Virus record (IMG/VR): IMGVR_UViG_3300034782_000053 | Strand: one strand, 5' to 3' | Source: a virus | DNA length: 59,598 nucleotides | Shown here: positions 1 to 59,598 of the stretch, piece by piece | Layout: every line of letters begins with the position of its first letter | Position numbering within the stretch: the stretch's first letter is position 1 | Made by a program: the position numbers and the translations under genes | Notes under the pieces: generated by a model | Seen by the model: only the letters and a program-made list of their open reading frames with translations | Told to the model about the DNA's origin: nothing | Database searches by the model: none

Positions 1-236
1 GCGATGCTGCTCTTGTATTTCACCCATCGCCCGCCGATGAGGTATCCGAAGAAGACAAAGACAAGAGGCATCCACAGGTGTCCCTGGACCCAGAGAATAA
101 CGAGCAGGATGGCCATCGTGATGATGAGCCCGATGAGATGTATCCTCGCCTCGCGACAAAAGGCTCGTGAGATCTTCGCGACGGTCTCTTCGTTGACCCA
201 ACGCTCGTCTTTGTAGTCAATTGCTTTTCGTTTCAT
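1..236 (-). CDS. partial CDS (N-terminal part present; C-terminus runs off the window start): small membrane protein with ~2 predicted TM helices
   Basis: ATG at 236-234 (cat on + strand) with GAGGAG ~13 nt upstream. The frame stays open down to position 1 (MKRKAIDYKDERWVNEETVAKISRAF...ILLVILWVQGHLWMPLVFVFFGYLIGG...). It is absent from the ORF track because no stop lies inside the window. Confidence 0.5.
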   Translation of the reverse strand, partial: MKRKAIDYKDERWVNEETVAKISRAFCREARIHLIGLIITMAILLVILWVQGHLWMPLVFVFFGYLIGGRWVKYKSSI

Positions 237-245
237 GGATCGGGC

Positions 246-2783
246 CTACTCCTCTGTCATCTCTTCCAGACGCAGCCGTGCCTGTTGGTAGTTCGAGAGG
301 AGAAGTCCGTCTTCTGTGACCTTGACGCCCTTGACGCGCGACTCGACGCGACTCAGCAGCTCAGACGCCTTCATCCACTGCATGTAACGCGTCGGCTCGT
401 TAGTGAGCTTCTTCGCGTTGCGGATCTGTTCCTGGAGCCACGCGATGTGCTCGGAGCCAGCGAGTGCGGTCGCATGGCCGTATATGATGGAGGCCGCGAC
501 TTCCCCGGGCGGCGGTCCAGAACCCATCGAGGTCTTGAAGGTGCTCGCGAGCCACGTTCGGTGCTCGGCGATCTCGACCGCGATGCGAGTCTGCTCGCAG
601 GATGGGCAGATGTCGCCGTCTCCTGATGTTTGGCTCTCGACGCCGGGATCGCTCGGGTTGAACACGGTGTTGCAGTCGTCGCACTCTTGGTCCTTCAGAA
701 CCAGAACCTCTGAGCACCGACCGCCCTTCATCTCGATCACCCGCTGCAGCTCTTCCATTCGATTCTTGAGCAGAGCAGTGTCCACCTTGTGCCGGTCACC
801 CTTCTTGCCGGCTTCCCTGACCACCTTGATGATGCCCCGCTGCTTCATGTCTTGGGCGATCTTGCGCCACATGGACTTGTAGCCGCCTGCTGCTTGGATG
901 TGACAGTCCCAGGGGCAGTTGATGAGGTCTTCCCAGGTCTTGCTTCCGCTCTCGTGCTTCAGCGTCATCATGAGAGCACGGAGCTGCACCTCGGGCTTCA
1001 TTTCGGCGTCGATGTCGATAAAACCGAGGAGAGCGAGACGTTCGCGGATTGTATCTTTGTCGACCGTCGCGACGCTGACTTTCTTCCGGGTGAGGTTACC
1101 CATGTGGTCCTCTTTACGCGTCTTCTCTGTACCGACGTTCAGCCACGGGAATTCGAGGCTGTACTGCTTGAAAAGATCTACGTCGATTCCGTTCGCCTCA
1201 GCCGTTCCTTTGATGGCCTTTTGAATGGCCACGTCGGCGTCCGCTCCCTGCCAGCTACCCTGTACTCGGAGCAGGTACTGAAGGACACGCTTCTCACCTT
1301 TGAAGTCTTCATGCTTGTAGCCCATCTTCTGCCTCGTTTCCGCTATCTCATAGAGACGGTTCTCAGCCGCCTGGTAGTCGATGCCGAAGTACTCGATGCC
1401 CTTTTTCATGCCCTCTGGATGGTCGGCAGGTCGCCGGGTCATGAACTGGCGCAACCACTCAAGCTCTTCGCTCTGAACCTGTACGCGCTTCTTCTCGAAG
1501 ATGCCCTGGGTGATGCCCGAGATGAACATCCAGGACCCCCCGTAGTTGTCGACCATCCACTGAAGAGCTTTCTCCTCGCCGGGGAAGCGCTCGCCAGAGG
1601 CGGTGGGATCCCACTCTGTCGCCTCTTTGAGCTTCTGCTCGTCCATGTACTCGCCCAGCGCTCGGTTGAGCTGCTCTTCGTTATAGACGAAGGCGACGAC
1701 ACCCGGCGTCTTCTGGCGCAGGATGCCTTCCCACTGGCACCAGAGACAAAAGACCTTCGTTTGTTCGAGGTTCGAAAAGTATGGACCGCAGCGCAGGTGA
1801 TACCACTCGATCTCGCGGTCGAACTCGTCGCAGTTGTTCTTCTCGGCGATCCATCGGAGTCCTATGAGCGCATTTGGGAAGAAGGGCTGAACGAACCAGC
1901 GAGCCTTGTCCTTGAAGTGTTGTGCGATATAAATGAGGTTGATGTGGTACAGCTCGTCATCCGTCTTGTAGATGAAGTTATTGCAAGCCGACGCCCAGTT
2001 GATAAAAGCGTTGAGCTTTCGATCTGAAGAACCCTTGAACGCTCGGGTAAGGAGCAGGCGCTTATGGAGCTGCCTCAGGGTCATTGGCTTTGCGTAGGTC
2101 GGTGTCTCTTCGCTGCTGGTCTCGGTGGCGACCCACCACAAGGCACTGAGCTGTTCTTGGCGGAGCTTGGTTAGCTCTTCTTGTACGGTTTGAGGCATCG
2201 GCTCCTCCTCATGCTTCTGGAATCTATTGCGGTTGACGATGTCACTGATGAGCTTGTCGACAGCGTCGGGTCTAATTTGGCCGTTCAGCTTGAAGGTGCT
2301 TTCGCACTTCATCCAGACGATGACCGAGTAGACGAAGTCCGCGTCAAAGTCGTACTCTCTAGCGATGTCTCTCGCCGTCGGAAACCCCATCCCACAGTAT
2401 TTTTTCTTGGCGCGATCCCTGAAGTGGTGCAGGACGACAAGCACATTCTGGTCGTAGATCATCGAGTCGAGTTGCTTTTTGTTCAGCTCCAAGACGGCCG
2501 GCTTCATAGCTTCGACCCTGACGGTAAAGATGCCGACGTGTTGACACCAGACGATAAACTCTTCGGTGTCCTTGGCCATGTTGTCGTTCGGCCCGTCGAT
2601 ATAGAAGCGCAGGTATTTGAACCAGTCGTCGCTGGTGCATTCGTAGTCGGAGTTCCCCTCGTGCTCTGTGAGCGCCTTGGCCGCATCGCGAAAATGCTCG
2701 GGGATGACGCAGCCCCCATCGAACCATGTGTCGAAAATGGGGCGCCAGCAGCAGCTCTCTCTGACTCCAACGATCTTAGGCAT
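246..2783 (-). CDS. large hypothetical protein (845 aa) with a C-terminal CxxC...CxxC zinc-ribbon; function unknown
   Basis: Longest ORF in the 5' arm. ATG at 2783. Cys pairs CDDC...CPSC. No Walker A or other signature recognised by eye. Confidence 0.8.
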   Translation of the reverse strand: MPKIVGVRESCCWRPIFDTWFDGGCVIPEHFRDAAKALTEHEGNSDYECTSDDWFKYLRFYIDGPNDNMAKDTEEFIVWCQHVGIFTVRVEAMKPAVLELNKKQLDSMIYDQNVLVVLHHFRDRAKKKYCGMGFPTARDIAREYDFDADFVYSVIVWMKCESTFKLNGQIRPDAVDKLISDIVNRNRFQKHEEEPMPQTVQEELTKLRQEQLSALWWVATETSSEETPTYAKPMTLRQLHKRLLLTRAFKGSSDRKLNAFINWASACNNFIYKTDDELYHINLIYIAQHFKDKARWFVQPFFPNALIGLRWIAEKNNCDEFDREIEWYHLRCGPYFSNLEQTKVFCLWCQWEGILRQKTPGVVAFVYNEEQLNRALGEYMDEQKLKEATEWDPTASGERFPGEEKALQWMVDNYGGSWMFISGITQGIFEKKRVQVQSEELEWLRQFMTRRPADHPEGMKKGIEYFGIDYQAAENRLYEIAETRQKMGYKHEDFKGEKRVLQYLLRVQGSWQGADADVAIQKAIKGTAEANGIDVDLFKQYSLEFPWLNVGTEKTRKEDHMGNLTRKKVSVATVDKDTIRERLALLGFIDIDAEMKPEVQLRALMMTLKHESGSKTWEDLINCPWDCHIQAAGGYKSMWRKIAQDMKQRGIIKVVREAGKKGDRHKVDTALLKNRMEELQRVIEMKGGRCSEVLVLKDQECDDCNTVFNPSDPGVESQTSGDGDICPSCEQTRIAVEIAEHRTWLASTFKTSMGSGPPPGEVAASIIYGHATALAGSEHIAWLQEQIRNAKKLTNEPTRYMQWMKASELLSRVESRVKGVKVTEDGLLLSNYQQARLRLEEMTEE

Positions 2784-3063
2784 GTGCTTTCGCCTCCAGA
2801 AATTCGAGCGCTCGTTCGATCTGCTGAAAATCGATCTCGTAACCGCTCACACGTTTTCCATCGTCAGGACGGTCGAACCGTGTGGGCTTCGTAATCTTGC
2901 GCCATACACACCAGTTGAGAAATTCGGACACAAGTCGATCCTTGTAATCGAACTCGTCAACGACCCAGCCAGCGAGGTGTCCATAGGTCTGAAATCGACC
3001 ATCCTGTTCGCCACAGTTTTTGAGCGCGCAGAGCGCTGCCATCTTTGCTTCGCCGAGCGACAT
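2776..3063 (-). CDS. hypothetical protein (95 aa)
   Basis: ORF with an 8-nt overlap onto the downstream gene. Co-directional and compact. Confidence 0.55.
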   Translation of the reverse strand: MSLGEAKMAALCALKNCGEQDGRFQTYGHLAGWVVDEFDYKDRLVSEFLNWCVWRKITKPTRFDRPDDGKRVSGYEIDFQQIERALEFLEAKAHA

Positions 3064-3072
3064 TGATCCCCC

Positions 3073-3420
3073 CTAGTCGTCGCTGTATCCAGCCTCGCCT
3101 TCTCCGTAAGCCACAGACTCACGGGGCATCGCGCACCGGACGCGCTTCGAGAGAAACTGAATAGCCCTGTTGTCCTCACCGCGACAAACACACATCCAGT
3201 AGGACTCGGTCCCGAGCGGTTCCTCCTCACCAGACTCGTTGACGCTGAGAATCTGCCCTCCTCCAGAGCACTCTGCCGGCTTCGCGCTGTCGCAAATATT
3301 GTTACAGGTCGTCGACGGCGGGTCCTCGCAGCCTGGAGCGGTGAAAATGAAGTTGATCCAGAAGGCAAACATGAGCGCGGTGGGTATCCCCCACCCGATT
3401 GCTTTGGTTCTGTGAGTCAT
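3073..3420 (-). CDS. small Cys-rich secreted/membrane-anchored protein (115 aa)
   Basis: N-terminal hydrophobic segment (IGWGIPTALMFAFWINFIFTA) followed by ~10 Cys. Preceded by the conserved upstream palindromic element (3448-3482). Confidence 0.65.
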   Translation of the reverse strand: MTHRTKAIGWGIPTALMFAFWINFIFTAPGCEDPPSTTCNNICDSAKPAECSGGGQILSVNESGEEEPLGTESYWMCVCRGEDNRAIQFLSKRVRCAMPRESVAYGEGEAGYSDD

Positions 3421-3447
3421 GGGGCCGTACCTTTGACTTTGTGCGGT

Positions 3448-3482
3448 ACCAAAAGTAGCATGTGCTACACAGCGGTGTCCAG
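3448..3482 (-). promoter_or_regulatory. candidate promoter/operator: T-tract + CTGGACA (-35-like) + N7 + palindrome GTAGCACATGCTAC (minus-strand reading)
   Basis: One of three copies of the same architecture. It sits 35 nt upstream of gene 3073..3420. Confidence 0.45.
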
Positions 3483-3527
3483 AAAAAAGGTCGAGGTCTT
3501 GCGGAGATGAATAGTCCTGAGGATGGA

Positions 3528-4373
3528 TTATAACGGAGTCTCGCCGAACAGCTCGACGAGCTTGGCAACGCGCCCAGAGACGGGCATTTCGCAGAACTCC
3601 TCGCCCTGGATCGCCTCGACATGCTTCTGGTGCTTCCAGCCGTCGAGGATCTCATCGATGAGGTCAGAGGACTTACCGGCTTCGATGGCCTCTTTGACGC
3701 GATCGGTGAGTCTCACGTACTTCTCTTCATCGCTGACCACTTCGATGGTAGCCATTCCCTTCTCATCGAGTCGATCGATAAGCATTGCGAAGGCAGCCTG
3801 GGGGTCGGCTAGCGTCCAGGCAGCAATCGCCTCCATGGCGTGGTAGGGTATTTTTTCACCCACCGCGTCGAGAAACTCGACCTCCATCTTCTGCTCTTCG
3901 TCGACCCCGTGGTTGCAGCCGCACTGCCCGCAGTCACAGGCTTCCTCCCCGTGCTCATAGGAGAGTGGTCCTGTCTTGCAGCCTTCGCAGAAATCGTGCG
4001 CTCCAGGGGGCTCGACGAGACACCAGCGCTCGACTTCGTAGTGGTGCTCATGACCTTCGATAGGAGGGAGCTTGGCGAACTGAAAGATGCAGAACTTGTC
4101 TCCGAGCTGCATGGACTCACCGAGATTGATGGCTCGCCCCTCCTCTTTCAGCTCGATCATGTACTCGCCGACCTGATTAAGGATGCTGCCAGCCATCCCG
4201 TAGAGAAACGTCTGGAGCCCGCGAATCTCCAGCTCGGGGAGCCCGAACTTGTCGAGCCCATGGGTATGAACCCAGCCATGAGCCGGGCTCCCCTCCTTGT
4301 CGCTGATGAGATGGACTGCGATCATCTCTTGAATGCGTGGTTTTTCTGTCTCGCTCACAGTATTTCCTCCCAT
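3528..4373 (-). CDS. hypothetical Cys/His-rich protein (start at internal ATG 4373; ORF-track start 4475 is a probable 5' extension)
   Basis: ATG at 4373 (cat 4371-4373). The stretch upstream of 4373 overlaps the NUDIX gene, so the internal start is the more plausible one. CEGC...CDCGQCGC cluster. Confidence 0.55.
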   Translation of the reverse strand: MGGNTVSETEKPRIQEMIAVHLISDKEGSPAHGWVHTHGLDKFGLPELEIRGLQTFLYGMAGSILNQVGEYMIELKEEGRAINLGESMQLGDKFCIFQFAKLPPIEGHEHHYEVERWCLVEPPGAHDFCEGCKTGPLSYEHGEEACDCGQCGCNHGVDEEQKMEVEFLDAVGEKIPYHAMEAIAAWTLADPQAAFAMLIDRLDEKGMATIEVVSDEEKYVRLTDRVKEAIEAGKSSDLIDEILDGWKHQKHVEAIQGEEFCEMPVSGRVAKLVELFGETPL

Positions 4374-4981
4374 GGGCCTATGCCGCATGTCTTGCATGTC
4401 CCCGTGCATCTGGTGCCGAGGTTGAAGTAGTTGGCGACGGGAAGGTATCGGAACATGTCCGCGGTGATCTGGCACTCCGGACAGGTCCCGCCCATCGCAT
4501 CGAGCTTATCGGCATTGGACTGGAGCCCCCTTTGGATCTCAACGGGGACACCTGCGTCGTCGGAGACACCATCCGGCTGCTTTCCAAGGATGTCAGGGTG
4601 TTCCTTCATCAGATTGAAAACGGGGAGAAACTGGGGAAATGGAATGTTGTCCTTTTCAACCCAGAGCCATTTTGCGCACTTATCAGGTTCTCGAAGCGCA
4701 GGCGTGCCTTCTGCATCGGCAAAGAGGAACAGGGTGATGTAGTGCTTCTTCTCTGCAAGAAAGATATCGTTGGTCCATGGGCCACGGCGAATGTTGAGCA
4801 ACCGCAGTCCCGTCTCCTCCATTGCCTCGCGCTCGCAGGCCTGCTCTGGCGTCTCACCGGGCTCGATGTGTCCACCTGGAAAGGACCAGCGGCCGGCCCC
4901 GTGTGAGTTTTTCCTCTGGCCCATGAGGATCTTGCCGTCGCGCTCGATGATGGCTGCTACGCCGACTTTTACTTTGTCCAT
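4355..4981 (-). CDS. NUDIX hydrolase with C-terminal Cys4 zinc-ribbon extension
   Basis: Canonical Nudix box GGHIEPGETPEQACEREAMEETGL (Gx5Ex7REUxEExGU). ATG at 4981 with GGGAGGG SD. Position 5005 in the ORF track is a GTG. C-terminal CPEC...CKTC. Confidence 0.85.
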   Translation of the reverse strand: MDKVKVGVAAIIERDGKILMGQRKNSHGAGRWSFPGGHIEPGETPEQACEREAMEETGLRLLNIRRGPWTNDIFLAEKKHYITLFLFADAEGTPALREPDKCAKWLWVEKDNIPFPQFLPVFNLMKEHPDILGKQPDGVSDDAGVPVEIQRGLQSNADKLDAMGGTCPECQITADMFRYLPVANYFNLGTRCTGTCKTCGIGPWEEIL

Positions 4982-5466
4982 ATCTTCTCGCCCTCCCAGT
5001 CCCACCAGGCGGTTCCTGGCTTGCCTTCGAGGTGGTCCATACAGAACTTGAGCATATCGGTCAGATCGGTGAAGACGACCTCGTCTCCTATCGACTTGAT
5101 CCAGCCATGTCCGTTGTTGAAGTGGGGCTCGACGATGTAGCCGTTTCTCCCGGTGCGTATCGATACTCCCCGCGCCGTCTCTTTCTCGCCGATCATCTCG
5201 TCGCGATCGATAGAGCGAGTCTCAGGAAGCGCGGAGAGGTCTCCTGTCAGGTATGTCCGAAGGTAGGAGACGGCGTCATGTGCGTTCTTGACGATCTGGG
5301 GATTGGTAAAGAGCATGGAGCCACCGAAGTATCCTCCGGACGATCCCCCCTGGTCAGAGGACGACGTAACGGTTGTGATGCGTTCGTTTGTCAAGATGGA
5401 GACGGTGCGCTGAAAGATTCTTTCAGGCATCGCGATGTCGCTGTTCTTTTCTTTTTCCGTCGTCAT
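4969..5466 (-). CDS. hypothetical protein (165 aa)
   Basis: ORF with ATG at 5466. Gly/Ser-rich linker. Compact co-directional context. Confidence 0.6.
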   Translation of the reverse strand: MTTEKEKNSDIAMPERIFQRTVSILTNERITTVTSSSDQGGSSGGYFGGSMLFTNPQIVKNAHDAVSYLRTYLTGDLSALPETRSIDRDEMIGEKETARGVSIRTGRNGYIVEPHFNNGHGWIKSIGDEVVFTDLTDMLKFCMDHLEGKPGTAWWDWEGEKIWTK

Positions 5467-5468
5467 GG

Positions 5469-5951
5469 CTAATCGTCCTTGTCGAATATGGTGGAGTCAA
5501 AGATGCCGCCACCAAAGTCAGACATTTTCGGCATCTTTGGCATCTTCGGCATAGGCGGCTTCGGAGGCATCTTCATCCTCCATGGGCTCGTCTTCGGACG
5601 CATCTTCATCCTCCATGGGCTCGTCGGTGGCTTCGGACGCTTTGGACGCTTCGGACGCTTCGGCTTCTTGATAACCGGCTTCTTCAGCTTCTTCTTCGGG
5701 GGGATGGGTTCTTTGTCGCGAGGCGCGCGTTGGAAGCCATCGGTCACCATTTTGCCGTCGTACCATTCGGCTCCGCAACGGGTGCAGAACTTGTCGATGC
5801 CGGCGTCTGGATGGAGGTGCGAGAGCCCGGCGTTCTTCCCCATGTTGATGCCGAGCACATACCACTTGTGACCGATAAACCAGCAGACGGGCCGAGCCCA
5901 CCAGCGTTTGACGAGCATGGGGGTTTCGATTTTGGTGGTTCGATAGCCCAT
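5469..5951 (-). CDS. hypothetical protein with extremely basic Pro/Lys repeat tail (PKRPKRPKRPK, TSPWRMKM x2, PKMPKMPKM)
   Basis: ATG at 5951. Its DNA contains a 33-bp direct repeat x2 and a 9-bp ttcggacgc repeat x3-4 (5525-5670). Confidence 0.65.
   Translation of the reverse strand: MGYRTTKIETPMLVKRWWARPVCWFIGHKWYVLGINMGKNAGLSHLHPDAGIDKFCTRCGAEWYDGKMVTDGFQRAPRDKEPIPPKKKLKKPVIKKPKRPKRPKRPKPPTSPWRMKMRPKTSPWRMKMPPKPPMPKMPKMPKMSDFGGGIFDSTIFDKDD
5525..5670. repeat. in-gene direct repeats: 33-bp unit x2 (ttcggacgcatcttcatcctccatgggctcgtc) plus 9-bp ttcggacgc x3-4
   Basis: Read directly in the sequence. Encodes PKRPK / TSPWRMKM peptide repeats. Confidence 0.8.
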
Positions 5952-6263
5952 CTATGGAAGCTTCCCGACTCTTGAATCAGCAAACGGGCATTCAGCGCAG
6001 TCGTCGGGTGCGTTGCCGTTTTCATCAAAAAGGGGAGGCTTCGTTATTTCACAGCAGCAGTGGCACTCGCCAACTCCAGCAGCAGCCATAAGCTTGTTCT
6101 TTAGGTCACTGAAATCATGGGGCGACGTGTATACCCTCTCCAAGAAATCGTATAGATTGCTCGGCGCATGACCCGTGGCAAGATCAATGAAGTCCAGCGC
6201 ACATGCAACCTGCACCATCTCAGATCTTGTAAGCTCGACGGTTTCTTTTGATTCTGCTTTCAT
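5952..6263 (-). CDS. hypothetical Cys-rich protein (start 6263 supported by ATGA overlap with the upstream stop; ORF-track start 6311)
   Basis: cat at 6261-6263 overlaps the tca stop at 6260-6262. CHCCCE...CAECP motifs. Confidence 0.55.
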   Translation of the reverse strand: MKAESKETVELTRSEMVQVACALDFIDLATGHAPSNLYDFLERVYTSPHDFSDLKNKLMAAAGVGECHCCCEITKPPLFDENGNAPDDCAECPFADSRVGKLP

Positions 6264-6742
6264 TGTTGTCTCTCCCTCTCTCGGTTTAGTGAATCTATGA
6301 TGTTGACACACAGGAGTAATACGTTGTGAATGGTGCGAATTTCGTCCATCCTCAGGACGACGGTGTCATCGTCCTCGATGCCCTCCTCTCTGTCGACAAT
6401 GCGGCCCAATTCCAAGACGCGCTGAAGCGCTTGCTCGGGTGTCCAATCGAGGAGTAGCTCCCAGGCGCGCTGCTGCGTCTGTGGACAAGGCCCCATCGGG
6501 TAGTAGCCAGTGCCTCCACAGAAGCGGCAGATCCGCATCTGCATGCAAGAACGGCCCTCTTCGGTCAGATACCAGCACCCCCAAGGGTTGACGTCTCCAG
6601 GGCCTTCTTCTCGCTCCGAGAAGTCATGCCACTGTTCCAGGTACTCCATCATCTGCGAGCGATGAAACTCGTAGTATTCCTGCCGGCCAATGATCATCGG
6701 CGCATAGCCAGTGCCTCTGCATTTGATGCAAGTGCGTTTCAT
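6260..6742 (-). CDS. small protein with two DnaJ-type zinc-finger repeats (CxxCxGxG)
   Basis: CIKCRGTGY and CRFCGGTGY motifs. ATG at 6742 in an ATGA overlap with the upstream stop (6739-6741). ORF-track start 6910 is a 5' extension. Confidence 0.65.
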   Translation of the reverse strand: MKRTCIKCRGTGYAPMIIGRQEYYEFHRSQMMEYLEQWHDFSEREEGPGDVNPWGCWYLTEEGRSCMQMRICRFCGGTGYYPMGPCPQTQQRAWELLLDWTPEQALQRVLELGRIVDREEGIEDDDTVVLRMDEIRTIHNVLLLCVNIIDSLNRERERQQ

Positions 6743-7008
6743 AATCCCATCCACGAACGGATGATGACAAAGTACTTTCCGAGACCCGTCTTGGTCTCGA
6801 CCTCTGGATCCTCGATGTAGTATTTGCAGACGAAGGCCACGTGAGCCGGCTTGAATCGAGCATCCATATGCTTGGCGTGGAGGTAACTCCAGTTCTTGCA
6901 GATGCCCCACCAGGCGAATTTGAAGCTGGAGTGCTTGCAGGTGACGCAGCTCTCGACGATTCGGACCTCGTGGTCGGCAAGTATCTTGAGCTTGTTCTCA
7001 TCGGGCAT
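6739..7008 (-). CDS. hypothetical protein (89 aa)
   Basis: ATG at 7008. ATGA coupling to the downstream gene. Confidence 0.6.
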   Translation of the reverse strand: MPDENKLKILADHEVRIVESCVTCKHSSFKFAWWGICKNWSYLHAKHMDARFKPAHVAFVCKYYIEDPEVETKTGLGKYFVIIRSWMGL

Positions 7009-7064
7009 GGGGGCTCACCTCCCGCGGGCCGAGATGAGGAGAAATAGGACTGAGAAAGAACGTT

Positions 7065-7412
7065 TCAATGTCCTTCGACTTCCTCGACGCGAAGACGAGC
7101 CATCTCCGACTGAGCACATTGGCTCTTATTGAACGCTCGCCAATGGATGGCGACGATGTCACCCTTCTTCATTTCGAGCTGGTCACGAAATTCTTTCTTG
7201 GACCCAAGGCTAAGGCGATCACTGAGGATAGAGTGGTTGCCGTCGCGAATCAGAACAATCCGGACATCAGCGAAACGGTAGTCGAGGTCTGCTTCGATTT
7301 TGCAAAGCCCCTCTTGACCGTCCCATTCGACAGAAATGTCTTCCACCCACGTCAACGCAGAACAAAGATGGAGGTTCTGCCGCTTGGTCGTCTTGTAGTC
7401 CCACTGGACCAT
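7065..7412 (-). CDS. hypothetical protein (115 aa)
   Basis: ORF with ATG at 7412. Confidence 0.6.
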   Translation of the reverse strand: MVQWDYKTTKRQNLHLCSALTWVEDISVEWDGQEGLCKIEADLDYRFADVRIVLIRDGNHSILSDRLSLGSKKEFRDQLEMKKGDIVAIHWRAFNKSQCAQSEMARLRVEEVEGH

Positions 7413-7414
7413 CG

Positions 7415-7654
7415 CTACACTTCGTCGTCTTCCTCAGGTGGTCCTTCCTCGTCCATCCCCTCAACGTCCTCTTCGACCCACATCACGGCCTGCTCGAAGT
7501 CGTTGGTGTGTTGTGGTGTTTCTTGTGGGGTGCTCGACTTGGTGCCAGCTTCGAGCACGATGCCGTCACCATCGGCGATCGGGCTCATCCGCGTGATCGC
7601 GTCGGGCCATGCGCAGTGTGCCCCCTTCTCGTCGATAAACAGAATCCAACCCAT
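7415..7654 (-). CDS. hypothetical acidic protein (80 aa)
   Basis: Internal ATG at 7654 with AGGAAGG SD 7 nt upstream. The longer ORF-track version (7846) overlaps the upstream gene. Confidence 0.55.
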   Translation of the reverse strand: MGWILFIDEKGAHCAWPDAITRMSPIADGDGIVLEAGTKSSTPQETPQHTNDFEQAVMWVEEDVEGMDEEGPPEEDDEV

Positions 7655-7677
7655 GTCGTGCCTTCCTTTCTTTACTC

Positions 7678-8217
7678 TCAGCAGAACTTGACGCAGCCTC
7701 CTTGGGCTGCTGTCTCGAACGCAGCATACAGTTTTGTATAGGTTGAGAGAAACCATGGCCCCGTCTTTGCGGAATGCTCGACGACGCGGTATCTCCAGTT
7801 CGCAAAGTCTGTGGCGAGGCGCTGCGACCACTCGGGGCCGATACATCCTTCGTTGTCCCCAAAGAAAAGTATTCCGGCGAAGGTCGACTCGGCGTACTGG
7901 TCCGGATCGTCCCAGAGCGACTCGATTGCTTCAACGTCGTGAACGAGCCTGGCGAGCTGGTTTCGGAACTCGCCATAGAGCGCGTAGGCCCCGATGGGTG
8001 CTCTGCGAAAGTAACGAGTGTCGAAACAACCATAGAGAAGAATGTGGTTCAGGTTGCGAGCCATAACGATGGGCTCGGGGAGCCCTTTACCACGATTGAT
8101 CGACTCCATGATGTTGTAGAGGCATTCGTGGTCTTCTCGTTCGCAGAATTTGCCAAGGTCACCCTCGGCGCATTCGAGCTTCACCAGCGTGTCTGTGAAC
8201 TTGAGATCGAGTCCCAT
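7678..8217 (-). CDS. hypothetical protein (~180 aa)
   Basis: ATG at 8217, adjacent to the stop of the upstream gene (8220). Confidence 0.65.
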   Translation of the reverse strand: MGLDLKFTDTLVKLECAEGDLGKFCEREDHECLYNIMESINRGKGLPEPIVMARNLNHILLYGCFDTRYFRRAPIGAYALYGEFRNQLARLVHDVEAIESLWDDPDQYAESTFAGILFFGDNEGCIGPEWSQRLATDFANWRYRVVEHSAKTGPWFLSTYTKLYAAFETAAQGGCVKFC

Positions 8218-8219
8218 GG

Positions 8220-8543
8220 TTACTCCTGGTTCAGCGCTTCGACCCACGCCTCTTCAGAGCAGATATTGAACTTCACCATTTCCTTGCGGTAGTGCCACCA
8301 GCCTTTGCAGCGCATCTCCCAGATGACCTTGAGCGCCGCGTCAACGTCCTTCTCCTTCAGGCATGGGTACACGTTGCTTTGCCCCACGTCAAAGCCTCGC
8401 CGCCGCAGAAGCTCCTTCTGTGCTGACATAGAGCAAAGATCTCCCCTGAGCGTGAAGGTGTGCTCTTTGTCTCGCTCGCCCCTGGGGTCTTTTACCGCGT
8501 CCTGGAGGAGACCGAAGACGCCTTCGTCTATTGTGAAGCTCAT
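8220..8543 (-). CDS. hypothetical protein (107 aa)
   Basis: ATG at 8543. ATGA overlap with the upstream gene. Confidence 0.6.
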   Translation of the reverse strand: MSFTIDEGVFGLLQDAVKDPRGERDKEHTFTLRGDLCSMSAQKELLRRRGFDVGQSNVYPCLKEKDVDAALKVIWEMRCKGWWHYRKEMVKFNICSEEAWVEALNQE

Positions 8544-8953
8544 GGTTTGTTCTCCTCATCCGGGAACCCCGACGCCGCCAAGAGCGAGTCAGGAAACGAT
8601 GGCAGTGACCTTAGCTTGGCGAGAGCTTTCTCCCGACGGTCTGGGTCGTACTTGTTGAGCAGCTCGTCGGCCCGTCTCAGCGCCTCGTGCGCCTTCTCGG
8701 TGTCGAGCGGGCTGAAGAGGTTGAAATAGTGCTCCATGACGTCGGCCTGCTCCTCTTGCATCATTCGGGTTCGGGCCTTCCACATGTCGCGGTCGTCACG
8801 GTAGGTCACAGCATTCTTAAGGAGTTCAATGACGATCTCGCTCGTCGTCTTCTCACCGTCCAATTCGTCCCCAAGATGATTAATGACCCAGTCGCGGATC
8901 TCGCGGTAGCCGACCTCGGGGACCTCTCTTTTAGGGAGCGTGGGGATTCCCAT
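8540..8953 (-). CDS. hypothetical protein (137 aa)
   Basis: ATG at 8953. Confidence 0.65.
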   Translation of the reverse strand: MGIPTLPKREVPEVGYREIRDWVINHLGDELDGEKTTSEIVIELLKNAVTYRDDRDMWKARTRMMQEEQADVMEHYFNLFSPLDTEKAHEALRRADELLNKYDPDRREKALAKLRSLPSFPDSLLAASGFPDEENKP

Positions 8954-8956
8954 GGC

Positions 8957-9205
8957 TCAGTCCCCGTATTTCCGTTCGACAATGAGCGCGCAGGTCCCCT
9001 CTTCGTCCTCGTTGGGGAGGCGGACGTTGAACGTCGTGTCCTCGCCGTGATTCTCGATCCACACGGTCACATCGACATCGATCGCACGCACCCTGACGTC
9101 GACAACCTCGACCTGCTCCTCCTCGAAATACGCGCGAAGCGCCTTTGCGAGTCGACCCTGAGCCGCACCCTTGGTGACGGGGATCTGATCATCAAGTCTT
9201 GGCAT
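8957..9205 (-). CDS. hypothetical acidic protein (82 aa)
   Basis: ATG at 9205. Confidence 0.6.
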   Translation of the reverse strand: MPRLDDQIPVTKGAAQGRLAKALRAYFEEEQVEVVDVRVRAIDVDVTVWIENHGEDTTFNVRLPNEDEEGTCALIVERKYGD

Positions 9206-9491
9206 TGTCTTCTTTCTCCTTGCAGTCGTGATTGAGCCATTTGGCCCGTGACGGAACGAACTTGGTGACGAGCCCGGTTGCGAGGGCTGCGCCTATCGGA
9301 TAGGCCGCGAGCGACCTGACGTGCTCTGCAAAAATGACTTCACGGATGACGATGACCCAGACGATGCCGACGACCATCGACCAGAAGGCCGGAATGAGGA
9401 AATCGGTTCTATGGGCCACAATTCGAGTGTTGATGCCGATAAACAGCACCCAGATGAACGCAGCAAAAAAGATCTTTGCGAACTCAGCCAC
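9192..9491 (-). CDS. small membrane protein (2 TM), start uncertain (possible GTG at 9491; ORF-track start 9659 overlaps the upstream gene)
   Basis: Hydrophobic segments FAKIFFAAFIWVLFIGI and FWSMVVGIVWVIVI. No ATG lies between the upstream stop and the first TM. Confidence 0.4.
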   Translation of the reverse strand: MAEFAKIFFAAFIWVLFIGINTRIVAHRTDFLIPAFWSMVVGIVWVIVIREVIFAEHVRSLAAYPIGAALATGLVTKFVPSRAKWLNHDCKEKEDNAKT

Positions 9492-9741
9492 GGAGCGCCT
9501 TGAGCTTTCCCAGCATGAAGCCGTAGGCCAGGTGGCCAGCCGAGAGAATCGGCTTGCCACTGACGACAGGGATGACCGCTCGGAGCGCGTAGACGCCCGG
9601 AGAGTCTTCTTTCCAGATCCAGTAGAGCTTGTGCTTCTCGTCGTCCGTCTTGTAGACATCGATCATGAAGTTCATGCCGAGCCACTTGAGCGAGTAGCTC
9701 TTCTGCTTCTTTTGCTTTGGCGCATCTTTGCGACGCATCAT
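9484..9741 (-). CDS. hypothetical basic protein (85 aa; MMRRKDAPKQKKQK...)
   Basis: ATG at 9741-9739 in a TGATG overlap with the upstream stop (9743-9741). ORF-track start 9798 is an extension. Confidence 0.55.
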   Translation of the reverse strand: MMRRKDAPKQKKQKSYSLKWLGMNFMIDVYKTDDEKHKLYWIWKEDSPGVYALRAVIPVVSGKPILSAGHLAYGFMLGKLKALRG

Positions 9742-9896
9742 CAATACCCCAATAATCTCCAGGTGTCCCACATGGAGTAGATGTAGCTGAAGTAGCAAGA
9801 ATCGCAGCGGTATTCACCGAAAAGAAACCAGTCACAGTACTCCATGCGATGGCAGACCGGGCACTCGCTCTTCTCGTAAATCGACTCCTCACCCAT
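9741..9896 (-). CDS. small zinc-ribbon protein (51 aa; CPVC...CDSC)
   Basis: ATG at 9896, 14 nt downstream of the palindromic element GTAGCATATGCTAC. Confidence 0.55.
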   Translation of the reverse strand: MGEESIYEKSECPVCHRMEYCDWFLFGEYRCDSCYFSYIYSMWDTWRLLGY

Positions 9897-9909
9897 AGTG
9901 CAGAGAGAG

Positions 9910-9956
9910 GTAGCATATGCTACATTTCTTGTCCAGTGAAAAAGTAGCAGATGCAA
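9910..9956 (-). promoter_or_regulatory. candidate promoter/operator: T-tract + CTGGACA + N6 + perfect palindrome GTAGCATATGCTAC
   Basis: 14 nt upstream of gene 9741..9896. A second GTAGCAGATGCAA half-site lies upstream. Confidence 0.45.
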
Positions 9957-10241
9957 TTAGTCGTCGAGGCCACCGTCTAGGATGTAGCGACCCATTCGGC
10001 ACTCGTCTGTGGGCGATCGCTCAATCTGCCCGTGAGAGGCACAAGGCGTCTCGCAGTACCAGGGCTCGTCGTGAACGGCGCAGGAATACTCGCCTGGCTT
10101 GTCGCCGACGAGATGCTGACATCGCTCGGGACCATTGAAGCCCACGGCCTTGAGGTTATCTTCTACGATGCCGAGCTTTGGGTCGTCCACGATGACGACC
10201 ATGGTGGTTGTGCAGCAGTAGCCGCAGCGTAGACAGATCAC
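9957..10241 (-). CDS. YkgJ/UPF0153-like CxxCxxCC zinc/iron-chelating domain protein
   Basis: N-terminal CLRCGYCC signature. GTG start at 10241 in a GTGA overlap with the upstream stop. Further Cys/His follow. Confidence 0.55.
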   Translation of the reverse strand: MICLRCGYCCTTTMVVIVDDPKLGIVEDNLKAVGFNGPERCQHLVGDKPGEYSCAVHDEPWYCETPCASHGQIERSPTDECRMGRYILDGGLDD

Positions 10242-10635
10242 TCGGGGTTACCACCGGGGTTGAGACGAGGCTCGGCCTCATCGTAGATAGCTTTGATCTC
10301 GTCGCCAGCCTTCTCCAGCCTGTTGGCTTCGTCCTCGGTGAGCTGGCCCGAGTGATAGGCGCGGTACAGGGACACGAGACCTTCCTGGAGGTGAAGGAGA
10401 GCGGGACCTGACCATAGCACCTTGCCGATGACCTCATTGGCATTGAAGTCCTCGTCGAGCCCATTCTCCTCAGGAAAGTCAACCGATGAGAGGCCGCAGA
10501 CGTGATCGATCTCCATCTTCTTACAGAACGCCTTCATCCCTTCGATATCATCAGGATCGAACCACTTGCCGTCGTTCTTGCGGCCGTCTTTGCAGTAGAT
10601 GTGAAAACGACCCTCGTCGAGTGAAACAAACCAAA
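10238..10635 (-). CDS. hypothetical protein (~132 aa; probable TTG start after a GGAGGAG SD)
   Basis: ORF-track N-terminus (to 10873) overlaps the upstream gene. TTG at 10635, 9 nt after GGAGGAG. Confidence 0.45.
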
Positions 10636-11394
10636 TCAATCTGCCGACTCCTCCCAGGGGTCTGGAGGCCCCTGTTCCTCCATCAGGGCGATCCGCGCTT
10701 CGACGGCTGGCAGGTCGATGGTAAAGGGGTTGCCGGAGCGGAAGCCGCCGATGGTGACGACGTACTGGTAATCCTCGAAGCCGCCGCTCGGCTCGATGAG
10801 CGTGAGGATGGCGCCGCCGCCAATGCCCAGCGTGTCCTGAAGCTCGATGAGGACAGCCCCCTTCTTCCCCCACTGCTTCTCGGGGTTATCGCGCAGGAAA
10901 CGGAGAATCTTCAGCTCCTCGTGGTAGGTCAGCTCGTGGCCCAGCTCCCAGATAGTTCGATGGGTCCTGAAGAAGGAAAGCTCTTCGTCGAGATCGCCGC
11001 ACCACATGTTGCGGCTGAGCGCCTGCCACGCTTCGAGCGCGAACATGCCAGCGTGAGTATTTCCATCGCTGAAGGGGAACTCCATTCGGAACAGATCGTC
11101 CCGGAGCATCTTGGGGCTTTTCGATCCGTAGTCGGCCCCGAGCATGGTGATGAGCGTCCCCATGTCCTCGTGCATCGTTTCGAGCTTGAAGCGGACAACG
11201 ACCCAACACCATGGGTCAGAGAGCACCTGGACGGAGAAGTGGTCCTTTCCCGAGGGGTGCTCTGGATGAGGCACAGCGCGCTTGACCATCTTCATAGGCA
11301 GGCGCACCTGCCCTCCGTCCTCACGACGACTGCACTGAAGCTTGTGCTGGCCCAACATTCTGCACTCGGGGCATCGCTCTTTTTCCTTGGACAT
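10636..11394 (-). CDS. hypothetical protein (252 aa) with N-terminal CPEC zinc knuckle
   Basis: ATG at 11394 with an AAAGGA SD. Preceded by a copy of the CTGGACA + palindrome element. Confidence 0.7.
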   Translation of the reverse strand: MSKEKERCPECRMLGQHKLQCSRREDGGQVRLPMKMVKRAVPHPEHPSGKDHFSVQVLSDPWCWVVVRFKLETMHEDMGTLITMLGADYGSKSPKMLRDDLFRMEFPFSDGNTHAGMFALEAWQALSRNMWCGDLDEELSFFRTHRTIWELGHELTYHEELKILRFLRDNPEKQWGKKGAVLIELQDTLGIGGGAILTLIEPSGGFEDYQYVVTIGGFRSGNPFTIDLPAVEARIALMEEQGPPDPWEESAD

Positions 11395-11427
11395 CACGAT
11401 GGTCCTTTCGCTCGCACATATCCTAGG

Positions 11428-11477
11428 GGTAACATATGCAACCTACCTTGTCCAGAGGATATTGCATGTGCTATATT
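11428..11477. promoter_or_regulatory. divergent regulatory region: CTGGACA + N6 + GTTGCATATGTTAC (degenerate palindrome), plus TTGCATGTGCTAT
   Basis: Lies between minus gene 10636..11394 and the plus-strand methyltransferase (11485). Confidence 0.4.
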
Positions 11478-11484
11478 GCCGCCG

Positions 11485-12231
11485 ATGAAACAGGAACCGC
11501 TCTTTTTTCGCGGGGGACCGCGATTTGTCACTTCACAGGTCGTTAAGCAGGATGCGCTTGACTTTTTGGGAAGTCTTGAGGACGAATCGGTCGACCTCGT
11601 CGTGACCGACCCTCCCTACGAATCACTGGAGAAACACCGAGCAAAAGGGACAACGACCAGGCTCAGCCACTCGAAATCCTCTTCAAATGACTGGTTTCAA
11701 ATCTTCCCAAACTCACGCTTCGATGATCTGTTCAGAGTACTGTACCGCGTCCTCAGGATGGATTCACATTGCTACCTGTTCTGTGACCAGGAAACGATGT
11801 TTGTGGCAAAGCCGATCGCCGAAGAGGCCGGGTTCACGTTCCACAAGCCGCTCGTATGGGATAAGGTCGCCATCGGCATGGGCTATCACTACAGAGCCCG
11901 GTACGAACTGATCCTCTTCTTCGAAAAAGGAAAGCGAAAGCTCAACGACCTCTCCATTCCAGACGTCATCAGAGAGAAACGCATCTACAAGGGCTACCCC
12001 ACCGAGAAGCCAGTCCCCGTCCTCCGGACGCTCATCAGCCAAAGCACTGAGCCTGGCGAAGTCGTCTGCGACCCCTTCTGCGGGAGCGGCTCGGCCGGCG
12101 TCGCGGCTGTCGAGCTGGGGCGCATCTTCTGCGGAAGTGATATTTGCGACGAAGCGATCGAAGTTTCTACACGGCGAATCAAAGAGGCTCAAGCTCAGGA
12201 TCGATCAGAAGAGCCCGCTGCTGATCAGTGA
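11485..12231 (+). CDS. DNA methyltransferase, beta-class (N6-adenine or N4-cytosine); orphan (no cognate restriction enzyme in the window)
   Basis: Motif IV VVTDPPY near the N-terminus precedes motif I FCGSGSAG near the C-terminus. Typical MTase N-terminal GD..L..L...SVDLVVTDPPY. The only convincing plus-strand gene. Confidence 0.85.
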   Translation: MKQEPLFFRGGPRFVTSQVVKQDALDFLGSLEDESVDLVVTDPPYESLEKHRAKGTTTRLSHSKSSSNDWFQIFPNSRFDDLFRVLYRVLRMDSHCYLFCDQETMFVAKPIAEEAGFTFHKPLVWDKVAIGMGYHYRARYELILFFEKGKRKLNDLSIPDVIREKRIYKGYPTEKPVPVLRTLISQSTEPGEVVCDPFCGSGSAGVAAVELGRIFCGSDICDEAIEVSTRRIKEAQAQDRSEEPAADQ

Positions 12232-12985
12232 GTCCTGGCGCTACGCGGGCCAGCTCTTCCCTCAGTCCTGGGTCCTCGATCGCATCGGCGAAGGCGAACC
12301 TCTGGTCAGAGGTGATCGCGAGCTGGAGCGGCAACCTGAGCACGTGGAAGAGAGATTCTTCGTCCTCCAGTGAGTTGATCAGGACGAACTGCTGGTTCTG
12401 CGTCAGCCACTGCTGCGTCTGCAGGAACTCCATCTTCTCGCCGTCCGGGGCTTCAAGTATCAGCTCAAAACGATGAGGATATGTCAGCACCCGCGCCTTG
12501 CGGGCGAGCCAGCCCTTCCACTCGGGAGCGAGCTGGTCGATGAGCTGTCGCTGTCGCTGCTCGTCGAGGAATCGGTACTCGCCCAGAAAGTTCGACCACG
12601 CTTCATCCGTCCCGATGCTCTCGATCATCTGAAGACGAAGCTCTGGGTTGAGGTTGTCGGCATAGAGCGCAGCGTCGGCCCTGTCTTTCTCGGTCAGACT
12701 CAGTGAGAGGCACGCTCGCTGCTCCGCGTTGAGATAGCTGTAGACAGGGAGCGCACCAATATCGCCGCTCGTCGCGAAATCGCCGCCGCGGTTCACGATC
12801 TTCCAGCGCTCGTTGTATTCGAGGTGAGCCCAGGCGTCGTAGAACTTGACAAGGTCACTCATGGGGTAGCCCATCTCGGCGAGAACGACTGCCTCCTCGA
12901 TGTCGTCCTGGTCGATGAGAAGATTCCCCTCGTCGTCGATCTCGATGCCGACGTAGTCATCACCGACCTTGAACATGCACTCCAT
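12179..12985 (-). CDS. EMGY-domain family paralog 1 (268 aa)
   Basis: N-terminal MECMFKVGDDYVGIEIDDEGNLLIDQDDIEEAVVLAEMGYPMSD. ATG at 12985. Confidence 0.8.
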   Translation of the reverse strand: MECMFKVGDDYVGIEIDDEGNLLIDQDDIEEAVVLAEMGYPMSDLVKFYDAWAHLEYNERWKIVNRGGDFATSGDIGALPVYSYLNAEQRACLSLSLTEKDRADAALYADNLNPELRLQMIESIGTDEAWSNFLGEYRFLDEQRQRQLIDQLAPEWKGWLARKARVLTYPHRFELILEAPDGEKMEFLQTQQWLTQNQQFVLINSLEDEESLFHVLRLPLQLAITSDQRFAFADAIEDPGLREELARVAPGLTDQQRALLIDPELEPL

Positions 12986-12987
12986 GG

Positions 12988-13821
12988 CTACTCCGTGCCT
13001 TCAAGATACTTGACGTAGCGGCCAATCTGCCAGGCGCGCTCCTCGGGGAAAAAGCGTTCGTGAAAATCGATTGTTTGTGCAGTCTGAGGAGCATCCGTTG
13101 CCGGAAACCAAATGCCCTCTTCGTAGACAAGAGTATCCTCCCATGTGATTTCTGGGTATTCCTTGAATACCCTAAAATAAGAGGCACCCTTGGCCATGGC
13201 GTCAACGAAATGGTAGAGCTTGGGAAAGCCCATGCCGCCTGGGTCCCACGCGCGCTTGGGGTCTTGATCGATCGCCATCCCCAAGATCCATCGAAGGTGT
13301 GCCTTTACTATGTCGTTGAGGTAGGCCATGTAGTTCCCGTCAAATTCTTGACCCCCATATTCACGAAAACCACTCTGAATTGCTCTTTCGCCAGAGATGT
13401 AATCACCATATTCGAGCGTCCACCACTCCTTGAACTTTCGGTACTGGCCGATAGCTTCCTCATACAGCTCGCCTTGCAGGGGCTCTCCCTCAGTCCCCAG
13501 TTCCCGGATCGCCTCGGCAACCTGATCCATCCAGGGGATGAACTCATCGAACTCGGCGTAGTCCGCGGAGTGCTGCAGGCAGTCGAGCAGGTAGGTAATC
13601 ATCAGCTCGTAGGGGTCGAGTGGCACCCGCTTGAGGAGAAACCGGAGTGTCCTTTGGCTCAACCTCCGAAGGAACGCAAGACACTCGGGTGTGTCGTAGC
13701 CCATCTCTTCGAGCACTTTGGCTTCTTCGATATCGTAGCCGTGAACGTCGAAGCTCCCGTGTTCAAAGAATTCGATCTCGATCTGAGTATTCTCACAGTT
13801 CACAGGAACGATCACTGACAT
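12988..13821 (-). CDS. EMGY-domain family paralog 2 (277 aa)
   Basis: MSVIVPVNCENTQIEIEFFEHGSFDVHGYDIEEAKVLEEMGYDTPEC. ATG 13821 in a TGATG overlap with the upstream stop. ORF-track start 13860 is an extension. Confidence 0.8.
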   Translation of the reverse strand: MSVIVPVNCENTQIEIEFFEHGSFDVHGYDIEEAKVLEEMGYDTPECLAFLRRLSQRTLRFLLKRVPLDPYELMITYLLDCLQHSADYAEFDEFIPWMDQVAEAIRELGTEGEPLQGELYEEAIGQYRKFKEWWTLEYGDYISGERAIQSGFREYGGQEFDGNYMAYLNDIVKAHLRWILGMAIDQDPKRAWDPGGMGFPKLYHFVDAMAKGASYFRVFKEYPEITWEDTLVYEEGIWFPATDAPQTAQTIDFHERFFPEERAWQIGRYVKYLEGTE

Positions 13822-14549
13822 CACGCCTCCAAATACTGCAAGAGCCGAGCGAGCTGCCACGATTCCTCTCGGAACTCGACCTCTTCGATCTCGCTGGCGG
13901 TCGGGTCTTCGAGGTCTCCAGTGGCCCTGGCATAGTCCGACATGATGATACGAAGCTGGCTGACGGTCGTATCAATGTCTCCGCTGGCCATGTCTTCTAG
14001 CAGGTTGTCCTCGTTCAGGATGTACTTGAGAAAATCCTTGAGCAGGACGATGTACTCATTGAGGACTTTTTCCATCTCTTCGCGGTCGTAAGGAACCGGC
14101 TCGCTGCGCACACCATACTGACGCAACCACTTCAGCATCAGGTCGGCACGAATCCACATGCTCTCTTCCAGCTCGACGTTGTCGACGTTCATGTTGTGAG
14201 CACGCGCTATCGTTATGACATCCCCAGCCACCCACTTGAAATCTGGAACCGCCTCTCCAAACTGCTGAGCGACGTGAGCAAAGCAGTCGAGGACGTATTC
14301 GACGGCCGTCCCAGGAATGTCTTCGATGCCGGCGTTGAATGCGAGGCCCGTCCACGACCCCAGGAGAAAGTTGACCATGTCGCCTTCAAGTTCCCTTGCC
14401 GCGCTCAGGCAATCCGAGGGCTCATATCCAAGCTCTTCGAGCGTCAAGTCCTCGCTGAAGTCGTAGCCCACGAACTCGAAGGATCCGTCCTCATAGATGA
14501 TGACGTCCTGACGCTCGTCGTCGCAGTAGATAGTGATCGAAACCGGCAC
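13821..14549 (-). CDS. EMGY-domain family paralog 3 (242 aa)
   Basis: GTG start at 14549 with GAGGAGGA SD. ...VGYDFSEDLTLEELGYEPSDC. Confidence 0.75.
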   Translation of the reverse strand: MPVSITIYCDDERQDVIIYEDGSFEFVGYDFSEDLTLEELGYEPSDCLSAARELEGDMVNFLLGSWTGLAFNAGIEDIPGTAVEYVLDCFAHVAQQFGEAVPDFKWVAGDVITIARAHNMNVDNVELEESMWIRADLMLKWLRQYGVRSEPVPYDREEMEKVLNEYIVLLKDFLKYILNEDNLLEDMASGDIDTTVSQLRIIMSDYARATGDLEDPTASEIEEVEFREESWQLARLLQYLEA

Positions 14550-14551
14550 CG

Positions 14552-15316
14552 TCAGTCCTCCTCGAAGATGATGTTGAGAGCTTTTTCAAAAATCTCTCTA
14601 TTAAATTCCTCGAAAGACTCTTCCCTGACGTCACCGATATCATTGAGACCGCCGCCCGCTTCCACGACTTCATCGACAGCAAGTTCTCTGGCGACCTCTC
14701 TTATCCTATGTACGATTTCCTCTACATTGTCCCATGCATCAATGCGTTTCGCCGCAGACTGCCCACAATCCAACGCCCCCTTGCTGCTTCTGACGTACAA
14801 AGAAATGATCGTTAGGCAAATCTTTTGAACACGGCGCTCCACCTCAGGGTCAGGCCCTCGCCCCACGACGACTGTGGGATACATGGCCTTGTCCTCTCTG
14901 CGCCACCGCGCTTCTTTTTTCAATTGAGTCCAGTTGCGGATCATTTTCTTTGCCCAGACCCAATCGCCTCTTTTGTAACCGTCGCCCTCCTCGATGACAT
15001 TCATCATTCTTTCGAGATGGTTCGCCATGTCCGTCGGGACCGCCTCTCGGACCATGTAAAAATACTCTGCGATCATGCCGTGAAGCAGCAGCCGAAGCTT
15101 TTCGCCACACAAATAGGTCGAGAAAATAACGAGGAATCGAAGGGGCCGATTCTGATAGTCTTCAAGCGTAAACAGACAGTCTTCTCGATACCCCATCTCT
15201 CGAAGCGTCTCGGCTTCTTCCTCGTCGAAGTTCTCAATCTCCATGGACCCGTCTTCGTAGAGGATGAAGGTGTGACGCTCATCGTCACAGACCAACTCGA
15301 AGGTCTTCGACTTCAT
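14552..15316 (-). CDS. EMGY-domain family paralog 4 (254 aa)
   Basis: Internal ATG 15316 adjacent to the upstream stop. MKSKTFELVCDDERHTFILYEDGSMEIENFDEEEAETLREMGYREDC. Confidence 0.8.
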   Translation of the reverse strand: MKSKTFELVCDDERHTFILYEDGSMEIENFDEEEAETLREMGYREDCLFTLEDYQNRPLRFLVIFSTYLCGEKLRLLLHGMIAEYFYMVREAVPTDMANHLERMMNVIEEGDGYKRGDWVWAKKMIRNWTQLKKEARWRREDKAMYPTVVVGRGPDPEVERRVQKICLTIISLYVRSSKGALDCGQSAAKRIDAWDNVEEIVHRIREVARELAVDEVVEAGGGLNDIGDVREESFEEFNREIFEKALNIIFEED

Positions 15317-15735
15317 CGCTCCCGCCGTTCGAGCATCGCCGCCGCGACGCGAGCGAGGACGAATCCTCCAATGATCGCGCCAATTGTGAGAAACCAACCG
15401 TTGCCAGAGCCGTTGCCACTGGCAACAGTGCCGAAGCCTTCGAGTCCCGTCGCCGGGACGATCTGCTTCCACATGGTGGGCTGTGAGATCAGGTCGCCTG
15501 GAACTGAGCCAGGGGGAACGACCGTCAACGTGCGCGTGGGGCCGCTGCGAATATCGTAAGGAGGAAGCACGGTGACAGGCGGCGGGATCGCTGGAAGCCC
15601 AAACTCCTCAGCGATGTACTTGCGCGCTTCCGTTGGCGTCCCATAGACCTGAAGGACGTGAGTGGGGGCCGCGTATCGAACCTTCCCCTCGTTGAAACCA
15701 GGATCAAACTCGGTGACGTAGTCGTATGTCGTCAT
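15313..15735 (-). CDS. C-tail-anchored membrane protein (140 aa), MYEY-like N-terminus (MTTYDYVTEF), interleaved in the EMGY array
   Basis: C-terminal GNGSGNGWFLTIGAIIGGFVLARVAAAMLERRER (NG repeat + TM + basic tail). ATG 15735. Confidence 0.7.
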   Translation of the reverse strand: MTTYDYVTEFDPGFNEGKVRYAAPTHVLQVYGTPTEARKYIAEEFGLPAIPPPVTVLPPYDIRSGPTRTLTVVPPGSVPGDLISQPTMWKQIVPATGLEGFGTVASGNGSGNGWFLTIGAIIGGFVLARVAAAMLERRER

Positions 15736-15744
15736 GAAACTCTC

Positions 15745-16701
15745 CTACAAATGCCAAGCGACAATTTCTCCCTCTCGATCGATCACTCGAAAACCCTCCG
15801 TCTGCTGGTTTGCTGTTCCGATGTCCGTGACGATCTCGAAATGGCGCTTCGCTGACTCCAGGTCGGGATACCAGACCGTCGTGTTGATTTCTCTGCCACC
15901 CTGCGCATGCTGGTCCCAATAGTAGTCGACGAACTCGACACCATACGGACCATCGGGATCTTTCTCCGGAACCCATGGGCGCTCTGGTAGTGGCGGGACT
16001 TGGTCTTCGAGGCCAAAGCTCGCGAGCACGTGATCCATGTCGTTTTTGTTATCCATAGTCCAGAAGTCTGGCCACATCCCTGGGGGCCTGTAGTCGTCGT
16101 CATACTCCCCCATGTCGTGCTCGGTGTAGTACAAGTCGATTACGTCGTTGGTGATCAGGGCCGATCCGCGTTTCCACTTCGCTATCGACTTATCGTTGAT
16201 AACAAGCTCGTTCTCAAAAATCTCAGGGATGTGCTGAAGACTGACATCTTCCAGTATCCGGGAAGGGTCCTCAACATGCACCGAGTGGAGAACGATGCTG
16301 ATCCCATAGCTGTCCGAAAGCGCTCCGATGATGCGAGCGATACTCCTGCTTCTGCTGTCAAAATCTTCCAGGGACTTCTTGAGGAAAGTAGTCAAGTAGT
16401 CCAGAAACTCGTCAAACTCCATGTCGTATCGTTCCGTGAACTCCTCACCGTCAAGCTCGAACGTTGTTTCGGCGCCGGTGACGCCGTCCATGAAGTCTTC
16501 CCACTGACCGTCCTTCTCCAGCAGCGCACGGAAGTCTTTCCAACCCGTCGAAAGCATCATGCATTCTGTGGGCTCATAACCCATCTCGGCGAGCGTCTCG
16601 TCTTCGGAGGCATCGTACTCGAAGATGAGCAGGTCGCCATCATCATCAATGGTGGCGTCGTATTCATTGCCGTCGCATTCAATCTTCAAATCGAAGGACA
16701 T
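15745..16701 (-). CDS. EMGY-domain family paralog 5 (318 aa)
   Basis: MSFDLKIECDGNEYDATIDDDGDLLIFEYDASEDETLAEMGYEPTEC. Confidence 0.8.
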   Translation of the reverse strand: MSFDLKIECDGNEYDATIDDDGDLLIFEYDASEDETLAEMGYEPTECMMLSTGWKDFRALLEKDGQWEDFMDGVTGAETTFELDGEEFTERYDMEFDEFLDYLTTFLKKSLEDFDSRSRSIARIIGALSDSYGISIVLHSVHVEDPSRILEDVSLQHIPEIFENELVINDKSIAKWKRGSALITNDVIDLYYTEHDMGEYDDDYRPPGMWPDFWTMDNKNDMDHVLASFGLEDQVPPLPERPWVPEKDPDGPYGVEFVDYYWDQHAQGGREINTTVWYPDLESAKRHFEIVTDIGTANQQTEGFRVIDREGEIVAWHL

Positions 16702-16702
16702 C

Positions 16703-18388
16703 TCATCGCCTCACGTAGGTTAGTAGCTCATTTATGGTCTCTCCGAGCCGCTGTGTCGCCGCCTGAAGGGGCGTAACCGTGAAGGGGTTGTAGACCTTTT
16801 CCTCTGGCCAGCCCTCGACAGCGTCGAAAACAGCGTTTGCGACGGCGATGATTACGTCGTAGGAGGAAAGCGCCGCCGCCTTGATCGGCTCAGGCATGTC
16901 TTCCTGCGCTTCGACATGAGCGCGCTTCAGCTCGGCGAGAACGACCAGCGGAGGAGCAACGTCTCGGATGTTCTCGACTGATCTCTCGACGTAGGGGAGC
17001 TGGTCCGGCGTCGGGTCGTTGAATTTCTCCTGAGTATCCCGATGCCAGCCGTACTCATACCACTTCCACACCCACATGTTGATGATGCCCAGCTCCTCTT
17101 TGAGATGGGCCACCTCGTAGACAAGGGAATACTGCCACCTCGCCCACTCGTCTTGCCCTGAGTCTCCTCGCCTGGTCAGCTTTCCGAGAGAGCCAAGGAT
17201 GCAGTGAGCAGCCTCAGCGATGTTCTGGGCGCCCAGCTCCAGCATGGTTGCGGATCCGAAGTTGCCGCCCTCAGGCATGCCGCCGTACATCTCGGTGCGG
17301 AGCGGGCATTTCCACTCTTGCGGGTTCTCGTCTGGTGATTCGCGTGATGCAAGGAGCCACTGGGTCTGCATCCACCCCTGGCCAAACTTATCGATCTGCG
17401 GGTGTTTGTGCATCTCTTCACGCCACACGCTCTCGTCGCCTACTTTCTTCCACGGGCTGGCATAGGGCGAAGAAAGATATTCCTGAACTTCGTAGGAACT
17501 CAGCTCGTCGTTTTGAATGCGCACCTCTGTGATAGTCTCTTCGTTTTCGAGCATCGCATGAGCCAGCGCCTCGATCGCCTTCAAGATCTTCACGTTAGCC
17601 TTGCGCGTCCTGTAGATGGTCTGGACCGCGTCGATGACGACGATGGGTCCGGGCTCGACCTCGACCATCTCCATACGAGTTCCGCCCGGCCTCGTTCCGC
17701 CCTCTACCTCTTCGTAGACCCCCTGAGTTCGCCAGGCCCACGCGATGGCAACGGGTTTGTTTCGCCTCTTTTCAACTTTGGAGACGAGATAGAGGCGAGC
17801 GTGGGGACTTTCTATGGTGTCCCAGGCGTATTCGGGGCGGCTCGAACCAGAAACCGACCAATCAAAGATGTCATCAAAGAAGGCGACCCGCGGGTCGATC
17901 GATTCGAGCATCTCGACGCGGTACCCATCGAAGTTGATGATAACGTCTGGCATCGTGTTGTCGAAAAAAGCGCTCCTTGCCTCCGTTACCCACAGCTCTG
18001 CAGCCTCTTCGAGTGGCATCTTCCTCTGCCCGATGTAGACGCCGTCGTCGTGCCCTCGCTCGATGGCCCGCTCGATGAAGTTTCGCCTCCAACCAAGCTC
18101 GATCAGCTCCGCGGGCTCGTCTCCCGTCCATTTTTTGCCGATTCCCTGTTGTTGAACCGCATCGTCGACGACGCGGATCATCTCGATGTCGGTGGCGATA
18201 CCATCATCTATTCCATGCTCGGTGTAGGCCCTTGTGATGCGAGCCCACAGCGGCAGCGGATAGCCCATCTCTTCGAGGACCAGCGCTTCTTCGGCGTCCT
18301 CGTCACTGAAGTCGGTCTTGCCGATCCAGCGGCCTGGAAGCAGCTCGATGCGCTTGCCATCTTCTGGCATCCTCAGGACGAGTCCCAT
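16703..18388 (-). CDS. EMGY-domain family paralog 6 (561 aa, largest member)
   Basis: MGLVLRMPEDGKRIELLPGRWIGKTDFSDEDAEEALVLEEMGYPLP. Long unique C-terminal region. Confidence 0.8.
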   Translation of the reverse strand: MGLVLRMPEDGKRIELLPGRWIGKTDFSDEDAEEALVLEEMGYPLPLWARITRAYTEHGIDDGIATDIEMIRVVDDAVQQQGIGKKWTGDEPAELIELGWRRNFIERAIERGHDDGVYIGQRKMPLEEAAELWVTEARSAFFDNTMPDVIINFDGYRVEMLESIDPRVAFFDDIFDWSVSGSSRPEYAWDTIESPHARLYLVSKVEKRRNKPVAIAWAWRTQGVYEEVEGGTRPGGTRMEMVEVEPGPIVVIDAVQTIYRTRKANVKILKAIEALAHAMLENEETITEVRIQNDELSSYEVQEYLSSPYASPWKKVGDESVWREEMHKHPQIDKFGQGWMQTQWLLASRESPDENPQEWKCPLRTEMYGGMPEGGNFGSATMLELGAQNIAEAAHCILGSLGKLTRRGDSGQDEWARWQYSLVYEVAHLKEELGIINMWVWKWYEYGWHRDTQEKFNDPTPDQLPYVERSVENIRDVAPPLVVLAELKRAHVEAQEDMPEPIKAAALSSYDVIIAVANAVFDAVEGWPEEKVYNPFTVTPLQAATQRLGETINELLTYVRR

Positions 18389-19476
18389 CAGTCCACCTCT
18401 ACCCAGAACGACTTACTTGATAACTTTGCTCCTCCAGCGCTCTTATGGCGGGTAATCTTTCGTGTTTTAGAGACAATCTCCCAGTCTGGACTCACCATAA
18501 AGATCTTGCCGGGGTCCATGTAGTCGAAGTCGTCATCAATTTCAAACACCGGAGGGGAAGGGTTTGTTTTTTTCGCACGCAACACGAATCGTACCCAGCT
18601 CCCACTACGGGGATTGACAATAAACCGATCAATGTAGTCAAGCGCTGCACGAGCAGCCTCTTCGCTGTTGTAGTAAGCGAAGAAGATTTCAAAGGGTTCA
18701 GCGATGGACACGGCCCATCGCCCGTCATGCTGTCCTTCAAGCGGAGAGTACTCCCAGCCTTGATAGACCCAGGGCTCCTCCAGCTCGCACGACCCCTTGT
18801 ATCCGCCCGTGATCCCGTTGAGCAATGCCTTCAGGTTGCGCTGCTCATCCAGCTCTTTGAAGGTAGTCTCGTCATCCAGGCCAGATGACCACTCGACGCT
18901 ATCGTTGACGAAGTCTCCCTCGTACTTGCCGTAATACCACTCATTCCAGGAGACCGCCTCTTTGCCGCCAATCTGCAGAGATGCCCGGCACTTTCCCTCC
19001 ACCAAGGAACCAGGCATTTCGGCCCCCTCCTCGATGGTCATATTTCCACCATCCTCAGGACGTATTTCAAACACTGTCGTCTGACTGACGAGCCCGCCGA
19101 GCTTCTTCAAGATGTCTCGTTGGTTTTCCCAGTCCACCTCGAAATAATTGACAATGTGAAACACCGCCTCGGTGATGTCCTCTTCCCACTCTGGACCGTA
19201 CCGCGCCTCGATCGTTTTCGGGTCCGCGTTCTCCAAGAACGAGTTGAGCCTCCCTGGGTCGACGAACAATGCAGCGAGCCCGTGTTCGTTGTAGCTCTGG
19301 ACAAGCTCTGCAATCGGCGACAGCTCGTAACCCATCTCGCCGAGTACGATCTCTTCCTCAAGCTCCTCCTGTGTGTAGCCGGCGACGTCGAGTCCTTCCT
19401 GTGAGACGTAGCAGAAGACCATCTCCGAGATGAGGTCGCTCTCGTCGATCACGAATTCGACGCCCGAGTAATTCAT
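18388..19476 (-). CDS. EMGY-domain family paralog 7 (362 aa)
   Basis: ...DVAGYTQEELEEEIVLGEMGYELSP. ATG 19476. ATGA overlap. Confidence 0.8.
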   Translation of the reverse strand: MNYSGVEFVIDESDLISEMVFCYVSQEGLDVAGYTQEELEEEIVLGEMGYELSPIAELVQSYNEHGLAALFVDPGRLNSFLENADPKTIEARYGPEWEEDITEAVFHIVNYFEVDWENQRDILKKLGGLVSQTTVFEIRPEDGGNMTIEEGAEMPGSLVEGKCRASLQIGGKEAVSWNEWYYGKYEGDFVNDSVEWSSGLDDETTFKELDEQRNLKALLNGITGGYKGSCELEEPWVYQGWEYSPLEGQHDGRWAVSIAEPFEIFFAYYNSEEAARAALDYIDRFIVNPRSGSWVRFVLRAKKTNPSPPVFEIDDDFDYMDPGKIFMVSPDWEIVSKTRKITRHKSAGGAKLSSKSFWVEVD

Positions 19477-20213
19477 CGTCCAAAGTCTCCCGTTTCCCAG
19501 GGCATCACGGACGGAAACGTCATTTGGGGGTACGGTTTGCCTTTCAACTCAGCGTCCATCACCTTGTAGATGCGTTTGATCTGCCATAGCGTTGTCTTTT
19601 TTGACCAAGATGGGAACATTGACGCGTTGATGTGGGCGTAATTCGATGCCCCGAAGACGCCTCCTCTGATTGGAAGCACACCCCCCGAGCCAACCAACCT
19701 CTGGACAGCATTGAGAGCTTGACGGACTGACATCGTGGCCCCATTACCGACCTGCTTGCCGACCAATGTCATCATCGATGTGTATCGAGATGGTTTCCCT
19801 GGATATTCGTATTCTCTGGCAAATTTTCTTTCTATTTTCTGAACCTGCGCCTTTGCATCTATGAGGGCCTGGAACGAAGCCCCTGAAACAGCTTTCTCGC
19901 GACCGATACTCACGGCTTTCCGCAGCAGCGCTGTAAGCTCATCGGGATAAAGACGGCCAAAAACAGGGATGACATACTCAGCGAAATCCAAACCGAGGAG
20001 CACGGTCAGGGTGCGTGACTGCACTATGAACTCGATCAGGAACTGCACTGGCCAATTGTCGATTAAAACGAACTTGGAAAAGCACTCGGATGGCTCATAT
20101 CCCATCTCGACGAGCGTTGCTTCTTCCTCAAAAGGATAATCAGTGAGGATCTCACCGTCGGGCTTCAGCTCGACATCGTACTCCTCCCCACCGCATTCGA
20201 CCTCGAAGATCAT
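19473..20213 (-). CDS. EMGY-domain family paralog 8 (246 aa)
   Basis: MIFEVECGGEEYDVELKPDGEILTDYPFEEEATLVEMGYEPSEC. Confidence 0.8.
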   Translation of the reverse strand: MIFEVECGGEEYDVELKPDGEILTDYPFEEEATLVEMGYEPSECFSKFVLIDNWPVQFLIEFIVQSRTLTVLLGLDFAEYVIPVFGRLYPDELTALLRKAVSIGREKAVSGASFQALIDAKAQVQKIERKFAREYEYPGKPSRYTSMMTLVGKQVGNGATMSVRQALNAVQRLVGSGGVLPIRGGVFGASNYAHINASMFPSWSKKTTLWQIKRIYKVMDAELKGKPYPQMTFPSVMPWETGDFGR

Positions 20214-21361
20214 TCATCCTCCAATAGAGCCCACTCATCCATCCAGTCTGGACGGTCAAGAATTTCCTCCTCGAACAGTGACTCCTGTCGCGCCCGAAAT
20301 TCTTCCTCCTCTATCTCCTCGTCAGTCTTCTTGCGCAGCAGCGCGATGTCATACTTCTTCTGTTCACCGTCGCGCCTGATGATCGCCTCGGAAAGCCACA
20401 CTGCGTCTCTCGCTTCGTGAAGCTCGTTATAGGCAACGACGACCTCCTCATCGACGCCAAGGCGAACGTCGCCCTCACCTGAAACCCACTTCGTGTCGTA
20501 GATGGTGTAGAGGACACCGTAGTCCGCCAGAAATTCGTCATCGGCCGGCGTGGGGTGGTCTGGTTCTTCGACCTCCTCCTCTTCAGGACCGGGCTCTTCC
20601 AGTCCAAGGCCATTGAGAGCATCTGACAACCCCTGACCAATGGTGTGTCCAGCGGCGTCATACTCTTCCCAGTCAGTGGCTTCGCTATAAAAGTGAATAG
20701 GATCGAAGATTCGCTTCTCGATCGCCCGCTTCCAACTAGCGATATCTTCATTGTCAACAACAAGGGTGTACTCGCAATCGAGCCGGCTTTCCCAGTCCTC
20801 AAGTCCGTAGGCGTGGAAGCACGAGGACTCTATGCGAGCGCCCTCTTCAAGCCTCGTCGAAAGCAGGCTGGCAAGCTCTTCAGCATAGACGCCATCGAAG
20901 CCGTGTTTTCCAGCCTCTTGCTTCAGCCGCTCGATCAGCAGTTCCTTGAATCGGTCCTCACCAATCACAGAGACGATCAAGTCTTCGACATCTCGTTTGC
21001 CCTTGAGCTGCTGCTCGATGAGCACGCTGAACAGTTTTTCTGCTTTGAACTCTGGGCCGTACTCTTCAATGCCCTGCTCTTCGATAGCATCGGCTAGGGC
21101 ATCTGCCCAATCGTCGTCATAGACGCCGTGCAGGAGAAGGTTCTTGAGCGCAGTGACGGGACCACCCTCCGCACCTTCCGTGAACGCCTGGTAGAACTCG
21201 AACGGCTCGTCCTCGACTTCGTAGCCCATCTCATTGAGGGTGAGCGCATTTTCGATATCGTAGCCGCGGACTTCGATGGTACCGTCCGCTGAAATATCGA
21301 TCTCGACGTCGATATCTTCTCCGTCTTCTTCCTCGAAGGGCAATATGATTGTCAGTGGCAT
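20210..21361 (-). CDS. EMGY-domain family paralog 9 (383 aa, strongly acidic C-terminal half)
   Basis: ...RGYDIENALTLNEMGYEVED. C-terminal region similar to paralogs 10 and 14. Confidence 0.8.
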   Translation of the reverse strand: MPLTIILPFEEEDGEDIDVEIDISADGTIEVRGYDIENALTLNEMGYEVEDEPFEFYQAFTEGAEGGPVTALKNLLLHGVYDDDWADALADAIEEQGIEEYGPEFKAEKLFSVLIEQQLKGKRDVEDLIVSVIGEDRFKELLIERLKQEAGKHGFDGVYAEELASLLSTRLEEGARIESSCFHAYGLEDWESRLDCEYTLVVDNEDIASWKRAIEKRIFDPIHFYSEATDWEEYDAAGHTIGQGLSDALNGLGLEEPGPEEEEVEEPDHPTPADDEFLADYGVLYTIYDTKWVSGEGDVRLGVDEEVVVAYNELHEARDAVWLSEAIIRRDGEQKKYDIALLRKKTDEEIEEEEFRARQESLFEEEILDRPDWMDEWALLEDE

Positions 21362-21364
21362 CTG

Positions 21365-22495
21365 CTAATCCTCGTCCTCCAGTATGACCCAGTCTTTGGT
21401 CCATTCCGGAGGCTCCTCGAACTCGAAAAGAACACCCTGTCTTTCCAGCAATTCATCCTCGCGACGCTCATCTGCGGACTTTTCTCTTACCAGCCACATC
21501 GCACGGATTGGGGAGTCGCCTTCATGTTCGACAATCGTCTCCGAAAGTTCCTTCGCCTCGGTGGCATGGAATAGCGTGTCATACGGAACGACCGTGTATT
21601 CAACGGGTGCGTCAGGCTTCCATCCCGCTGGGTCAATCTCGTAGAGCACCCCGTGCCAAGGATGGGGATCTTTGGCTGTCGCCTTCATGGGATAATCGGG
21701 CGGCTCTGGGTCTTCCAGCTCAGGCTCGTCAAGGCCAAGCTCATTCAGCACACCGCTGACGTTATCGGGCAGCTTCGCTTCTTCGATGCCCCACTCCTCG
21801 CCCCAGTCAACGACCTCCCCGTTGAATCCGACGGGGTCATATATCCTGAATTCAAGGGTGCGAGACCAGCACGCAACCTCGATGTCCGAGATGACAAGAC
21901 AGTAGCGAGCATCGAGGATGTTGTTCCATGACATGACATTCGGATCGTAGACGTCGCGATAGCCCTGATGACGAACCTCGACCTCCATGTGGTCTGGTTC
22001 GACGAGGTAGGGCTCAAGCATCTGCGCGACCTCGCCCGATTCACCTTTTCCGTAAAATCTCTTCCCTGCCTGCTCCTCAGCGATGCGATCCTTGAGCAGG
22101 AGGATGCCTTGCCTCACGTATTCGTCTTCGCCAAGGATCGCGTAGTGAGCTTCTTGTGCATCCCAGTCGGACTCGTCGGAATCGGTCCCCTCGAAGAACC
22201 GCTTGAAGAGAATCTTGGAGACGAGCTGTGCTGTTTGTTCAGCCGTGAGCTTGGTCCTCGGCCTCACCTTCTTGAGCGCGTCGAAAAAATCTTTCTCGTA
22301 CTTCTCTAGCGCCCTGACGATTCCAAGAACCGGCGAGGTTTCGTAGCCCATCTCTTCGAGGACGATAGCTTCTTCCAGATCGAAATCGCCCACGTCCAGG
22401 GTGCGATCCATGAGGTAGTGCACCTCGACGGGAACCACTTCCTCGTTGTCTTCGTCCCAAAGGTTCAGGGTCAGAGTTGCGTGGATGGGAGACAT
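21365..22495 (-). CDS. EMGY-domain family paralog 10 (376 aa, acidic)
   Basis: Internal ATG 22495 adjacent to the upstream stop. ...GDFDLEEAIVLEEMGYETSP. Confidence 0.8.
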   Translation of the reverse strand: MSPIHATLTLNLWDEDNEEVVPVEVHYLMDRTLDVGDFDLEEAIVLEEMGYETSPVLGIVRALEKYEKDFFDALKKVRPRTKLTAEQTAQLVSKILFKRFFEGTDSDESDWDAQEAHYAILGEDEYVRQGILLLKDRIAEEQAGKRFYGKGESGEVAQMLEPYLVEPDHMEVEVRHQGYRDVYDPNVMSWNNILDARYCLVISDIEVACWSRTLEFRIYDPVGFNGEVVDWGEEWGIEEAKLPDNVSGVLNELGLDEPELEDPEPPDYPMKATAKDPHPWHGVLYEIDPAGWKPDAPVEYTVVPYDTLFHATEAKELSETIVEHEGDSPIRAMWLVREKSADERREDELLERQGVLFEFEEPPEWTKDWVILEDED

Positions 22496-22497
22496 GG

Positions 22498-23541
22498 CTA
22501 TCCGCTCCTGATTTCGTAATAGTAGTACATGTCGTCGTAGTTGATGTCGTCTTCCTCGGGGTTCCACTCATCCGGGTCGATCGCCATCAGCTCGATCTCG
22601 GCCCCCTGAGACTTGTAGTCCTTGGCATCGCGCAGGGCGTCGAAAAGAAACTCCGCGTCCTCCTGGCCCCAACATGTCATCACGCGTTCTCCATCGACAA
22701 AAACAGAGAAGTAGCCCTTGTCCTCGTTGCAGTAGGGAAGCCACGGCTCTTCCAGGTCAAGGTAGTCTTCGAAGTCTGTATTCTCCCCCATGACTTCGAG
22801 CAGGTGAGCGGCGTTGTCGCTGAGGCTCATTGAGTTTTCGCACTCATCCACGTCCCAGCCAAGACCGACAAGATCGTTGAACCATCCTTCAAAGCAGACG
22901 TTGATGTCCTCTACTATCTCATCAGCGACATGAAGCTCAACCAGCAGCTCAGCCTTGATGTGTCCGGCGCCTTTTTCGTACTTCGGAGTTCCAAACTCCA
23001 ACCGGTAAAGGGTCGAGTTCGTCGCGGGGTCTAGCCTCTTTATGAAATCAATATCCTCCTGCTCGTAAGCGGACGATACCAGCTCCATCTCTCGATCGAG
23101 GTATCCTCTGGTTTGAAAAAACTCTGGCCACTTGTCCTTGATGATTTCGAGGATGACATCGTTATCCATCTCGCTACGAATATTGGTCATCGCAACTTCT
23201 TGAACCAAAAAATCCATCAACACCTCGGCAAAGTCTTCATCGTCGACCGGATACTCATCACCGAGTGTTTCAACACCCTGATCGTAGATTGCTTCCATAA
23301 ATGGCTCGAATCGACCTTGCTTTTTGAAGATGCTGACGATGCCGCCCTTCTCAACGCTGATTTTGAAACCGATACAGTCGGGAAGGTCGTAGCCCATCTC
23401 GTCGAGCACGATATGCTCTTCGACATCGATCTCCGGAGGAAGCTCGACGAGCATCTCACCTGTTCTGGTGTCGGCTGTGATGTGCACGATGACGTTGCCC
23501 TCGTCATACAGCTCGCAGGGTATTGTGACCTTCAGCGCCAT
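22498..23541 (-). CDS. EMGY-domain family paralog 11 (347 aa)
   Basis: MALKVTIPCELYDEGNVIVHI...EIDVEEHIVLDEMGYDLPDC. Close duplicate of paralog 12. Confidence 0.8.
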   Translation of the reverse strand: MALKVTIPCELYDEGNVIVHITADTRTGEMLVELPPEIDVEEHIVLDEMGYDLPDCIGFKISVEKGGIVSIFKKQGRFEPFMEAIYDQGVETLGDEYPVDDEDFAEVLMDFLVQEVAMTNIRSEMDNDVILEIIKDKWPEFFQTRGYLDREMELVSSAYEQEDIDFIKRLDPATNSTLYRLEFGTPKYEKGAGHIKAELLVELHVADEIVEDINVCFEGWFNDLVGLGWDVDECENSMSLSDNAAHLLEVMGENTDFEDYLDLEEPWLPYCNEDKGYFSVFVDGERVMTCWGQEDAEFLFDALRDAKDYKSQGAEIELMAIDPDEWNPEEDDINYDDMYYYYEIRSG

Positions 23542-23543
23542 GA

Positions 23544-24590
23544 CTACGACCTCATCGTGAAGTAGTTACCTGGATCGTCGAGGTCGATGTCGTCCTCTTC
23601 AGGATCTAGCTCGTCGTCGAGTTCCATCAAAGCAATGGAGTCATGCTTGTTCTGCACGTCCCTTGAATCTTCGAGGGCGTCAAAGAGGTTGTCAGCATCG
23701 CTGTAGTCGTCAAACGTCGCGACCCTTACATCGTTAACGAAAACCGAATATCGGCCCTCACCCTCATCGTAGGGGACATCAGGTTCGTAAAGACGAAACT
23801 CGGACTCGAAGTCCGTTCCTTCTCCCATAGTGTCGAGAAAATCTTCGGCCGTCGCCGTGGGCTCCCCGTGCTCGTCGCACTGCTCGACTTCCCAATCGAG
23901 CATTTCGAGGTCTACGTATCCGAGATAACAAACGTCCCACTCATCTACGGTCTCCTCACCGACTGTCAGTGTGACGAACCCCATGACCTTCGCATGTCCT
24001 GGGCCGTCCGAAGACGACGTCTCTTGTACGTTCACCTCGTATAGCGTCGACTGGGTGACCTCATCGAGCTTTTTGATGAAGTCATGCTCCTCATTCTCGT
24101 AGGCGAGCCGAACCAGCTCCATCTCCTTGTCATGGTAGGCGTTTGTCTTGAAGAACCCCTCCCAGTGTTCTTTGATGATCTCAACAACCAGCTCGAAGTC
24201 CATGTCCGTCTTGACGTCCGAGCCATGGGCCATCGCATCTACGAGAAGAATAGCTAATGCACCAGCGACAGCTTCTTCGTCGACCTCCCAGGTCTCCTTG
24301 TCTCCGATTGCCTGCGGTCCCTGCGCCTCGATGGCCTCGAAGAATGCCTGGAAGTACTCCTCTTTGGAAAAGATGTTTCTGAGACCATGACCCTTCTCGA
24401 CGTCCACCTTGAACTGGACGCAGTCGGGGAGATCGTAGCCCATCTCGGCGAGGGTGAGGTGCTCATCCACGTCGATCTCTTCTGGCAGTTCGACGAGAAA
24501 TGAGTTGCTGTAGGGGTCATCGAGAGAGACAATCGCTTCGACCTCGCCTTCTTCGACCAGCTCACAGGGAATCTTGACTCTCAGCGCCAT
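23544..24590 (-). CDS. EMGY-domain family paralog 12 (348 aa)
   Basis: MALRVKIPCELVEEGEVEAIV...EIDVDEHLTLAEMGYDLPDC. Confidence 0.8.
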   Translation of the reverse strand: MALRVKIPCELVEEGEVEAIVSLDDPYSNSFLVELPEEIDVDEHLTLAEMGYDLPDCVQFKVDVEKGHGLRNIFSKEEYFQAFFEAIEAQGPQAIGDKETWEVDEEAVAGALAILLVDAMAHGSDVKTDMDFELVVEIIKEHWEGFFKTNAYHDKEMELVRLAYENEEHDFIKKLDEVTQSTLYEVNVQETSSSDGPGHAKVMGFVTLTVGEETVDEWDVCYLGYVDLEMLDWEVEQCDEHGEPTATAEDFLDTMGEGTDFESEFRLYEPDVPYDEGEGRYSVFVNDVRVATFDDYSDADNLFDALEDSRDVQNKHDSIALMELDDELDPEEDDIDLDDPGNYFTMRS

Positions 24591-24602
24591 GGTTCTTCTC
24601 CC

Positions 24603-25328
24603 TCAGTCAGAAAAATCTTCTTCCAGTTGCTGCTCTTCGAGCAGCTCGATGAGCCGGCTCGCCTGCCAGGCGTTTTCTCTAGTCCCTGCTTTCGTTCGAT
24701 CTTTACCCTGAAAATCAGCCTTTTCCTGAACTGCCCCGACACACTTTCCCAGTACATCCTTTATGCGCCTCTCATATTTTGACTGTGCGCCGCGAGGAAA
24801 ATACCAGGGGCGAATATGAAAAAGACGGGCCATTCTGATGAGGTCGAGTGCCGCGTTACAGGCCGCTTTCGCTGCCCTATCGTCGTCTTTGGATCCTCGT
24901 CTCCAAGCATCTGCCGCCGCATCATCGCATGCTATGACGAGATCGGACTCAAGCTCGTCAATCTCTTCCTCGTCAACATGTTCGCCGCTTAGAACAGCCT
25001 TAACCATCCCAATAATTTGCTGGGGCTCATCGCGCTTTGGATGAACCGCTGCCCAGCAAGGGATGACTCGCTCCAATTGCTCCACTCCAATCCGAAGCAA
25101 CAAATCAGCATCGAGCCCAGAATCAATGAGGTTAATGACGAGGACCGCTGGCTGGTCTTGCATGACACGCTTGAGGTTGAGGCAAGGATGGACATTGTAG
25201 CCCATCTCTTCGAGGACAATGGCCTCTTCCTCATCAAAATCAAGGATGGTGATATCGAGGCCGCGAGTGATCTCGAACTCTTTGGACCTTCCCTCGTAGT
25301 CGCAGAATATTTCAAGGACCACGCTCAT
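24603..25328 (-). CDS. EMGY-domain family paralog 13 (241 aa)
   Basis: MSVVLEIFCDYEGRSKEFEITRGLDITILDFDEEEAIVLEEMGYNVHPC. Confidence 0.8.
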   Translation of the reverse strand: MSVVLEIFCDYEGRSKEFEITRGLDITILDFDEEEAIVLEEMGYNVHPCLNLKRVMQDQPAVLVINLIDSGLDADLLLRIGVEQLERVIPCWAAVHPKRDEPQQIIGMVKAVLSGEHVDEEEIDELESDLVIACDDAAADAWRRGSKDDDRAAKAACNAALDLIRMARLFHIRPWYFPRGAQSKYERRIKDVLGKCVGAVQEKADFQGKDRTKAGTRENAWQASRLIELLEEQQLEEDFSD

Positions 25329-25330
25329 GC

Positions 25331-26410
25331 TCAGCCCTCAAAATCCTCAGGACGATCTTGCCAGTTCTCTTCCAGGGGGCGCCACTCCAGATAGATGGGA
25401 TCGGGCTCTTCGACCTCCTGGGTAGCGCCACCGTTGAAAAGCCTGTACTGACGTCTCAGCGCGGCACGGTCTTTGGCCTCTTCGATGTCCTCGGCCTCTT
25501 CAGAAGGAGTACGACGCCGCACAAGAGACACCTCTACACTGTCTCCTGTTTCTCCTATCATCTTTTGCGCCAGTGCAGCCGCTTCGCTTGCGTCGCTTTC
25601 TCTGGCGTAAATGACGACCTCGACCTCAACCTCGGGTTCTTCGAGCTTCCCCTTGGTCGGATGCCAATAGGTCATCTCTTCGTACATCACCCCGAATAGC
25701 TCGTCGCTGTCTTCGTCTTCTGGCCTGGGAACGTAAAGATCGTCTTCGTCTGGCCCCTCTGGCTCTTCATCTTCAAGACCAAGCGCTTCAAGAACTTCTG
25801 TGAGCCCTTCGACCATTTCAGGGCCAATCTCAAGCCCAGCTTCTCTGAGGTCTGTCAGATCCGAATCAAAATACTTGTAGCTGTACGACGACCTCTCAAC
25901 AGCGTGCTCCCACTGAGCAATTTCCTCTCCGTCGATCATCAGCCGATGTGTCTCGTATCGAACCACTCGCGGATACCCGAATTGGTCTTCGCTGAGATGC
26001 GACTCTACCGTTATCTCTGGCATATCATTCAGGGACCACGGCATCTCCTTGATGACGCTGGCGACCGCAACGGCGTCGTCCGTGTATTCCTTGTTCATGT
26101 AGTGCTGAAGAGCGAGGACAAGGGCACTCTTGACATCATCGATGTCGAACGGCCACAGGCTTCGTCCGACGTAATAATCGTACTGGGTGCGTTTTCCCTG
26201 AAGCGCTTCGATGAAATCATCGAGCTGCCCTTCTTCCTTGAGGGCCTGGAGAACGAGGTCCCACGACTTAACAATCCAATAGTCGAGTCCCAGCTCATAG
26301 CCCATCTCGGCAAGGACAGCTTGCTCCTCCGGGTCATAGCCAGGGACTTCGAGACTTCCGTCGTCATGAATTATCGCGTCGAAGTCGCCGATTTTTATTT
26401 CGTAGGCCAT
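25331..26410 (-). CDS. EMGY-domain family paralog 14 (359 aa, acidic C-terminal)
   Basis: ATG 26410 (TGATG overlap). MAYEIKIGDFDAIIHDDGSLEVPGYDPEEQAVLAEMGYELG. Confidence 0.8.
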   Translation of the reverse strand: MAYEIKIGDFDAIIHDDGSLEVPGYDPEEQAVLAEMGYELGLDYWIVKSWDLVLQALKEEGQLDDFIEALQGKRTQYDYYVGRSLWPFDIDDVKSALVLALQHYMNKEYTDDAVAVASVIKEMPWSLNDMPEITVESHLSEDQFGYPRVVRYETHRLMIDGEEIAQWEHAVERSSYSYKYFDSDLTDLREAGLEIGPEMVEGLTEVLEALGLEDEEPEGPDEDDLYVPRPEDEDSDELFGVMYEEMTYWHPTKGKLEEPEVEVEVVIYARESDASEAAALAQKMIGETGDSVEVSLVRRRTPSEEAEDIEEAKDRAALRRQYRLFNGGATQEVEEPDPIYLEWRPLEENWQDRPEDFEG

Positions 26411-27177
26411 CACAGCTCATCCTTATGCGCTTGGGTTACACGGGAAGTAATGCGAAGGAGATCAGAGACTACAAAGAACACGGCCACCGATAACTCATCA
26501 CCCCCCAGCGCTTCCTGACGACCGGAATACAGCGCGACATGAAGAGCTTCGGTTATAGACCGCCTCGCGTTTTTGTAGAAGGCCTCGACGTTATAGGCCC
26601 CAGCCCAAAGATCCCCAACACAGCGCAGCATGTAATCCAGGGACGATACAGCGTTATTCTCCACCACCTCATTGTCACGGATACGAGCGATGTCGTAGTA
26701 CGCCGCAATCGTGTGATGCAGGTCATCGAAGTCCTCGTCGTCATCCGGGTCCATATACCTGTGCTCTTTGGTCACCATGTCCAGGAACGACTCGGACCTG
26801 TCAACAAATACTTCAGGCGTTATCTCGAAATCATCGAAGCTTCCGCTCCCCTTGGAACGATAGGTGGAGACAGTAAAGGTGTAGTTCTCTGGCGGCAGTG
26901 CTGGGATTGACCAGGAACGCGCCAGCTCAATCAGGAAACGCGCGACGACCTCCGGAGACCAGATTTCCGAGGTCGTAAACGCCTCAATGAAGTGCCGATC
27001 GCCAAGCATCCCCACGAACCTCGAACACTGGCTCCCTGGTTCGTAGCCCATCTCGACCAGGACTCGGTCTTCCGCGATTTCCTCATCTCCATGATCGGCG
27101 AAAACGTAGATGTCCCTTGCACCCTCAACATCGACCCTGTGGACCTCATCACCATCCTGGAGATAGAAGGTGTCCAT
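26410..27177 (-). CDS. EMGY-domain family paralog 15 (255 aa)
   Basis: ...FADHGDEEIAEDRVLVEMGYEPGSQC. Confidence 0.8.
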   Translation of the reverse strand: MDTFYLQDGDEVHRVDVEGARDIYVFADHGDEEIAEDRVLVEMGYEPGSQCSRFVGMLGDRHFIEAFTTSEIWSPEVVARFLIELARSWSIPALPPENYTFTVSTYRSKGSGSFDDFEITPEVFVDRSESFLDMVTKEHRYMDPDDDEDFDDLHHTIAAYYDIARIRDNEVVENNAVSSLDYMLRCVGDLWAGAYNVEAFYKNARRSITEALHVALYSGRQEALGGDELSVAVFFVVSDLLRITSRVTQAHKDEL

Positions 27178-27179
27178 GG

Positions 27180-28025
27180 CTATGAATGCCTCCGTTCAAG
27201 AACCTGGACGAACTGACCGATGAGCTGCCGGCGCGTCTCATAGGAAAAGTCAGCCGCTTCTGACTTCGTGGCTCCGTCCAGTGCGGCCTCGTAGATGGCG
27301 GCGAGGCCGATATACTTCTGGATCTCCTCGAAATTTGAGTGTGCTCTTTCGAGTCGGGCATCGTTGTCATTTCTGATCATCTGACCAAGGGCGAAGAGCG
27401 CACTGGCGGCATAGAACCTGGCCTTGAGGACAAATTGTGGGTAGCGTGAGTAGTCCGTCTTCCAAGGAATATCGTTCTTCTCTGATTGCTCAAAGTTTGC
27501 GTCGCTGACCGCGCGCCCCATAAACCTGTTGTGCTTTTCGAGGTCTCTCTTCGCCTTTCTGTCGTCGGTTCCGAGGTCTGGATCGAAATCGTACAGCTCT
27601 CCGTAGATCTCCTTGAGCCCCTCAACCCACTCCACTGGGTCGACCTGGTAGTAATCCGGCTCATCTTCGCCACCGCGGAAGTAAGAGGCTATTGGGTGCG
27701 CGACGACAAACGGTGGGCTTCCGATCTTCTTGAGAATGGTGAGCGCTCGCTTCACCCAAATGAAGCCGGTTTCTGCCTTGATGTCGTACCAAGGCCCCGA
27801 CGTCCAGTATTCGTTGTCCTCCCACCTGAATAGCGCGAACAGTGTTTTAAACGGATTGGTCTGCCACTTGAGATAGGTTTTTGCACAGAGGTCAGGCTCG
27901 TAACCCATCTCGACGAGAACAAGCGCGTCTTCGATGTCGAACTCCTCAAAGACGAGGTCTCCAGATCCTGTCACCTCCACGTTCTGAATCTCGCCGTCGC
28001 ACTCTATCTTCAGCAGAATGCCCAT
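27180..28025 (-). CDS. EMGY-domain family paralog 16 (281 aa)
   Basis: MGILLKIECDGEIQNVEVTGSGDLVFEEFDIEDALVLVEMGYEPDLC. Confidence 0.8.
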   Translation of the reverse strand: MGILLKIECDGEIQNVEVTGSGDLVFEEFDIEDALVLVEMGYEPDLCAKTYLKWQTNPFKTLFALFRWEDNEYWTSGPWYDIKAETGFIWVKRALTILKKIGSPPFVVAHPIASYFRGGEDEPDYYQVDPVEWVEGLKEIYGELYDFDPDLGTDDRKAKRDLEKHNRFMGRAVSDANFEQSEKNDIPWKTDYSRYPQFVLKARFYAASALFALGQMIRNDNDARLERAHSNFEEIQKYIGLAAIYEAALDGATKSEAADFSYETRRQLIGQFVQVLERRHS

Positions 28026-28789
28026 CAGCCGTGCCTTTCGAGAACCCTGAGCGCTGCGAGCGCCAGCTTCTGATTCACCTCATCGATCTCCTCCTGGATC
28101 ATCCAGACTGACTCGGTGAATATTTTGTGATCTGATTCAAATGGGTGGCGATGCGATGCGACCGTTGGATAGTGGATGACTATGGATTGCATTGCTGCTT
28201 TTGCCACCTCGCAGGGGAGCTGTAGCGGAGTTTGAAGACCGCCCACCATTTCGATCTCGTTGACATACTCGGCAATCACCGATGCACAACCGAGAACTGC
28301 ATCGAGCGTCCTCTCACCTGCAAAAGGTGGGCGCCAGTTCGACCCCGCAAAGCTCTCTCGCCTCTTGTTGACATAGGCGTTCCAGCAATCAAATACCTGC
28401 TGTTTCGCCGAGTAGACTCGCTTGAGCGGCATTCCCCTCTTCGCGGACCAAAAACGTCGACACGCTCCGAGGAGAGATTTCATTTGCTTGACGCATCCGA
28501 TGCTCTGGTTGAGCAACGCCTCGTTTCGCGCTAATGCCTCGGCAGCCCATTGACAGGTGACGAAGCCGAGGAGGTTTGTCGGAATGATGTCAGAGCGACA
28601 GAGAAAATCGATCGGCGCCCTCTCCCACTCCCTCAGTATTTCAAGGCACAGAGGCGTCTCGTAGCCCATCTCTTCAAGGACAACATCTTGCTCGATGTCG
28701 TAGTCGACAAAAACCATCTCACCATCGCTCGTAATTTCGATGGTGGCGAGACCATCCTCTTCGCAGGGGAGCTGCAGGAAGATACTCAT
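28025..28789 (-). CDS. EMGY-domain family paralog 17 (254 aa)
   Basis: MSIFLQLPCEEDGLATIEITSDGEMVFVDYDIEQDVVLEEMGYETPLC. Confidence 0.8.
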   Translation of the reverse strand: MSIFLQLPCEEDGLATIEITSDGEMVFVDYDIEQDVVLEEMGYETPLCLEILREWERAPIDFLCRSDIIPTNLLGFVTCQWAAEALARNEALLNQSIGCVKQMKSLLGACRRFWSAKRGMPLKRVYSAKQQVFDCWNAYVNKRRESFAGSNWRPPFAGERTLDAVLGCASVIAEYVNEIEMVGGLQTPLQLPCEVAKAAMQSIVIHYPTVASHRHPFESDHKIFTESVWMIQEEIDEVNQKLALAALRVLERHG

Positions 28790-29526
28790 TCCTCATCCTC
28801 CTGGTCAGAAAAATAGTCGAGAATGTAGTCGAGCTGCCATTGGTACTCGTTGCCGTAAGCTTTCTGGTCTCGCTCAGCCATACCCTGCTGCGTCGCTGAC
28901 TGCCTTGTATAAGACGCTGTGTCCTGCGAAAACTTCCGCACAAGCACGGGAGCTGGCCCGGCGAGCTGTGTATGTCCGTAGAGGTGAGCATGAAGAGCCT
29001 TCATCGCCTCTCGGACGGCAGTGGCGATCAGCTCATCGCTGTAGGCGATTCTGAAAGCCTTGTCTGCTTCAGAAACATCCTTGCGATGCTCGGCGAGTTT
29101 TACCTCCCCCCTTGCTCTTTCAAGCAAGCGATAAGCCTGTGAAGCCCTCGTTATATTTCCGGACATCATAATGATGTCTCTCAAAGCGAGTCTTTTTTCA
29201 GGAGAGTCCGAAAAATAGTCTTTTCCGTGATACCTCCCGAATCTCTCGATCGCATGGTCCGCTATGCCAATCGCCAACAGCACCCTATCCGCCTCAGGAA
29301 TGAGCAACGCCTCATTACTGAGAAGAGCCTTGACGGGCTCATCCTCGAACTCTCGGACGAGACTAAGGCAGTCCGACGCTGGATACCCCATCTCTTCGAG
29401 CGCGATGTCTTCTTCGAGGTCGTAGTCGAGGGTCAAATCGCCGTCATCGTCGACTTGGGCATCGACGATTTGGTCGTCGCATCGGGCAGCAAGTACGAAG
29501 GACACGAGTTCACCCCCATCGCTCAC
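28786..29526 (-). CDS. EMGY-domain family paralog 18 (246 aa)
   Basis: GTG start 29526 in a GTGA overlap with the VWA gene stop. ...LDYDLEEDIALEEMGYPASDC. Confidence 0.75.
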   Translation of the reverse strand: MSDGGELVSFVLAARCDDQIVDAQVDDDGDLTLDYDLEEDIALEEMGYPASDCLSLVREFEDEPVKALLSNEALLIPEADRVLLAIGIADHAIERFGRYHGKDYFSDSPEKRLALRDIIMMSGNITRASQAYRLLERARGEVKLAEHRKDVSEADKAFRIAYSDELIATAVREAMKALHAHLYGHTQLAGPAPVLVRKFSQDTASYTRQSATQQGMAERDQKAYGNEYQWQLDYILDYFSDQEDEE

Positions 29527-31256
29527 TTGCCAGAGGTGATGTAGATGACATCACCGAACGGTGGTATTCCGCCCCACCTCTCCATCTGCGCCTCATCGCT
29601 TCCGACGATACCGATAACAACCCGCATGTTGGGCGGCGGAGAGTCGGGCCAGAGAGTGCCACCGTCCGTCAGGACTACCATGATGTTCGGGCGGGGCTGC
29701 GAATGATAGGCAGCGTTCATCCCAACTGTCAGGTCTGTTCCGCCGCCGATCTTTGCCTCACTCAGATACTTCTGAATGTCAGACGGGTTAAAAATCCGAC
29801 CAGTCCACGAGACCGTCGTGTCCGTCGCGAAGACACTGACACCTATCGTCGAACCGAACTGCCTGACAATTTCTGCAACTTCTCCCATCGCCTGTTCGAG
29901 GAGCGTGTAATTCCCCTTCGCCTTGGCGCTGCCATCGTTGAACGCGGCGAACATCGAGGCGGAGACATCGATGATGATTGCCACCTCAGGCACAGGGTGA
30001 ACGAGGCCTGGGAGTAGAATGTCTTTCTGGTGCCATTGGCGCCGGCTCACGCGACGGCGAGAGAACTCGAAAGAACCTGCCACAAAGTTGATAGCGTTCG
30101 AGACAGCGCTTCGGAGCTGCTGCTGCCAATTCACCGCAGATGGCGAAAGCTCTTCTTCGGCCCACTGAACTATTGTCGAGCCCACGCCCGTTCCACGACC
30201 CGTAGCTGACTCCTCGATGACCTTGTCGGCCGTTTTTTTTCGGATGAAGTCCTCTTGCGATCGATCAACGAAGTCGTCGGGCTCATCCTCCCAGGGAGCC
30301 GGGATACCAGTTGCGGATGAACCACAATCGCCCTCTCCGACATGCGGCGTGGAGCTAGGCTCACCACCTGTGGTCTGCCCCTGCTCGACCTGCTCTCCCT
30401 CGTCGTACTTGTCTTCAGCGCTCTTACCTTCGCCTTCGCCTTCACCTTCGCCTTCTTCGAAATCACCTTCGCCCTCTACCGGCTGACCTCTCTCTCCTAC
30501 GCCTTCTTCTCCTTCTTGAGGCAGGCGAGGATCGTAAATGACATAAGGAGGTTTCGTCCCTGGAGGCCGCTCTCCTGTCCAGGGTTCTTCGTACTCATAG
30601 ACAATAACCGGATCCGGCGGAGGACCAACTGGCGGCGGCTCGTCTTCTTCTCCTTCTTGCGGCGGCTCGGGAGGCGGTTCTTTCCCAGGCTTCTTCACCT
30701 TGATGATGGTTCGCTTGTACACCTTGACGTCGCCGTCAGGCGTCTCACCGAAGACATCGCCCTTTGGAGCTTCGAGGAGCATTTCGTAATACTCCTCCGC
30801 CAGCAGCCCCTTTTCGAAGTTGAAGCTCTCTGGAGTGATCGGCTCGAATCCAGGAATCTCTTTGAGCCGTTTCACGAGCGTATCGTCAGAATGGATCTCC
30901 GCGTCTGCCGCGAAGTTCCAGACCTTCGCCAGATCGCGGGGCACGTTCAGTTTTCGGGCGCGCTCTCCGTGACGACGGAGCAGGTGCCACAGCTCATGCT
31001 CCATGACAGCCGCGCCAGCTTCGACACCTGCCCTGTCCAAAAACTCATCGTTGAAGTACATCCGCCAGCTCGAATCGACAGCCGCTGTCGGGATGCTTTT
31101 GTCGTGCACCATGCGAAGCGTCATCGCTGCTGTCGCGAGATAGGGCCGCTGCGATGCCCTGAGCAGAAAAAGGCGCGCTGCCCGCACCAGCTCATATGGG
31201 TCACCAGGGTTTCGCCCCCTTCGAGGCCTTCCTGGGTTGATCATTCGAATCGTCAT
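29523..31256 (-). CDS. VWA-domain protein with N-terminal HExxH metallopeptidase-like domain (DUF2201-type MoxR partner) and a Pro/Glu-rich linker
   Basis: MEHELWHLLRRH (HExxH). C-terminal VWA with MIDAS IIIDVSASM (DxSxS). Low-complexity linker PPPEPPQEGEEDEPPP...VIVYEYEEPW...GEGEGEGEG. Translationally coupled on both sides. Confidence 0.8.
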   Translation of the reverse strand: MTIRMINPGRPRRGRNPGDPYELVRAARLFLLRASQRPYLATAAMTLRMVHDKSIPTAAVDSSWRMYFNDEFLDRAGVEAGAAVMEHELWHLLRRHGERARKLNVPRDLAKVWNFAADAEIHSDDTLVKRLKEIPGFEPITPESFNFEKGLLAEEYYEMLLEAPKGDVFGETPDGDVKVYKRTIIKVKKPGKEPPPEPPQEGEEDEPPPVGPPPDPVIVYEYEEPWTGERPPGTKPPYVIYDPRLPQEGEEGVGERGQPVEGEGDFEEGEGEGEGEGKSAEDKYDEGEQVEQGQTTGGEPSSTPHVGEGDCGSSATGIPAPWEDEPDDFVDRSQEDFIRKKTADKVIEESATGRGTGVGSTIVQWAEEELSPSAVNWQQQLRSAVSNAINFVAGSFEFSRRRVSRRQWHQKDILLPGLVHPVPEVAIIIDVSASMFAAFNDGSAKAKGNYTLLEQAMGEVAEIVRQFGSTIGVSVFATDTTVSWTGRIFNPSDIQKYLSEAKIGGGTDLTVGMNAAYHSQPRPNIMVVLTDGGTLWPDSPPPNMRVVIGIVGSDEAQMERWGGIPPFGDVIYITSGK

Positions 31257-31993
31257 GGTGACGTCTCCTCATGGTATCGCTCGATGAAGTCGAGCGTGTG
31301 ATCGAGCTGCCACTTCTTCTCTTCCATCTCCGCCTTGTCAGGATCTTCGTTCTCCTGAATGGCCTTGTTCCTCACGGCCTCTTGTGCTTGCGAGCTGACC
31401 TCGAAGATGTACTTGAAAAAGTTCTTTTCGGCCTTTGCCCGAACCTTTGGTAGCGAGATGGCAACGAGCCACTCTGCAGCGTTGATGAGCTGAACGGCAC
31501 TTTTATTGGCGTGGTACGCAGCAGGTGGATGACCGACATACAGCCCTTGATCTCGAAGGTTTTTCCGAACCTTGTCGAGCATCATCGTTGTAAAACGACC
31601 CTCCAGCGAACCCTCTACCGCTCTCACGGCACTGTAAAACCAGGGGTGCTCAGCCTCCGCGAACATTTCAAAGTGCTGCTGCTGCCCGCGTTCAGAGAAT
31701 ACCCAATCGATGTGATGGACATAGTCAATCCCTAGCTGCACCCAGGCCTCGTATGGGAGAATGCCGACTCCGTAATCTTCCGTTGCCCAAAGCCCCCTCT
31801 GAAGCATCATGAGGACGTAGAGAGGCTTGGTGGGGTAGAAGTTGATAGCCTGGTAGCAGGGGCTACCGGAGTAACCCATCTCGACGAGAACGGCCTCCTC
31901 GTCGTAGTCAAAATCGAAGATGGTTAATCCACCGCGGTCTACTTCGACCTCGTGTACTCCACCTCCGCAGCGTATCTCCGTGACAATGGCCAT
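31253..31993 (-). CDS. EMGY-domain family paralog 19 (246 aa)
   Basis: MAIVTEIRCGGGVHEVEVDRGGLTIFDFDYDEEAVLVEMGYSGSPC. Sits between the VWA gene and the AAA+ ATPase genes. Confidence 0.8.
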   Translation of the reverse strand: MAIVTEIRCGGGVHEVEVDRGGLTIFDFDYDEEAVLVEMGYSGSPCYQAINFYPTKPLYVLMMLQRGLWATEDYGVGILPYEAWVQLGIDYVHHIDWVFSERGQQQHFEMFAEAEHPWFYSAVRAVEGSLEGRFTTMMLDKVRKNLRDQGLYVGHPPAAYHANKSAVQLINAAEWLVAISLPKVRAKAEKNFFKYIFEVSSQAQEAVRNKAIQENEDPDKAEMEEKKWQLDHTLDFIERYHEETSP

Positions 31994-31995
31994 CC

Positions 31996-33459
31996 CTACT
32001 TCTTTTTCTTCGCCAGACCCTTCAAGACGCCGACCTTTTTCATCATGGGGAAGAACTTCTTCACCAGGCGGCTCGGCGGCTTCGTGCCCTTGATCTGTGG
32101 ATAGCGATCACTCGTAGCGATCTTGGTCAGATCGAGGACCGTCGTAAACATTGCGTCGACCTTGTTTGTCTCGTCGACGACGTAACCGACGACATCCCAC
32201 GCCTGAAGGAAACGCTCTTCTGAGGGCTTTCGCTGTACCGCCGCGACGAGCGACTGACCGACAGCGTAGATCTGATCGCTGCGGGCGTTCTTCACGTCCC
32301 AGATGGTTGGATCGAGCATGACCTCTTCTGCGTCTGGCAGGTCTCTCTCCTTGATCCAGTTCATGAACTCGCCGCCTGGACCTTCACCCACGCACCCCTT
32401 GACAAGCAGCGCCTGAACGTCCATCGGAGCCCAGACAGCACGTCCTGCCCCGAGGGCTTCTGCCGCCATGTCCCAGGTTCGCGGGCTCGGCCACGCAAGG
32501 CCGCGCTCTGTCTGCGTCTTCGGCATCATCATGAAAAGCTCTTCACGACGACGAAGGAAGGCCGCAATATCCTCCTTGGCGCTCATGGCCTCTGAAGTCT
32601 TTCGCCAGTCCTTCGGAAGTGAGAACAAGCGAGGCCTGGCCCACCCGAGCATCAGACCGAGACCCCAGATGATCCCAGAGGGCTCTGGCCACTTGATGTG
32701 GAGCATCCGGTTTGCCGCTGGCGGCGGCAAGTCGATGGCTCCAGCACCCTCTCCAGACGGATTCGCGGCGGCGACGACACTGCATGCCTCTCCACGGAGC
32801 GGCCCGCTCTTCGGATCGAAGTTCAGCTCCCCAGCGATCTTCTCGCGCACCACCCGCAGCATAGCGGCATGAACGAGTGGGCTCATGCTCGTGAACTCGT
32901 CCAGGAACAGAACCGAGCGCTTACCCTGATCGGCCCTGGCCCTGATCTCCTGAGCCCAAACTGGTGGGACCAGCGAGCCATCGAGCTTCATGATGCCGCC
33001 GATGTCTGCCGGGTCTTTCGTCGAGCCAATAACGGTGAAGACCTCGGCATCCATCGCTTCGCCGAGAGCTTCCAGCCAGGTCGTTTTACCGATACCAGGA
33101 GCGCCCCACAAGATGGTTGGGACACCGGACTGGACGGCGATTGCAGCAGCCTGCTGTGCGATCTGAGCCTCACTCAGCTCATCGGGATTGCGAAGAATAC
33201 GGGAGCGCTTGACGAAGTAGATGCCGGCTCCAACACCAACGCCGATCCCAACCCAAAACCACCAGGGGCGTCCAGCAAATTGTCCGTCCTCAGGATTTTC
33301 TGTTCCGAGGTTACTACACCCTGCGCAGCTCGCAATCGGAGAGTCGTCGTCGTATATGGGTACGATAGCCCCCATCTGCGGGGGTATGACCTGCTGGGCA
33401 GTGAGCGGAGGGCGAACTGCTACGTAGCGCCCATCATCGTTGTCGTCTCGATAGTTCAT
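31996..33459 (-). CDS. MoxR-like AAA+ ATPase (AAA_5 type) with N-terminal TM segment
   Basis: Walker A LWGAPGIGKTT, Walker B VLFLDEF, sensor AAAN. N-terminal hydrophobic WWFWVGIGVGVGAGIYFV. ATGA coupling to the upstream ATPase. Confidence 0.85.
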   Translation of the reverse strand: MNYRDDNDDGRYVAVRPPLTAQQVIPPQMGAIVPIYDDDSPIASCAGCSNLGTENPEDGQFAGRPWWFWVGIGVGVGAGIYFVKRSRILRNPDELSEAQIAQQAAAIAVQSGVPTILWGAPGIGKTTWLEALGEAMDAEVFTVIGSTKDPADIGGIMKLDGSLVPPVWAQEIRARADQGKRSVLFLDEFTSMSPLVHAAMLRVVREKIAGELNFDPKSGPLRGEACSVVAAANPSGEGAGAIDLPPPAANRMLHIKWPEPSGIIWGLGLMLGWARPRLFSLPKDWRKTSEAMSAKEDIAAFLRRREELFMMMPKTQTERGLAWPSPRTWDMAAEALGAGRAVWAPMDVQALLVKGCVGEGPGGEFMNWIKERDLPDAEEVMLDPTIWDVKNARSDQIYAVGQSLVAAVQRKPSEERFLQAWDVVGYVVDETNKVDAMFTTVLDLTKIATSDRYPQIKGTKPPSRLVKKFFPMMKKVGVLKGLAKKKK

Positions 33460-35036
33460 CGTAGACCTCCGAAGACTCGAACACCCTCGACGCGATACTC
33501 ATCGAGCATTTCGTCTTCGGGAATCTCCGCGTCCTTGATGGCTGCCACGAAGCGCTTGTCTTTGGTCAAGGCCATCAGCCTGTCGGCCGCGAGCGCCAGC
33601 ACCTCTGGCCTGTCAGACTTCGCCCTGGCGTGCTCCATGAACTCCCAAGCCCGCTCCCAGGCATCCCGCGACGGCGACTTCTTGACCTCGTTTACGACAG
33701 CGTTTGCGGCGGCATAGAGGACGTCAGGACGACCTAGCTGCACCTCATATTTCTTGGGAGCTGCGAGAATGTCTCGTCCATCAACAGCGTCTCGGTCGTT
33801 GAGCCAATCGAAGAACTTCTTGGCTGGCAGCATCCCGACCGCACCAGAGACAAGCTTGAAGATGACCTGGGGAGGAGCGTTGACGACTCGGGCGGCGCCC
33901 AGAGCGTCCGCAGCCATCTCCCAGCTCCTGGGGCTCGGCCATGCCTCGCCTCTTGCTGCCGATGTCGCAGGCAGTTCCAGCATGTACCTCTGCTGATAGG
34001 CGACGAAAGCCGCGACGTCTTCCTCTGCGCTGACAGCCTCACGAGTCCTCTTCCAGTCTCTCGGGAGTGCCGGGAGCTGAGGCTTTGGCCACTCCGAAGA
34101 AAGAAGCCCCACTCCCCACTCCACAACAGAAGGCGGCACCCACTTGATATGAATGAGCCGGTTAGCGGCCGGAGGAGGAAGCTCCATCGAGCCTGCACCT
34201 TCCTCGGGGGCGTTCGCGGCGGCGACAACTGAGACATACCTGTCAGTGGGGTCGAAGTTCAGCTCTCCGGCGATCTTTTCCCGAACGACTCGAAGCAGCG
34301 CGGCGTGCACGAGCGGGCTCATGCTCGTGAACTCGTCCAGGAACAGAACCGAGCGCTTTCGCTGGTCCGAACGCTTGCGAATCTTCTGAGCCCACATGGG
34401 CGGGATCGTTCTGCCTTCGAGATTCATGATGCCGCCAATGTCGGCTGGATCCTTGGTTGAGCCGATGACCGTAAAGACCTCGGCGTTCATCGCTTCGCCG
34501 AGGGCTTCCAGCCAGCTCGACTTCCCTATTCCAGGAGGCCCCCAAAGGATGGTGGGAAGCCCTGCCTGCACTGCGAGTGCAGCGGCCTGCTGAGCCGCCT
34601 CGGAATCGGTGACGTCCCTGGGGTTTTCGAAGATGCCGCTTTTTGTAAGCAAGTAGAGCGCACCGCCCACACCAAGGCCGATTCCAACCCAGAACAGCCA
34701 GGAGTGTCCTGTCCTTTCCTCGACTCCGACGTTAGAGAGAGCCGAGTTCTGACATCCGACGCAGCATTCTTCGATCGATGGATCGCAGCTCCCAACGAGC
34801 TGAGACCTCGTCCTCTGGACGATTCCAGGTCCAAATCGATACACCTTCGCACCGGAGGGCTGGATAGCCCCCATCCCGTCAAAGAGCTGAGCTTCGGAGG
34901 GCTGGATGGCTCCCATGCCGCTGAAGAGCTGAGCCTCTGAGGGCTGAATCGCGCCAAGGCCCTGGCTGAAGATCTGAGCACGCGACAGGTTTATGAGACC
35001 CAGCGGCTGTCGACCTTTTGTGTTGTACTCGTACAT
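33456..35036 (-). CDS. MoxR-like AAA+ ATPase paralog with N-terminal MYEY tag, 15-aa x3 tandem repeat and TM segment
   Basis: Starts MYEYNTKGRQ. Repeat EAQLF.GMGAIQPS x3. Walker A LWGPPGIGKSS, Walker B VLFLDEF. GGAGGA SD. Confidence 0.85.
   Translation of the reverse strand: MYEYNTKGRQPLGLINLSRAQIFSQGLGAIQPSEAQLFSGMGAIQPSEAQLFDGMGAIQPSGAKVYRFGPGIVQRTRSQLVGSCDPSIEECCVGCQNSALSNVGVEERTGHSWLFWVGIGLGVGGALYLLTKSGIFENPRDVTDSEAAQQAAALAVQAGLPTILWGPPGIGKSSWLEALGEAMNAEVFTVIGSTKDPADIGGIMNLEGRTIPPMWAQKIRKRSDQRKRSVLFLDEFTSMSPLVHAALLRVVREKIAGELNFDPTDRYVSVVAAANAPEEGAGSMELPPPAANRLIHIKWVPPSVVEWGVGLLSSEWPKPQLPALPRDWKRTREAVSAEEDVAAFVAYQQRYMLELPATSAARGEAWPSPRSWEMAADALGAARVVNAPPQVIFKLVSGAVGMLPAKKFFDWLNDRDAVDGRDILAAPKKYEVQLGRPDVLYAAANAVVNEVKKSPSRDAWERAWEFMEHARAKSDRPEVLALAADRLMALTKDKRFVAAIKDAEIPEDEMLDEYRVEGVRVFGGLR
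34850..34990. repeat. 45-bp tandem repeat x3 inside the AAA+ ATPase gene (encodes EAQLF.GMGAIQPS x3)
   Basis: gagggctggatagcccccatcccgtcaaagagctgagcttcg / gagggctggatggctcccatgccgctgaagagctgagcctct / gagggctgaatcgcgccaaggccctggctgaagatctgagc. Confidence 0.8.
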
Positions 35037-35047
35037 GAGTCCTCCGG

Positions 35048-35587
35048 TTAATACTGCTCAAACTCCGGGAAGCCTGGGAGCAGCTCGGCTACCGGGTCCA
35101 TGAAGTTGATGAGTTCGATCTCGTTCGAGATGGCAAAATCAACGATGTCAGGGAAATACTCGTCCAGCTCAGCATCTTCGTAGAGCTGCTCGCGCGCCCC
35201 CGGTTCGAGCGGAATCTCAAAGACGACTCCATTTACCCAACCCTCGAAGTAGTGATCGTACCAGTTGGCGTCGGGACCGCTCGCGTTACCGATGCGAGTG
35301 ACGGTTCTGTTTATCATCTTCGGGAGATTACGCCGCGGTACAACGAGCATCGGACGCGTAAAGTCGAAGGCAGGTGGCAACAGCCCCATTTCGACGCAGA
35401 AGGAGTAGGGGTTTATCGACCACTTGCGATAAAGCTGAAGGCACTCGCTTGCTGGATACCCCATCTCTGCGAGCGTCACATCGTGATCAAGGTCGTAATC
35501 GAGGAACTCTGGCTCGCCGTCTTCTCCAGGACGTACCAGAACAGTCTTTCCGTCACACTCGAACTCTATGGCGCGCATCTTCCACAT
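35048..35587 (-). CDS. EMGY-domain family paralog 20 (179 aa)
   Basis: ...AIEFECDGKTVLVRPGEDGEPEFLDYDLDHDVTLAEMGYPASEC. Confidence 0.8.
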   Translation of the reverse strand: MWKMRAIEFECDGKTVLVRPGEDGEPEFLDYDLDHDVTLAEMGYPASECLQLYRKWSINPYSFCVEMGLLPPAFDFTRPMLVVPRRNLPKMINRTVTRIGNASGPDANWYDHYFEGWVNGVVFEIPLEPGAREQLYEDAELDEYFPDIVDFAISNEIELINFMDPVAELLPGFPEFEQY

Positions 35588-35589
35588 GG

Positions 35590-36117
35590 TTACCAGCTAC
35601 CGGACACCGTCAACGCAGGTGCGTCATCAGCGAACTCCACCACAAAAACACCTATCGACACGGCGTATGCACAAATATCTATCAGCTTCTTGCTGTAACC
35701 AACTTTCTTCCTTACCCCTCGAAGCTCTTCAAAGAATCCATCTTCATCTGGGATACTTACGAGATACCCTCTTTGAATTGTTTGCACCTCAAACCAGGTG
35801 TCATAGTTCAGCGCTTTACGGTCGTTCTCTTCTCTTTCGAGCGTAAACCGATCCGACGGTTTTATGCTTTCGATTGAAACCGTTAGAACAGCGTAAGAGG
35901 CCTCCATACTTTCTGGAAGAAACCCGTTGTCTCTGTAGAAAGAATAAGGCTCGTTAACGAGCTGATGCCACAGCGTGTAGCACTCCGTCGGGTCGTAACC
36001 CATCTCGACGAGCGTGATGTCGTGCTCAATATCGTAGTTGAGAAACTCAGGACCCTCAGGCGTCAGCCGGATACGAATGGGGCGTCCCTCACATTCGACT
36101 TCAATGACCGGGGTCAT
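35590..36117 (-). CDS. EMGY-domain family paralog 21 (175 aa)
   Basis: Internal ATG 36117 adjacent to the upstream stop. MTPVIEVECEGRPIRIRLTPEGPEFLNYDIEHDITLVEMGYDPTEC. Confidence 0.8.
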   Translation of the reverse strand: MTPVIEVECEGRPIRIRLTPEGPEFLNYDIEHDITLVEMGYDPTECYTLWHQLVNEPYSFYRDNGFLPESMEASYAVLTVSIESIKPSDRFTLEREENDRKALNYDTWFEVQTIQRGYLVSIPDEDGFFEELRGVRKKVGYSKKLIDICAYAVSIGVFVVEFADDAPALTVSGSW

Positions 36118-36377
36118 CTCGACCTCAGGATGTAGCCGATGACCATCCCCGTGATGGCTCCCCACGCCACGAGATCGCATCGTCTCCGCACGTACCACGG
36201 GCGCTGGCTTTCTCGCACCCGGGCCAGCTCTTGATTTGCGACTGCCTGCGCCGGATGCTGATGCAGCGCCGCCTCTTGCTGACCTATGACGACAGCGTAT
36301 TGCTCCACGAACGGTTCGAGCGTCGCCGGGTCTGAGAGCGGCATCTGGTTCGGCATATTGGCGTCAGGGCTCTGCAT
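36114..36377 (-). CDS. small protein with C-terminal hydrophobic anchor (87 aa)
   Basis: ATG 36377. C-terminal LVAWGAITGMVIGYILRSR. Confidence 0.55.
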   Translation of the reverse strand: MQSPDANMPNQMPLSDPATLEPFVEQYAVVIGQQEAALHQHPAQAVANQELARVRESQRPWYVRRRCDLVAWGAITGMVIGYILRSR

Positions 36378-36380
36378 GAA

Positions 36381-36767
36381 TCACTTCCCTGCTGTTGTGA
36401 ACAGAGCGATGCCGCCGATAAGAGCGACGATCCCAACAGACACGATCCCGATCTTGACCCAGTAAGCACCGCTCTCAGGATCTGGGCCGGGCTCGACCGT
36501 GTGACCTGGCTCTCCCTCTTCGGGCCGTCGGCCCCACTGTCGGAAGTGTGGGTTGACCCAGACTCCCTCAGGCACCAGACCAGCCTCGATCTGCGCCATA
36601 AAAGCTTCGCGCTCTTCCTCTGTCTCAGGGACCTGAATCCCGCGGAACCTCGCATCCGCGGGGATCGCCCAGTCCCACTCATGGACAGGAGGAATCGTTC
36701 TTCCGTCTGGCATGACCCCCATCGGCCTGACGTCATCAGTACCAAGTCCTGTCATGTATTCGTACAT
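36381..36767 (-). CDS. MYEY-family C-tail-anchored membrane protein (128 aa)
   Basis: Starts MYEYMTGLG. C-terminal YWVKIGIVSVGIVALIGGIALF. ORF-track start 36857 is an extension. Confidence 0.75.
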   Translation of the reverse strand: MYEYMTGLGTDDVRPMGVMPDGRTIPPVHEWDWAIPADARFRGIQVPETEEEREAFMAQIEAGLVPEGVWVNPHFRQWGRRPEEGEPGHTVEPGPDPESGAYWVKIGIVSVGIVALIGGIALFTTAGK

Positions 36768-36780
36768 CGATCCTCCCCAC

Positions 36781-37137
36781 CTACTCCTCGGACTCTTCGC
36801 CCTCGCCACGCTTGATGAGCCACCAAATGCCTCCGCCAACGAGTGTGAGAATACCAACGCCAGCTACACCGTAGACCCACATTGGCATCCCTGGGGCTCC
36901 TGGCTCATCAAGGGCGTAAGTATCTGTTGTGCTCTGCTGCTCGGGATCGGGGAGCACGATGTCGCCTCTTTCGATGGCTTGTATTACGCCGCGAACGCCG
37001 GGGCTCGAAATCAAGCTCGTCGCCTGAAGAGTCCCTGGACCTACAGTGCTGATACCCCCCCGATCTTGGACCGATGCGATAACTGACCCAAGGCCGCACC
37101 CAAGACACCCGGCCCCTGCTGTGCTCTGCTGATACAT
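36781..37137 (-). CDS. tail-anchored membrane protein, CxxC subfamily (MYQQSTAGAGCLGCGLG), 118 aa
   Basis: C-terminal PGMPMWVYGVAGVGILTLVGGGIWWLIKRGEGEESEE. Confidence 0.75.
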   Translation of the reverse strand: MYQQSTAGAGCLGCGLGSVIASVQDRGGISTVGPGTLQATSLISSPGVRGVIQAIERGDIVLPDPEQQSTTDTYALDEPGAPGMPMWVYGVAGVGILTLVGGGIWWLIKRGEGEESEE

Positions 37138-37158
37138 GAAAACCCTTTTCTACCGCGG

Positions 37159-37446
37159 TTACTCCGCTGCCTCTTCGCTCGGCCGCAGATACCACCAGAC
37201 GCCTGCGCCAATGAAACCAAGCAGCCCAACACCAGCAACGCCCCAAACCCACCAAGGCATCCCAGGAGGAGCACTCACCTGGCCATTTGTTGGCAGGCCT
37301 GTAACTTCACCCTGACGAGCGGCCAACGCGAACCGAATGGCCGAAGGATCGATACTCACGATCCTCATCATTTGGCCCGAGGAATCATCCTCTGTACCCA
37401 GGCCGCACCCAAGACAACCTGTTCCTGATGTGCTTGCCTGATACAT
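37159..37446 (-). CDS. tail-anchored membrane protein, CxxC subfamily (MYQASTSGTGCLGCGLG), 95 aa
   Basis: Paralog of the previous gene. C-terminal PGMPWWVWGVAGVGLLGFIGAGVWWYLRPSEEAAE. Confidence 0.75.
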   Translation of the reverse strand: MYQASTSGTGCLGCGLGTEDDSSGQMMRIVSIDPSAIRFALAARQGEVTGLPTNGQVSAPPGMPWWVWGVAGVGLLGFIGAGVWWYLRPSEEAAE

Positions 37447-37449
37447 GGC

Positions 37450-37731
37450 CTACTCCTCCTCGGATTCGCCGCGTTTCATCCACCACCAGACACCACCACC
37501 GATGGCCCCGAGTATTGCCACGCCTCCGACGCCCCAAACCCACCACGGGAGCCCCTCCTCATGCTCGAAACCACCAGGCTCCGGGTGAGGGATGTCTTCC
37601 TCTCCAGCCTCGGCAGCAGCACGAGCCGCCTGTTGCTGAGCAGCGAATTCCGGATCGATCGATGAAATCTGTGGCCCGATGTTGAGAAGAACGGGCTCGC
37701 TTCCCATTCCGTGAGGGTTGTACTCGTACAT
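37450..37731 (-). CDS. MYEY-family tail-anchored membrane protein (94 aa)
   Basis: ATG 37731-37729 in a TGATG overlap. MYEYNPHGMG...GLPWWVWGVGGVAILGAIGGGVWWWMKRGESEEE. Confidence 0.75.
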   Translation of the reverse strand: MYEYNPHGMGSEPVLLNIGPQISSIDPEFAAQQQAARAAAEAGEEDIPHPEPGGFEHEEGLPWWVWGVGGVAILGAIGGGVWWWMKRGESEEE

Positions 37732-38159
37732 CACTCCTCCTCCGCGGCTCGCCTTCTCTTGACGAGCCACCAAATACCGCCGCCAACCAGAGAGAGGAGG
37801 ACGACACCGCCAATCCCCATGACGATCATCCCAGTTCGCTGCTCTGCCTCGGCCTGTTGACGCATTAGTCGCTCTTGCGTCGCCTGGCGACCAGACTCCC
37901 ATTCAGCCTGATCCGCGGCCTGCTGAGCTTCTTGCCGCGCCAGGTGTTCTTGTCGTCGCTGCTCTTTCTGCTGCTCTGAAGCTGCAGTAAGGGCCTCGGC
38001 CATCACCTGGAACCCTTGCGGGTTCTCCTGCATGAGCTGCGATGCATGAGCCGCCAGCGCGGCACCACCTTCGAGACGCCGGCCTATCATTCCGATTACG
38101 CCGAGACCGCTCTCCTCACAGCCCAGGCAGCCAGCGCCCGACCTGTTCGACTCGTACAT
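37731..38159 (-). CDS. tail-anchored membrane protein, CxxC subfamily (MYESNRSGAGCLGCEESGLG) with Gln/Ala-rich coiled segment, 142 aa
   Basis: C-terminal IVMGIGGVVLLSLVGGGIWWLVKRRRAAEEE. Confidence 0.75.
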   Translation of the reverse strand: MYESNRSGAGCLGCEESGLGVIGMIGRRLEGGAALAAHASQLMQENPQGFQVMAEALTAASEQQKEQRRQEHLARQEAQQAADQAEWESGRQATQERLMRQQAEAEQRTGMIVMGIGGVVLLSLVGGGIWWLVKRRRAAEEE

Positions 38160-38168
38160 GGAACCCTC

Positions 38169-38516
38169 CTAGAGCTTGGAGAGTCCCCACACGATGCCGA
38201 CCGCCGCGACCGGTGCGAGAATGAGACCGAGGAACGGCATCATGCTGCCGTTGCCGTTGGCCGTTCCCATGCCGCTGAACACGCCGTCGCCGTTCGAGAA
38301 GACGCCGTTGTCCACACCCATTCCACAGCCGCAGCCCCCCATCGAGGGAACGCGACCCGTCGGAGCCGCTGGAATCCTGGACGCACCGTGAACGGCTGAG
38401 CCGATATCCCTGATGGGATCGTTCGAGCCGATCGTCGGCGGATGTGAGAGCGCTGCGCCCGGGATGAGCGCACCGATGCTTCCGGGGCCGTAAGACTTCA
38501 TGATGTACTGAGACAT
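38169..38516 (-). CDS. Gly-rich small membrane protein (MSQYIMKSYGPGSIGAL), 115 aa
   Basis: AGGAGAGG SD. C-terminal MPFLGLILAPVAAVGIVWGL. Paralog of the next gene. Confidence 0.7.
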   Translation of the reverse strand: MSQYIMKSYGPGSIGALIPGAALSHPPTIGSNDPIRDIGSAVHGASRIPAAPTGRVPSMGGCGCGMGVDNGVFSNGDGVFSGMGTANGNGSMMPFLGLILAPVAAVGIVWGLSKL

Positions 38517-38543
38517 TTTCTACCTCTCCTGATTCCTGCTGGC

Positions 38544-38951
38544 CTAGAAAGCCAGCTCGGCCTCTTCCTCGCGCTTTCGCAGCATGTAGGCGAGACCGAT
38601 TCCGATGGCCAGACCGACGCCCACGGGGAGCATCCAACCACCGTTTCCGTTTCCGTTTCCGCTGCCATTGGTTCCCATGCCAGCACCGGCTCCACGATTG
38701 CCTGATCCGGCAGGTGCACCTCCACAGTAAACCGTTGGAAAGACCTGGTAATCCAGGCCCATCCCAAACAGCCCAGCCTGTCGAACCGGTGCTCCAGCCT
38801 TCGGATGCATCGGCTTGAACGGGAAAGCTGGCTTGATAGGTCGGCCGACGTCCTCAGCACCGATTGTCGGTTCCCGGCTCGTCAGTCCGATCGTTGGTGG
38901 AAGCGCGGCGATGTCGCCGGGTCCGTATGTCCTTCGCACGTACTGAGACAT
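38544..38951 (-). CDS. Gly/Asn-rich tail-anchored membrane protein (MSQYVRRTYGPGDIAAL), 135 aa
   Basis: AGGGAAGGG SD. NGSGNGNGNGGWMLPVGVGLAIGIGLAYMLRKREEEAELAF. Confidence 0.7.
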   Translation of the reverse strand: MSQYVRRTYGPGDIAALPPTIGLTSREPTIGAEDVGRPIKPAFPFKPMHPKAGAPVRQAGLFGMGLDYQVFPTVYCGGAPAGSGNRGAGAGMGTNGSGNGNGNGGWMLPVGVGLAIGIGLAYMLRKREEEAELAF

Positions 38952-38976
38952 TTCTACACCCTTCCCTTAATCGGGA

Positions 38977-39579
38977 TTACATGTATTCCCCGATGTCATC
39001 GAAGAATCGAGCCGCTCGCCTATACGCAGCGCCGCTGCTTTTGAACCTTCGATCACCCCAGTGCCAACGGTAGTACCACCTGCCGTCTGGCTTCAGAACG
39101 AGAAATCCTTTTATGTCGAAGTTGTCGCCGACGGCCCATTCGCCGTCCTTTCCCTTGCTCCAATAGATGGACCATGGGCCGGTTCCGTGTTCATCTTGCT
39201 GTCGAATCGCACTTTGCATCATCTTCCGGAACACGGTCTTCACAGTGGCAGGGGCGAAATCCGGAAGGCCGTCTTCTCCAGTCCCGCTTGCCCTACGCCC
39301 CCGGTTCTCTGTCCACCCTCGGCGAGCGTACTCGGCATACTCCTCGTCGCGCTTGCTGGACCGGTGGATGAAGTAGGCCCCAACGCCAATGGCGACAAGG
39401 ACACCAAGCGGCAGCCAGCCGTAGTTTCCGTTATCCCCATTGCCGTTCGTTCCGAGGCCCAATTCCTTGAGAGCTGGCTGATAGATCGCCGGCATGTCTG
39501 CGGGCTCGGGGACAGGCTGCATGAACGCGCTTCGGTCACTCCGGCTGATGGCCCTGGCTTTTAGTGTCTGATTTCTCAT
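38977..39579 (-). CDS. N-terminally anchored membrane protein (200 aa)
   Basis: ATG 39579 with GGTGAGGA SD. ORF-track start 39588 is a GTG. NGNGDNGNYGWLPLGVLVAIGVGAYFI. Confidence 0.7.
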   Translation of the reverse strand: MRNQTLKARAISRSDRSAFMQPVPEPADMPAIYQPALKELGLGTNGNGDNGNYGWLPLGVLVAIGVGAYFIHRSSKRDEEYAEYARRGWTENRGRRASGTGEDGLPDFAPATVKTVFRKMMQSAIRQQDEHGTGPWSIYWSKGKDGEWAVGDNFDIKGFLVLKPDGRWYYRWHWGDRRFKSSGAAYRRAARFFDDIGEYM

Positions 39580-39598
39580 CGTCCTCACCTATTCTAAC

Positions 39599-39611
39599 CG
39601 TCCTGAGGATG
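39599..39611. other. copy of the recurrent 13-mer CGTCCTGAGGATG (CATCCTCAGGACG on the coding strand), intergenic
   Basis: 27 nt upstream of the start of 38977..39579. See the 13-mer finding for the other copies. Confidence 0.5.
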
Positions 39612-39622
39612 AAAACCTCACG

Positions 39623-40225
39623 CTATTCTTCGCCCTCACGAGCTTTCTTACGCTTGCGGAGCCACGTCCAGAACAGGGCGCCTCCACCAACAGCAAGGGT
39701 GATGATCGCAAACGCCTTGATCGGTCGCTCTCGCCGCTCTCGTTCTTCGATGACCTGAAGAAACTCGGCCGGCTTGACAAGCCTCCTTCGCCAACCGGTT
39801 ATGCCAGCGACGTCAAGAACCTTCTCGCTCATGGCCTCACGGAACCCCGGAGACGCGATGAGATCAGCGCCCTCTTGTAGCCACTGCTCTCTCCATTCAG
39901 CGCAGCGGCGCTCACGCCACGGATCCCGCTGATGTGCCCCCTGATGTACTTCGGGAGGACACTCCGTTGAAGCATTGCAGGAGCAGATGAAGTTGTGCCC
40001 CGGTACGGAAATCTCCATGGTGTACGGAACAGACGACCGAAGCACTTCTTCACGCGGAGCATTGTGGTAACAGCGACAGTTGACGTTTTCCAGAGAGACC
40101 TCAGCGATCGCCCAAGGAGCTACGCGCCTGGTCTCGCTAAAAGGAATGTAGCGATCGCCAAGCGCACCGAGCGCCGTAGGGTATGGCTTGGTCGAAACAC
40201 TTTTTCCGGTGTTGTATTCGTACAT
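39623..40225 (-). CDS. MYEY-family tail-anchored membrane protein (200 aa), Cys-rich
   Basis: ATG 40225 gives MYEYNTGKS. Positions 40231-40226 are TTG-ATC. C-terminal AFAIITLAVGGGALFWTWLRKRKKAREGEE. Confidence 0.75.
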   Translation of the reverse strand: MYEYNTGKSVSTKPYPTALGALGDRYIPFSETRRVAPWAIAEVSLENVNCRCYHNAPREEVLRSSVPYTMEISVPGHNFICSCNASTECPPEVHQGAHQRDPWRERRCAEWREQWLQEGADLIASPGFREAMSEKVLDVAGITGWRRRLVKPAEFLQVIEERERRERPIKAFAIITLAVGGGALFWTWLRKRKKAREGEE

Positions 40226-40227
40226 GA

Positions 40228-41688
40228 TCAACTCTCCGTCGGTGCGATCAGCTTATAGATCGCAAACGCCCCGACCGCTGCTGCGCCTACGCCAAACGCG
40301 AGAACTCCGATGCTTGGGCCTCGCCGACCCAGTCTTCGAGGCGCCGGCCGTGGCTTCAGGCGATCGCCAAATGTGATCGGCTGAAGAATCGGAAGCATCA
40401 TCGGACCAAGCACTGTCGACTGAGCCCTCGCCTCCGCACCGCGCGGCTCGCCATCCATCTTTGTCATGACTGGAACGTAGGGAAACTCATCGTGCATCTC
40501 GACGAGCATGGCCCTCATCTGCCAGAAGGAGACAAAGCGCATGAAGGGCCACCACTCGAATGGCACATCCATGGGCTCGTATTCTTTACCCTTCCTCATC
40601 TGTCCCAGGACATCGATCGCCGTCTCTGTCACCCCGGCTTCTCTGAGAATCTCTCGAAATCTCTCTCCACCCAGCTTTCGGCCGTAGACCCAGACATCGT
40701 GCATCATCCACACGATGGACGCGTACCAACGAGAACCTCGACGACGTCTTTGATCGTGAACGTCGTCCTCGCCTACAGCCGGCATGCCTTCGAGCACGTC
40801 CTCCATGCACTCCATGGTGCGGCAAAGGATCTGATCCAGTTCCATCCAAGCGAGGATGTTGTGAACTTTCCAAGAACGGGCGAAATATGTCCCCGCCGGG
40901 CATGTCCACGGTTCCGACATGCTCTTAACAATTTCGTCTGTAGATGGGTTAGAACCACCCCACCCCAGGTATAGTCTTCTTCCGTTAGCAGTAAGTGGCG
41001 CGTATTTACTGTTTGTCCGCCAGCGCTCTATGCACCAGGCATTCGCTGCAGTTTTCCCTATAACTCTCCCGTCACCGAGGAATAGCTGGGGCATTCTGAG
41101 GGCATTCGCCCCTCGAACCTGTCCAGCCGAAACAGGCTCTGCCTCCATCACATCAACGTCGAGGCCCTCAACAATCAGGCCGTCATGGAAGTACTTGATA
41201 AAGGAGCAGCGGTGGCTCTTGTAGTCGCACCCGCAATCGCTCTTGTTAGTCCATTTGGACTCATTCCCAGGATGAAGCCCAACGAGCGCTTGCAAGTGCC
41301 GTGTGTAATTCCTTCTGTCGTAGCTTGTATCCCTGTCATATCCGCCACAGTGATACTTGTCGCACTCGATGTAGAATAGCTTGGCGAACCACCTGACGAT
41401 GGCGCCGATCGCCGCTAGCACGACGCCGATGATGGTTCCTACACCTGGGATGATAGCGATGGCCGCGCCGATCCCCATCAGCGCGTTACCAACAGCATCT
41501 GTAGTGGCCTCGTTCTCGTCGTCCGAAGCTGTGGCATTGGCAGCCATCTCGGCCATCGCCGTCGAGACCGTCTCGCTGCCGCTGTCCATGTACTCCTGGG
41601 TAGCGAAAGGGCTCATCCCAGCCTCTCGGCACAGGCCATAAAAATCCAACCACATCAACGTGGTTGTTGTTCGAGCACGCATCGTCAT
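40228..41688 (-). CDS. large bitopic membrane protein (486 aa; N-terminal TM + C-terminal TM), paralog of 41685..43058
   Basis: MTMRARTTTTLMWLDFYGLCREAGMSPFATQEYMD...CDKYHCGGYDR...LCRTMECMEDVL. ATGA coupling. Confidence 0.8.
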   Translation of the reverse strand: MTMRARTTTTLMWLDFYGLCREAGMSPFATQEYMDSGSETVSTAMAEMAANATASDDENEATTDAVGNALMGIGAAIAIIPGVGTIIGVVLAAIGAIVRWFAKLFYIECDKYHCGGYDRDTSYDRRNYTRHLQALVGLHPGNESKWTNKSDCGCDYKSHRCSFIKYFHDGLIVEGLDVDVMEAEPVSAGQVRGANALRMPQLFLGDGRVIGKTAANAWCIERWRTNSKYAPLTANGRRLYLGWGGSNPSTDEIVKSMSEPWTCPAGTYFARSWKVHNILAWMELDQILCRTMECMEDVLEGMPAVGEDDVHDQRRRRGSRWYASIVWMMHDVWVYGRKLGGERFREILREAGVTETAIDVLGQMRKGKEYEPMDVPFEWWPFMRFVSFWQMRAMLVEMHDEFPYVPVMTKMDGEPRGAEARAQSTVLGPMMLPILQPITFGDRLKPRPAPRRLGRRGPSIGVLAFGVGAAAVGAFAIYKLIAPTES

Positions 41689-43058
41689 GACGTCACCAGC
41701 TTATATACCGCGAAGGCGCCGATTGCCGCCGCACCAGCTCCAAACGCGATTGTTCCCAACCCAGGACCACGGGGACCGACGTGGGCTGGGACAGGCTGCA
41801 TGTTGCGGTTGAACTTCACTGCCGTGCGGATCGGAATCAGCATCGGAGCGAGCGTTACTGTTCGAACGCGCGCCTCCTCACCTTCTGGAGCGGCCTGACC
41901 AACGGGCGGCTCGTAGGGGAAGAGCGGCTTCATCTTGATGAGCAGGTCACGGAGCTGCCACCAGGAGAAATGGTAGAGGAAGGGCCACCATTGAAATGGC
42001 ATTTGCTCGGGGGGATAAACGTGTCCATCGCGCATCTTATGAAGATCAGCGATGACGGTATCATTCGCCCCGACCTCGCGCGACAACCTCTCGAACTCAC
42101 TCCATCCGAGCTTCTTTCCCGTCTCCCAAACGTCGTTCATCATCCAGACAATCGACGCATACCAGCGGGATCCCCTTCGACGCTTCTGATTGCCGGAGCT
42201 ATCACCCTCGACACTTGTTGTGTTCAGAAGCACATCTTCCATACACTCCATCGTCCTGCAAAGGATGTGCTCCTGCATCCACCAGAGGACCGCATGGACC
42301 CTGAAAGATCGGCCGTAATAGCTATCAATGGAATTTTCCCATGGGTCGCTTCTGCTTCCCGTTGAAATAGCGTTTCCATCTTCTTTCAGCGGCTTGTAGT
42401 CGGCGTGGTCTCGCCAGTATCTCTCACAGCCTTCGTTGTACCCCCGGCCGTAACCGTTGACACCACGCACTCGGCCTGCCGTCGTGGGCTGAGCATCTGT
42501 TTGATCGAGGTCTATGCCATTGACCATGAGCCCGTCATGCATGTATCGAATGAACGAGCACTCGTGGCTTCGGAGCTTGCACCGGCAGTTACTTTCTGCA
42601 TCTGTCGCGCTTTTAGACGCCCGAGTCAGATTCACTCCAACAAGTGCTTGCTGGTGCTGCGCATATCGACGCCTTCGCGTCTTCGTGTTTCTGTCATACC
42701 CACCGCAGTGATACTTGTCGCACTCGACATAGAAGAGCTTGGCGAACCACTTGACGATGGCGCCAATTGCTGCAATCACAATACCCACGACCGCGCCGAT
42801 GACGGACTCACCTGCGACTGCAACAATTCCGGCTCCAATGGCCATCATCGCATCGCCTACGGCATCGGTGACCGCCTCGCTTTCAGCATCCTCGGCCCCT
42901 GCGTTCGCAGCCATCTCGGCCATCGCACCGTTGACGGTATCGCTCCCTTCGTCCATATACTGCTGAGTGGCGAAAGGGCTCATCCCCGCTTCCCTGCAAA
43001 GGCCATAGAAATCGAGCCAGGTCAGCGTTTTCTTTGTGCGATCCTTGGTAAAAGCCAT
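41685..43058 (-). CDS. large bitopic membrane protein (457 aa), paralog of 40228..41688
   Basis: Internal ATG 43058 with GGAGAG SD. MAFTKDRTKKTLTWLDFYGLCREAGMSPFATQQYMD...CDKYHCGGYDR. Confidence 0.75.
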   Translation of the reverse strand: MAFTKDRTKKTLTWLDFYGLCREAGMSPFATQQYMDEGSDTVNGAMAEMAANAGAEDAESEAVTDAVGDAMMAIGAGIVAVAGESVIGAVVGIVIAAIGAIVKWFAKLFYVECDKYHCGGYDRNTKTRRRRYAQHQQALVGVNLTRASKSATDAESNCRCKLRSHECSFIRYMHDGLMVNGIDLDQTDAQPTTAGRVRGVNGYGRGYNEGCERYWRDHADYKPLKEDGNAISTGSRSDPWENSIDSYYGRSFRVHAVLWWMQEHILCRTMECMEDVLLNTTSVEGDSSGNQKRRRGSRWYASIVWMMNDVWETGKKLGWSEFERLSREVGANDTVIADLHKMRDGHVYPPEQMPFQWWPFLYHFSWWQLRDLLIKMKPLFPYEPPVGQAAPEGEEARVRTVTLAPMLIPIRTAVKFNRNMQPVPAHVGPRGPGLGTIAFGAGAAAIGAFAVYKLVTS

Positions 43059-43071
43059 CAGAACTCTCCGT

Positions 43072-43611
43072 CTACAGCTCGCCTCGATAATATGCGCCGT
43101 ACCAGTGAAGCACCTCGAAGCCGACAAAAACACCAGCAGCGAGCAAGAAGACTGGAAGCATCCACAAAGATGCTCCAGCAGGCTGCTCACCATTCGAGCC
43201 GAGCCCAGCCATTACTGGTGGAAAGGGTGACCCGACAAAAAGAGCATCACCAGGACAGCACCATTCCTGGCTCGGAGCCCGAGCGGACCCTCCACAGCGG
43301 CGCCCGGTTGCGACGCACCCTTGCTGCATGAGACCTTCCTCTTGAGGACCGATTTCAGGTGGCCAGCCACGCCCGGTCTCCAACCCCTTCTCGCCATAAG
43401 GAGCACCAACACACACGCTTCGACCACCACTGACCTCGCTGCAAGAACCTGGTCCCGGAGGACGCTGTCCAGGCTTCGTATACATTGGGCCAAACGTAGC
43501 GCCGCCGCCGGGGCCACCCGGTGCATAGAGGCCGGCACCATAGGCAAACTGGCCACGCTCCCACACAGGAACGTCTCCCACAGGACTGTATTCGTATGCT
43601 TCGTAGGTCAT
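43072..43611 (-). CDS. MYEY-like tail-anchored membrane protein (MTYEAYEYSPVG), Gly/Pro-rich, 179 aa
   Basis: C-terminal WMLPVFLLAAGVFVGFEVLHWYGAYYRGEL. Confidence 0.7.
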   Translation of the reverse strand: MTYEAYEYSPVGDVPVWERGQFAYGAGLYAPGGPGGGATFGPMYTKPGQRPPGPGSCSEVSGGRSVCVGAPYGEKGLETGRGWPPEIGPQEEGLMQQGCVATGRRCGGSARAPSQEWCCPGDALFVGSPFPPVMAGLGSNGEQPAGASLWMLPVFLLAAGVFVGFEVLHWYGAYYRGEL

Positions 43612-43623
43612 ATTTGCCTCTCT

Positions 43624-43929
43624 CTATTCCATCCCCGAGGGGGGCGGCGTCATTGCACTTTCAAGCCGGTCAACGCGCTTACTGGTCTTCACACACAGCT
43701 CAACGACAGCGTCAGTCCTTTCGGAAAAATTCTGATCTATCTTCAACAGGCGATTGAGCATTTCTTCCTGCGTCACCGTCACTTGCTGAAGCGCCTGTGT
43801 AACAAGGTCCAGCCTTTCACCAAGGCCATCGATCTCATTGACGACAAGATCGCCTGTGTCCAGTATTCGGTCGATCTTCTCTGCTTGCGCCTGCAAAGTA
43901 TCGAAAATCTTTTGAACCTTTCGATCCAT
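43624..43929 (-). CDS. small coiled-coil protein (101 aa)
   Basis: Heptad-like LQAQAEKIDRIL...LVTQALQQVTVTQEEMLNRLLKIDQNF. Confidence 0.65.
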   Translation of the reverse strand: MDRKVQKIFDTLQAQAEKIDRILDTGDLVVNEIDGLGERLDLVTQALQQVTVTQEEMLNRLLKIDQNFSERTDAVVELCVKTSKRVDRLESAMTPPPSGME

Positions 43930-44252
43930 TAGCCCGGCTCTCCCCCGTCCGTTTTATCTGGGTCAAACGCCCTTGGTATTGGCGATATCTGTTGCTCAAG
44001 GCCTGTGATTCGGTCGTGGAGCTTTGCCATCACCCCCTGGCATGAGCCCGCCTGCTCTGCGTAGTGATCTTCAAGAGACGACTGTCTCTTTCCAATCCTC
44101 CTCTGGGCTTCGCTGATCATTTTCATCTCGGCGTCGATCGTGTCCAGGCGCCTGCCGATCGTTGTGAGAGCTGCTCCTTGCTTCTTCAAGTACTCCAGAA
44201 TCGCATCCAGCTTCTCATCGGTGGCATTCTGCTTCTCATCGGTGTCTGACAT
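43929..44252 (-). CDS. small coiled-coil protein (107 aa)
   Basis: Internal ATG 44252 with GGAGA SD. MSDTDEKQNATDEKLDAILEYLKKQGAALTTIGRRLDTIDAEMKMISEAQRRIG. Confidence 0.6.
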   Translation of the reverse strand: MSDTDEKQNATDEKLDAILEYLKKQGAALTTIGRRLDTIDAEMKMISEAQRRIGKRQSSLEDHYAEQAGSCQGVMAKLHDRITGLEQQISPIPRAFDPDKTDGGEPG

Positions 44253-44281
44253 CGCTTTATCTCCGCAGTCCCCCGTCACTC

Positions 44282-45211
44282 TCAGCCTTCCACCAGAACG
44301 AAATCCTTTTCTTCTTTGGCCCCCAGAAGCTGAGCAAGCGAATAGAGACCCAGCGGCGTGAGAGCCGCCACTGTCATCGCTGCATATGCTCCCACTAACC
44401 CCCATGGAAGACTCCCTCCTATTTTTTGGCCTGCCCAAAAACCTAAAACTGGGCTCGAAACAATAAACATTGTCAGGTATTTTCCACCAAACGCCGCCTC
44501 CATCGCGAAGGCAGCGGCTTTTACATAAACACGAAGAGGCCAGAGAGCCCTCCCGGTCAATCTATTCTGTGACCAGGTGATCATGGCCTTTGCCAGCTTG
44601 TAACGACCGTAGGTCAGAACATGCACCGGCTCTTCTATCGGCGGCATGTCCCGCAGAGTCTTCCTCACCTTGTACTCGGCAAGCAGAGAGTCGCGCTGAC
44701 CAAAAACAAATCGAGCCTGAACGAGGCAATAGGGAGCACTGCAGGTCTTGAGGCGCCATGATTCAGCAATCGCCTTGTTGAGCGAATCTGTTAGCTCCTC
44801 GTCAGACATCTGCTTGACCACGGATGGTTTCTCCGGGATCGGAACAATGCTTTCGACCGGGAGAGGCGTGTCTTCGTCATCCAGGTCTGCCCCAAGAACA
44901 TCCTGAGGACCACTGTTAAAGGAATTAATACGATGAGAGTAAGCAGCCGGGCTCTCTTCCATCGTCCGCATGGTCCAGGTGTATGACCGTGGGAAGGGCT
45001 TCACTCGCCCACCACCGATAGGAATCGAGTAGTTACGGTTAACGCGGATTTCGCCGTTGAGGCAGACCCGATGTTCCCCCTCAGGTTGTATTGGGCGAGC
45101 TGACCATACGCCGGCAAAGCGTGGAACGATTCCACTTGCGGCATAAACCTTTGAGCCGTTCTTGCTCTTACGAACACGCACATAAGGCGCCTTTTGAATT
45201 CCGTAGCTCAT
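44282..45211 (-). CDS. membrane protein with C-terminal 2-TM region (MSYGIQKAPY...), 309 aa
   Basis: ATG 45211 in a TGATG overlap. C-terminal FIVSSPVLGFWAGQKIGGSLPWGLVGAYAAMTVAALTPLGLYSLAQLLGAKEEKD. Confidence 0.7.
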   Translation of the reverse strand: MSYGIQKAPYVRVRKSKNGSKVYAASGIVPRFAGVWSARPIQPEGEHRVCLNGEIRVNRNYSIPIGGGRVKPFPRSYTWTMRTMEESPAAYSHRINSFNSGPQDVLGADLDDEDTPLPVESIVPIPEKPSVVKQMSDEELTDSLNKAIAESWRLKTCSAPYCLVQARFVFGQRDSLLAEYKVRKTLRDMPPIEEPVHVLTYGRYKLAKAMITWSQNRLTGRALWPLRVYVKAAAFAMEAAFGGKYLTMFIVSSPVLGFWAGQKIGGSLPWGLVGAYAAMTVAALTPLGLYSLAQLLGAKEEKDFVLVEG

Positions 45212-45771
45212 CAAGTCTCCGGAAGCATGGATGCAAGCATGCAGGGGACGACGACGCCTACTGCATAACCGACGGCTCCATAACCCAAAAGCCTCTTCCC
45301 GAACCCTTCTCTGTGATAGTCAATGGCAACTCCAATGAGAGCGCAAAAGAGAGGCATCGCGCGAAAAAACCAATGCCCCCCTCTTATTACCCCTGGGATC
45401 GCCTGTCCGACCATACAGGTTGCCGCTGTCGCAACTCTTCTGTTAGGAACAATTCCGTAAAACCATCCCCTAATCTGCCTTGTTCGGTCCAGGACATCTG
45501 CGCGTAGTGCAGGAGCCGTATCTGGAGGACAGCAAAAAGCTGTTTGCTCGAAATAGCTCGTTGTTGTTCCAGCCGCTCCTCTCATTGTCATGGTTGCAGT
45601 AAAGGGTCCTAGGTTTCTACAGCCTTCTTCCCCATAGCGAGAAATGCTTCTTTCGTCCCTGGCCCACTGAAGCAGCTCTCCCTCTTCGCACTCTGCCTCT
45701 GTGGATGGCGGTGCATCAGGCGCCTCATCAGTCCCGAGAGAAAACAGCGATCCTGGCCCGTAGTAGCTCAT
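45211..45771 (-). CDS. MSYYGP-subfamily membrane protein (186 aa)
   Basis: Internal ATG 45771 (TGATG overlap). MSYYGPGSLFSLGTDEAP... C-terminal TM region. Confidence 0.7.
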   Translation of the reverse strand: MSYYGPGSLFSLGTDEAPDAPPSTEAECEEGELLQWARDERSISRYGEEGCRNLGPFTATMTMRGAAGTTTSYFEQTAFCCPPDTAPALRADVLDRTRQIRGWFYGIVPNRRVATAATCMVGQAIPGVIRGGHWFFRAMPLFCALIGVAIDYHREGFGKRLLGYGAVGYAVGVVVPCMLASMLPET

Positions 45772-46316
45772 CAAAAAGAAGGCCTCCTCCCGGTGACACC
45801 CTCGCGAGCAGCCATAGCTCCTCCCAGAAGAAGCATTGGAACAAATGGAGAAAGTACGCCAATGGCAACCCCGCCACCCACCGCAGCAGCAACGCGCACC
45901 TTGTTTTCCGGCCACTTCTTGTAAGCCCAGTAGCCTCCCACTCCTCCGAGGACAAAAGGAAGCACAGCAATGACCCAGTCGAATGTCATAGGTCTTTGAC
46001 CATGCGTGACAGGTTCTGGACGATCGAACGTCTGATAAACAGCAGTGCAGTATGGGCCAGCGATCCACCAGTTATCGCATGGCCTTCTGTCATGAGGCTC
46101 TTGCACTGGCTCCCACCCAGGAGCCATCGCCGACTCCTCCGTTCCGAGAGCTGGTGACCGCCACAAGCGCTGCCTTCGCATCCCCGAGGCCCTTCTGGCA
46201 ACGGGCGATCGCTGCATCGGCGCACGAATCTTCGGGTGAAGCGAAAAAATTCTGGTCGGAATCTCTTCGGGCGGCTCTTCTGGCTGCCCCATCCCATATG
46301 GTCCGTAGTAGCTCAT
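45771..46316 (-). CDS. MSYYGP-subfamily membrane protein (181 aa)
   Basis: Internal ATG 46316 adjacent to the upstream stop. MSYYGPYGMGQPEEPPEE... C-terminal LPFVLGGVGGYWAYKKW...AAAVGGGVAIGVLSPFVPMLLLGGA. Confidence 0.7.
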   Translation of the reverse strand: MSYYGPYGMGQPEEPPEEIPTRIFSLHPKIRAPMQRSPVARRASGMRRQRLWRSPALGTEESAMAPGWEPVQEPHDRRPCDNWWIAGPYCTAVYQTFDRPEPVTHGQRPMTFDWVIAVLPFVLGGVGGYWAYKKWPENKVRVAAAVGGGVAIGVLSPFVPMLLLGGAMAAREGVTGRRPSF

Positions 46317-47041
46317 CGTCCGCGCTTGGCCAGCATCTTTCCGATCACGAAACCACCAGCGACCCCGAGCCCCAGAGAGAGAAGCGGCCACTTGCGAACG
46401 GTCTCGCGCGTCTCCTGAACAGCCGGCTCGACAACCGGAGCTGCTCCTGCCTCGATTTCTCGAAGGACGGGTCCGACCTCGGCCTCGACATCTCGGATGA
46501 CAGGCGTCATCGTGATCGCGATATCGCTCCCGACGACCCCCAGCTCCTTACGAAGCGCTACATAGAGCGCCTGAGCCTCATCAGAAAGCTCCATCGCAAC
46601 CGGCTGAACTCCGGATTGAACATCGCTTCCTATCTGTCTGGCCTCGACGTAAAACATCTGAGCTTCTTGAGCCAAAAGACCGTTTCCGTTTCCGTTTCCG
46701 TTTGCCATCGGGTCTTCCTCCTGTCCCATTGGCATGAAGTCAACACGCCAGTCATCCGGCATCGCGTAGGGCGGACAGCAATACGCTTCACCAGGCTCCA
46801 ACGTGTCGCACTTTTGACGCACGCTGATAGGCGCGGGGATGTGCTTCATGGCAAGCAGCCGGTCTGGATATCGACACAACTGCGTCAAATCTGGACGAGC
46901 CAGATGATCGAACCTGTTGGCATGCGCTACAGGCTGATCACAAATTTCTAGATGCGGCTCGTCCCAGGCAAAGATGCCAGGATCGAGAATCAGAGTGCCC
47001 TTATCCCAGGTGTAGAACCTGTTGTAGTTATCGTGCGCCAT
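46313..47041 (-). CDS. tail-anchored membrane protein (MAHDNYNRFY...), 242 aa
   Basis: ATG 47041 (TGATG overlap). MANGNGNGNGLLAQEAQMFYVEA coiled segment. C-terminal KWPLLSLGLGVAGGFVIGKMLAKRGR. Confidence 0.7.
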   Translation of the reverse strand: MAHDNYNRFYTWDKGTLILDPGIFAWDEPHLEICDQPVAHANRFDHLARPDLTQLCRYPDRLLAMKHIPAPISVRQKCDTLEPGEAYCCPPYAMPDDWRVDFMPMGQEEDPMANGNGNGNGLLAQEAQMFYVEARQIGSDVQSGVQPVAMELSDEAQALYVALRKELGVVGSDIAITMTPVIRDVEAEVGPVLREIEAGAAPVVEPAVQETRETVRKWPLLSLGLGVAGGFVIGKMLAKRGR

Positions 47042-47424
47042 CACATACCCCAGTATTCGTGGGCCTGCTCTTCCATCAGGTCCAACCGCTCGTAGTAGTC
47101 TGGAAATTCATTGAGGTGCGCCCAGGCAATCTTCCCCGTAATGAGAAGGTCGTCTCCGGTCACGTCCGTTCTCGGATCGGCGCCCCCATGCTCCATCTCG
47201 ACAATGATTCCACGGGCGAATTGATCGACAGAAAACGGAGCGGTTCGCCAATCTATACCAATCGCCTCGCCTACTCGCCGAGCGACCTTGCGGGTTGCGC
47301 GACGGCGATTTGCCTCGGGACTGGTGTCCTTAATGATATTCCATAGCAGCAAAACACCGCCGCCCATGATTATCAGGGCTGCAACGAACCTGCCCGTCTC
47401 ATCACTGCCGTTACCGTTATTCAT
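47041..47424 (-). CDS. N-terminally anchored small membrane protein (MNNGNGSDETGRFVAALIIMGGGVLLLW), 127 aa
   Basis: ATG 47424 (TGATG overlap). Confidence 0.7.
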   Translation of the reverse strand: MNNGNGSDETGRFVAALIIMGGGVLLLWNIIKDTSPEANRRRATRKVARRVGEAIGIDWRTAPFSVDQFARGIIVEMEHGGADPRTDVTGDDLLITGKIAWAHLNEFPDYYERLDLMEEQAHEYWGM

Positions 47425-47912
47425 CAAGCAGCTCCGAGCGCCTCGCTGAACTCGCGTCCGAGACGGCGCTTGTAGGCAGCCTTATACGAAGCGCTCCTCT
47501 TGTAGGCGCGCTGATACACCTTGTTCAGGTAGGCGACGGCCTTGTAGATGCTTCCCGTCAGCGTCCCTCTCGAAAGGATGAACTCGGGCAGGTCGCTTGT
47601 GACTCGAATACGGTCGTACCTTTCGGGTGGAAAGGCACGGAACGACCGCCCAGTACCTCTGACGATGGTCCCGATGAGATCCTCTGACTTTCCGGTGGGC
47701 CGCATCGCGTAGACAGCGTACATGCCCTCTGGAAGGCCGTCTTTGCGAACCATGAGGAGGTTCCCATCGATCTCGAAGATCTGACCGCCAGGGTTCGAGG
47801 TCATGCGCCGCTTCTGGAGCAGCGTCATGCCGACAAAGCCCAACACCAGGCCACCGGCTGCATACATCCAGCCGTTGCTGCAATTCCCATTGGCGCAATT
47901 CTCGATGTTCAT
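47424..47912 (-). CDS. N-terminally anchored membrane protein with basic Tyr/Lys-rich C-terminus, 162 aa
   Basis: ATG 47912 with AGGAGA SD. MNIENCANGNCSNGWMYAAGGLVLGFVGMTLL. Confidence 0.65.
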   Translation of the reverse strand: MNIENCANGNCSNGWMYAAGGLVLGFVGMTLLQKRRMTSNPGGQIFEIDGNLLMVRKDGLPEGMYAVYAMRPTGKSEDLIGTIVRGTGRSFRAFPPERYDRIRVTSDLPEFILSRGTLTGSIYKAVAYLNKVYQRAYKRSASYKAAYKRRLGREFSEALGAA

Positions 47913-47920
47913 AACATCTC

Positions 47921-49204
47921 CTACTCTTTGCCCCACACCTCAGCATGGTGCTCGCTTTTTACCATCCCGACCTGGCCCTGCGGACCCACCATGGCGAAGC
48001 GATATGTCCTCTTGGTGCTCATCATTGGGAGCAACTTTTTTTGCTCCGTGGTGAGTTGAGTGCTCTTCCTGAGTTTTTTGATGTCGGGTCGCTCCACAAT
48101 GCGACGCTTTCTTCGCACCTCAGGCCTGTGCCCCCGTCCTGCAATAACACGCTCGGCGCCCTTCTCGATTCGCTGAAAAGATGTTCTTTTTTCACTCGTC
48201 GCGACTGCGTAGATCAGATTTCGCCCTGCGAGCTGAAGGCCGTACCGAACGATCTCTTTTTCTGGGATACCAGTGTCTGCCTTAACTTCGGCCGGAGACC
48301 GCTCTTTGTAGTGCTTCATCCGCCAGAACTGCTCGACACGGCGAGCGCGCTGTCCCTTTTTCTTAGGCAGCGTCTTGTACTTCGGCGGCACAAAACGTCG
48401 TTTCTTCCCCTTGACGAAGGAGCGAGCCAGATAGCCCATGAGCTGGTGCGCGACATAGACGGAAGTGACCGCACGCTTGCGAGTCGTTCCGATTTCAAGC
48501 TGCAGCTTTTTCTTGCCGACCCAGAAGTAAGCGTCATAAGCACGACCGCGGCGCTCGATGACACCAGCCCGGTCATCGCCAACCCAAACGATGAACCGAT
48601 TTTCCCCTGCGCCTACAGTGGGTTCGACTTCTATATTCTTGACCCAGCTCGGAACTGCGACCTCGACAGTCGTTGGTTCGGGGAGGGGCTCGGGCAGACC
48701 TGCCCACCGGCGATAAACAGCGGCGGCTGCCTTCTTCGCGCTGGAAAAATCCTCCATAAAGGGATCGATCTGGCTCCCCTCATAGGCTGCCCAATCCCCC
48801 GACTCGGTGCGCGTAACTGTTCCGATAAATCGCCTGTCAGCCGAGACGTTTCCTTCTTGGTGAGGTACTTCCCATTCAATTTTAAAAGGCTCTTTTGGGG
48901 CTTTCTCCTGCTGCCAAAATTCAAATACAGACTGAGCAGCTTGTTCCGCCCTCATCGCCTCAACGGACTGCATGGGCTGGTCCTTGAAGTTGTAGGGCAT
49001 CCAGCCGCTGACATAGGTGTCAAGAATGGATCCGATCTTCTCGTCACCCACCCAGACATTGGATTCAGCCTTTGACGGCTCTCCATCGTCATCGAGCCAA
49101 TCGAGACGCCATTCCGGATTTCGTCTTGGGGACGAATCAAAAAGTAGCTTCCCAAAAAGCCAACCACCGGCTACACCGGCAGCTATGTACACGAGGCCTC
49201 GCAT
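47921..49204 (-). CDS. N-terminally anchored protein (427 aa) with highly basic C-terminal third
   Basis: ATG 49204 (TGATG overlap). MRGLVYIAAGVAGGWLFGKLLF. C-terminal KKRRFVPPKYKTLPKKKGQRARR...RRKRRIVERPDIKKLRK. Confidence 0.75.
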   Translation of the reverse strand: MRGLVYIAAGVAGGWLFGKLLFDSSPRRNPEWRLDWLDDDGEPSKAESNVWVGDEKIGSILDTYVSGWMPYNFKDQPMQSVEAMRAEQAAQSVFEFWQQEKAPKEPFKIEWEVPHQEGNVSADRRFIGTVTRTESGDWAAYEGSQIDPFMEDFSSAKKAAAAVYRRWAGLPEPLPEPTTVEVAVPSWVKNIEVEPTVGAGENRFIVWVGDDRAGVIERRGRAYDAYFWVGKKKLQLEIGTTRKRAVTSVYVAHQLMGYLARSFVKGKKRRFVPPKYKTLPKKKGQRARRVEQFWRMKHYKERSPAEVKADTGIPEKEIVRYGLQLAGRNLIYAVATSEKRTSFQRIEKGAERVIAGRGHRPEVRRKRRIVERPDIKKLRKSTQLTTEQKKLLPMMSTKRTYRFAMVGPQGQVGMVKSEHHAEVWGKE

Positions 49205-49947
49205 CACTCCTCGGACTGGCTCCTCTTCTTTATGACGCCAGCAACTAGGCCAACCGCCACCGCGCCACCCGCAAACAACAACAGAGCCCCATACCTTTGA
49301 AAGAAGCCGTATTCGGGTTCAGCAGACTCGATGAGGATCTGTTCACGCTCGGCTATCCGCGCTTCTCTTTCAGCCAAATTAGCCGCCTGCTGCTCAGGGG
49401 TGAGTTCCGCATGGACGAAACGAGGACCCTCAGCAAGGCGAAATTCTACAGGACCGGGCTCTCTTCGCTTGCAGCAGATGAGCTGATGCGGACCTTCGAT
49501 AACACCGGTTTCATGGCAAGTTGTTGGAACATAGGCAATCTTCGGTGCCCACTTTGGATCGCTAGGATGCTCCTCGCCGGTTCGTGTCATAACAATAGGT
49601 CTGCAAAGACCCATTTCATTGAACCGGGTCGCCTCCTCCTCGGTCATTGGACGATGTTCTGGTAGGTCTTCGAGCGCGCAGCACCACGTCGCAACGCGAT
49701 TATAGCCAGGCTTTCCCGCCTCAAGAATTTCACCTGTGAAAAAGCAAGAGTCTTTATCGACCTTGCCACGGCCTGTTGGGTCCTGCGGACGAGGGGGTGG
49801 TTCTGTCGTCGAGTAAGAGAAGTACTCGCGGTGCTTCCACTTTGGACAGGTCTTTGTCCTCTCGACGAGAGGTTTCCCAGCATTTTTTTCCTGCCACATG
49901 ATATCGGGGCCAAGAATGCCGAGACCTGTCATGTACTCGTAGGACAT
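49204..49947 (-). CDS. MYEY-family tail-anchored membrane protein, Cys-rich domain (247 aa); paralog of 52199..52984
   Basis: ATG 49947 gives MSYEYMTGLG. C-terminal YGFFQRYGALLLFAGGAVAVGLVAGVIKKRSQSEE. Confidence 0.8.
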   Translation of the reverse strand: MSYEYMTGLGILGPDIMWQEKNAGKPLVERTKTCPKWKHREYFSYSTTEPPPRPQDPTGRGKVDKDSCFFTGEILEAGKPGYNRVATWCCALEDLPEHRPMTEEEATRFNEMGLCRPIVMTRTGEEHPSDPKWAPKIAYVPTTCHETGVIEGPHQLICCKRREPGPVEFRLAEGPRFVHAELTPEQQAANLAEREARIAEREQILIESAEPEYGFFQRYGALLLFAGGAVAVGLVAGVIKKRSQSEE

Positions 49948-49950
49948 CAC

Positions 49951-50475
49951 CTACCTCGTTTTCCAGTACCAGACCGCCCCACCGATACCGAGACCCAAAA
50001 CTCCCAGCACCGCGACGGCTCCCCATGGGAAGCCGCCCGGCTGCTCAGCGGGCAGTGCCTCTTCTGCTGGCGCAGCAGTTTCAGCAGTTTCCTGCGGAGT
50101 GACCTCAAGCTCAGTCGGCATCATCAAGGTCATCTGTTGAATGGCCTGCGGGCAGCAGTACCAGGACATCCCATCTTCCATGCACTGAAGGGAGCATCCT
50201 CTTTCGCGCATTTCGTTTTCAAGAGCGAGCGCGGCCACCGCATCGCTGTAGTCGGGTCGAACGCCTTCTCGAACTGTGCCATCGGGGCAACCTACCCCGC
50301 TGCATGCTTGTTCGCGAATAGCCGCTATCCTCTCCTGGCGACCTTCACGAAGACGACGAAAAGCTGCCACGCCATTCGACGATGTCGTCTCAGTTGCTTG
50401 CTTGAGAAAAGCCGGTCCAAAGAAAGCAGAAATCGTCTCACCCGCACCCATCCCCGTCATGTACTCATACGCCAT
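49951..50475 (-). CDS. MYEY-family tail-anchored membrane protein (174 aa)
   Basis: MAYEYMTGMG... C-terminal GGFPWGAVAVLGVLGLGIGGAVWYWKTR. Confidence 0.8.
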   Translation of the reverse strand: MAYEYMTGMGAGETISAFFGPAFLKQATETTSSNGVAAFRRLREGRQERIAAIREQACSGVGCPDGTVREGVRPDYSDAVAALALENEMRERGCSLQCMEDGMSWYCCPQAIQQMTLMMPTELEVTPQETAETAAPAEEALPAEQPGGFPWGAVAVLGVLGLGIGGAVWYWKTR

Positions 50476-50980
50476 GGCTTACCCTCGTTACGGTCTTGCC
50501 GAGGAACGGAATGTCCTCTCCAGCCTGGACCCGTTTCTTCCAACTCCACACGACCAAGGCGAGCGCCGCGAGAACACCAACAACAAGGATGACGCCGATG
50601 GTCCTTCGCCTCGACTGATACTGATCGCTCTCAGTCCACTGTTGAAAAACCTGCTCGACACGCTCTGGGTTGCAACACCAGACGTCCGTGTAGTCGCGGA
50701 TTGCTCTAGCGCCAAACGGTCTTTCTTCGTCTGGATCGCTCCACTCGACGCCAGCTCGAACAGCCTGCGTACCGAGGTCTACACAACCGGCGCGGCCGTA
50801 CAGCTCGGCGTCCATCCAGTCCATCTGAGCGAAACGCTGTCCACCCTCGGTCTCGGGACATGGTCGGCCGGTCGCTCGTCTGAAAGCGCCTCGTCCTGCG
50901 CCAATCCTGCTGTACAGCTCGCGATAGGCATAGGACTCGGGGTCCAAGTCGGCCAAGGCCGTTGTGTACTCGTATGCCAT
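50465..50980 (-). CDS. MYEY-family tail-anchored membrane protein (171 aa)
   Basis: Internal ATG 50980 (TGATG overlap). MAYEYTTALADLD... C-terminal TIGVILVVGVLAALALVVWSWKKR. Confidence 0.75.
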   Translation of the reverse strand: MAYEYTTALADLDPESYAYRELYSRIGAGRGAFRRATGRPCPETEGGQRFAQMDWMDAELYGRAGCVDLGTQAVRAGVEWSDPDEERPFGARAIRDYTDVWCCNPERVEQVFQQWTESDQYQSRRRTIGVILVVGVLAALALVVWSWKKRVQAGEDIPFLGKTVTRVSHGV

Positions 50981-51291
50981 CAGGACTCCAACGCCCACCG
51001 ACGCATCATCTCGTTGATGCGACGCTTCCCGCTCTCTGTGAAAACAAGCTTGTAGACCGCGATACCGCCAACAATGACAGCACCCAGCATCGCGACACCG
51101 TACCAATTGACCGTCAGAACACCAGGGAGGACGCGCACGGACGTATCGCCAACCTCGATCTCTCGCGAGCCGACGTAGTGCTGCGTCGTTCCGGGAGTCG
51201 CCAACATCTCAGCGACAAGAGCGTCACGCTCTTCCGGAGTGTCCGTCCTCACGACACCCAGAGGCGCCGCTGATGTCCTGACGTAGGCCAT
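50980..51291 (-). CDS. small tail-anchored membrane protein (MAYVRTSAAPLG...), 103 aa
   Basis: Internal ATG 51291. C-terminal VNWYGVAMLGAVIVGGIAVYKLVF. The ORF-track N-terminal Arg/Ser-rich stretch is probably non-coding. Confidence 0.6.
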   Translation of the reverse strand: MAYVRTSAAPLGVVRTDTPEERDALVAEMLATPGTTQHYVGSREIEVGDTSVRVLPGVLTVNWYGVAMLGAVIVGGIAVYKLVFTESGKRRINEMMRRWALES

Positions 51292-51295
51292 CACC

Positions 51296-52177
51296 TCACC
51301 AGCAGTTCTTGCAGGGAGTCTTGTTTCGGCGCGGGACCTCGACCATTGTCTCAGCCGGAACAGTCTTGGCCTTGCCCAGCCTCTCCACCGCCTTCTTTTC
51401 CTGACGGTTTCTCCACGCCTTGGCCGCGACAGCACCGCCAACGACGCCGCCGAGGATCCAAAACCAGTTATTCTTGATCCCTGCCCAAAGCGGGTGGTCG
51501 AGCCCGAGCATCGCGTTCGACGGAACACCCTTCCACTGAGTCGACTTCGCGAAGGCGAAAAGCTCAGCGGGAACAGGGAGCGCAGTCGGAGTGGCACCAG
51601 CCTCAGCGTTCTGGACGATGAAGGCAGCAAAGCCCGCTCGATCGACCTCAGCCCACCAACGAAGGAATGGTTCCATATCAGCGAGGGCCGGCATCGTCGT
51701 TCCAGCGGCGACAAGCGCCCGGACACGATTCATCGAGGCGACGTAGAGGTTGTACAGCTCCTGCTTGAACCGAAGAGTGTTTCCTTCGAGCCATTCGGGG
51801 AGCACAACGCCCTCGGCCATGAACAAGTCTTTGGACAGCTTCAGGGCCATGATTTTCATGAACCAGTCCATGTAGCCCTGGTCATAGGCCATGAGCCACT
51901 GAACGAACTCCATGCCGCTGGGCGAATCCTTGTCCAGGTAGACGAAGGGTCCCTTCTCGGCCTTCAGCTCGTCGACGAACACCGTCAGCTCCGGAGAAAC
52001 CATCCCACCTGAAGGAAGGGATTCAGGGGGGCCAAGGATAATCCCCGGGTCAGGACCAACCGAAGTGGGTGCGCCCAAAATGATCCCCGAATCAGGCGGC
52101 ACTGGAACTCCAGGGCCAAGTTGTATCCCGCTGTCCGTGAATGCCTGAGTCCCCATTCCTGTCATGTACTCGTACAT
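51296..52177 (-). CDS. MYEY-family tail-anchored membrane protein (293 aa)
   Basis: MYEYMTGMGTQAF... Pro/Gly-rich repeats (GIILGAPTSVGPDPGIILGPPES). C-terminal NNWFWILGGVVGGAVAAKAWRNRQEKK. Confidence 0.8.
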   Translation of the reverse strand: MYEYMTGMGTQAFTDSGIQLGPGVPVPPDSGIILGAPTSVGPDPGIILGPPESLPSGGMVSPELTVFVDELKAEKGPFVYLDKDSPSGMEFVQWLMAYDQGYMDWFMKIMALKLSKDLFMAEGVVLPEWLEGNTLRFKQELYNLYVASMNRVRALVAAGTTMPALADMEPFLRWWAEVDRAGFAAFIVQNAEAGATPTALPVPAELFAFAKSTQWKGVPSNAMLGLDHPLWAGIKNNWFWILGGVVGGAVAAKAWRNRQEKKAVERLGKAKTVPAETMVEVPRRNKTPCKNCW

Positions 52178-52198
52178 ATCTCTCTCCTGATCCCCGGT

Positions 52199-52984
52199 TT
52201 ATTCTTCGTCCTTCTTCGCCTTGGCCCTCTTGACGAGCCCGGCTGTGATTCCGATTCCCAATGCTCCAACGCCGAGGAGCAGGAAAACGCCGTATCGTTG
52301 AAAGAACCCGTACTGAGGCTCTGCCGTTTCTGCGAGCATCCTCTCTGTCTCAGCGATTCGCGCCTCTCGCTCCTGAGCCTGCTGCTCAATCATCTCGGCG
52401 CTGGGCGCCGCGAACTGAATGCCGTTTTCCGGCATTACGAAACGGACTTTTCCAGGCTCTTTCCGCTTACAGCAGATGAGCCTGTAATCGCCGTCATAGA
52501 CCGATGTCGTGTGGCAGGTGTTCGGAATATAGGCATCCTTGTCGCGCCACTCTGGGTCACTCGGGTACTCCTCGCCCGTTGTCGGCATCGTGATGGGGTT
52601 GCAAACCCCCAGCGATAGATAACGATCAGCCTCTTCAGCCGTCAGCGTTCGCTTGGGAGCATAGGTGTGCTTTGGGCAGCACCATTCTTCTCGACGAGAG
52701 CCACCAGGCGCTCTTGCTTCTTGGATACGTCCCGTCTTGTAGCAGGCTGTATCCGGAACCATTTCGCCCCGGTGCGCATACTTTGGAGGCCCCAAATTTG
52801 GCGGAAGATGGCTGCGCTCGTTTGAACTCGGACAGGAACGCGTTTCCGACGTGATCCACTTTCCCGCGTTCTCACGACTCCACGGCTGATCTGGGCCGAA
52901 GAATTCAGCGCCCATGCCCTGATCCTCGCCATCCGTCGGACAACGAGTCACGTTATAGTAGGGCGAGATGAACACGTAAGACAT
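52199..52984 (-). CDS. tail-anchored membrane protein, Cys-rich domain (261 aa); paralog of 49204..49947
   Basis: MSYVFISPYYNV...GEEYPSDPEWRDKDAYIPNTCHTTSVYDGDYRLICCKRKEPG... C-terminal YGFFQRYGVFLLLGVGALGIGITAGLVKRAKAKKDEE. Confidence 0.8.
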   Translation of the reverse strand: MSYVFISPYYNVTRCPTDGEDQGMGAEFFGPDQPWSRENAGKWITSETRSCPSSNERSHLPPNLGPPKYAHRGEMVPDTACYKTGRIQEARAPGGSRREEWCCPKHTYAPKRTLTAEEADRYLSLGVCNPITMPTTGEEYPSDPEWRDKDAYIPNTCHTTSVYDGDYRLICCKRKEPGKVRFVMPENGIQFAAPSAEMIEQQAQEREARIAETERMLAETAEPQYGFFQRYGVFLLLGVGALGIGITAGLVKRAKAKKDEE

Positions 52985-52993
52985 GCCGTCCCC

Positions 52994-54361
52994 CTACAGG
53001 CCCGACGGGTGACGTCGAGATTTTGGTGGGGGAAGCATCATGTTTTCAGCCAGCTCGGCCACCTCTTCTTCGGCCCTGGATCGTCTCACCCACCACCAGG
53101 CGGCTCCGCCCATTGCCGCGAGTGCGCCGATCGCGATGAACCACTTGTAGCGAGAGAAGAAACCGGGCTCTTCATCCAACAGGTCGCCATTGGTATAGAG
53201 AGGAGCGCCGTTCCCATTCCCGTTCGTCACGAGTGGTGAGAGATCGACATCTAGCTCCGGTGTCGGAGTCGTCACCGTAACATGCCCCTCAGCATCATCG
53301 ACTGGAGCCGTTTCCGGCTGAGGCTGCCCGCGCTGATCGACCCCCGGAGGAGTTTCCCATGGCCTCAGGAAGTCTGGTGGACAGCAGTAGATGTTCTTGT
53401 CTGGGGCTCCGCTGACGATCGTTTTCACGACACCACAGCCCTCTGCCCTCATCTGCTCCTCGTAGCGCTTTTCAGCGATAACCGAGAGAGTAGCCCCTGG
53501 CTTGCAAGTCATCTGGGCGATCTCTGCGGGATCTGTTGGCGGCTGGTATTCGACAGGGGTATCTGGGTCTCGCCCTGCCTGAGCAGGCGGGGCGACCGCC
53601 ATTTCGGACGCCTTCCACTGGTCCTTGATTTTGAACAGGCTATTGAGCGTTGATGAGCTGGGACAGGGCGGCGTTCTCGTGCTCTTCCCGAATGTCCCAC
53701 CACCAAGCAGCTTGCTGCCGTGGTGACTGACGAACCAGTTGAAGGCATCTCTCGGAACGATGCTGTCGTTGAAAGTGTGTGTGGTCAGCCACATAGCCCA
53801 CGTGGGCTTGTGGCAACGACGCCACCATGAAAAGAACCTTTTACGATCCTCCTCCGCACGTCTCTTTTTCAGCGTTGTCGTTGCAGCCGCGACAGGGTTG
53901 AAGAAATCGCGCCCGAGCTGAGCCTGAGAAAGCATGGCGTTGCGGAAATCGGCCAGAAGCTCCGCCTCCATGTAGGTGTACTCGGGGTCCTCATCCTTTC
54001 GGCATGCCGCCGAAGAGCTGCCAAACATCTGGCAGTTCCACATCTTGAGGCTGTAGCGCTCCTCGGGCATCGTCAGGACAGTTCCGGGAGGATTGGTCGG
54101 CGTCAGGATGGTCCCGAAAATAACCAACTGGATTCCAGCGGTCTGCTCTGTCTCCGTCTTTCCAGTGCTCGAAGCGCCGCCGACCAACGTCCTCATTCCA
54201 GATGCACTTGCAAGAGTGAACTGGTTGGATCCTTTGGCGAAAGATCCACTTGAGCTGGAACCAGATGTAGAACCACCATTGCTCGAAGGCATTGTCATCG
54301 TGCCCTCGGCGAGTGGCTTTACCGTCATCTGCCCGAGCCCTGTCATATACTCATAAGTCAT
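52994..54361 (-). CDS. MYEY-family tail-anchored membrane protein (455 aa)
   Basis: MTYEYMTGLGQMT... C-terminal NGNGNGAPLYTNG...PGFFSRYKWFIAIGALAAMGGAAWWWVRRSRAEEE. Confidence 0.8.
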   Translation of the reverse strand: MTYEYMTGLGQMTVKPLAEGTMTMPSSNGGSTSGSSSSGSFAKGSNQFTLASASGMRTLVGGASSTGKTETEQTAGIQLVIFGTILTPTNPPGTVLTMPEERYSLKMWNCQMFGSSSAACRKDEDPEYTYMEAELLADFRNAMLSQAQLGRDFFNPVAAATTTLKKRRAEEDRKRFFSWWRRCHKPTWAMWLTTHTFNDSIVPRDAFNWFVSHHGSKLLGGGTFGKSTRTPPCPSSSTLNSLFKIKDQWKASEMAVAPPAQAGRDPDTPVEYQPPTDPAEIAQMTCKPGATLSVIAEKRYEEQMRAEGCGVVKTIVSGAPDKNIYCCPPDFLRPWETPPGVDQRGQPQPETAPVDDAEGHVTVTTPTPELDVDLSPLVTNGNGNGAPLYTNGDLLDEEPGFFSRYKWFIAIGALAAMGGAAWWWVRRSRAEEEVAELAENMMLPPPKSRRHPSGL

Positions 54362-54385
54362 CGTTTGTGCCTTTCATCCAAGGTT

Positions 54386-56227
54386 TCAGTAGTCTTCCAT
54401 GTTGGCTTCAAGACCAGACGGCGAAGACGGAAGTTCCTGTTGACGACGGCGGTAGTACCAGTAGCCACCGCCTGCTACCCCGAGCGCGAGAAGGAGTAGC
54501 CACCACCAGTTTTGCTGACACCAGGTTCTCTCTGGGCCGACCTCCTGGGCAGTAGCCGCAGCCTCCTGGGTGGTGAGGTTGATATCTTGCAGTATTTCGT
54601 TCGCTTCCGTTTCAGCATCCAGAACATCCTCAGCAGCTATGGCGACATCCTGCTCCATGTCCTGAATGGTCTCTTGAACCTGTGACACCTGACCCTGTGG
54701 AACAGCACCAGCGGCGAGCAGACGGCGAAGGCGATTGATTTCCTCCTCCATACGGTAAATCTGCTCCTGGTTCTTTTCCGCAGCGACGCGAGCTGCTTCG
54801 AGGTGTTCCTTCTGAGCGGCGGCGAGCGCGGCCGTCAGCTCATCGACTTCTTTTTTCAAACGTTCCAAGTCCTCAGGGCTTGCGGTTCCGGCCGCAACCT
54901 CGTCTTTCTTGGCGTCAAGCTCGTCCTTCTTCGAGTCGAGTTTTTCTTTGATATCCTCGACTTCCTCTTCTTTTTGGGACGCTTGAAGGACGGCCTCCTC
55001 GGCTTTTTCTGGGTCTTTCGCAACGTCGTAGATAGGATCCTCTGGCTCCCTTTCGCCCTCCATGATTCTGCGGTGCACTTCCTCCCCCCGCACCAGTAGC
55101 CTTGTACCTGTGGTCGCATCTTGAGCGACCTCTTCTGCCGTTGAAGGGGTCGTCGGCTCGATGTAACCGAAGATCTCCATGCGAGCCGTACCGACAGGGC
55201 ACGAAACAACGTTTTTCTCGGCGGCGACGTCGTAGATGGGGGCGACCACCCCGACCGCCGTTGAGCGCTTGGACCCACCAGCCGTTTCGACGTCTGTTTT
55301 CCGGATCGCGTCCTCTGCCTTTCGCTCGGCCTCGTGTCGAGCGAACATATCCGTGCGTTCTCGCTCGCGACGAGCACGAGCCTCTGCACGTACTTCAGGG
55401 GTCGCCGTCTCCAGGGCCTTTCTTTCGGCGTCATGCCTAGCCCTCAGATCGCGCACCTCCTGGCTCCGTCGCTTCTCCGCGTCTCTTCGCTGCTCAGCGT
55501 GCCGCTGCACTGCGCCGACTTCGATAGCGCCGAGACCAATCGAACCTACAGGCGCGGGGGCGCTTCTCCCCCCATTTCCGTTCCGAGCATCCTGGCGGAT
55601 ATCCCAGTATTGGAAGGTTAGAGCCGGGATATGATTCGGATACACAGTGCTCGCCGAAGATGCAAAGGTGTGAAGCGCAGCCCAGAAGTCCTTATCACAC
55701 CCCTCACACCAGCTTTTGAACAGCTCGACCTTGCCGAGCGCACGTTGTTGGGCGACCGCAAGAGACACAGCTTCTTGCTGCTGAATCTTCTTCGCGATAT
55801 CGGTGATCGTGATCGAATCCTTCAGCGTCCTGAGGACTCTGGCCTTTGCGTTGAGGTAGTTGCGATAGTTTGCAGCAGGAACCCGAATCGGTGTCGCATG
55901 CCAGTTGATAGAGTTAAAGACAGATATCGGATACCGCTTTCGCAGGTACATTCGAAGAGTTGCAACGTCGACAGCCTTCACAGCGGACATCGGAACTGTG
56001 GGCGCCGCTTTTCCAGCGGTCGATTTCACAACCATCGTTGGCGCCACTGTGCGCGCCGTCGAAGTTGGCGCCACTGAGACAGTCGAAACCTGTGATGGCG
56101 CAGATTTCCCGATGGTTGGGATTGACGTTGGGTAGTAGGCCGATTTTGAAGCAGGTGTTCTTGAAATCGACGTTTGGACTGTTGATGCAGCGCCCATGCC
56201 GGCCATGGGGTAGTGCTCGTAAGGCAT
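54386..56227 (-). CDS. long coiled-coil, C-terminally membrane-anchored protein (613 aa), MYEY-like N-terminus (MPYEHYPMAGMG)
   Basis: ATG 56227, 6 nt after AGGAGG. The ATG at 56233 abuts the SD. Extended heptad-rich region. C-terminal WWWLLLLALGVAGGGYWYY. Confidence 0.75.
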   Translation of the reverse strand: MPYEHYPMAGMGAASTVQTSISRTPASKSAYYPTSIPTIGKSAPSQVSTVSVAPTSTARTVAPTMVVKSTAGKAAPTVPMSAVKAVDVATLRMYLRKRYPISVFNSINWHATPIRVPAANYRNYLNAKARVLRTLKDSITITDIAKKIQQQEAVSLAVAQQRALGKVELFKSWCEGCDKDFWAALHTFASSASTVYPNHIPALTFQYWDIRQDARNGNGGRSAPAPVGSIGLGAIEVGAVQRHAEQRRDAEKRRSQEVRDLRARHDAERKALETATPEVRAEARARRERERTDMFARHEAERKAEDAIRKTDVETAGGSKRSTAVGVVAPIYDVAAEKNVVSCPVGTARMEIFGYIEPTTPSTAEEVAQDATTGTRLLVRGEEVHRRIMEGEREPEDPIYDVAKDPEKAEEAVLQASQKEEEVEDIKEKLDSKKDELDAKKDEVAAGTASPEDLERLKKEVDELTAALAAAQKEHLEAARVAAEKNQEQIYRMEEEINRLRRLLAAGAVPQGQVSQVQETIQDMEQDVAIAAEDVLDAETEANEILQDINLTTQEAAATAQEVGPERTWCQQNWWWLLLLALGVAGGGYWYYRRRQQELPSSPSGLEANMEDY

Positions 56228-56277
56228 TCCCATCCTCCTGAGGGTGGAGTTCTCTCTGAATTTCTCAGAAGGGGGCC

Positions 56278-56300
56278 GGCGTGATAGAACATATCACGCC
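56278..56300. other. perfect hairpin palindrome GGCGTGATA-GAACA-TATCACGCC in the largest intergenic gap of the cluster
   Basis: 9-bp stem and 5-nt loop. Followed on the plus strand by TTTAAATGTTAAAG. A 13-mer motif copy is nearby (56319-56331). Confidence 0.5.
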
Positions 56301-56347
56301 TTTAAATGTTAAAGCAAGCGTCTTGAGGATGAACGAACCTTGGCAGC

Positions 56348-56698
56348 TCAGTTCGCAGCGGCTCGATAGGGCACGTAGACAGGCACCCGAGAGTAGCCAG
56401 CAAGCTGCGGAGCCTCGTAAAGCTCTGTCCCGGTCGGCTCCTCCTCCTCGCCATGCGAAAGCATCATCTCTTTGATGGCGAGCCCGACGGCCGTCAGAAT
56501 AATCGCCGGAATTATTGGCCTTTCTGGCCACTTCTTGATAGCCCACAGCCCGATTGGCAGGCTAACAATCGTTCCTACGACACCGATTTTCACCAGGAGC
56601 TTGATGATGTCCCAGTCCTGCTGAGACAACGAAAGTAAACCGCCACTCTCGGTCGGCTGTTGCAGTGCTTCACTGCCGAGAGGAGCGAGAGAATACAT
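56348..56698 (-). CDS. small 2-TM membrane protein (116 aa)
   Basis: MYSLAPLGSE...IVSLPIGLWAIKKWPERPIIPAIILTAVGLAI. Confidence 0.65.
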   Translation of the reverse strand: MYSLAPLGSEALQQPTESGGLLSLSQQDWDIIKLLVKIGVVGTIVSLPIGLWAIKKWPERPIIPAIILTAVGLAIKEMMLSHGEEEEPTGTELYEAPQLAGYSRVPVYVPYRAAAN

Positions 56699-56713
56699 GG
56701 GTTCAAGCTAGCA

Positions 56714-56726
56714 CGTCCTCAGGATG
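56714..56726. other. copy of the recurrent 13-mer (CGTCCTCAGGATG), intergenic, 19 nt upstream of gene 56348..56698
   Basis: Read directly in the sequence. Confidence 0.5.
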
Positions 56727-56730
56727 TAGG

Positions 56731-57531
56731 TCAATCCAGTAGCCCACCCCAGCTTCCTTTGTTGCGAACCATGCTGTCGGAGTTCAGTGCGATCTCCTTG
56801 TTCTTGTACCAGCGCCGCTTGTAGTTCCCCCTGTGCCTGTGGAACTGGTGCATCGGGGCAAGGCCCTTGTCGCCGAGGTTGACCGGAGGCGTCTTGTTCA
56901 TATGCAAGCGCCTGACCATATCGTCGTCCTCGAAGCCCCACCCCCACAGACGCTCGTCGTAACCACGCATCTCGAAGAGCAGGTCCCTCTCGATAAAAAA
57001 ACATCCACCCTTCGCAGCAGCGTCGATGGAGCCATTTTTTCGGTTCTCAACGAAGTCGGACACCTCGAACTGCTCGTAGATTGGGCTCTGAGGCCCCTGC
57101 CTCATCCTGTGGACTGGTGAGTACGCCGCCTTCTCCTCGTCCCCAATTATCTTTCGCACCGCACGGAGGGTGCCAGGATGAAGGACGATATCAGCATCCA
57201 CGAAACCGACGATCCGTCGCTGCGCTCGCCTAGCGCCTGCGTTGCGAGCCAGAGCTACCGGAAACTCCGGGAGGTCATGCTCAACCATAACCAGAGAGAA
57301 CCCAAACACGTGATCGTACTGATACGCCAAGCTAACAAAAGGATCGACCTGGACAGGATACTCCGATGACTCCTTGCAGTAAGAGATAGATACAATAACT
57401 TCTATGCGATCTTTGCAGCCCTTCTGGGCCTCAAGCGCAGCAAAGCAATTAGCAAGGTAGTCAATGTATTTGGTCGAAGAAACAGGTATAACAATGCTCA
57501 CCCCTGAAGAGGACGTTTTCTTTCGCCGCAT
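56731..57531 (-). CDS. family-2 glycosyltransferase (GT-A fold)
   Basis: VSIVIPVSS...ARNAGARRAQRRIVGFVDADIVLHP (DxD). ATG 57531 immediately after the upstream TAA (57535-57533). Confidence 0.8.
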   Translation of the reverse strand: MRRKKTSSSGVSIVIPVSSTKYIDYLANCFAALEAQKGCKDRIEVIVSISYCKESSEYPVQVDPFVSLAYQYDHVFGFSLVMVEHDLPEFPVALARNAGARRAQRRIVGFVDADIVLHPGTLRAVRKIIGDEEKAAYSPVHRMRQGPQSPIYEQFEVSDFVENRKNGSIDAAAKGGCFFIERDLLFEMRGYDERLWGWGFEDDDMVRRLHMNKTPPVNLGDKGLAPMHQFHRHRGNYKRRWYKNKEIALNSDSMVRNKGSWGGLLD

Positions 57532-57532
57532 C

Positions 57533-59191
57533 TTAACGGGTTCTCTTTTGCATGAGCTTTTTGAAGATCGCATTAGCGCGGCTGTTAGCAATGAACCCCC
57601 TTTCCCTCGCACTTAGCTCAGTTTTCCAGCGATCGTCTACGGAGATATCTTCTCTCTTGTGCGCCTTGGGATTTCCACCGACCGCATGATACTCGACCGC
57701 TGCGTAGTCCTTCTCCTCCGGCAGCTCACCAGGGATTCCAAGAGCCTTGCGAACTTTTTCTGTCATTCCCCAGGGATCTTCAGCCAACTCTTCGTAGTTA
57801 ACAAAGAGAAGCCGACGACAGTACTGAGGCGCCCAACGAAGCATACCGTCGTACATTCCAGCATAGCCGGCGACGGCCTGCTCGACCGTCTGACCTTCGT
57901 TTCTCATGTCGCTGAGAGCTGCCGCCTCCGGCCGCTTGAACAAAACAATGCCATCAACATTGTTTCTGGCGCAGCACTGGCTGTAATGACCCGTCAGCTT
58001 GTCAGAGACAACAAGAGTGTCCACCCCCATCCTCTCCGCAACCTCACGGTAGAGATCCTTCTTTTTCGGGGGGCTGGCGATGAAGCTCTCGCTGAAAACA
58101 CGGCACTTCTCTCCGCATTTTACGCACCTACGAGTGACGGGCCATCCAGCTTTCGTCTTCACGTCACCAATGAGCGGTGCATCATGGACCCAGTGCAGCT
58201 CTCCCGCTGCGCCGACACCGTCGATAGCCGCCATCAGACGGCTGAGTAAAGTGCTCCCGCAAAAGCTTCTACCGATGATTCCGATGATCCGCGGCCCCTC
58301 GACGCATTCACCAAAGCTGTCTACGGGTTTGAGGTTATCCTTGAAGCTCTGGGTCTCGTCCCCCTCTACGCAATCGATCTCAGGCACCTCTTCTTCGAGG
58401 TTGTGTCCACAGGCGTTCCACAGGGGCGCGTTTTTCAGGTGCCACTTGTTGTAAAAGATCTGACATGAGCGCCAAATCATCTCCGATGACCACCGGTCTT
58501 GGTTGTACTCAGCATTTGTACAAATATGCTTGTGATGTACACATGTGGGGTTCATCATATGAGCGTACTGAACACCCGCCATCCACATCTGATATGCGAA
58601 GTCAATATTCTCTCCAGAAACAAAATATCGTGGGTCTGGGCAGATGCCCCTTTTGAATGTTTCTACAGGAATAACAGTCACACCCATGCCAGAATAATCG
58701 CAGATTTCGTAGTTGGCAAAACCGCTAAGCTTCCGTGTTGCGTGAGTTCCGTTATAAAAAACCAATTGGCCATTTTCTTTACGAAACAATCTGGACGGAA
58801 TATCACCAGGAGAGATAAACCCAGCACCTACATCGAACTCTCCTCTCTTCCGCTCAGCCTCGATTGCCCTGATGAGCAAGTCCCATCCCCACTTGGGGAT
58901 CGTGATGTCGTCATCGACCTTGGCCCACCACGGACTCTCAAGACGCTCGATGCTCTCGTGAAGCGGCAAAGACAGACCAACGTTCTTCTCTTTATGATCA
59001 ACGACCAGCTCGAACTTGAACTCGCTCGCCCTTGGAAGAGAAATACCTTTTTGAAGGGGACCCTGGACAACCAGCTCGACACGGTGAGGCTTCTTGGTTG
59101 CAAACTCCAGGGCGCCGAGGGTATTGAGCAGGCAGTTTAGCGGCCGTCTCGGATGGTAGAGAACGATTGTCGTCAAGAAAGGCTGTGCCAT
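57533..59191 (-). CDS. bifunctional protein: N-terminal GT2-like glycosyltransferase domain + C-terminal sulfotransferase-like domain
   Basis: N-terminal TIVLYH...VDDDITIP. C-terminal IIGIIGRSFCGSTLLSRLM (PAPS-binding 5'PSB-like loop, compare Sulfotransfer_3 PRSGTTLL) and later LFKRPEAAALS (3'PB-like). ATG 59191. Confidence 0.6.
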   Translation of the reverse strand: MAQPFLTTIVLYHPRRPLNCLLNTLGALEFATKKPHRVELVVQGPLQKGISLPRASEFKFELVVDHKEKNVGLSLPLHESIERLESPWWAKVDDDITIPKWGWDLLIRAIEAERKRGEFDVGAGFISPGDIPSRLFRKENGQLVFYNGTHATRKLSGFANYEICDYSGMGVTVIPVETFKRGICPDPRYFVSGENIDFAYQMWMAGVQYAHMMNPTCVHHKHICTNAEYNQDRWSSEMIWRSCQIFYNKWHLKNAPLWNACGHNLEEEVPEIDCVEGDETQSFKDNLKPVDSFGECVEGPRIIGIIGRSFCGSTLLSRLMAAIDGVGAAGELHWVHDAPLIGDVKTKAGWPVTRRCVKCGEKCRVFSESFIASPPKKKDLYREVAERMGVDTLVVSDKLTGHYSQCCARNNVDGIVLFKRPEAAALSDMRNEGQTVEQAVAGYAGMYDGMLRWAPQYCRRLLFVNYEELAEDPWGMTEKVRKALGIPGELPEEKDYAAVEYHAVGGNPKAHKREDISVDDRWKTELSARERGFIANSRANAIFKKLMQKRTR

Positions 59192-59194
59192 TGC

Positions 59195-59598
59195 TCAAAA
59201 CTCCTCACTCACCTCGGGGCCACCGGCCCGAAAGACCTCTTCTGTGCCATCGGGGAACTTGCCGAAAACGTTCTTGTAAAGACCGACATCGTTCAGGCCC
59301 CATTTATCAACCAGCTTCTGCCATGCTTCCCTTTTTTGCTGGTCGCCGAGTCTCACAGCTTCATACTCAGGAGGGCTACAACGTTTTTTCTGATGAGGCG
59401 CCAGCGGATCAGTGATATGAATCGCAAGATAGCCCTGCTTCAGCATCTGCAAAGCCAGGTCGATGTGCTCACTCGCGACAAAGTGCTGCGGATCAAAGTT
59501 GCAGCCGCTTCGAAAAACCTCTGGAAGATAGATAACGGCGCCATTGCCACAGATGTCACAAATGGCGTACCTCGTCTTTTCGAGATCACGTTCAACGT
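59195..59598 (-). CDS. partial CDS (C-terminal part; N-terminus beyond window end), Cys-rich (…ICDICGNGAVIYLPE…)
   Basis: The frame is open from the window end down to the stop at 59195. ORF-track entry 59195..59452 is its 3' portion. Confidence 0.5.
   Translation of the reverse strand, partial: VERDLEKTRYAICDICGNGAVIYLPEVFRSGCNFDPQHFVASEHIDLALQMLKQGYLAIHITDPLAPHQKKRCSPPEYEAVRLGDQQKREAWQKLVDKWGLNDVGLYKNVFGKFPDGTEEVFRAGGPEVSEEF

Follow-up and report, generated by a model that had tools for sequence, protein, structure and literature searches.

The KorB operators (OB) of the IncP-1 plasmid RK2/RP4 are 13-bp inverted repeats with a single central G/C base. RK2 carries 12 of them on 60,099 bp, at distances of 39-2000 bp from start sites (PMC3199767), and the OB core used in one oligonucleotide reads TTTAGCGGCTAAA (PMC11790492). 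Repeated sites of comparable size are also found in phages. The stoperators of cluster A mycobacteriophages, which are bound by L5 gp71-type repressors, are 13 bp long, number more than 20 per genome, and silence transcription genome-wide; they lie in promoters and short intergenic spaces, and their orientation follows the direction of transcription (PMC9283540). Cluster O mycobacteriophages carry more than 30 dispersed copies of a 17-bp dyad repeat, TGTTCGGNNNCCGAACA, about a third of which are intragenic and many of which fall at gene junctions, and a dimeric DNA-binding protein has been predicted to recognize them (PMC4351075). Finally, cluster K mycobacteriophages are reported to have start-associated sequences, which are 13 bp long, repeated, and associated with the beginnings of genes (PMC4351075, PMC3203893).

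A site of 13 bases, the near-palindrome CATCCT[C/G]AGGACG, recurs in a large, uncultivated, and probably viral element of more than 150 kb in all, 59,598 nt of which form the window analyzed here. About fifteen copies occur in the element, and a distant relative has the same 13-mer. Most likely it is where a DNA-binding regulator of transcription docks, a known sort of feature, but one whose sequence is new and whose built-in asymmetry is odd.

The resemblance to OB is close in format. Both are 13-bp inverted repeats about one central G/C base, and the 14-15 copies in 60 kb compare with twelve per RK2 replicon. OB copies range from promoter-proximal positions (39-40 bp from the start site) to sites 2 kb away, and the 13-mer is dispersed as well; it is to the role of OB in global repression at a distance that we liken it. 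However, the KorB operator TTTAGCSGCTAAA is unrelated in sequence and, unlike OB, the 13-mer has systematically asymmetric flanks and three copies inside putative promoter spacers. KorB is a ParB-family CTPase, whereas no ParB-type domain was found in 106 proteins from about 75 kb, and this element looks viral and not like a conjugative plasmid such as RK2.

Stoperators share with the 13-mer their length and their dispersal, and some copies of the 13-mer likewise lie in putative promoters and short intergenic spaces, the noncoding ones all in one orientation. Yet stoperators are fully asymmetric and their repressor binds as a monomer that combines an HTH domain with a stoperator domain, whereas the 13-mer is near-palindromic and about two thirds of its copies overlap coding sequence, mostly reversed. 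Bound stoperators block elongation and belong to phages with a temperate life cycle; the 75 kb examined showed no sign of lysogeny, no integrase, and no stoperator-type or HTH repressor. The cluster O repeats are likewise dispersed, dyad-symmetric, and without known function or binding protein (PMC4351075), but they differ in length, in their 3-bp spacer, and in sequence. They also lie mostly away from predicted promoters, whereas three exact 13-mers are each closely followed by a -10-like hexamer and one copy keeps its place beside a promoter-like module in a relative. The cluster K sequences are closely linked to translation starts. Only one 13-mer (36120) sits at ribosome-binding-site distance, and the others lie 13, 15, 19, or 75-140 nt from starts or deep inside genes.

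The over-representation noted in the original prediction is real when judged against 100 dinucleotide-preserving shuffles of the window. On both strands of the 59.6 kb, CATCCTSAGGACG has 6 exact sites and 14 with at most one mismatch, compared with 0.00 and 0.21 in the shuffles. For CGTCCTSAGGATG at no more than one mismatch, the 14 sites stand against 0.21 +/- 0.43 expected, and 0 of the 100 shuffles reached 14; the symmetric form CRTCCTSAGGAYG has 6 exact sites in the window versus 0.00. A further exact copy lies 5 kb past the window end (L004 658-670). All nine sites originally listed are present (Table 1), although two needed a shift of one base (3513 rather than 3514, and 6347 rather than 6348). 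That list had overlooked the exact copy at 11748-11760, within the plus-strand methyltransferase gene, and four copies with one mismatch (2859, 31805, 33285, and 44899).

Table 1. Copies of the 13-mer and adjoining promoter-like features, in coordinates of the window
Feature	Coordinates	Strand	Context
One-mismatch copy, CATCGTCAGGACG on plus strand	2859..2871	+	RPDD frame of minus-strand gene 2776..3063; ATG of 845-aa gene lies 75 nt downstream
One-mismatch copy, sense strand CATCCTCAGGACT	3513..3525	-	Fully noncoding; TAA of gene 3528..4358 precedes by 2 nt
Exact copy on plus strand, sense strand CGTCCTGAGGATG	6347..6359	+	Within gene 6260..6742, VLRM frame
Exact copy, CATCCTGAGGACG on minus strand	11748..11760	-	Within methyltransferase gene 11485..12231 (plus strand; sense reading CGTCCTCAGGATG, VLRM); TACAGT (11739-11744) 3 nt further along minus strand
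Exact copy on plus strand	18368..18380	+	Sense strand: codons 3-7 (VLRM) of paralog gene 16703..18388
Exact copy on plus strand	19050..19062	+	Within gene 18388..19476, RPED frame
One-mismatch copy, AATCCTCAGGACG on plus strand	25342..25354	+	Final codons of gene 25331..26410 (RPED); ATG at 25328 is 13 nt downstream
One-mismatch copy, CATCATGAGGACG on plus strand	31805..31817	+	Within paralog gene 31253..31993
One-mismatch copy, AATCCTGAGGACG, sense orientation	33285..33297	-	Within MoxR-like gene 31996..33459
One-mismatch copy, CATCCTGAGGTCG, sense orientation	36120..36132	-	Final codons of gene 36114..36377
-10-like hexamer TAGAAT	39591..39596	-	2 nt downstream of 39599 copy
Exact copy, sense orientation	39599..39611	-	Fully noncoding; 11 nt past stop of gene 39623..40225; 19 nt before ATG 39579
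One-mismatch copy, CATCCTGAGGACC on plus strand	44899..44911	+	Within gene 44282..45211
G/G-type variant, AGTCCTCAGGACG / CGTCCTGAGGACT	55826..55838		Within 613-aa gene; 1 mismatch from perfect palindrome CGTCCTSAGGACG
One-mismatch copy, CATCCTCAAGACG, sense orientation	56319..56331	-	Fully noncoding; 16 nt past stop of 116-aa gene
Putative sigma-70-like promoter frame	56705..56734	-	TTGACC (56729-56734), 18-bp spacer with 13-mer, TAGCTT (56705-56710)
Exact copy, sense orientation	56714..56726	-	Fully noncoding; 4 nt past stop of gene 56731..57501; 15 nt before ATG 56698

The format of the site, CRTCCT-S-AGGAYG, is palindromic at 11 of 13 positions. Its center is C or G in 18 of 18 aligned copies, whichever way the flanks face, and for RTCCT/AGGAY half-sites a spacing of 1 alone is enriched (11 sites; other spacings have 0-3). 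This obligatory C/G center and the restriction to 1-bp spacing suggest that the site is read as duplex DNA with two-fold symmetry. The flanks depart systematically from that symmetry, with A2 and C12 in most copies and hetero (A/G) flanks in 13 of the 15 tallied. A simple homodimer does not explain this preference, which counts against the explanation that we favor below.

The same asymmetry might be read as the mark of a site that acts as RNA or single strand, either for processing or as a translational operator. The CGUCCUSAGGAUG strand could fold into a 5-bp hairpin that includes a G.U pair and ends in a triloop, and the opposite strand would carry an A.C mismatch, so the A2/C12 pattern is the exact strand signature of such a difference. 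Orientation is also biased relative to the local mRNA, which reads CGUCC..GGAUG in 10 of 12 coding copies and the opposite in 4 of 4 noncoding copies (Fisher p=0.011 for the window copies), and several copies lie beside start codons. Nevertheless, we consider this reading very unlikely. The center is C or G whatever the orientation, mismatched copies break pairs with 0 compensatory changes, and the hairpin is very weak. Flanks fold no better than shuffles (z from -1.6 to +0.85, with 5 of 6 within +/-1), no Rfam hit reached the gathering threshold, and the orientation bias may stem in part from amino-acid frequencies, Arg being commoner than His.

Placement of the copies is not random. Noncoding DNA makes up 2.9% of the window and holds 4 of the 14 copies (p=5.5e-4), and 8 of 14 precede a start by at most 100 nt (p=8e-4). 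Across the 59.6 kb, copies either overlap a start codon or precede the next one by 2 to about 1300 nt, and they are not clustered around a single locus within the window. All four noncoding copies face the same way; 10 of the 14 overlap coding sequence, and most of these are reversed, the copy at 33285 being one of two exceptions to this rule. The intergenic copies had originally been described as reading CATCCT[CG]AGGACG on the minus strand, 19-100 nt upstream of start codons. That orientation holds for 3513, 39599, 56319, and 56714, which are fully noncoding, and for 36120, which lies in the final codons of the gene upstream. The distances are wider than proposed, from 2 to about 140 nt. The first paralog (35590..36117) has its ATG 2 nt past the end of the 36120 copy, which thereby provides the GAGG ribosome-binding site of that gene.

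The copies within genes are spread over two reading frames and unrelated proteins, and they use nonpreferred codons. Conservation is confined to 13 columns and ends at the edges of the 13-mer. RPED and VLRM each occur three times in the predicted proteome, and five of these six occurrences are encoded by the motif. Given the codon usage, the series CGT-CCT-GAG-GAT would be chosen with a probability of about 0.01, and the four copies in the R-P-E/D-D frame (three of them RPED) use GAT, although synonymous GAC has 60% usage. These features rule out a codon-usage or paralog effect as the source of the motif, including the possibility raised at the outset that the 13-mer is merely the preferred way to encode RPED in paralogs. 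It is a signal at the nucleotide level and not at the protein level.

The three exact copies in sense orientation (39599, 56714, and 11748) each have a TANNNT hexamer 2-3 nt downstream. With a background of 0.4% per position, the binomial probability for three of three is about 2e-5, a post hoc value; the hexamer follows 0 of 7 reverse-oriented coding copies. From their sequence, we infer that these hexamers are -10 elements. Consensus readings give TTGACC-18-TAGCTT with the motif in the spacer at 56714, GTGAAT-17-TACAGT at 11748, and a poor -35 with TAGAAT at 39599. The start site predicted for the 56714 frame is the A of ATG 56698, and the gene there has no Shine-Dalgarno sequence. The 56319 copy adjoins a possible promoter recognized by eye, TTGCTT-18-TATGTT, whose -10 lies within a 23-bp palindrome (56278-56300), and the 3513 copy is 24 nt upstream of a promoter-like module with a T-run, TGGACA, and a palindrome (3452-3488). 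Relative to putative promoters the motif has no single position: it occurs in the spacer, beside the -35, some 70 bp upstream, or within genes. Sigma-70-like sites were not enriched in a generic promoter scan, and both observations weigh against the explanation favored below.

These arrangements invite the proposal that the motif is a positive promoter element, recognized by an activator or sigma appropriator that the element encodes. Much like the T4 MotA box, it would combine with a host-type -10 (TANNNT) to set apart promoters of one temporal class, and the intragenic reverse copies would be nonfunctional or secondary. The three exact forward copies with TANNNT at +2/+3 and the forward orientation of all four fully noncoding copies fit this proposal. 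So does the presence of a good -35 in only one of the three (56714), as in activator-dependent promoters, and the 116-aa gene at 56698, which has no ribosome-binding site and whose transcript from this putative promoter would be leaderless. However, nine further reverse coding copies have no -10 and yet are kept far above chance by nonpreferred codons, the 36120 copy ends 2 nt ahead of an ATG, and the 3513 and L008 8190 copies are followed, some 70 bp downstream, by a complete promoter-like module of a different kind. Moreover, sigma and -35-like elements are not known for an obligatory S center or for near-palindromy. On balance, we regard a positive element as rather unlikely.

A modification or restriction-type enzyme was also considered as the reader of the site, whether the orphan methyltransferase or a host system that reads the CCTNAGG core. 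This core is the recognition sequence of Bsu36I-type enzymes. The methyltransferase gene lies in the window and itself holds one copy; it encodes a 248-aa beta-class N6A/N4C enzyme whose closest solved relatives are CcrM, M.MboIIA, and DpnA. Other 6-bp palindromes are strongly avoided in the element, and restriction pressure is therefore real. Solved beta-class methyltransferases of such size recognize 4-5 bp, however, and the conserved unit here is 13 bp; the whole 13-mer is an unlikely target of the orphan enzyme. Restriction-modification targets are short (4-8 bp), are modified wherever they occur, and are usually depleted in phage DNA. A target of host restriction would be depleted, whereas the 13-mer is enriched, and CCTSAGG sites elsewhere are about as frequent as expected, with 14 left after removal of the 12 motif-core copies versus 11.5 expected. 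Methylation alone explains neither the over-representation nor the placement at gene boundaries, and we give the entire proposal only a slight probability.

Evidence of conservation comes from two informative relatives. In the relative L006, the 11748 copy is retained as CATCCTGAGGACT. L008 is more distant, with 30-48% protein identity for matched neighbors (except for one 81-aa protein at 79%), no nucleotide similarity around the sites, and a GC content of 49% versus 56% in the element. It has two exact CRTCCTSAGGAYG matches in 12.4 kb versus 0.00 in shuffles, and one of these (8190-8202) occupies the intergenic position orthologous to the 3513 copy, beside a conserved promoter-like module. 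Only three islands are kept between the two orthologous intergenic regions, namely the 13-mer, TTTTTTCTrGAC, and TAGCAyATGCTAC. The element has a second, palindromic promoter-like module, a conserved TGGACA-18-TACTTT near 3513 and its L008 counterpart.

Sequence identity across distant relatives is typical of parS sites. The 13-mer might likewise organize the chromosome, as a parS-type centromere-like site or a site of condensation or packaging that serves segregation, compaction, or positioning of a large genome through a ParB-like or other clamp or bridging protein. A near-palindrome with many dispersed copies, numerous of them intragenic, and with an identical sequence in a distant relative would suit such a role, as would the format shared with OB, since KorB is a ParB-family partitioning protein (PMC5577506, PMC11790492). 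Nonetheless, no ParB, ParA, or SMC-like domain was found within the 75 kb examined, the copies do not cluster around one locus, and neither enrichment at stop/start junctions nor a fixed -10 spacing is expected of a purely structural site. We consider this role unlikely.

The explanation that we favor, and to which we give about an even chance, is that the 13-mer is a cis-acting site on duplex DNA for one sequence-specific DNA-binding protein, putatively a global regulator of transcription. Among the three options of the original prediction, this corresponds to the binding site of a regulator or sigma factor, which is favored by the duplex symmetry with its S center, the placement, the conservation at an orthologous intergenic position, and the -10-like hexamer at fixed spacing; an RNA processing site is disfavored. 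The putative binder would be a dimer or a two-domain monomer, and its gene may belong to the element or to the host. No HTH, RHH, or ParB domain emerged when 106 proteins were scanned against Pfam and PHROG, with relaxed thresholds for 20 small proteins; these proteins come from about 75 kb, at most about half of the >150-kb element, and the negative result counts against the explanation.

At copies in or beside core promoters, the bound protein would directly control initiation, with repression by occlusion as the preferred sign of regulation. Candidates are 56714, in the spacer; 39599 and 11748, 2-3 bp upstream of TANNNT; and 3513 with its L008 counterpart, roughly 70 bp upstream of the TGGACA-18-TACTTT module. 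Copies at gene junctions and inside genes may be auxiliary, roadblock, or loading sites, as with KorB operators and cluster A stoperators. A bolder version, which we hold to be improbable, takes the asymmetry itself to be functional and the 13-mer to be an orientation-dependent control site in a directional, genome-wide system of silencing or insulation, belonging to a lineage of large phages not described before. Forward copies, noncoding and just past stops, would gate or insulate promoters, whereas reverse copies, kept in genes by means of synonymous codons, would stop antisense or read-through transcription and spare sense transcription. Such a system would be run by a new kind of DNA-binding protein invisible to current profiles.

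Because nearly all proteins of the element are ORFans, it is otherwise unreadable, and the motif offers a first handle on how its gene expression is organized. The motif and the second, palindromic module point out candidate promoters and regulatory classes, which can be synthesized and tested even though the host is not in culture. Since the 13-mer is exactly conserved between relatives whose proteins are 30-48% identical, it can also serve as a practical marker when metagenomes are searched for further members of the lineage. If one protein reads all copies, the element would represent another independent case of genome-wide control via dispersed operators, a mode so far described in IncP plasmids and actinophages; it would do so in a different lineage and with an unusual site, half palindromic and half directional.

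Sites that match CGTCCTSAGGATG with at most one mismatch number 14 in the window, compared with 0.21 in shuffled sequence, and the symmetric form CRTCCTSAGGAYG is present at six exact sites (0.00 in shuffles). A seventh exact copy is carried by L004, a contig that overlaps one end of the window. The original prediction listed nine sites, all of which exist; seven were positioned correctly and two were displaced by one base, and five more copies were missed, including the exact one at 11748. When 18 copies were aligned with 20-nt flanks, conservation stopped at the 13 columns of the motif. Because only these columns are conserved, we rejected the possibility that the 13-mer is a piece of a longer repeat or mobile mini-element. 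In the literature, the motif string was found only in PCR primers.

The possibility that the 13-mer is an artefact of codon usage or of paralogous genes was likewise rejected. Its coding copies are read in two frames, CGT CCT GAG GAT (RPED) and GTC CTG AGG ATG (VLRM), within unrelated proteins. The predicted proteome contains RPED and VLRM only three times each; the 13-mer encodes five of the six occurrences, and it does so with non-preferred codons (CGT 16%, CCT 23%, GAT 40%). The two frames, the rare peptides, and the non-preferred codons therefore indicate that the DNA motif dictates the peptides, and not the reverse.

Related contigs provide additional evidence for constraint. L006, which has ~81.5% nucleotide identity, keeps a copy orthologous to that at 11748 with one outer-position change, a result that is consistent with constraint but alone is not significant. 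L008, from a different metagenome (GC 49%), is syntenic with window positions 246-10639. All of its matched proteins but one are only 30-48% identical, and there is no nucleotide similarity around the 13-mer sites. This contig has an exact genic copy of CATCCTCAGGACG, read in the RPED frame with the usual coding orientation, and the perfectly palindromic CGTCCTCAGGACG in an intergenic region that follows a DUF4026_C-like gene. The latter region is orthologous to window positions 3373-3527, and just three islands are conserved in the alignment: the 13-mer, TTTTTTCTrGAC, and TAGCAyATGCTAC. The 13-mer lies upstream of the T-run by 24 nt in the window and 27 nt in L008. Retention of the motif despite such deep divergence, with at least one position orthologous, argues from sequence comparison that selection maintains it.

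The one strongly conserved protein, an 81-aa Cys/His-rich product with 79% identity, belongs to a family with 146 clusters in the representative library. It is also found on IMG/VR contigs, some as long as 237 kb, that have nothing else in common with the window region. Three IMG/VR contigs (L009-L011) were rejected as relatives, since they share only this protein and the 13-mer is absent. The protein itself was rejected as the 13-mer binder because contigs carrying it lack the motif.

The site consists of two inverted CRTCCT half-sites separated by a single base, and among spacings of 0-12 only a spacing of 1 is enriched. The central base is C or G in all copies and never A or T. An obligatory G:C centre in either sense would be predicted for two-fold recognition of duplex DNA, and does not easily fit a signal read from RNA or from a single strand. 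At position 2, 13 of the 15 tallied copies have A in one half-site and G in the other, two are G/G (window 55826 and L008 8190), and none are A/A; this excess over the half or so expected under independent choice gives p ~0.003 in our own binomial calculation. All four copies in the R-P-E/D-D frame, of which three encode RPED, use GAT, GAC being the commoner synonymous codon, and the T at this synonymous site maintains the flank asymmetry. If the 13-mer were an RNA or single-strand element, the asymmetry could be accounted for as G.U versus A.C. However, central C and G are each found with either flank orientation, compensatory changes are absent among aligned copies, folding around the sites is no better than for shuffles, and there is no Rfam match. 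We consider such an element improbable.

Non-coding DNA comprises 2.9% of the window and holds 4 of the 14 copies of the motif (p=5.5e-4), which lie 2, 11, 16, and 4 nt after the upstream stop codon. For 8 of the 14, a start codon is located at most 100 nt downstream or its first codons are overlapped (p=8e-4). On the sense strand, all four non-coding copies read CATCCTSAGGACG. Among copies overlapping coding sequence, 10 of 12 have CGTCCTSAGGATG on their own gene's sense strand, a tally that takes in L004, L008, and the copy within the plus-strand methyltransferase gene. The contrast is supported for window copies (Fisher p=0.011), but an orientation rule is suggestive only, and the coding bias could partly stem from amino-acid frequencies.

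Neither this placement nor the enrichment would be expected if the 13-mer were the modification target of the methyltransferase. In addition, the enzyme is a generic small beta-class protein and the CCTSAGG core occurs outside the 13-mer at the expected frequency, making this role highly unlikely. A 581-aa ORF first taken as the methyltransferase is an over-call according to the deposited gene calls, which place a 248-aa enzyme there, divergent from a 219-aa gene.

A degenerate 13-mer at 2859 lies 75 nt upstream of a large 845-aa gene, close to the corresponding distance of 91 nt in L008. Small genes of 115 and 95 aa separate the conserved 13-mer/promoter module from the 845-aa gene in the window, and L008 has no small gene at this position (8177-8293). 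The extra genes and the 2859 copy suggest an insertion or a duplication of the control region.

Each of the three exact copies in sense orientation has a TANNNT hexamer 2-3 nt downstream, a feature shown by none of the seven reverse-oriented coding copies. With a background of 0.4% per position, the binomial probability is ~2e-5 for a test chosen post hoc. At 56714, the 13-mer fills the spacer of TTGACC-18-TAGCTT. The start site predicted from this frame is the A of ATG 56698, which opens a 116-aa gene and has no Shine-Dalgarno sequence, in contrast to the majority of other starts that follow an intergenic gap. Because this ATG lies 7 nt after TAGCTT, the mRNA is predicted to be leaderless. 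A centromere-like or packaging role would not predict any such -10 spacing, and seems unlikely.

A 23-bp perfect inverted repeat (GGCGTGATA-N5-TATCACGCC) is located between genes, before a 613-aa gene. It overlaps TATGTT, which could be the -10 of a promoter read by eye as TTGCTT-18-TATGTT and beginning 1 nt after the 56319 copy. This repeat could represent a third type of operator, or a hairpin.

A second, unrelated motif is also over-represented, namely the 14-bp perfect palindrome GTAGCAYATGCTAC (7 strand matches versus 0.2 expected). Its copies are all intergenic, three of them in divergent intergenic regions. Most form a module in which a T-run is followed by TGGACA, 17-18 bp, and TACNNT, with the palindrome filling the spacer and -10. 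L008, though a distant relative, retains this module, and a search of viral contigs for its promoter pattern found no relatives. It is probably a sigma-70-like operator/promoter of another regulatory class. A canonical intrinsic terminator, with an 8-bp stem (CAACCACG/TGTGGTTG) followed by GATTTTTATG and located between two paralogous genes for 460-500-aa proteins, points to a bacterial-type RNA polymerase as the transcribing enzyme. A generic scan for sigma-70 promoters or terminators revealed no overall enrichment. Given the promoter context of both motifs, we read them as candidate operators within host-type promoters, with hexamers assigned by reading, that would serve two different regulators.

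Locations of motif copies and associated features (plus-strand window coordinates unless a contig is named; L001 overlaps one window end)
Feature	Contig	Position	Strand	Detail
13-mer with hexamer	window	11748		TACAGT
13-mer with hexamer	window	39599		TAGAAT
13-mer with hexamer	window	56714		TAGCTT
GTAGCAYATGCTAC module	window	3452-3488
GTAGCAYATGCTAC palindrome	window	9910-9923		module ~9907-9945
GTAGCAYATGCTAC palindrome	window	11429-11442		in divergent region 11296-11484
GTAGCAYATGCTAC palindrome	L001	16709-16722
GTAGCAYATGCTAC palindrome	L001	19839-19852
GTAGCAYATGCTAC module	L008	8230-8265
Intrinsic terminator	window	41647-41666	minus
Inverted repeat	window	56278-56300
116-aa gene	window	56348..56698
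219-aa gene	window	10636..11295	minus	deposited call
248-aa methyltransferase	window	11485..12231	plus	deposited call
581-aa ORF	window	10486-12231	plus	rejected
81-aa Cys/His-rich protein	window	9957-10202	minus
81-aa Cys/His-rich protein	L008	1366-1611
115-aa and 95-aa genes	window	2776-3420
17-member paralog family	window	12179-36117
MoxR-type ATPase paralogs	window	32904, 34340 regions	minus	near-identical ~60 nt

Exact-protein look-ups revealed that JGI and Logan metagenome contigs carry the proteins of the window. One contig of 112,965 bp starts near window position 17,969 and extends past position 1, which means that the element exceeds 150 kb. The contigs L001 and L004, each 100% identical to the window where they overlap it, extend it by ~10 kb past position 1 and by 5.6 kb past position 59,598, respectively. 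The ~80 closely packed genes, from our own calls compared with those deposited, occupy the minus strand throughout, with the DNA methyltransferase gene as sole exception. Pfam and PHROG scans of 106 proteins recognised only two MoxR-type ATPases, a DUF2201/VWA protein, NUDIX, DUF5661/DUF5662, glycosyltransferases, a radical-SAM enzyme, and the methyltransferase; the remainder, including a 17-member paralog family, are ORFans. Weak protein similarities lead to large phages, with strong avoidance of 6-bp palindromes (counts given below), no nucleotide match to deposited phages and no structural genes in a PHROG scan of 10 further proteins. The element is likely a large phage, but this is unproven because the one 'portal' PHROG hit in the proteome scan is assignable to no single protein.

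No tRNA or known RNA family was detected, and the cyanobacterial HIP1 sequence, a potential host clue, is not enriched (5 versus 3.0). Relatives were found neither among viral contigs (using the 845-aa, MoxR, DUF2201, and 991-aa proteins or our alignment A3), nor among genome contigs, nor among metagenome contigs with the MoxR protein as query. The 613-aa protein matched only itself, and a 3861-aa concatenate of all site-flanking proteins had no match.

Members of the 17-member family share an N-terminal domain of ~60 aa (C-D-G ... Y-D-x-E-E ... V-L-x-E-M-G-Y ... C) and have highly variable C-terminal parts, with the MoxR-type ATPases and DUF2201/VWA protein interspersed among them. Only four homologues were found in 5.8 billion clustered proteins. 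The ATPase paralogs carry a nearly identical stretch (GTTCTGTTCCTGGACGAGTTCACGAGCATGAGCCC...), suggesting that gene conversion occurred recently or that the Walker B region is strongly constrained. Across the whole window, several 6-bp palindromes are extremely avoided (CTCGAG 0 versus 44 expected, GAGCTC 0 versus 41, CAGCTG 0 versus 26, GGGCCC 0 versus 12, TTCGAA 10 versus 33), and depletion extends to GATC and CTAG (27 versus 61). The pattern is suggestive of strong restriction pressure, with the DNA unmodified at the avoided sites.

We propose that a single sequence-specific protein would bind the 13-mer duplex. At promoter-embedded copies the bound protein would control initiation, for which repression by occlusion is our preferred reading and activation the main rival. 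Junction and intragenic copies could act as roadblocks, or as auxiliary or loading sites. This mode resembles that of KorB, whose 13-bp operators, twelve in all on the 60-kb plasmid RK2, lie 39-2000 bp from start sites (PMC3199767, PMC11790492), and that of the repressors of cluster A mycobacteriophages, which act from more than 20 operator and stoperator sites, each 13 bp long (PMC9283540). Another parallel is offered by cluster O phages and their 17-bp dyad repeats of unknown function (PMC4351075). However, the 13-mer differs in sequence from all three, being neither fully symmetric like the KorB operator OB nor fully asymmetric like stoperators, and we do not claim its membership in these families. 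Pfam and PHROG searches of 75 kb detected no ParB, HTH, or RHH proteins, and relaxed Pfam scans of 20 small proteins yielded no credible DNA-binding domain. The 13-mer is a real, selected, and conserved cis-element of a new lineage, and probably is of a known kind, the dispersed operators of mobile elements.

Follow-up and report, generated by a model that had tools for sequence, protein, structure and literature searches.

The window, by which we mean the whole 59.6-kb stretch of viral DNA analyzed here, is phage-like and nearly orphan: one ORF matches a portal PHROG and a NUDIX hydrolase is present, and no family was assigned to about 60 other ORFs. Nearly all of the genes lie on the minus strand. 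Neither a tRNA nor a terminal repeat was found in the window, a fragment from which genes may be missing. A megablast search of positions 8000–13000 against GenBank phages gave no match, and two large window proteins had no relatives in IMG/VR. In a set of 5.8 billion proteins, the 845-aa protein had no homologs, and the gene behind module 3 (see below) matched only itself.

The region 5952–11394 is unusually dense in small, zinc-ribbon-like proteins with paired CxxC motifs, including the first genes behind modules 1 and 3, and is preceded at 5469–5951 by a gene for a 160-aa protein with an extremely basic, repetitive Pro/Lys-rich C-terminus (KKPKRPKRPKRPKPP...PKMPKMPKM). A long run of very acidic proteins (pI of approximately 4.0–4.7) occupies 12179–29526 and 35048–35587. 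Many of them have in common some 55 conserved residues at the N-terminus and look like a tandem paralogous family, which also occurs in the Group A relatives described below; some members give faint Imm5-like Pfam matches. At 29523–35036, two adjacent MoxR-like AAA ATPases, whose nearest phage matches are in N4-like phages (24–25% identity), are followed by a DUF2201 metallopeptidase/VWA protein, the N-terminal part of which also matches an HNH endonuclease PHROG.

The first-pass annotation had reported three copies of an element consisting of a T-tract, a CTGGACA box, and a 14-bp palindrome. A search of the window for CTGGACA-N(5-8)-GTWGCAYATGYTAC returned exactly three matches, all on the minus strand (3455–3482, 9910–9936, and 11429–11455), and none of 100 dinucleotide-preserving shuffles of the window contained a match, in agreement with that report. 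The 14-mer palindrome alone, with at most three mismatches, was found at seven sites in the window against 0.74 expected. A looser core, TWGCANMTGCWA, with one mismatch allowed, revealed two extra palindrome-like sites directly upstream of CTGGACA in two of the copies, at 9944–9957 (ATTGCATCTGCTAC) and 11461–11474 (ATAGCACATGCAAT), with centers 34 and 32 bp, respectively, away from those of the main palindromes. The three copies fill three of the approximately five truly non-coding gaps in the window, and these gaps are 60, 107, and 87 bp long. The copies at 9910, 3455, and 11429 are numbered modules 1, 2, and 3 (W1, W2, and W3), and their components and neighboring genes are as follows.

9944–9957, minus-strand reading: auxiliary palindrome-like site of module 1, overlapping the stop codon of the upstream gene
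9939–9943, minus strand: T-tract TTTTT of module 1, just 5′ of the −35-like box (read from the sequence)
9930–9936, minus strand: CTGGACA of module 1, with the −35-like hexamer TGGACA at 9935–9930
9910–9923, both strands: perfect 14-bp palindrome of module 1, GTAGCATATGCTAC
9897–9909, minus strand: stretch of module 1 covering the 13 nt from the palindrome to the ATG at 9896, Shine-Dalgarno sequence absent
9741–9896, minus strand: first gene behind module 1, encoding a 51-aa CxxC...CxxC zinc-ribbon-like protein (Zn_ribbon match only at E = 0.053)
3483–3488, minus strand: T-tract TTTTTT of module 2 (read from the sequence)
3476–3482, minus strand: CTGGACA of module 2 with the −35-like box (motif search)
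3455–3468, both strands: palindrome of module 2, GTAGCACATGCTAC, 7 nt after CTGGACA
2776–3063, minus strand: second gene of the operon behind module 2, encoding a 95-aa protein that is a weak winged-helix candidate
11449–11455, minus strand: CTGGACA of module 3 (motif search)
11429–11442, both strands: imperfect palindrome of module 3, GTTGCATATGTTAC, with the proposed −10 hexamer TACCCC at 11431–11426
11461–11477, plus strand: mirror-image module for the methyltransferase, with the 14-mer ATTGCATGTGCTAT (11461–11474) and the −10 hexamer TATATT (11472–11477)
11485–12231, plus strand: N6/N4 DNA methyltransferase gene, divergent from module 3 and with no other convincing gene on its strand

Some details of the initial description required correction. 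The palindrome is perfect in module 1 but imperfect in the other two: the central pair is asymmetric in module 2, and two positions are non-symmetric in module 3. A T-run precedes the box in modules 1 and 2, while module 3 has the AT-rich sequence ATATCCT instead. The distance from the module 1 palindrome to the ATG, given as 14 nt, is actually 13 nt. About half of the window genes possess a GGAG-type Shine-Dalgarno sequence, and the gene behind module 1, whose stop codon overlaps the start of the next gene (TGATG), has none. A literature search for the 14-mer gave a sole match, in Epstein-Barr virus, where GTAGCATATGCTAC forms the core of the site bound by EBNA1 in oriP. We set this match aside as a coincidence between biologically unconnected sequences.

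An exact-motif scan of metagenome contigs yielded 24 loci (L002–L025), which were sorted by protein comparison with the window. Five of them (L002, L006, L008, L018, and L021) constitute Group A, in which the methyltransferase shows 63% identity to that of the window and several other proteins show 25–38%, and three others (L004, L016, and L017) constitute the third sub-lineage of relatives. A profile search with the gene adjacent to the methyltransferase further provided longer Group A contigs (L147–L149 and L151) and one closer relative (L150). The proteins that these relatives share with the window are only 25–38% identical to their window counterparts, but 81% in L150. The remaining motif matches were discarded as relatives. 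Twelve come from a repeat family of rhizosphere bacteria, which lacks protein similarity to the window and was counted as a single unrelated event, and four (L003, L005, L009, and L014) have no relation to the window and are probably chance matches. The rhizosphere and soil contigs (L007, L010–L013, L015, L019, L022, L023, and L025) share a repeat-rich intergenic element with a perfect 28-bp palindrome, AATTCGTGTAGCATATGCTACACGAATT, flanked by CTGGA/TCCAG and lying among repeats of about 70 nt beside ordinary bacterial genes; L020 and L024 seem to be related to this family more distantly. The exact motif was absent from IMG/VR, and the sole match of a relaxed-motif search, CTTGACA...GTAACA in front of a sliding-clamp-like gene of a T4-like phage, was judged unrelated.

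The first-pass annotation had made its reading depend on conservation of the palindrome in related genomes, and the module is indeed kept in three related phage sub-lineages. Each of the Group A contigs that reach the region (L002, L018, L148, L149, and L151) carries two modules, namely CTTGCCA-N6-GTAACACATGCTAC near the methyltransferase and CTGGACA-N6-GTAGCACATGCTAC 2.7 kb further on. In L150, a 30-nt block corresponding to 11446–11477 is identical to that of the window, with differing flanks, and when the orthologous gaps on the divergent side of the methyltransferase were aligned across five genomes, only the block of T-tract, −35-like box, and palindrome proved conserved. In two Group A contigs, L006 and L008, the gene upstream is identical and the module is kept, and the genes that follow are unrelated from the ATG onward. 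At the sequence level, the module is thus a phylogenetic footprint across three related metagenomic phage sub-lineages.

Twelve unique instances from the window and the related phages were then compared (A1 and A2 denote the two Group A copies). They share a layout consisting of a T-run, 0–3 nt, C-T-(G/T)-G-(A/C)-C-A, 6 or 7 non-conserved nt, the 14-mer with the consensus GT(A/T)(G/A)CA-YA-TG(C/T)TAC, and a pyrimidine-rich trinucleotide. The T-run, 4–6 nt long, occupies an equivalent position in 11 instances, the exception being W3. In every instance the −35-like box lies 6–7 nt ahead of the 14-mer and TG-N-TAC is present at its 3′ arm. The hexamer TGGACA, found in W1–W3 and Group A copy 1, matches the −35 consensus TTGACA at five of six positions, as had been claimed from the outset, and TTGCCA in Group A copy 2 also matches at five. 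The spacer is 17 bp in the N6 copies and 18 bp in the N7 copies. Among the −10 hexamers (TACCTC, TACTTT, TACCCC, TACCTT, and TACCAA), T−12 and A−11 are always present and T−7 in about half, and the extended −10 element TG-(C/T)-TAC is invariant in all 12 instances as well as in the methyltransferase copy. In module 1, TGGACA and TACCTC (9912–9907) are separated by 17 bp, and the right arm of the palindrome contains the TG (9915–9914, minus strand) and the TAC of the hexamer; in module 2, the spacer to the proposed −10 hexamer TACTTT (3457–3452) is 18 bp.

Two features count against a sigma-70 assignment: the −10 hexamers TACCTC, TACCCC, and TACTTT are poor, and most copies keep G at the second position of the −35 hexamer in place of the stronger TTGACA. 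The conserved G could reflect a different sigma specificity. The conservation of TGGACA is partly an ascertainment effect, because the metagenome matches were chosen for an exact CTGGACA, and outside the window and Group A it is partly by construction. A sigma-54 promoter (TGGCAC-N5-TTGCA) was rejected, as GG and GC are 12 or 13 nt apart in CTGGACA-N6/7-GTAGCA and not the required 10 nt.

A predicted transcription start is similarly placed in most copies. A purine occupies position 11 past the palindrome, the 8th nt after the hexamer, in eight of ten unique instances. This purine is the A of the ATG in L004, L006, and L016. In W1 and Group A copy 1 it precedes the ATG by 3 nt, and in the latter copy the gap between stop codon and ATG totals 52 nt. 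In L004 and L016, the ATG 10 nt past the palindrome may not be the true start; L016 has an in-frame ATG with a Shine-Dalgarno sequence about 40 nt further downstream. The geometry of the promoter, from which we infer the start, places that of module 1 at A9899, the 8th nt past the −10 hexamer, with the ATG 3 nt further on. The leaders of W2, W3, and A2 are approximately 25–35 nt long, with a clear Shine-Dalgarno sequence in W3 and A2 and only AAGG in W2, where 34 nt separate the palindrome from the ATG at 3420. Module 3 is predicted to drive the gene at 11394–10636 through a leader of about 25 nt carrying AAGGA. The same variant, GTTGCAYATGTTAC-CCCTAG, is found at the equivalent position in L016.

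The methyltransferase junction contains a further arrangement. A plus-strand ORF of 581 aa (from 10486) spans the junction, but it is an artifact of an open frame: the methyltransferase corresponds to its final 248 codons and begins at ATG 11485, and the rest (10486–11484) overlaps the minus-strand gene 10636–11394. This start places module 3 in an 87-bp divergent intergenic region. The bases of the module 3 box read TTGTCC on the plus strand (11448–11453), which constitutes the −35 hexamer of a mirror-image methyltransferase module with the order TTGTCC, N7, ATTGCATGTGCTAT, and TATATT, the last 3 nt of ATTGCATGTGCTAT opening the −10 hexamer. A promoter scan of the gap found TTGTCC-18-TG-TATATT, in which TTGTCC matches TTGACA at four of six positions and TATATT matches its consensus at five of six. 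The 8th nt downstream of the latter is the A of ATG 11485; as only 7 nt separate TATATT from the ATG, the methyltransferase mRNA is predicted to be leaderless. In module 1, the auxiliary site at 9944–9957 read on the plus strand gives a spacer of 20 bp and no good promoter geometry, and may therefore be a second operator.

A control element linked to the methyltransferase itself, such as a C-box or an autoregulatory site of a restriction-modification system, was rejected. No C protein or endonuclease adjoins the methyltransferase, and none of 80 viral (IMG/VR) loci with a methyltransferase of the same family (44–69% identity) carries the palindrome (at most two mismatches) beside a promoter, indicating that the module belongs to the phage lineage and not to the methyltransferase.

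The dyad could act as a folded structure or as double-stranded DNA. As single-stranded DNA, the palindrome folds with −2.8 to −3.0 kcal/mol (module 1: −2.8) into a 5-bp stem with a 4-nt loop, and the fold is lost in W3 and A2. The covariation score over 13 sites was 0.098, compared with 0.101 in shuffles; pair 9-18 is broken in five of the 13 sequences and pair 10-17 in two. Among the palindrome columns of the 13 sites, six of 14 are invariant and two more are at least 90% conserved, with arms GTAGCA/TGCTAC, and the would-be loop CAYATG is conserved as well as the stem. Since the sequence is conserved and the pairing is not, the constraint appears to act on double-stranded sequence, as for a dimeric protein. 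The weak fold, the lack of covariation, and the pair-breaking variants led us to consider the palindrome most likely to be a dimeric protein operator, centered near −16.5 and probably serving a repressor. An intrinsic terminator was rejected, as the stem is weak, a T-run follows only W2, and the upstream T-tract has no stable stem before it.

The first-pass annotation had suggested looking for an HTH regulator gene nearby. No DNA-binding regulator family (HTH, RHH, or other) was found among the approximately 75 window ORFs with Pfam and PHROGs, nor was a cI/cro-like HTH gene, an integrase, or any other lysogeny gene found in the window. On the plus strand, no gene besides the methyltransferase has a coding score, which argues against a repressor gene on that strand. 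As a lead only, the AlphaFold model of the 95-aa protein encoded at 2776–3063 (pLDDT 55) has an H-H-H-E-E-H topology, and its best Foldseek matches in the PDB were the winged-helix proteins PadR, Pex, RTP, and MarR, none of them significant (E ≥ 0.14, TM ≤ 0.44); we regard it as a candidate winged-helix DNA-binding protein. Elsewhere in the window, the true intergenic gap at 56234–56347 contains an inverted repeat with 9-bp arms, GGCGTGATA-TGTTC-TATCACGCC, overlapping a promoter-like TTGCTT-N18-TG-A-TATGTT ahead of a 615-aa gene, and the two together may constitute another promoter-operator pair, distinct from the modules.

A similar layout is found in bacterial genomes. A relaxed scan of one bacterial genome per species yielded 39 loci, about half of them from Nitrospirota, and nearly all carry CTTGACA-N6-GTAACAYATGT-TAC(A/C)WT, that is, a consensus −35 hexamer, a 17-bp spacer, and a good −10 hexamer in the same register as the phage module. 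No proteins are shared between these loci and the window, and no SOS genes adjoin them. Some have surroundings typical of a regulator and its operator. The Nitrospirota promoters precede chrB-chrA-type operons. In a Chloroflexi MAG (L120, 3230–3315), two tandem GTAGCAYRTGCTAC-ATGTTATT copies with GTAGCA palindromes follow a consensus TTGACA in the space that separates a TetR-family gene from a divergent membrane-protein gene, and in an Acidobacteria MAG the promoter precedes what we take, from reading its sequence, to be a ribbon-helix-helix antitoxin. The bacterial TTGACA-N6-GTAACAYATGTTAC promoters resemble those of the phages in the identical register of −35, palindrome, and −10 and in T-runs ahead of the −35 hexamer, and their GTAACA half-sites also occur in the phage copies A2, the plus strand of W3, L016, and L017. 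They differ in their consensus hexamers, in arms that are mostly GTAACA where the phages have GTAGCA, and often in a further half-site 8–10 nt downstream. The downstream genes and likely regulators (ChrB, TetR, and the RHH antitoxin) are heterogeneous, indicating the same architecture and not one family. These loci show this register of −35, dyad, and −10 to be a common design for repressible promoters, and the phage factor is not pinpointed by them.

Within the Nitrospirota/Thermodesulfovibrionia MAGs (L112, L113, L116, L119, L121, L130, L132, L133, L139, L143, and others), CTTGACA-N6-GTAACAYATGTTAC is accompanied by a further ATGTTACA half-site 8–10 nt downstream, and the sites precede ChrB-like genes, small-protein-chrB-chrA operons, or neighboring operons. 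The pattern suggests an operator conserved at the level of the phylum, with ChrB as a possible regulator.

We favor the interpretation of the first-pass annotation, a promoter with an overlapping dimeric operator. Its −35 hexamer varies around TTGACA and lies 17–18 bp from a TG-extended TAC-NNN; the predicted start at or beside the start codon, the footprint in three sub-lineages, the failed hairpin tests, and the same geometry in bacteria lend it further support. Judged by these patterns, each copy is probably a compact sigma-70-type promoter with a palindromic operator, together filling the whole intergenic gap. The T-tract would act as an UP-like element, followed by a near-consensus −35 hexamer (TGGACA; TTGCCA in relatives) and a spacer of 17–18 bp, and the weak −10 hexamer (TAC and three pyrimidine-rich nt) would be compensated by the extended −10 TG. 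We infer that the host RNA polymerase would begin transcription at the purine 8 nt past the hexamer, which lies at the start codon or no more than 3 nt from it in several copies, giving leaderless or near-leaderless mRNAs; in other copies, a leader of approximately 25–35 nt with a Shine-Dalgarno sequence would be made. The 14-bp dyad GTAGCA-YA-TGCTAC would span about −23 to −10, with its center near −16.5, and would be bound by a putative dimeric DNA-binding protein, of phage or host origin, that competes with RNA polymerase and thereby represses transcription. At the methyltransferase junction, two such modules stand back to back with overlapping −35 boxes, an arrangement that would place the methyltransferase and the minus-strand genes under a common factor.

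The most serious alternative, though an improbable one, retains the promoter and has the palindrome bind an activator, or else a sigma-like or appropriator factor specified by the phage, defining a phage-specific temporal class such as middle genes. The core hexamers would then be too weak alone, and the module would turn genes on and not off. The weak −10 hexamers and the conservation of a non-consensus TGGACA speak for such a factor. No classical repressor was found in the window, and many small CxxC zinc-ribbon-like proteins are encoded between 5.9 and 11.4 kb, including by the first gene behind module 1; the phage promoter activators P2 Ogr and P4 Delta are zinc-finger proteins. The extended −10 TG, however, can offset weak hexamers without an activator, and the bacterial look-alikes pair strong hexamers with the same dyad, as repression predicts. 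The position of the dyad also argues for repression. A dyad at about −16.5 overlapping the −10 hexamer is a typical repressor position in bacteria, whereas known activators bind at −41.5 or further upstream or, as in the MerR type, within spacers of 19–20 bp, compared with 17–18 bp here; because the dyad center lies over the −10 region, repression is favored.

A more far-reaching variant, which we consider unlikely, is that the T-tract, CTGGACA, and the GTAGCAYATGCTAC dyad together form the recognition element of a lineage-specific device, either a phage-encoded sigma-like or zinc-ribbon factor or an unrecognized polymerase. If so, the module would represent a new class of promoter, and the orphan phage lineage that carries it has proteins with hardly any database relatives. 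In a milder variant, the module could mimic the operator of a host global regulator, which would reveal the host and a phage strategy of borrowing a host repressor.

It is quite improbable that the module is the promoter of a phage RNA polymerase encoded outside the window, either a T7-like single-subunit enzyme or an N4-like virion enzyme that recognizes a hairpin. Three copies of a long conserved element do lie in a region of small genes, the phages that best match both AAA ATPases are N4-like, and a fragment without terminal repeats may lack genes. The module nevertheless consists of two parts, the gap between them varying between N6 and N7 and the spacer not being conserved, while T7-type promoters are contiguous, and the drift of its −35-like box is toward TTGACA and not away from it. 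The large window ORFs gave no RNA polymerase match; in particular, no gene for a giant virion RNA polymerase was found, the largest window ORF being of 845 aa with no polymerase match. Hairpin promoters of the N4 type have a stable stem of 5–7 bp and a 3-nt loop, maintained by compensatory changes. A promoter of this type was rejected because the hairpin here is weak, with a 5-bp stem and a loop of 4 or 2 nt, does not survive in W3 and A2, and lacks covariation.

Least probable of all is a palindrome that works as an RNA or DNA structure (a terminator or attenuator, a processing site, or a recombination boundary for cassette exchange): a consensus scan calls the W2 palindrome and its TTTT terminator-like and the L006/L008 difference directly behind the module is a mosaic junction, but the stem has five pairs (three G-C) and about −3 kcal/mol, a T-run follows only some copies, the sequence including the would-be loop CAYATG is kept while the pairing is not, the fixed distance to the −35-like box and to start codons is left unexplained, and a promoter that is the sole conserved DNA in the region would coincide with a mosaic junction in any case.

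The promoter-operator arrangement that we prefer has well-known counterparts. The operators of lambda (OR/OL) and phage 434 are short dyads in or overlapping sigma-70-type promoter cores, those of 434 being 14-bp dyads. Like the window sites, they occur in several copies, some of them paired at a spacing of about three turns of the helix, and include divergent promoters placed back to back. Unlike them, the window sites are dispersed over 8 kb before unrelated small genes and not gathered in one immunity region, their sequence is unrelated, and no cI/cro-like, integrase, or lysogeny gene was found with them in the window. The gp71 "stoperators" of mycobacteriophage L5 and the conserved inverted repeats of phiC31 are dispersed actinophage repressor sites, and likewise consist of one site that recurs in many short gaps between the genes of co-directional operons and is kept in related phages. 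The L5 sites, however, are asymmetric 13-mers that can block transcription inside operons, whereas every window site lies at a fixed distance from a −35-like box and only 3–5 copies were seen in 59.6 kb; in addition, no repressor was found in the window. Bacillus phage GIL01, whose promoters are controlled by host LexA, is a precedent for phage operators without a repressor of their own. The Gram-positive LexA box CGAACATATGTTCG shares with the window dyad the central CATATG and an overall 14-bp dyad, but GAAC/GTTC is replaced by TAGC/GCTA, so that two of four positions differ in each arm. A LexA box (GAAC-N4-GTTC) was thus rejected, since the arms are TAGC-N4-GCTA or TAAC/GTTA and only the central CATATG matches.

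The element is therefore of a well-known type in a new sequence and a new lineage, and no new promoter-operator mechanism is involved. For a phage lineage with almost no recognizable genes, the module is one of the few functional handles: it marks the boundaries of transcription units and predicts leaderless or short-leader starts, and the 14-bp site can serve as bait for the regulator, whether of phage or of host. As a DNA signature, the motif has already recovered three related sub-lineages from sediment metagenomes.

What the first reader, a model, noticed from the sequence alone, without database searches (positions are those of the whole stretch)
12179..36198. Tandem array of 21 paralogs sharing a novel N-terminal EMGY domain
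Twenty-one consecutive minus-strand genes (175-561 aa) begin with the same ~75-aa module: M.[IL].[LI].[IL].C[DE]G.E..V.[IV]..DG.L.F.[DE]YD.EE[DA].VL.EMGYEP[ST].C[LY]...W....P..F. Their C-terminal regions are unrelated or only pairwise related, and many are extremely acidic.

The genes are translationally coupled (ATGA, TGATG, GTGA overlaps), so they are co-expressed. I do not recognise the module as a described domain family.

The architecture, a constant N-module plus a variable C-module in a long tandem array, is what polymorphic effector or toxin cassettes, anti-defence gene arrays and sets of cargo proteins sharing a delivery tag look like.
Basis: seen in the sequence. Interest (0 to 1): 0.9.

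Follow-up and report, generated by a model that had tools for sequence, protein, structure and literature searches.

The report
Phage gene array with shared N-terminal tag
A large uncultivated phage-like genome carries 21 tightly packed genes for very acidic proteins that share an undescribed 65-residue N-terminal domain but have different protein-binding tails, and the array is always wrapped around a chaperone ATPase and a protease, which suggests a tagged arsenal of host-protein binders.

Summary
Twenty-one minus-strand genes between 12179 and 36198 share a ~65-aa N-terminal module with the motif L-x-E-[ML]-G-Y (21 matches against 0.07 expected by chance). The module has no match in Pfam, NCBIfam, PHROGs, PADLOC, PDB or BFVD.

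Two details of the finding need correcting. The genes are not strictly consecutive: a zinc-metallopeptidase/VWA gene, two MoxR-like AAA+ ATPase genes and one small membrane-protein gene lie among them. The C-termini are not merely pairwise related. They form subfamilies: Imm5-like in five members, DUF5983-like in two, a four-member helical+beta family, one pair, and singletons.

A profile search of 1.84 billion proteins found 153 clusters, and in nearly all the module is N-terminal. Every contig examined carries tandem arrays, from 2-7 members on short contigs to 7-31 on long ones. In five independent genomes the array surrounds the same ATPase and peptidase-VWA genes. In relatives the tails are ankyrin repeats or Imm5-like domains. 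No toxin or enzyme domain was detected.

Best reading (confidence about 0.4): an immunity or anti-defence-like arsenal of binder proteins, with the N-module as the common handle for the co-encoded ATPase/VWA-peptidase. The domain is new; the system is a new variant of known kinds.

The parts
35590..36117 (-). g21: N-module + DUF5983-like C-terminus (175 aa; start corrected from 36198)
   Evidence: Motif scan and N-module HMM E=2.4e-22. The C-terminus clusters with P0095, which hits Pfam DUF5983 at 58.8 bits.
35048..35587 (-). g20: N-module + C-terminus related to g21 (179 aa)
   Evidence: blastp of g20 against g21 C-termini gives 1.3e-4.
33456..35036 (-). MoxR-like AAA+ ATPase 2 (526 aa) with an MYEY N-terminus and a predicted TM helix (residues 112-131) before the AAA domain
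   Evidence: Pfam AAA_5 7e-9 and phrog_1297 1.7e-42. Walker A GPPGIGKS and Walker B LFLDEF are read in the sequence. The uncharged Gly/Trp-rich segment is conserved in orthologues.
31996..33459 (-). MoxR-like AAA+ ATPase 1 (487 aa), predicted TM helix at residues 66-83
   Evidence: Pfam AAA_5 3e-7 and phrog_1297 9e-43.
31253..31993 (-). g19: N-module + Imm5-like C-terminus. Its position between the ATPase and the peptidase is conserved: the orthologue L017 9198-9938 sits in the same place.
29523..31256 (-). Zinc metallopeptidase (DUF2201_N, HExxH) fused to a VWA domain (DUF2201/VWA_2) with a DxSxS MIDAS motif. A long acidic Gly/Glu-rich insert separates the two domains.
   Evidence: Pfam 4.4e-25, 1.9e-11 and 4e-6. 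H87-E88-x-x-H91 and D430/S432/S434 are invariant in 13 orthologues.
28786..29526 (-). g18: N-module + Imm5-like C-terminus
28025..28789 (-). g17: N-module + helical C-terminus. Its subfamily has about 19 metagenomic relatives, including orthologues in L003, L015 and L017.
27180..28025 (-). g16: N-module + unclassified C-terminus
26410..27177 (-). g15: N-module + unclassified C-terminus. The identical protein occurs on contigs of up to 165 kb.
25331..26413 (-). g14: N-module + B1-type C-terminus
24603..25328 (-). g13: N-module + Imm5-like C-terminus
   Evidence: Pfam Imm5 E=3.7e-4, 21.1 bits, below the cut-off of 25. Supported by jackhmmer and hhalign.
23544..24590 (-). g12: N-module + acidic C-terminus, paired with g11
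   Evidence: blastp of g11 against g12 gives 1.3e-58. Orthologues occur in L012.
22498..23541 (-). g11: N-module + acidic C-terminus, paired with g12
21365..22495 (-). g10: N-module + B1-type C-terminus (start corrected from 22567)
20210..21361 (-). g9: N-module + B1-type C-terminus, made of a helical bundle, a 4-stranded sheet and an alpha/beta domain. Net charge -75.
19473..20213 (-). g8: N-module + Imm5-like C-terminus
   Evidence: jackhmmer links it to P0060 and P0112, which pass the Pfam Imm5_like cut-off. hhalign gives 96% probability.
18388..19476 (-). g7: N-module + its own C-terminal subfamily, with orthologues in L003 and L015
16703..18388 (-). g6: N-module + a 490-aa unclassified C-terminus (the longest member, 561 aa)
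15745..16701 (-). g5: N-module + a distant B1-type C-terminus
   Evidence: hhalign of B1 against g5 gives 91% probability. Also jackhmmer.
15313..15735 (-). orf140: small tail-anchored membrane protein lying inside the array. It is not an N-module member.
   Evidence: Called as a gene in an independent assembly. Hydrophobic segment at residues 113-136.
14552..15316 (-). g4: N-module + unclassified helical C-terminus (start corrected from 15472)
13821..14549 (-). g3: N-module (ELGY variant of the motif) + Imm5-like C-terminus
12988..13821 (-). g2: N-module + helical C-terminus ending in an E..WQ motif (start corrected from 13860)
12179..12985 (-). g1: N-module (lacks both conserved cysteines) + unclassified C-terminus. 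Last gene of the array.

Best explanation
The locus is a conserved gene module of a lineage of large (54 to 183 kb contigs), uncultivated, phage-like elements. It is one long, co-directional, translationally coupled block. One or two membrane-anchored MoxR-type AAA+ ATPases and a zinc-metallopeptidase/VWA protein sit inside an array of 7-31 paralogous, very acidic cytoplasmic proteins.

Each paralogue has a constant, previously undescribed ~65-aa N-terminal alpha/beta module followed by a variable, non-enzymatic C-terminal module. The C-modules seen here are Imm5-like helical domains, DUF5983-like domains and a helical-plus-beta family. Sister genomes have ankyrin repeats.

I infer two things. 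First, the C-modules are stoichiometric binders or inhibitors of host or competitor proteins, making the array an immunity or anti-defence arsenal analogous to a polyimmunity locus. Second, the N-module is the shared handle through which the co-encoded ATPase/VWA-peptidase chaperone recognises these proteins, plausibly by the MIDAS site binding a conserved acidic residue, and then remodels, cleaves or loads them.

Shown here: the family, its fold prediction, its strictly N-terminal position, the tandem arrays, the conserved synteny, the intact catalytic and MIDAS motifs, and the C-module classes. Inferred: any physical N-module/VWA-peptidase interaction, any processing, and the targets of the C-modules.
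For: 1. The module is real and specific: 21 matches against 0.07 expected, with a confident fold.
2. A profile search of 1.84e9 representative proteins finds 153 clusters. In nearly all of the 150 listed the match begins at residues 1-20 of a 50-450 aa protein.
3. All 18 metagenomic loci examined that carry the module hold tandem same-strand arrays: 2-7 members on 1-5 kb contigs, 7 in L003, at least 7 in L015, 12 in L017, 15 in L027 and 31 in L026.
4. Synteny is conserved in five independent genomes (the window, L003, L015, L017, L027). The peptidases are only 42-55% identical, yet the order ATPase(s), one or two members in four of the five genomes, DUF2201_N/VWA, then array is kept.
5. The peptidase HExxH and the VWA DxSxS are invariant in 13 orthologues. 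Walker A and B motifs are present in both ATPases.
6. C-modules are binding or immunity-type. Among 133 relatives, ankyrin repeats occur in 34, Imm5_like in 12 and DUF5983 in 4. Window members g3, g8, g13, g18 and g19 match the Imm5_like-positive set at hhalign probability 96%, E=1.9e-9, and share the terminal WQ motif.
7. Ankyrin repeats and Imm5 are recognised immunity-protein families, and same-orientation tandem arrays of them are known as polyimmunity loci (PMC3482391).
8. A MoxR ATPase paired with a metallopeptidase-vWA co-chaperone has been described in jumbo phages and proposed to process client proteins (PMC7824862).
Against: - No interaction between the N-module and the ATPase or peptidase has been shown. 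Synteny alone could reflect co-regulation.
- In L026, an array of 31 members spans about 19 kb with no ATPase or peptidase inside the 20.5 kb that could be read, so close adjacency is not obligatory.
- The N-module is absent from the ATPase and the VWA-peptidase, so coupling by homotypic adaptor domains is excluded.
- Only about 7 of the 21 C-termini could be assigned to any described family, and Imm5, Imm5_like and DUF5983 have no experimentally defined function themselves.
- No target toxin or defence system is identifiable, and the host is unknown.
- Viral nature rests on indirect evidence. Four IMG/VR scans found no relatives.
Confidence: 0.4

Rival explanations
1. Virion cargo. The paralogues are internal head or ejection proteins. 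The N-module is a capsid-targeting or pro-domain that the metallopeptidase-VWA/MoxR chaperone removes during assembly. The acidic C-modules are then injected with the DNA to neutralise host defences, as with T4 internal protein IPI*.
For: - The module is strictly N-terminal in all members.
- The invariant L-x-E resembles the (L/I)-x-E site cut by T4-type prohead proteases (my own knowledge, not tested here).
- The MoxR/vWA-peptidase pair of jumbo phages has been proposed to act in virion assembly with peptidolytic processing (PMC7824862).
- The proteins are extremely acidic.
Against: - The conservation extends to G-Y-x-P-[ST]-x-C and maps to a helix cap and loop of a folded domain. This looks structural rather than like an exposed cleavage site.
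- No capsid, prohead-protease or scaffold gene was identified near the array. Among the flanking ORFs the only structural-protein match is one PHROG 'portal' hit (2.3e-12) to an unidentified ORF.
- In N4-like phages the homologous ATPase/peptidase pair lies among DNA-metabolism genes.
Confidence: 0.2
2. A plain polyimmunity or host-takeover array. The N-module is only a shared structural or solubility/oligomerisation domain inherited by duplication. The ATPase and peptidase are neighbours with an unrelated function.
For: - The array features match those listed for polyimmunity loci: same orientation, polycistronic, and variable number and type between relatives (one search compared).
- The L026 array has no ATPase or peptidase within reach.
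Against: - In five diverged genomes the ATPase and peptidase genes are not merely adjacent but interleaved with members, and an orthologous member is kept between them.
- Unrelated folds (ankyrin repeats, Imm5-like, DUF5983, B1) all carry the same N-module. This implies selection for the module itself.
Confidence: 0.17
3. Assembly scaffold. The N-modules associate with one another, homo- or heterotypically, so that the array products build one large multivalent, membrane-proximal complex together with the tail-anchored MYEY proteins and the TM-anchored ATPases.
For: - A second paralogue family of at least 8 small tail-anchored proteins lies immediately upstream, and both ATPases have a conserved TM helix.
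- A covarying Cys9/Cys47 pair could form an intermolecular metal or disulphide link.
Against: - There is no evidence of oligomerisation.
- The N-module proteins themselves have no TM segments, apart from one hydrophobic stretch in g21.
- The two cysteines may equally be an intramolecular contact.
Confidence: 0.1
4. Polymorphic toxin or effector cassettes: variable C-terminal toxins on a constant delivery domain.
For: Only the constant-N/variable-C architecture, plus one weak hit to PHROG 3066 ('toxin of TA system', 1.4e-4).
Against: - No toxin or enzymatic domain appears in 154 members.
- There are no paired immunity genes and no RHS, LXG or other trafficking domains.
- The classified C-modules are immunity or binding types.
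- Subfamilies are conserved as orthologues across genomes.
Confidence: 0.03

Closest known systems
Polyimmunity loci of polymorphic toxin systems (Zhang et al. 2012, PMC3482391)
   Same: Long tandem, same-orientation, apparently polycistronic arrays of paralogous non-enzymatic proteins. They include Imm5-type and ankyrin-repeat immunity families, and copy number and composition vary between related genomes.
   Different: - Here every member carries an extra constant N-terminal module not described for immunity proteins.
- The array lies in a phage-like element, not a bacterial chromosome next to toxins or recombinases.
- It is interleaved with a MoxR ATPase and a VWA-metallopeptidase.
- Most C-modules belong to no described Imm family.
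MoxR AAA+ ATPase with a metallopeptidase-vWA co-chaperone in jumbo and N4-like phages (Iyer et al. 2021, PMC7824862)
   Same: The same two-gene core: AAA_5/MoxR-like ATPase plus DUF2201_N peptidase fused to VWA. It matches phage families phrog_1297 and phrog_1314, and the closest cultured relatives are N4-like phages at about 25-37% identity.
   Different: - In this lineage the ATPases have an N-terminal extension with a TM helix and are sometimes duplicated.
- The pair is embedded in a large array of candidate client proteins sharing one N-module.
- No such array flanks the pair in Erwinia phage Frozen.
Effector-associated domains (EADs) of vWA-MoxR conflict systems (Kaur et al. 2020, PMC7159879)
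   Same: A small non-enzymatic terminal domain shared by many differently-tailed proteins encoded next to a MoxR-vWA pair, with large lineage-specific paralogue counts.
   Different: - The defining second copy fused to a core component is absent here.
- The tails are binding modules rather than enzymatic effectors.
- The context is an element that looks viral, not a cellular defence island.
N-terminal capsid-targeting sequences or propeptides of phage internal proteins (T4 IPI-III; phiKZ-like inner-body paralogue families). This comparison rests on my own knowledge.
   Same: A shared N-terminal element on otherwise different, often acidic, phage proteins encoded in clusters. A possible link to a protease.
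   Different: The element here is a folded 65-aa domain rather than a short leader. Cleavage and virion location are untested, and no prohead protease was found nearby.

Membership tests
Any described domain family for the N-module (Pfam-A, NCBIfam, PHROGs, PADLOC) | A significant profile match covering residues 1-65 | tested here: not met
   The 21 window proteins gave no N-terminal family in Pfam or PHROGs. For 133 relatives, the Pfam families matched by more than one member are C-terminal domain families (ankyrin, Imm5_like, DUF5983), and eight of the nine NCBIfam hits are ankyrin-repeat protein models. PADLOC gave nothing. InterPro, CDD and ECOD were not available.
Polyimmunity locus | Four or more tandem same-orientation genes of immunity-protein families | tested here: inconclusive
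   Tandem arrangement and same orientation are met. Immunity-family membership is shown for only 5 of 21 members, as Imm5-like through profile links. Ankyrin repeats occur in relatives only.
Polyimmunity locus | Number and type of members differ between related genomes | tested here: met
   21 in the window, at least 7 in L015, 12 in L017, 15 in L027 and 31 in L026, with different subfamily content.
Polyimmunity locus | Cellular genome context, linked to polymorphic toxins or recombinases | tested here: not met
   No toxin or recombinase appears in the window or the flanks. The context is unidirectional, mostly unannotatable, phage-like genes.
Imm5 / Imm5_like (PF14423 / PF21805), for the C-termini of g3, g8, g13, g18, g19 | A profile match to the family model above the curated cut-off | tested here: inconclusive
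   The only direct hit is g13 to Imm5: 21.1 bits against a cut-off of 25. Relatives P0060 (39.5 bits) and P0112 (33.1 bits) pass the Imm5_like cut-off. The window set matches their alignment at hhalign probability 96.3%, E=1.9e-9, over the first helix pair, and shares the invariant C-terminal W-Q.
DUF5983 (PF19419), for the C-termini of g20 and g21 | A profile match above the cut-off | tested here: inconclusive
   Two window members hit at best E=0.006. Relative P0095 scores 58.8 bits against a cut-off of 27. The L027 orthologue is annotated PF19419. g21 links to P0095 by jackhmmer.
EAD-type coupling adaptor (Kaur et al. 2020) | One copy of the domain fused to a core component (vWA, VMAP or NTPase) and further copies on effectors | tested here: not met
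   The N-module HMM hits only the 21 paralogues in the six-frame translation of the window. hhalign of the N-module against the peptidase-VWA family gives a probability of 0.5%.
EAD-type coupling adaptor | A small non-enzymatic terminal domain encoded next to a MoxR-vWA pair | tested here: met
MoxR-vWA-metallopeptidase chaperone pair (jumbo and N4-like phages) | An AAA_5/MoxR-type ATPase adjacent to a protein with an N-terminal HExxH peptidase and a C-terminal VWA domain with MIDAS | tested here: met
   Pfam and PHROG matches. HExxH and DxSxS are invariant. tblastn hits N4-like phage homologues.
Polymorphic toxin / effector cassette | A C-terminal toxin or enzymatic domain, an N-terminal trafficking domain, and an adjacent cognate immunity gene | tested here: not met
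   No toxin or enzyme family appears in the 21 + 133 members. No trafficking domain is present. Genes abut one another without interleaved small immunity genes.
Phage capsid-targeting propeptide | Proteolytic removal during head maturation and presence of the mature protein in virions | not testable with these tools
   This needs virion proteomics and N-terminal mapping. Only the N-terminal position and an L-x-E motif are seen.

The most novel reading that the evidence does not exclude
The N-module is a dedicated recognition tag. It routes dozens of diversified binder proteins (Imm5-like, ankyrin, DUF5983 and unknown folds) to a membrane-anchored MoxR/VWA-metallopeptidase machine encoded in the same operon. 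This would be a previously unrecognised phage system for maturing, assembling or delivering a large, evolvable counter-defence or immunity arsenal, and the first assigned client set for the widespread phage MoxR/DUF2201 pair.
Probability: 0.3. Interest if true: 0.85.

Novelty: new variant of a known kind. Interest (0 to 1): 0.68.

Why it matters
- The MoxR ATPase plus DUF2201 peptidase-VWA pair is common in N4-like and jumbo phages, but it has no known substrate. A conserved array of proteins sharing one N-terminal module, physically interleaved with that pair, gives a concrete and testable set of candidate clients.
- The array shows that immunity-type modules (Imm5-like, ankyrin repeats) have been expanded to 20-30 copies per genome in a phage-like lineage. 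This points to a large, diversifying arsenal aimed at host or competitor proteins, of interest for anti-defence discovery.
- The N-module is a confidently folding domain with no match in the sequence and structure libraries available here. It is rare, with 153 clusters in 1.84 billion representatives, so it would merit a new family entry.

Tried and rejected
- Low-complexity or acidic bias as the cause of the similarity: rejected by shuffles and by the position-specific alignment.
- Word-indexed protein searches with the N-module alignment and the full-length alignment returned nothing or only 3 proteins. The exhaustive profile search was needed.
- IMG/VR scans with two N-module alignments, the peptidase, and the peptidase alignment found no relatives.
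- The single genome-contig hit, in a Gemmatimonadota MAG (L002), was a false positive: no HMM hit. No host or cellular carrier could be identified.
- PADLOC found no defence-system match.
- PDB sequence searches of three large flanking proteins gave nothing. Pfam and PHROGs left most flanking ORFs unannotated.
- Promoter and terminator scans were at or below shuffle expectation, and all sites fall inside coding sequence.
- Homotypic EAD-like coupling was rejected.

Full report
**1. The observation**

A six-frame motif scan finds 21 EMGY-type sites. All are on the minus strand, each lies 35-50 residues after a plausible start codon, and all fall within 12179-36198. The pattern L.E[ML]GY occurs 21 times, against 0.065 expected from codon shuffles and 0.02 from shuffling residues within the 21 proteins. 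The similarity is therefore positional and not an effect of acidic composition.

Alignment of the first ~68 residues gives invariant L, E, G and Y and near-invariant M, with a mean pairwise identity of 28%. Full-length identity is about 15-23%. The proteins contain 12-28% Asp+Glu and have net charges from -3 to -75.

Junctions between all 25 genes of the block range from -4 to +12 nt. Eight are 4-nt overlaps and three are 1-nt overlaps, and many starts are preceded by GGAGG-like sequences.

Three corrections apply:
- Four other genes lie inside the array, so the 21 are not strictly consecutive.
- Four starts are downstream of the longest ORF start. For g2 and g4 this agrees with gene calls on an independent assembly of the same genome.
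- The C-termini form families rather than only pairs.

**2. The interspersed genes**

| Gene | Coordinates | Evidence |
|---|---|---|
| Metallopeptidase-VWA | 29523-31256 | Pfam DUF2201_N 4.4e-25, then DUF2201/VWA_2 |
| ATPase 1 | 31996-33459 | Pfam AAA_5/AAA; phrog_1297 at about 1e-42 |
| ATPase 2 | 33456-35036 | Pfam AAA_5/AAA; phrog_1297 at about 1e-42 |
| orf140 | 15313-15735 | Called as a gene elsewhere; tail-anchored |

In 13 orthologues of the peptidase, the HExxH motif (H87, E88, H91) and the MIDAS DxSxS motif (D430, S432, S434) are invariant. Both ATPases have Walker A and B motifs (sequence).

All six ATPase orthologues examined across four genomes also have a 15-20-residue uncharged Gly/Trp-rich segment followed by K/R and an NPE motif, ahead of the AAA domain. 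This is a predicted single membrane anchor.

The closest cultured relatives of both proteins are in N4-like phages, at about 25-37% identity. There the pair lies among DNA-metabolism genes and has no flanking array.

**3. The N-module**

AlphaFold2 with the 21-paralogue alignment gives a confident model: pLDDT 87.8, strands 3-9, 12-18 and 24-26, helices 31-39, 46-56 and 58-66. The EMGY motif forms the C-cap of helix 1 and the following loop. The common P-[ST]-x-C motif starts helix 2.

No described family matches the module:
- Pfam and PHROGs on the 21 proteins.
- Pfam and NCBIfam on 133 relatives.
- PADLOC.
- Foldseek against BFVD, nothing at E<=1e-3.

AFDB could not be searched.

Across 166 aligned modules, the cysteines at positions 9 and 47 are both present in 112, both absent in 45, and singly present in only 9. 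The odds ratio is 252 and Fisher p = 4e-30, uncorrected for relatedness. This points to a paired role, either a contact, a disulphide or a metal site. I could not resolve which.

**4. Distribution**

An exhaustive profile search of 1.84 billion representative proteins finds 153 clusters at E<=1e-3. In nearly all of the 150 listed, the match begins within the first 20 residues of a protein of about 50-450 aa. The three clear exceptions are long or repetitive proteins that I set aside.

Ten members whose sources I looked up come mostly from metagenome assemblies; all ten lack an accession number and a functional name. Some sit on contigs of 143.6 and 182.8 kb. The window's own genome occurs on contigs of 71, 113 and up to 165 kb.

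All 18 related loci that carry the module hold tandem same-strand arrays:
- 2-7 members on 1-5 kb contigs, and 7 in L003.
- At least 7 in L015 and 12 in L017.
- 15 in L027.
- 31 in L026, within 19.5 kb.

An array of 21 is therefore typical for this lineage.

The surrounding genes are unidirectional and almost all lack database matches. The exceptions are a DNA methyltransferase, NUDIX, DUF4026_C, DUF5661/DUF5662, glycosyltransferases, a sulfotransferase-like protein, a radical-SAM protein, and one PHROG 'portal' match that I could not assign to an ORF. There are no tRNAs.

I regard the element as a large phage, but this is inferred. Four IMG/VR scans found no relatives. The single hit in a cellular MAG was false.

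**5. Conserved synteny**

Five genomes share the same gene order, although their peptidases are only 42-55% identical:
1. Small membrane proteins.
2. Members, including a DUF5983-type member in the window and in L027.
3. One or two MYEY/TM-anchored ATPases.
4. One or two members, in four of the five genomes.
5. The peptidase-VWA gene.
6. The main array.

In the window's genome and in L015, an opposite-strand N6_N4 methyltransferase follows the array.

The member lying between the ATPase and the peptidase (g19) has an orthologue in the same position in L017. This interleaving across such divergence is the main argument for a functional link. One caveat is L026, where no ATPase or peptidase lies within the 20.5 kb that could be read.

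**6. The C-modules**

blastp, hhalign and jackhmmer group the window's C-termini as follows:

| Group | Members |
|---|---|
| B1 | g5, g9, g10, g14 |
| Pair | g11, g12 |
| Imm5-like | g3, g8, g13, g18, g19 |
| g17 family | g17 plus about 19 relatives |
| g7 family | g7 plus 4 relatives |
| DUF5983-like | g20, g21 |
| Singletons | g1, g2, g4, g6, g15, g16 |

Among 213 family members there are 66 C-terminal clusters at phmmer E<1e-5. The largest, with 60 members, is the ankyrin-repeat type and has no member in the window.

Pfam on 133 relatives finds ankyrin repeats in 34, Imm5_like in 12 and DUF5983 in 4. P0060 and P0112 pass the Imm5_like cut-off and P0095 passes the DUF5983 cut-off, and each match begins after the N-module.

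The g3/g8/g13/g18/g19 alignment matches the Imm5_like-positive alignment at hhalign probability 96.3%, E=1.9e-9. Both alignments end in an invariant W-Q motif. g13 itself gives a sub-threshold Imm5 hit.

No toxin or enzymatic domain was seen in any member. Subfamilies have orthologues in several genomes. The array is therefore an old, diversified set with lineage-specific expansions, not a set of freely shuffled cassettes.

**7. Interpretation**

Imm5 and ankyrin repeats are predicted immunity-protein families. Tandem, same-orientation, variable arrays of such genes are known as polyimmunity loci (PMC3482391). DUF5983 genes lie next to CbtA toxins in E. coli prophage islands (PMC10790755).

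The MoxR plus metallopeptidase-vWA pair has been noted in jumbo phages and proposed to be a chaperone/co-chaperone that processes client proteins (PMC7824862).

Combining these points, I favour (about 0.4) a tagged arsenal. The variable C-modules bind or inhibit host or competitor proteins. The constant N-module is the handle by which the co-encoded ATPase/VWA-peptidase recognises, remodels, cleaves or positions them.

Established knowledge of MoxR-VWA systems such as CbbQO, where the MIDAS site binds an acidic residue of the client, makes the near-invariant D30 or the conserved E39 plausible contact points. This is inference only.

The rivals are:
- Virion cargo with an N-terminal pro- or targeting domain (0.2).
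- A plain polyimmunity-like array in which the neighbours are unrelated (0.17).
- An oligomerising scaffold built with the adjacent tail-anchored proteins (0.1).
- Toxin cassettes (0.03).

The EAD model of homotypic coupling (PMC7159879) fails its defining test, because no copy of the module is present in the ATPases or the VWA-peptidase.

**8. Verdict**

The finding is genuine. The N-module is an undescribed, confidently folding domain confined to a rare lineage of large phage-like elements. Its organisation is a new variant that combines two known themes: polyimmunity-type arrays and phage MoxR/vWA-peptidase pairs. Function remains inferred. The decisive tests are interaction and processing assays, virion proteomics and complete-genome comparisons.

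Noticed in passing
window 36381-40231 (minus strand); also the N-termini of the ATPases at 33459 and 35036, and orf140 at 15313-15735: A second tandem paralogue family lies directly upstream of the array. It comprises at least 8 small proteins that begin M-Y-[EQ]-[YQAS]-[NS] (three with CLGC) or MSQY, and that end in a Gly/Trp-rich TM helix followed by a basic and then an acidic tail. ATPase 2 and the ATPase orthologues in L015, L017 and L027 also begin MYEY, and all six ATPases examined have a conserved TM-like segment.
   Followed up: partly
N-module positions 9 and 47 (g16 numbering), e.g. window 27999-28001 and 27885-27887: Two cysteines covary strongly across 166 family members: both present in 112, both absent in 45, one only in 9 (odds ratio 252). 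This suggests a disulphide, a metal site or an obligatory contact.
   Followed up: partly
window ~11485-12231 (+ strand): An N6_N4 DNA methyltransferase (248 aa as called elsewhere) is convergent with the last array gene, g1, and overlaps its end. The 581-aa plus-strand ORF at 10486-12231 is mostly spurious upstream extension. The same opposite-strand methyltransferase closes the array in L015 and L025.
   Followed up: partly
window 29523-31256, protein residues ~175-330: The peptidase-VWA protein carries a long Pro/Glu/Gly-rich low-complexity insert (PPPEPPQEGEEDEPP...GEGEGEGEGK) between its two domains. The L003 orthologue is 750 aa, with weak sub-threshold Cys-rich DUF7107/EB-like matches in the same place.
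   Followed up: no
window 33456-35036, protein residues ~25-65: The N-terminal extension of ATPase 2 contains three tandem copies of G[ML]GAIQPSEAQLF, and a Cys-rich stretch (CDPSIEECCVGCQN) before the TM segment.
   Followed up: no
window 52-59.6 kb and beyond (L024): Upstream in transcription order lies a block of carbohydrate or modification enzymes: two family-2 glycosyltransferases, a sulfotransferase-like 552-aa protein, a radical-SAM protein and a methyltransferase. This suggests surface or DNA/protein glycan modification functions in this element.
   Followed up: no
L026 (ENA ERZ27256796 k141_1130832, 143.6 kb contig), 511-20025: A sister genome has 31 tandem N-module genes, most fused to ankyrin repeats, in 19.5 kb. 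It is the largest array seen, and no ATPase or peptidase lies within the readable stretch.
   Followed up: partly
window 246-2783 (minus strand): An 845-aa protein has no Pfam, PHROG or PDB sequence match except a weak PHD-finger-like stretch at residues 700-745 (E=0.006). Several other large ORFs are equally unannotatable: 40228-43193, 47921-49207 and 52994-56233.
   Followed up: no
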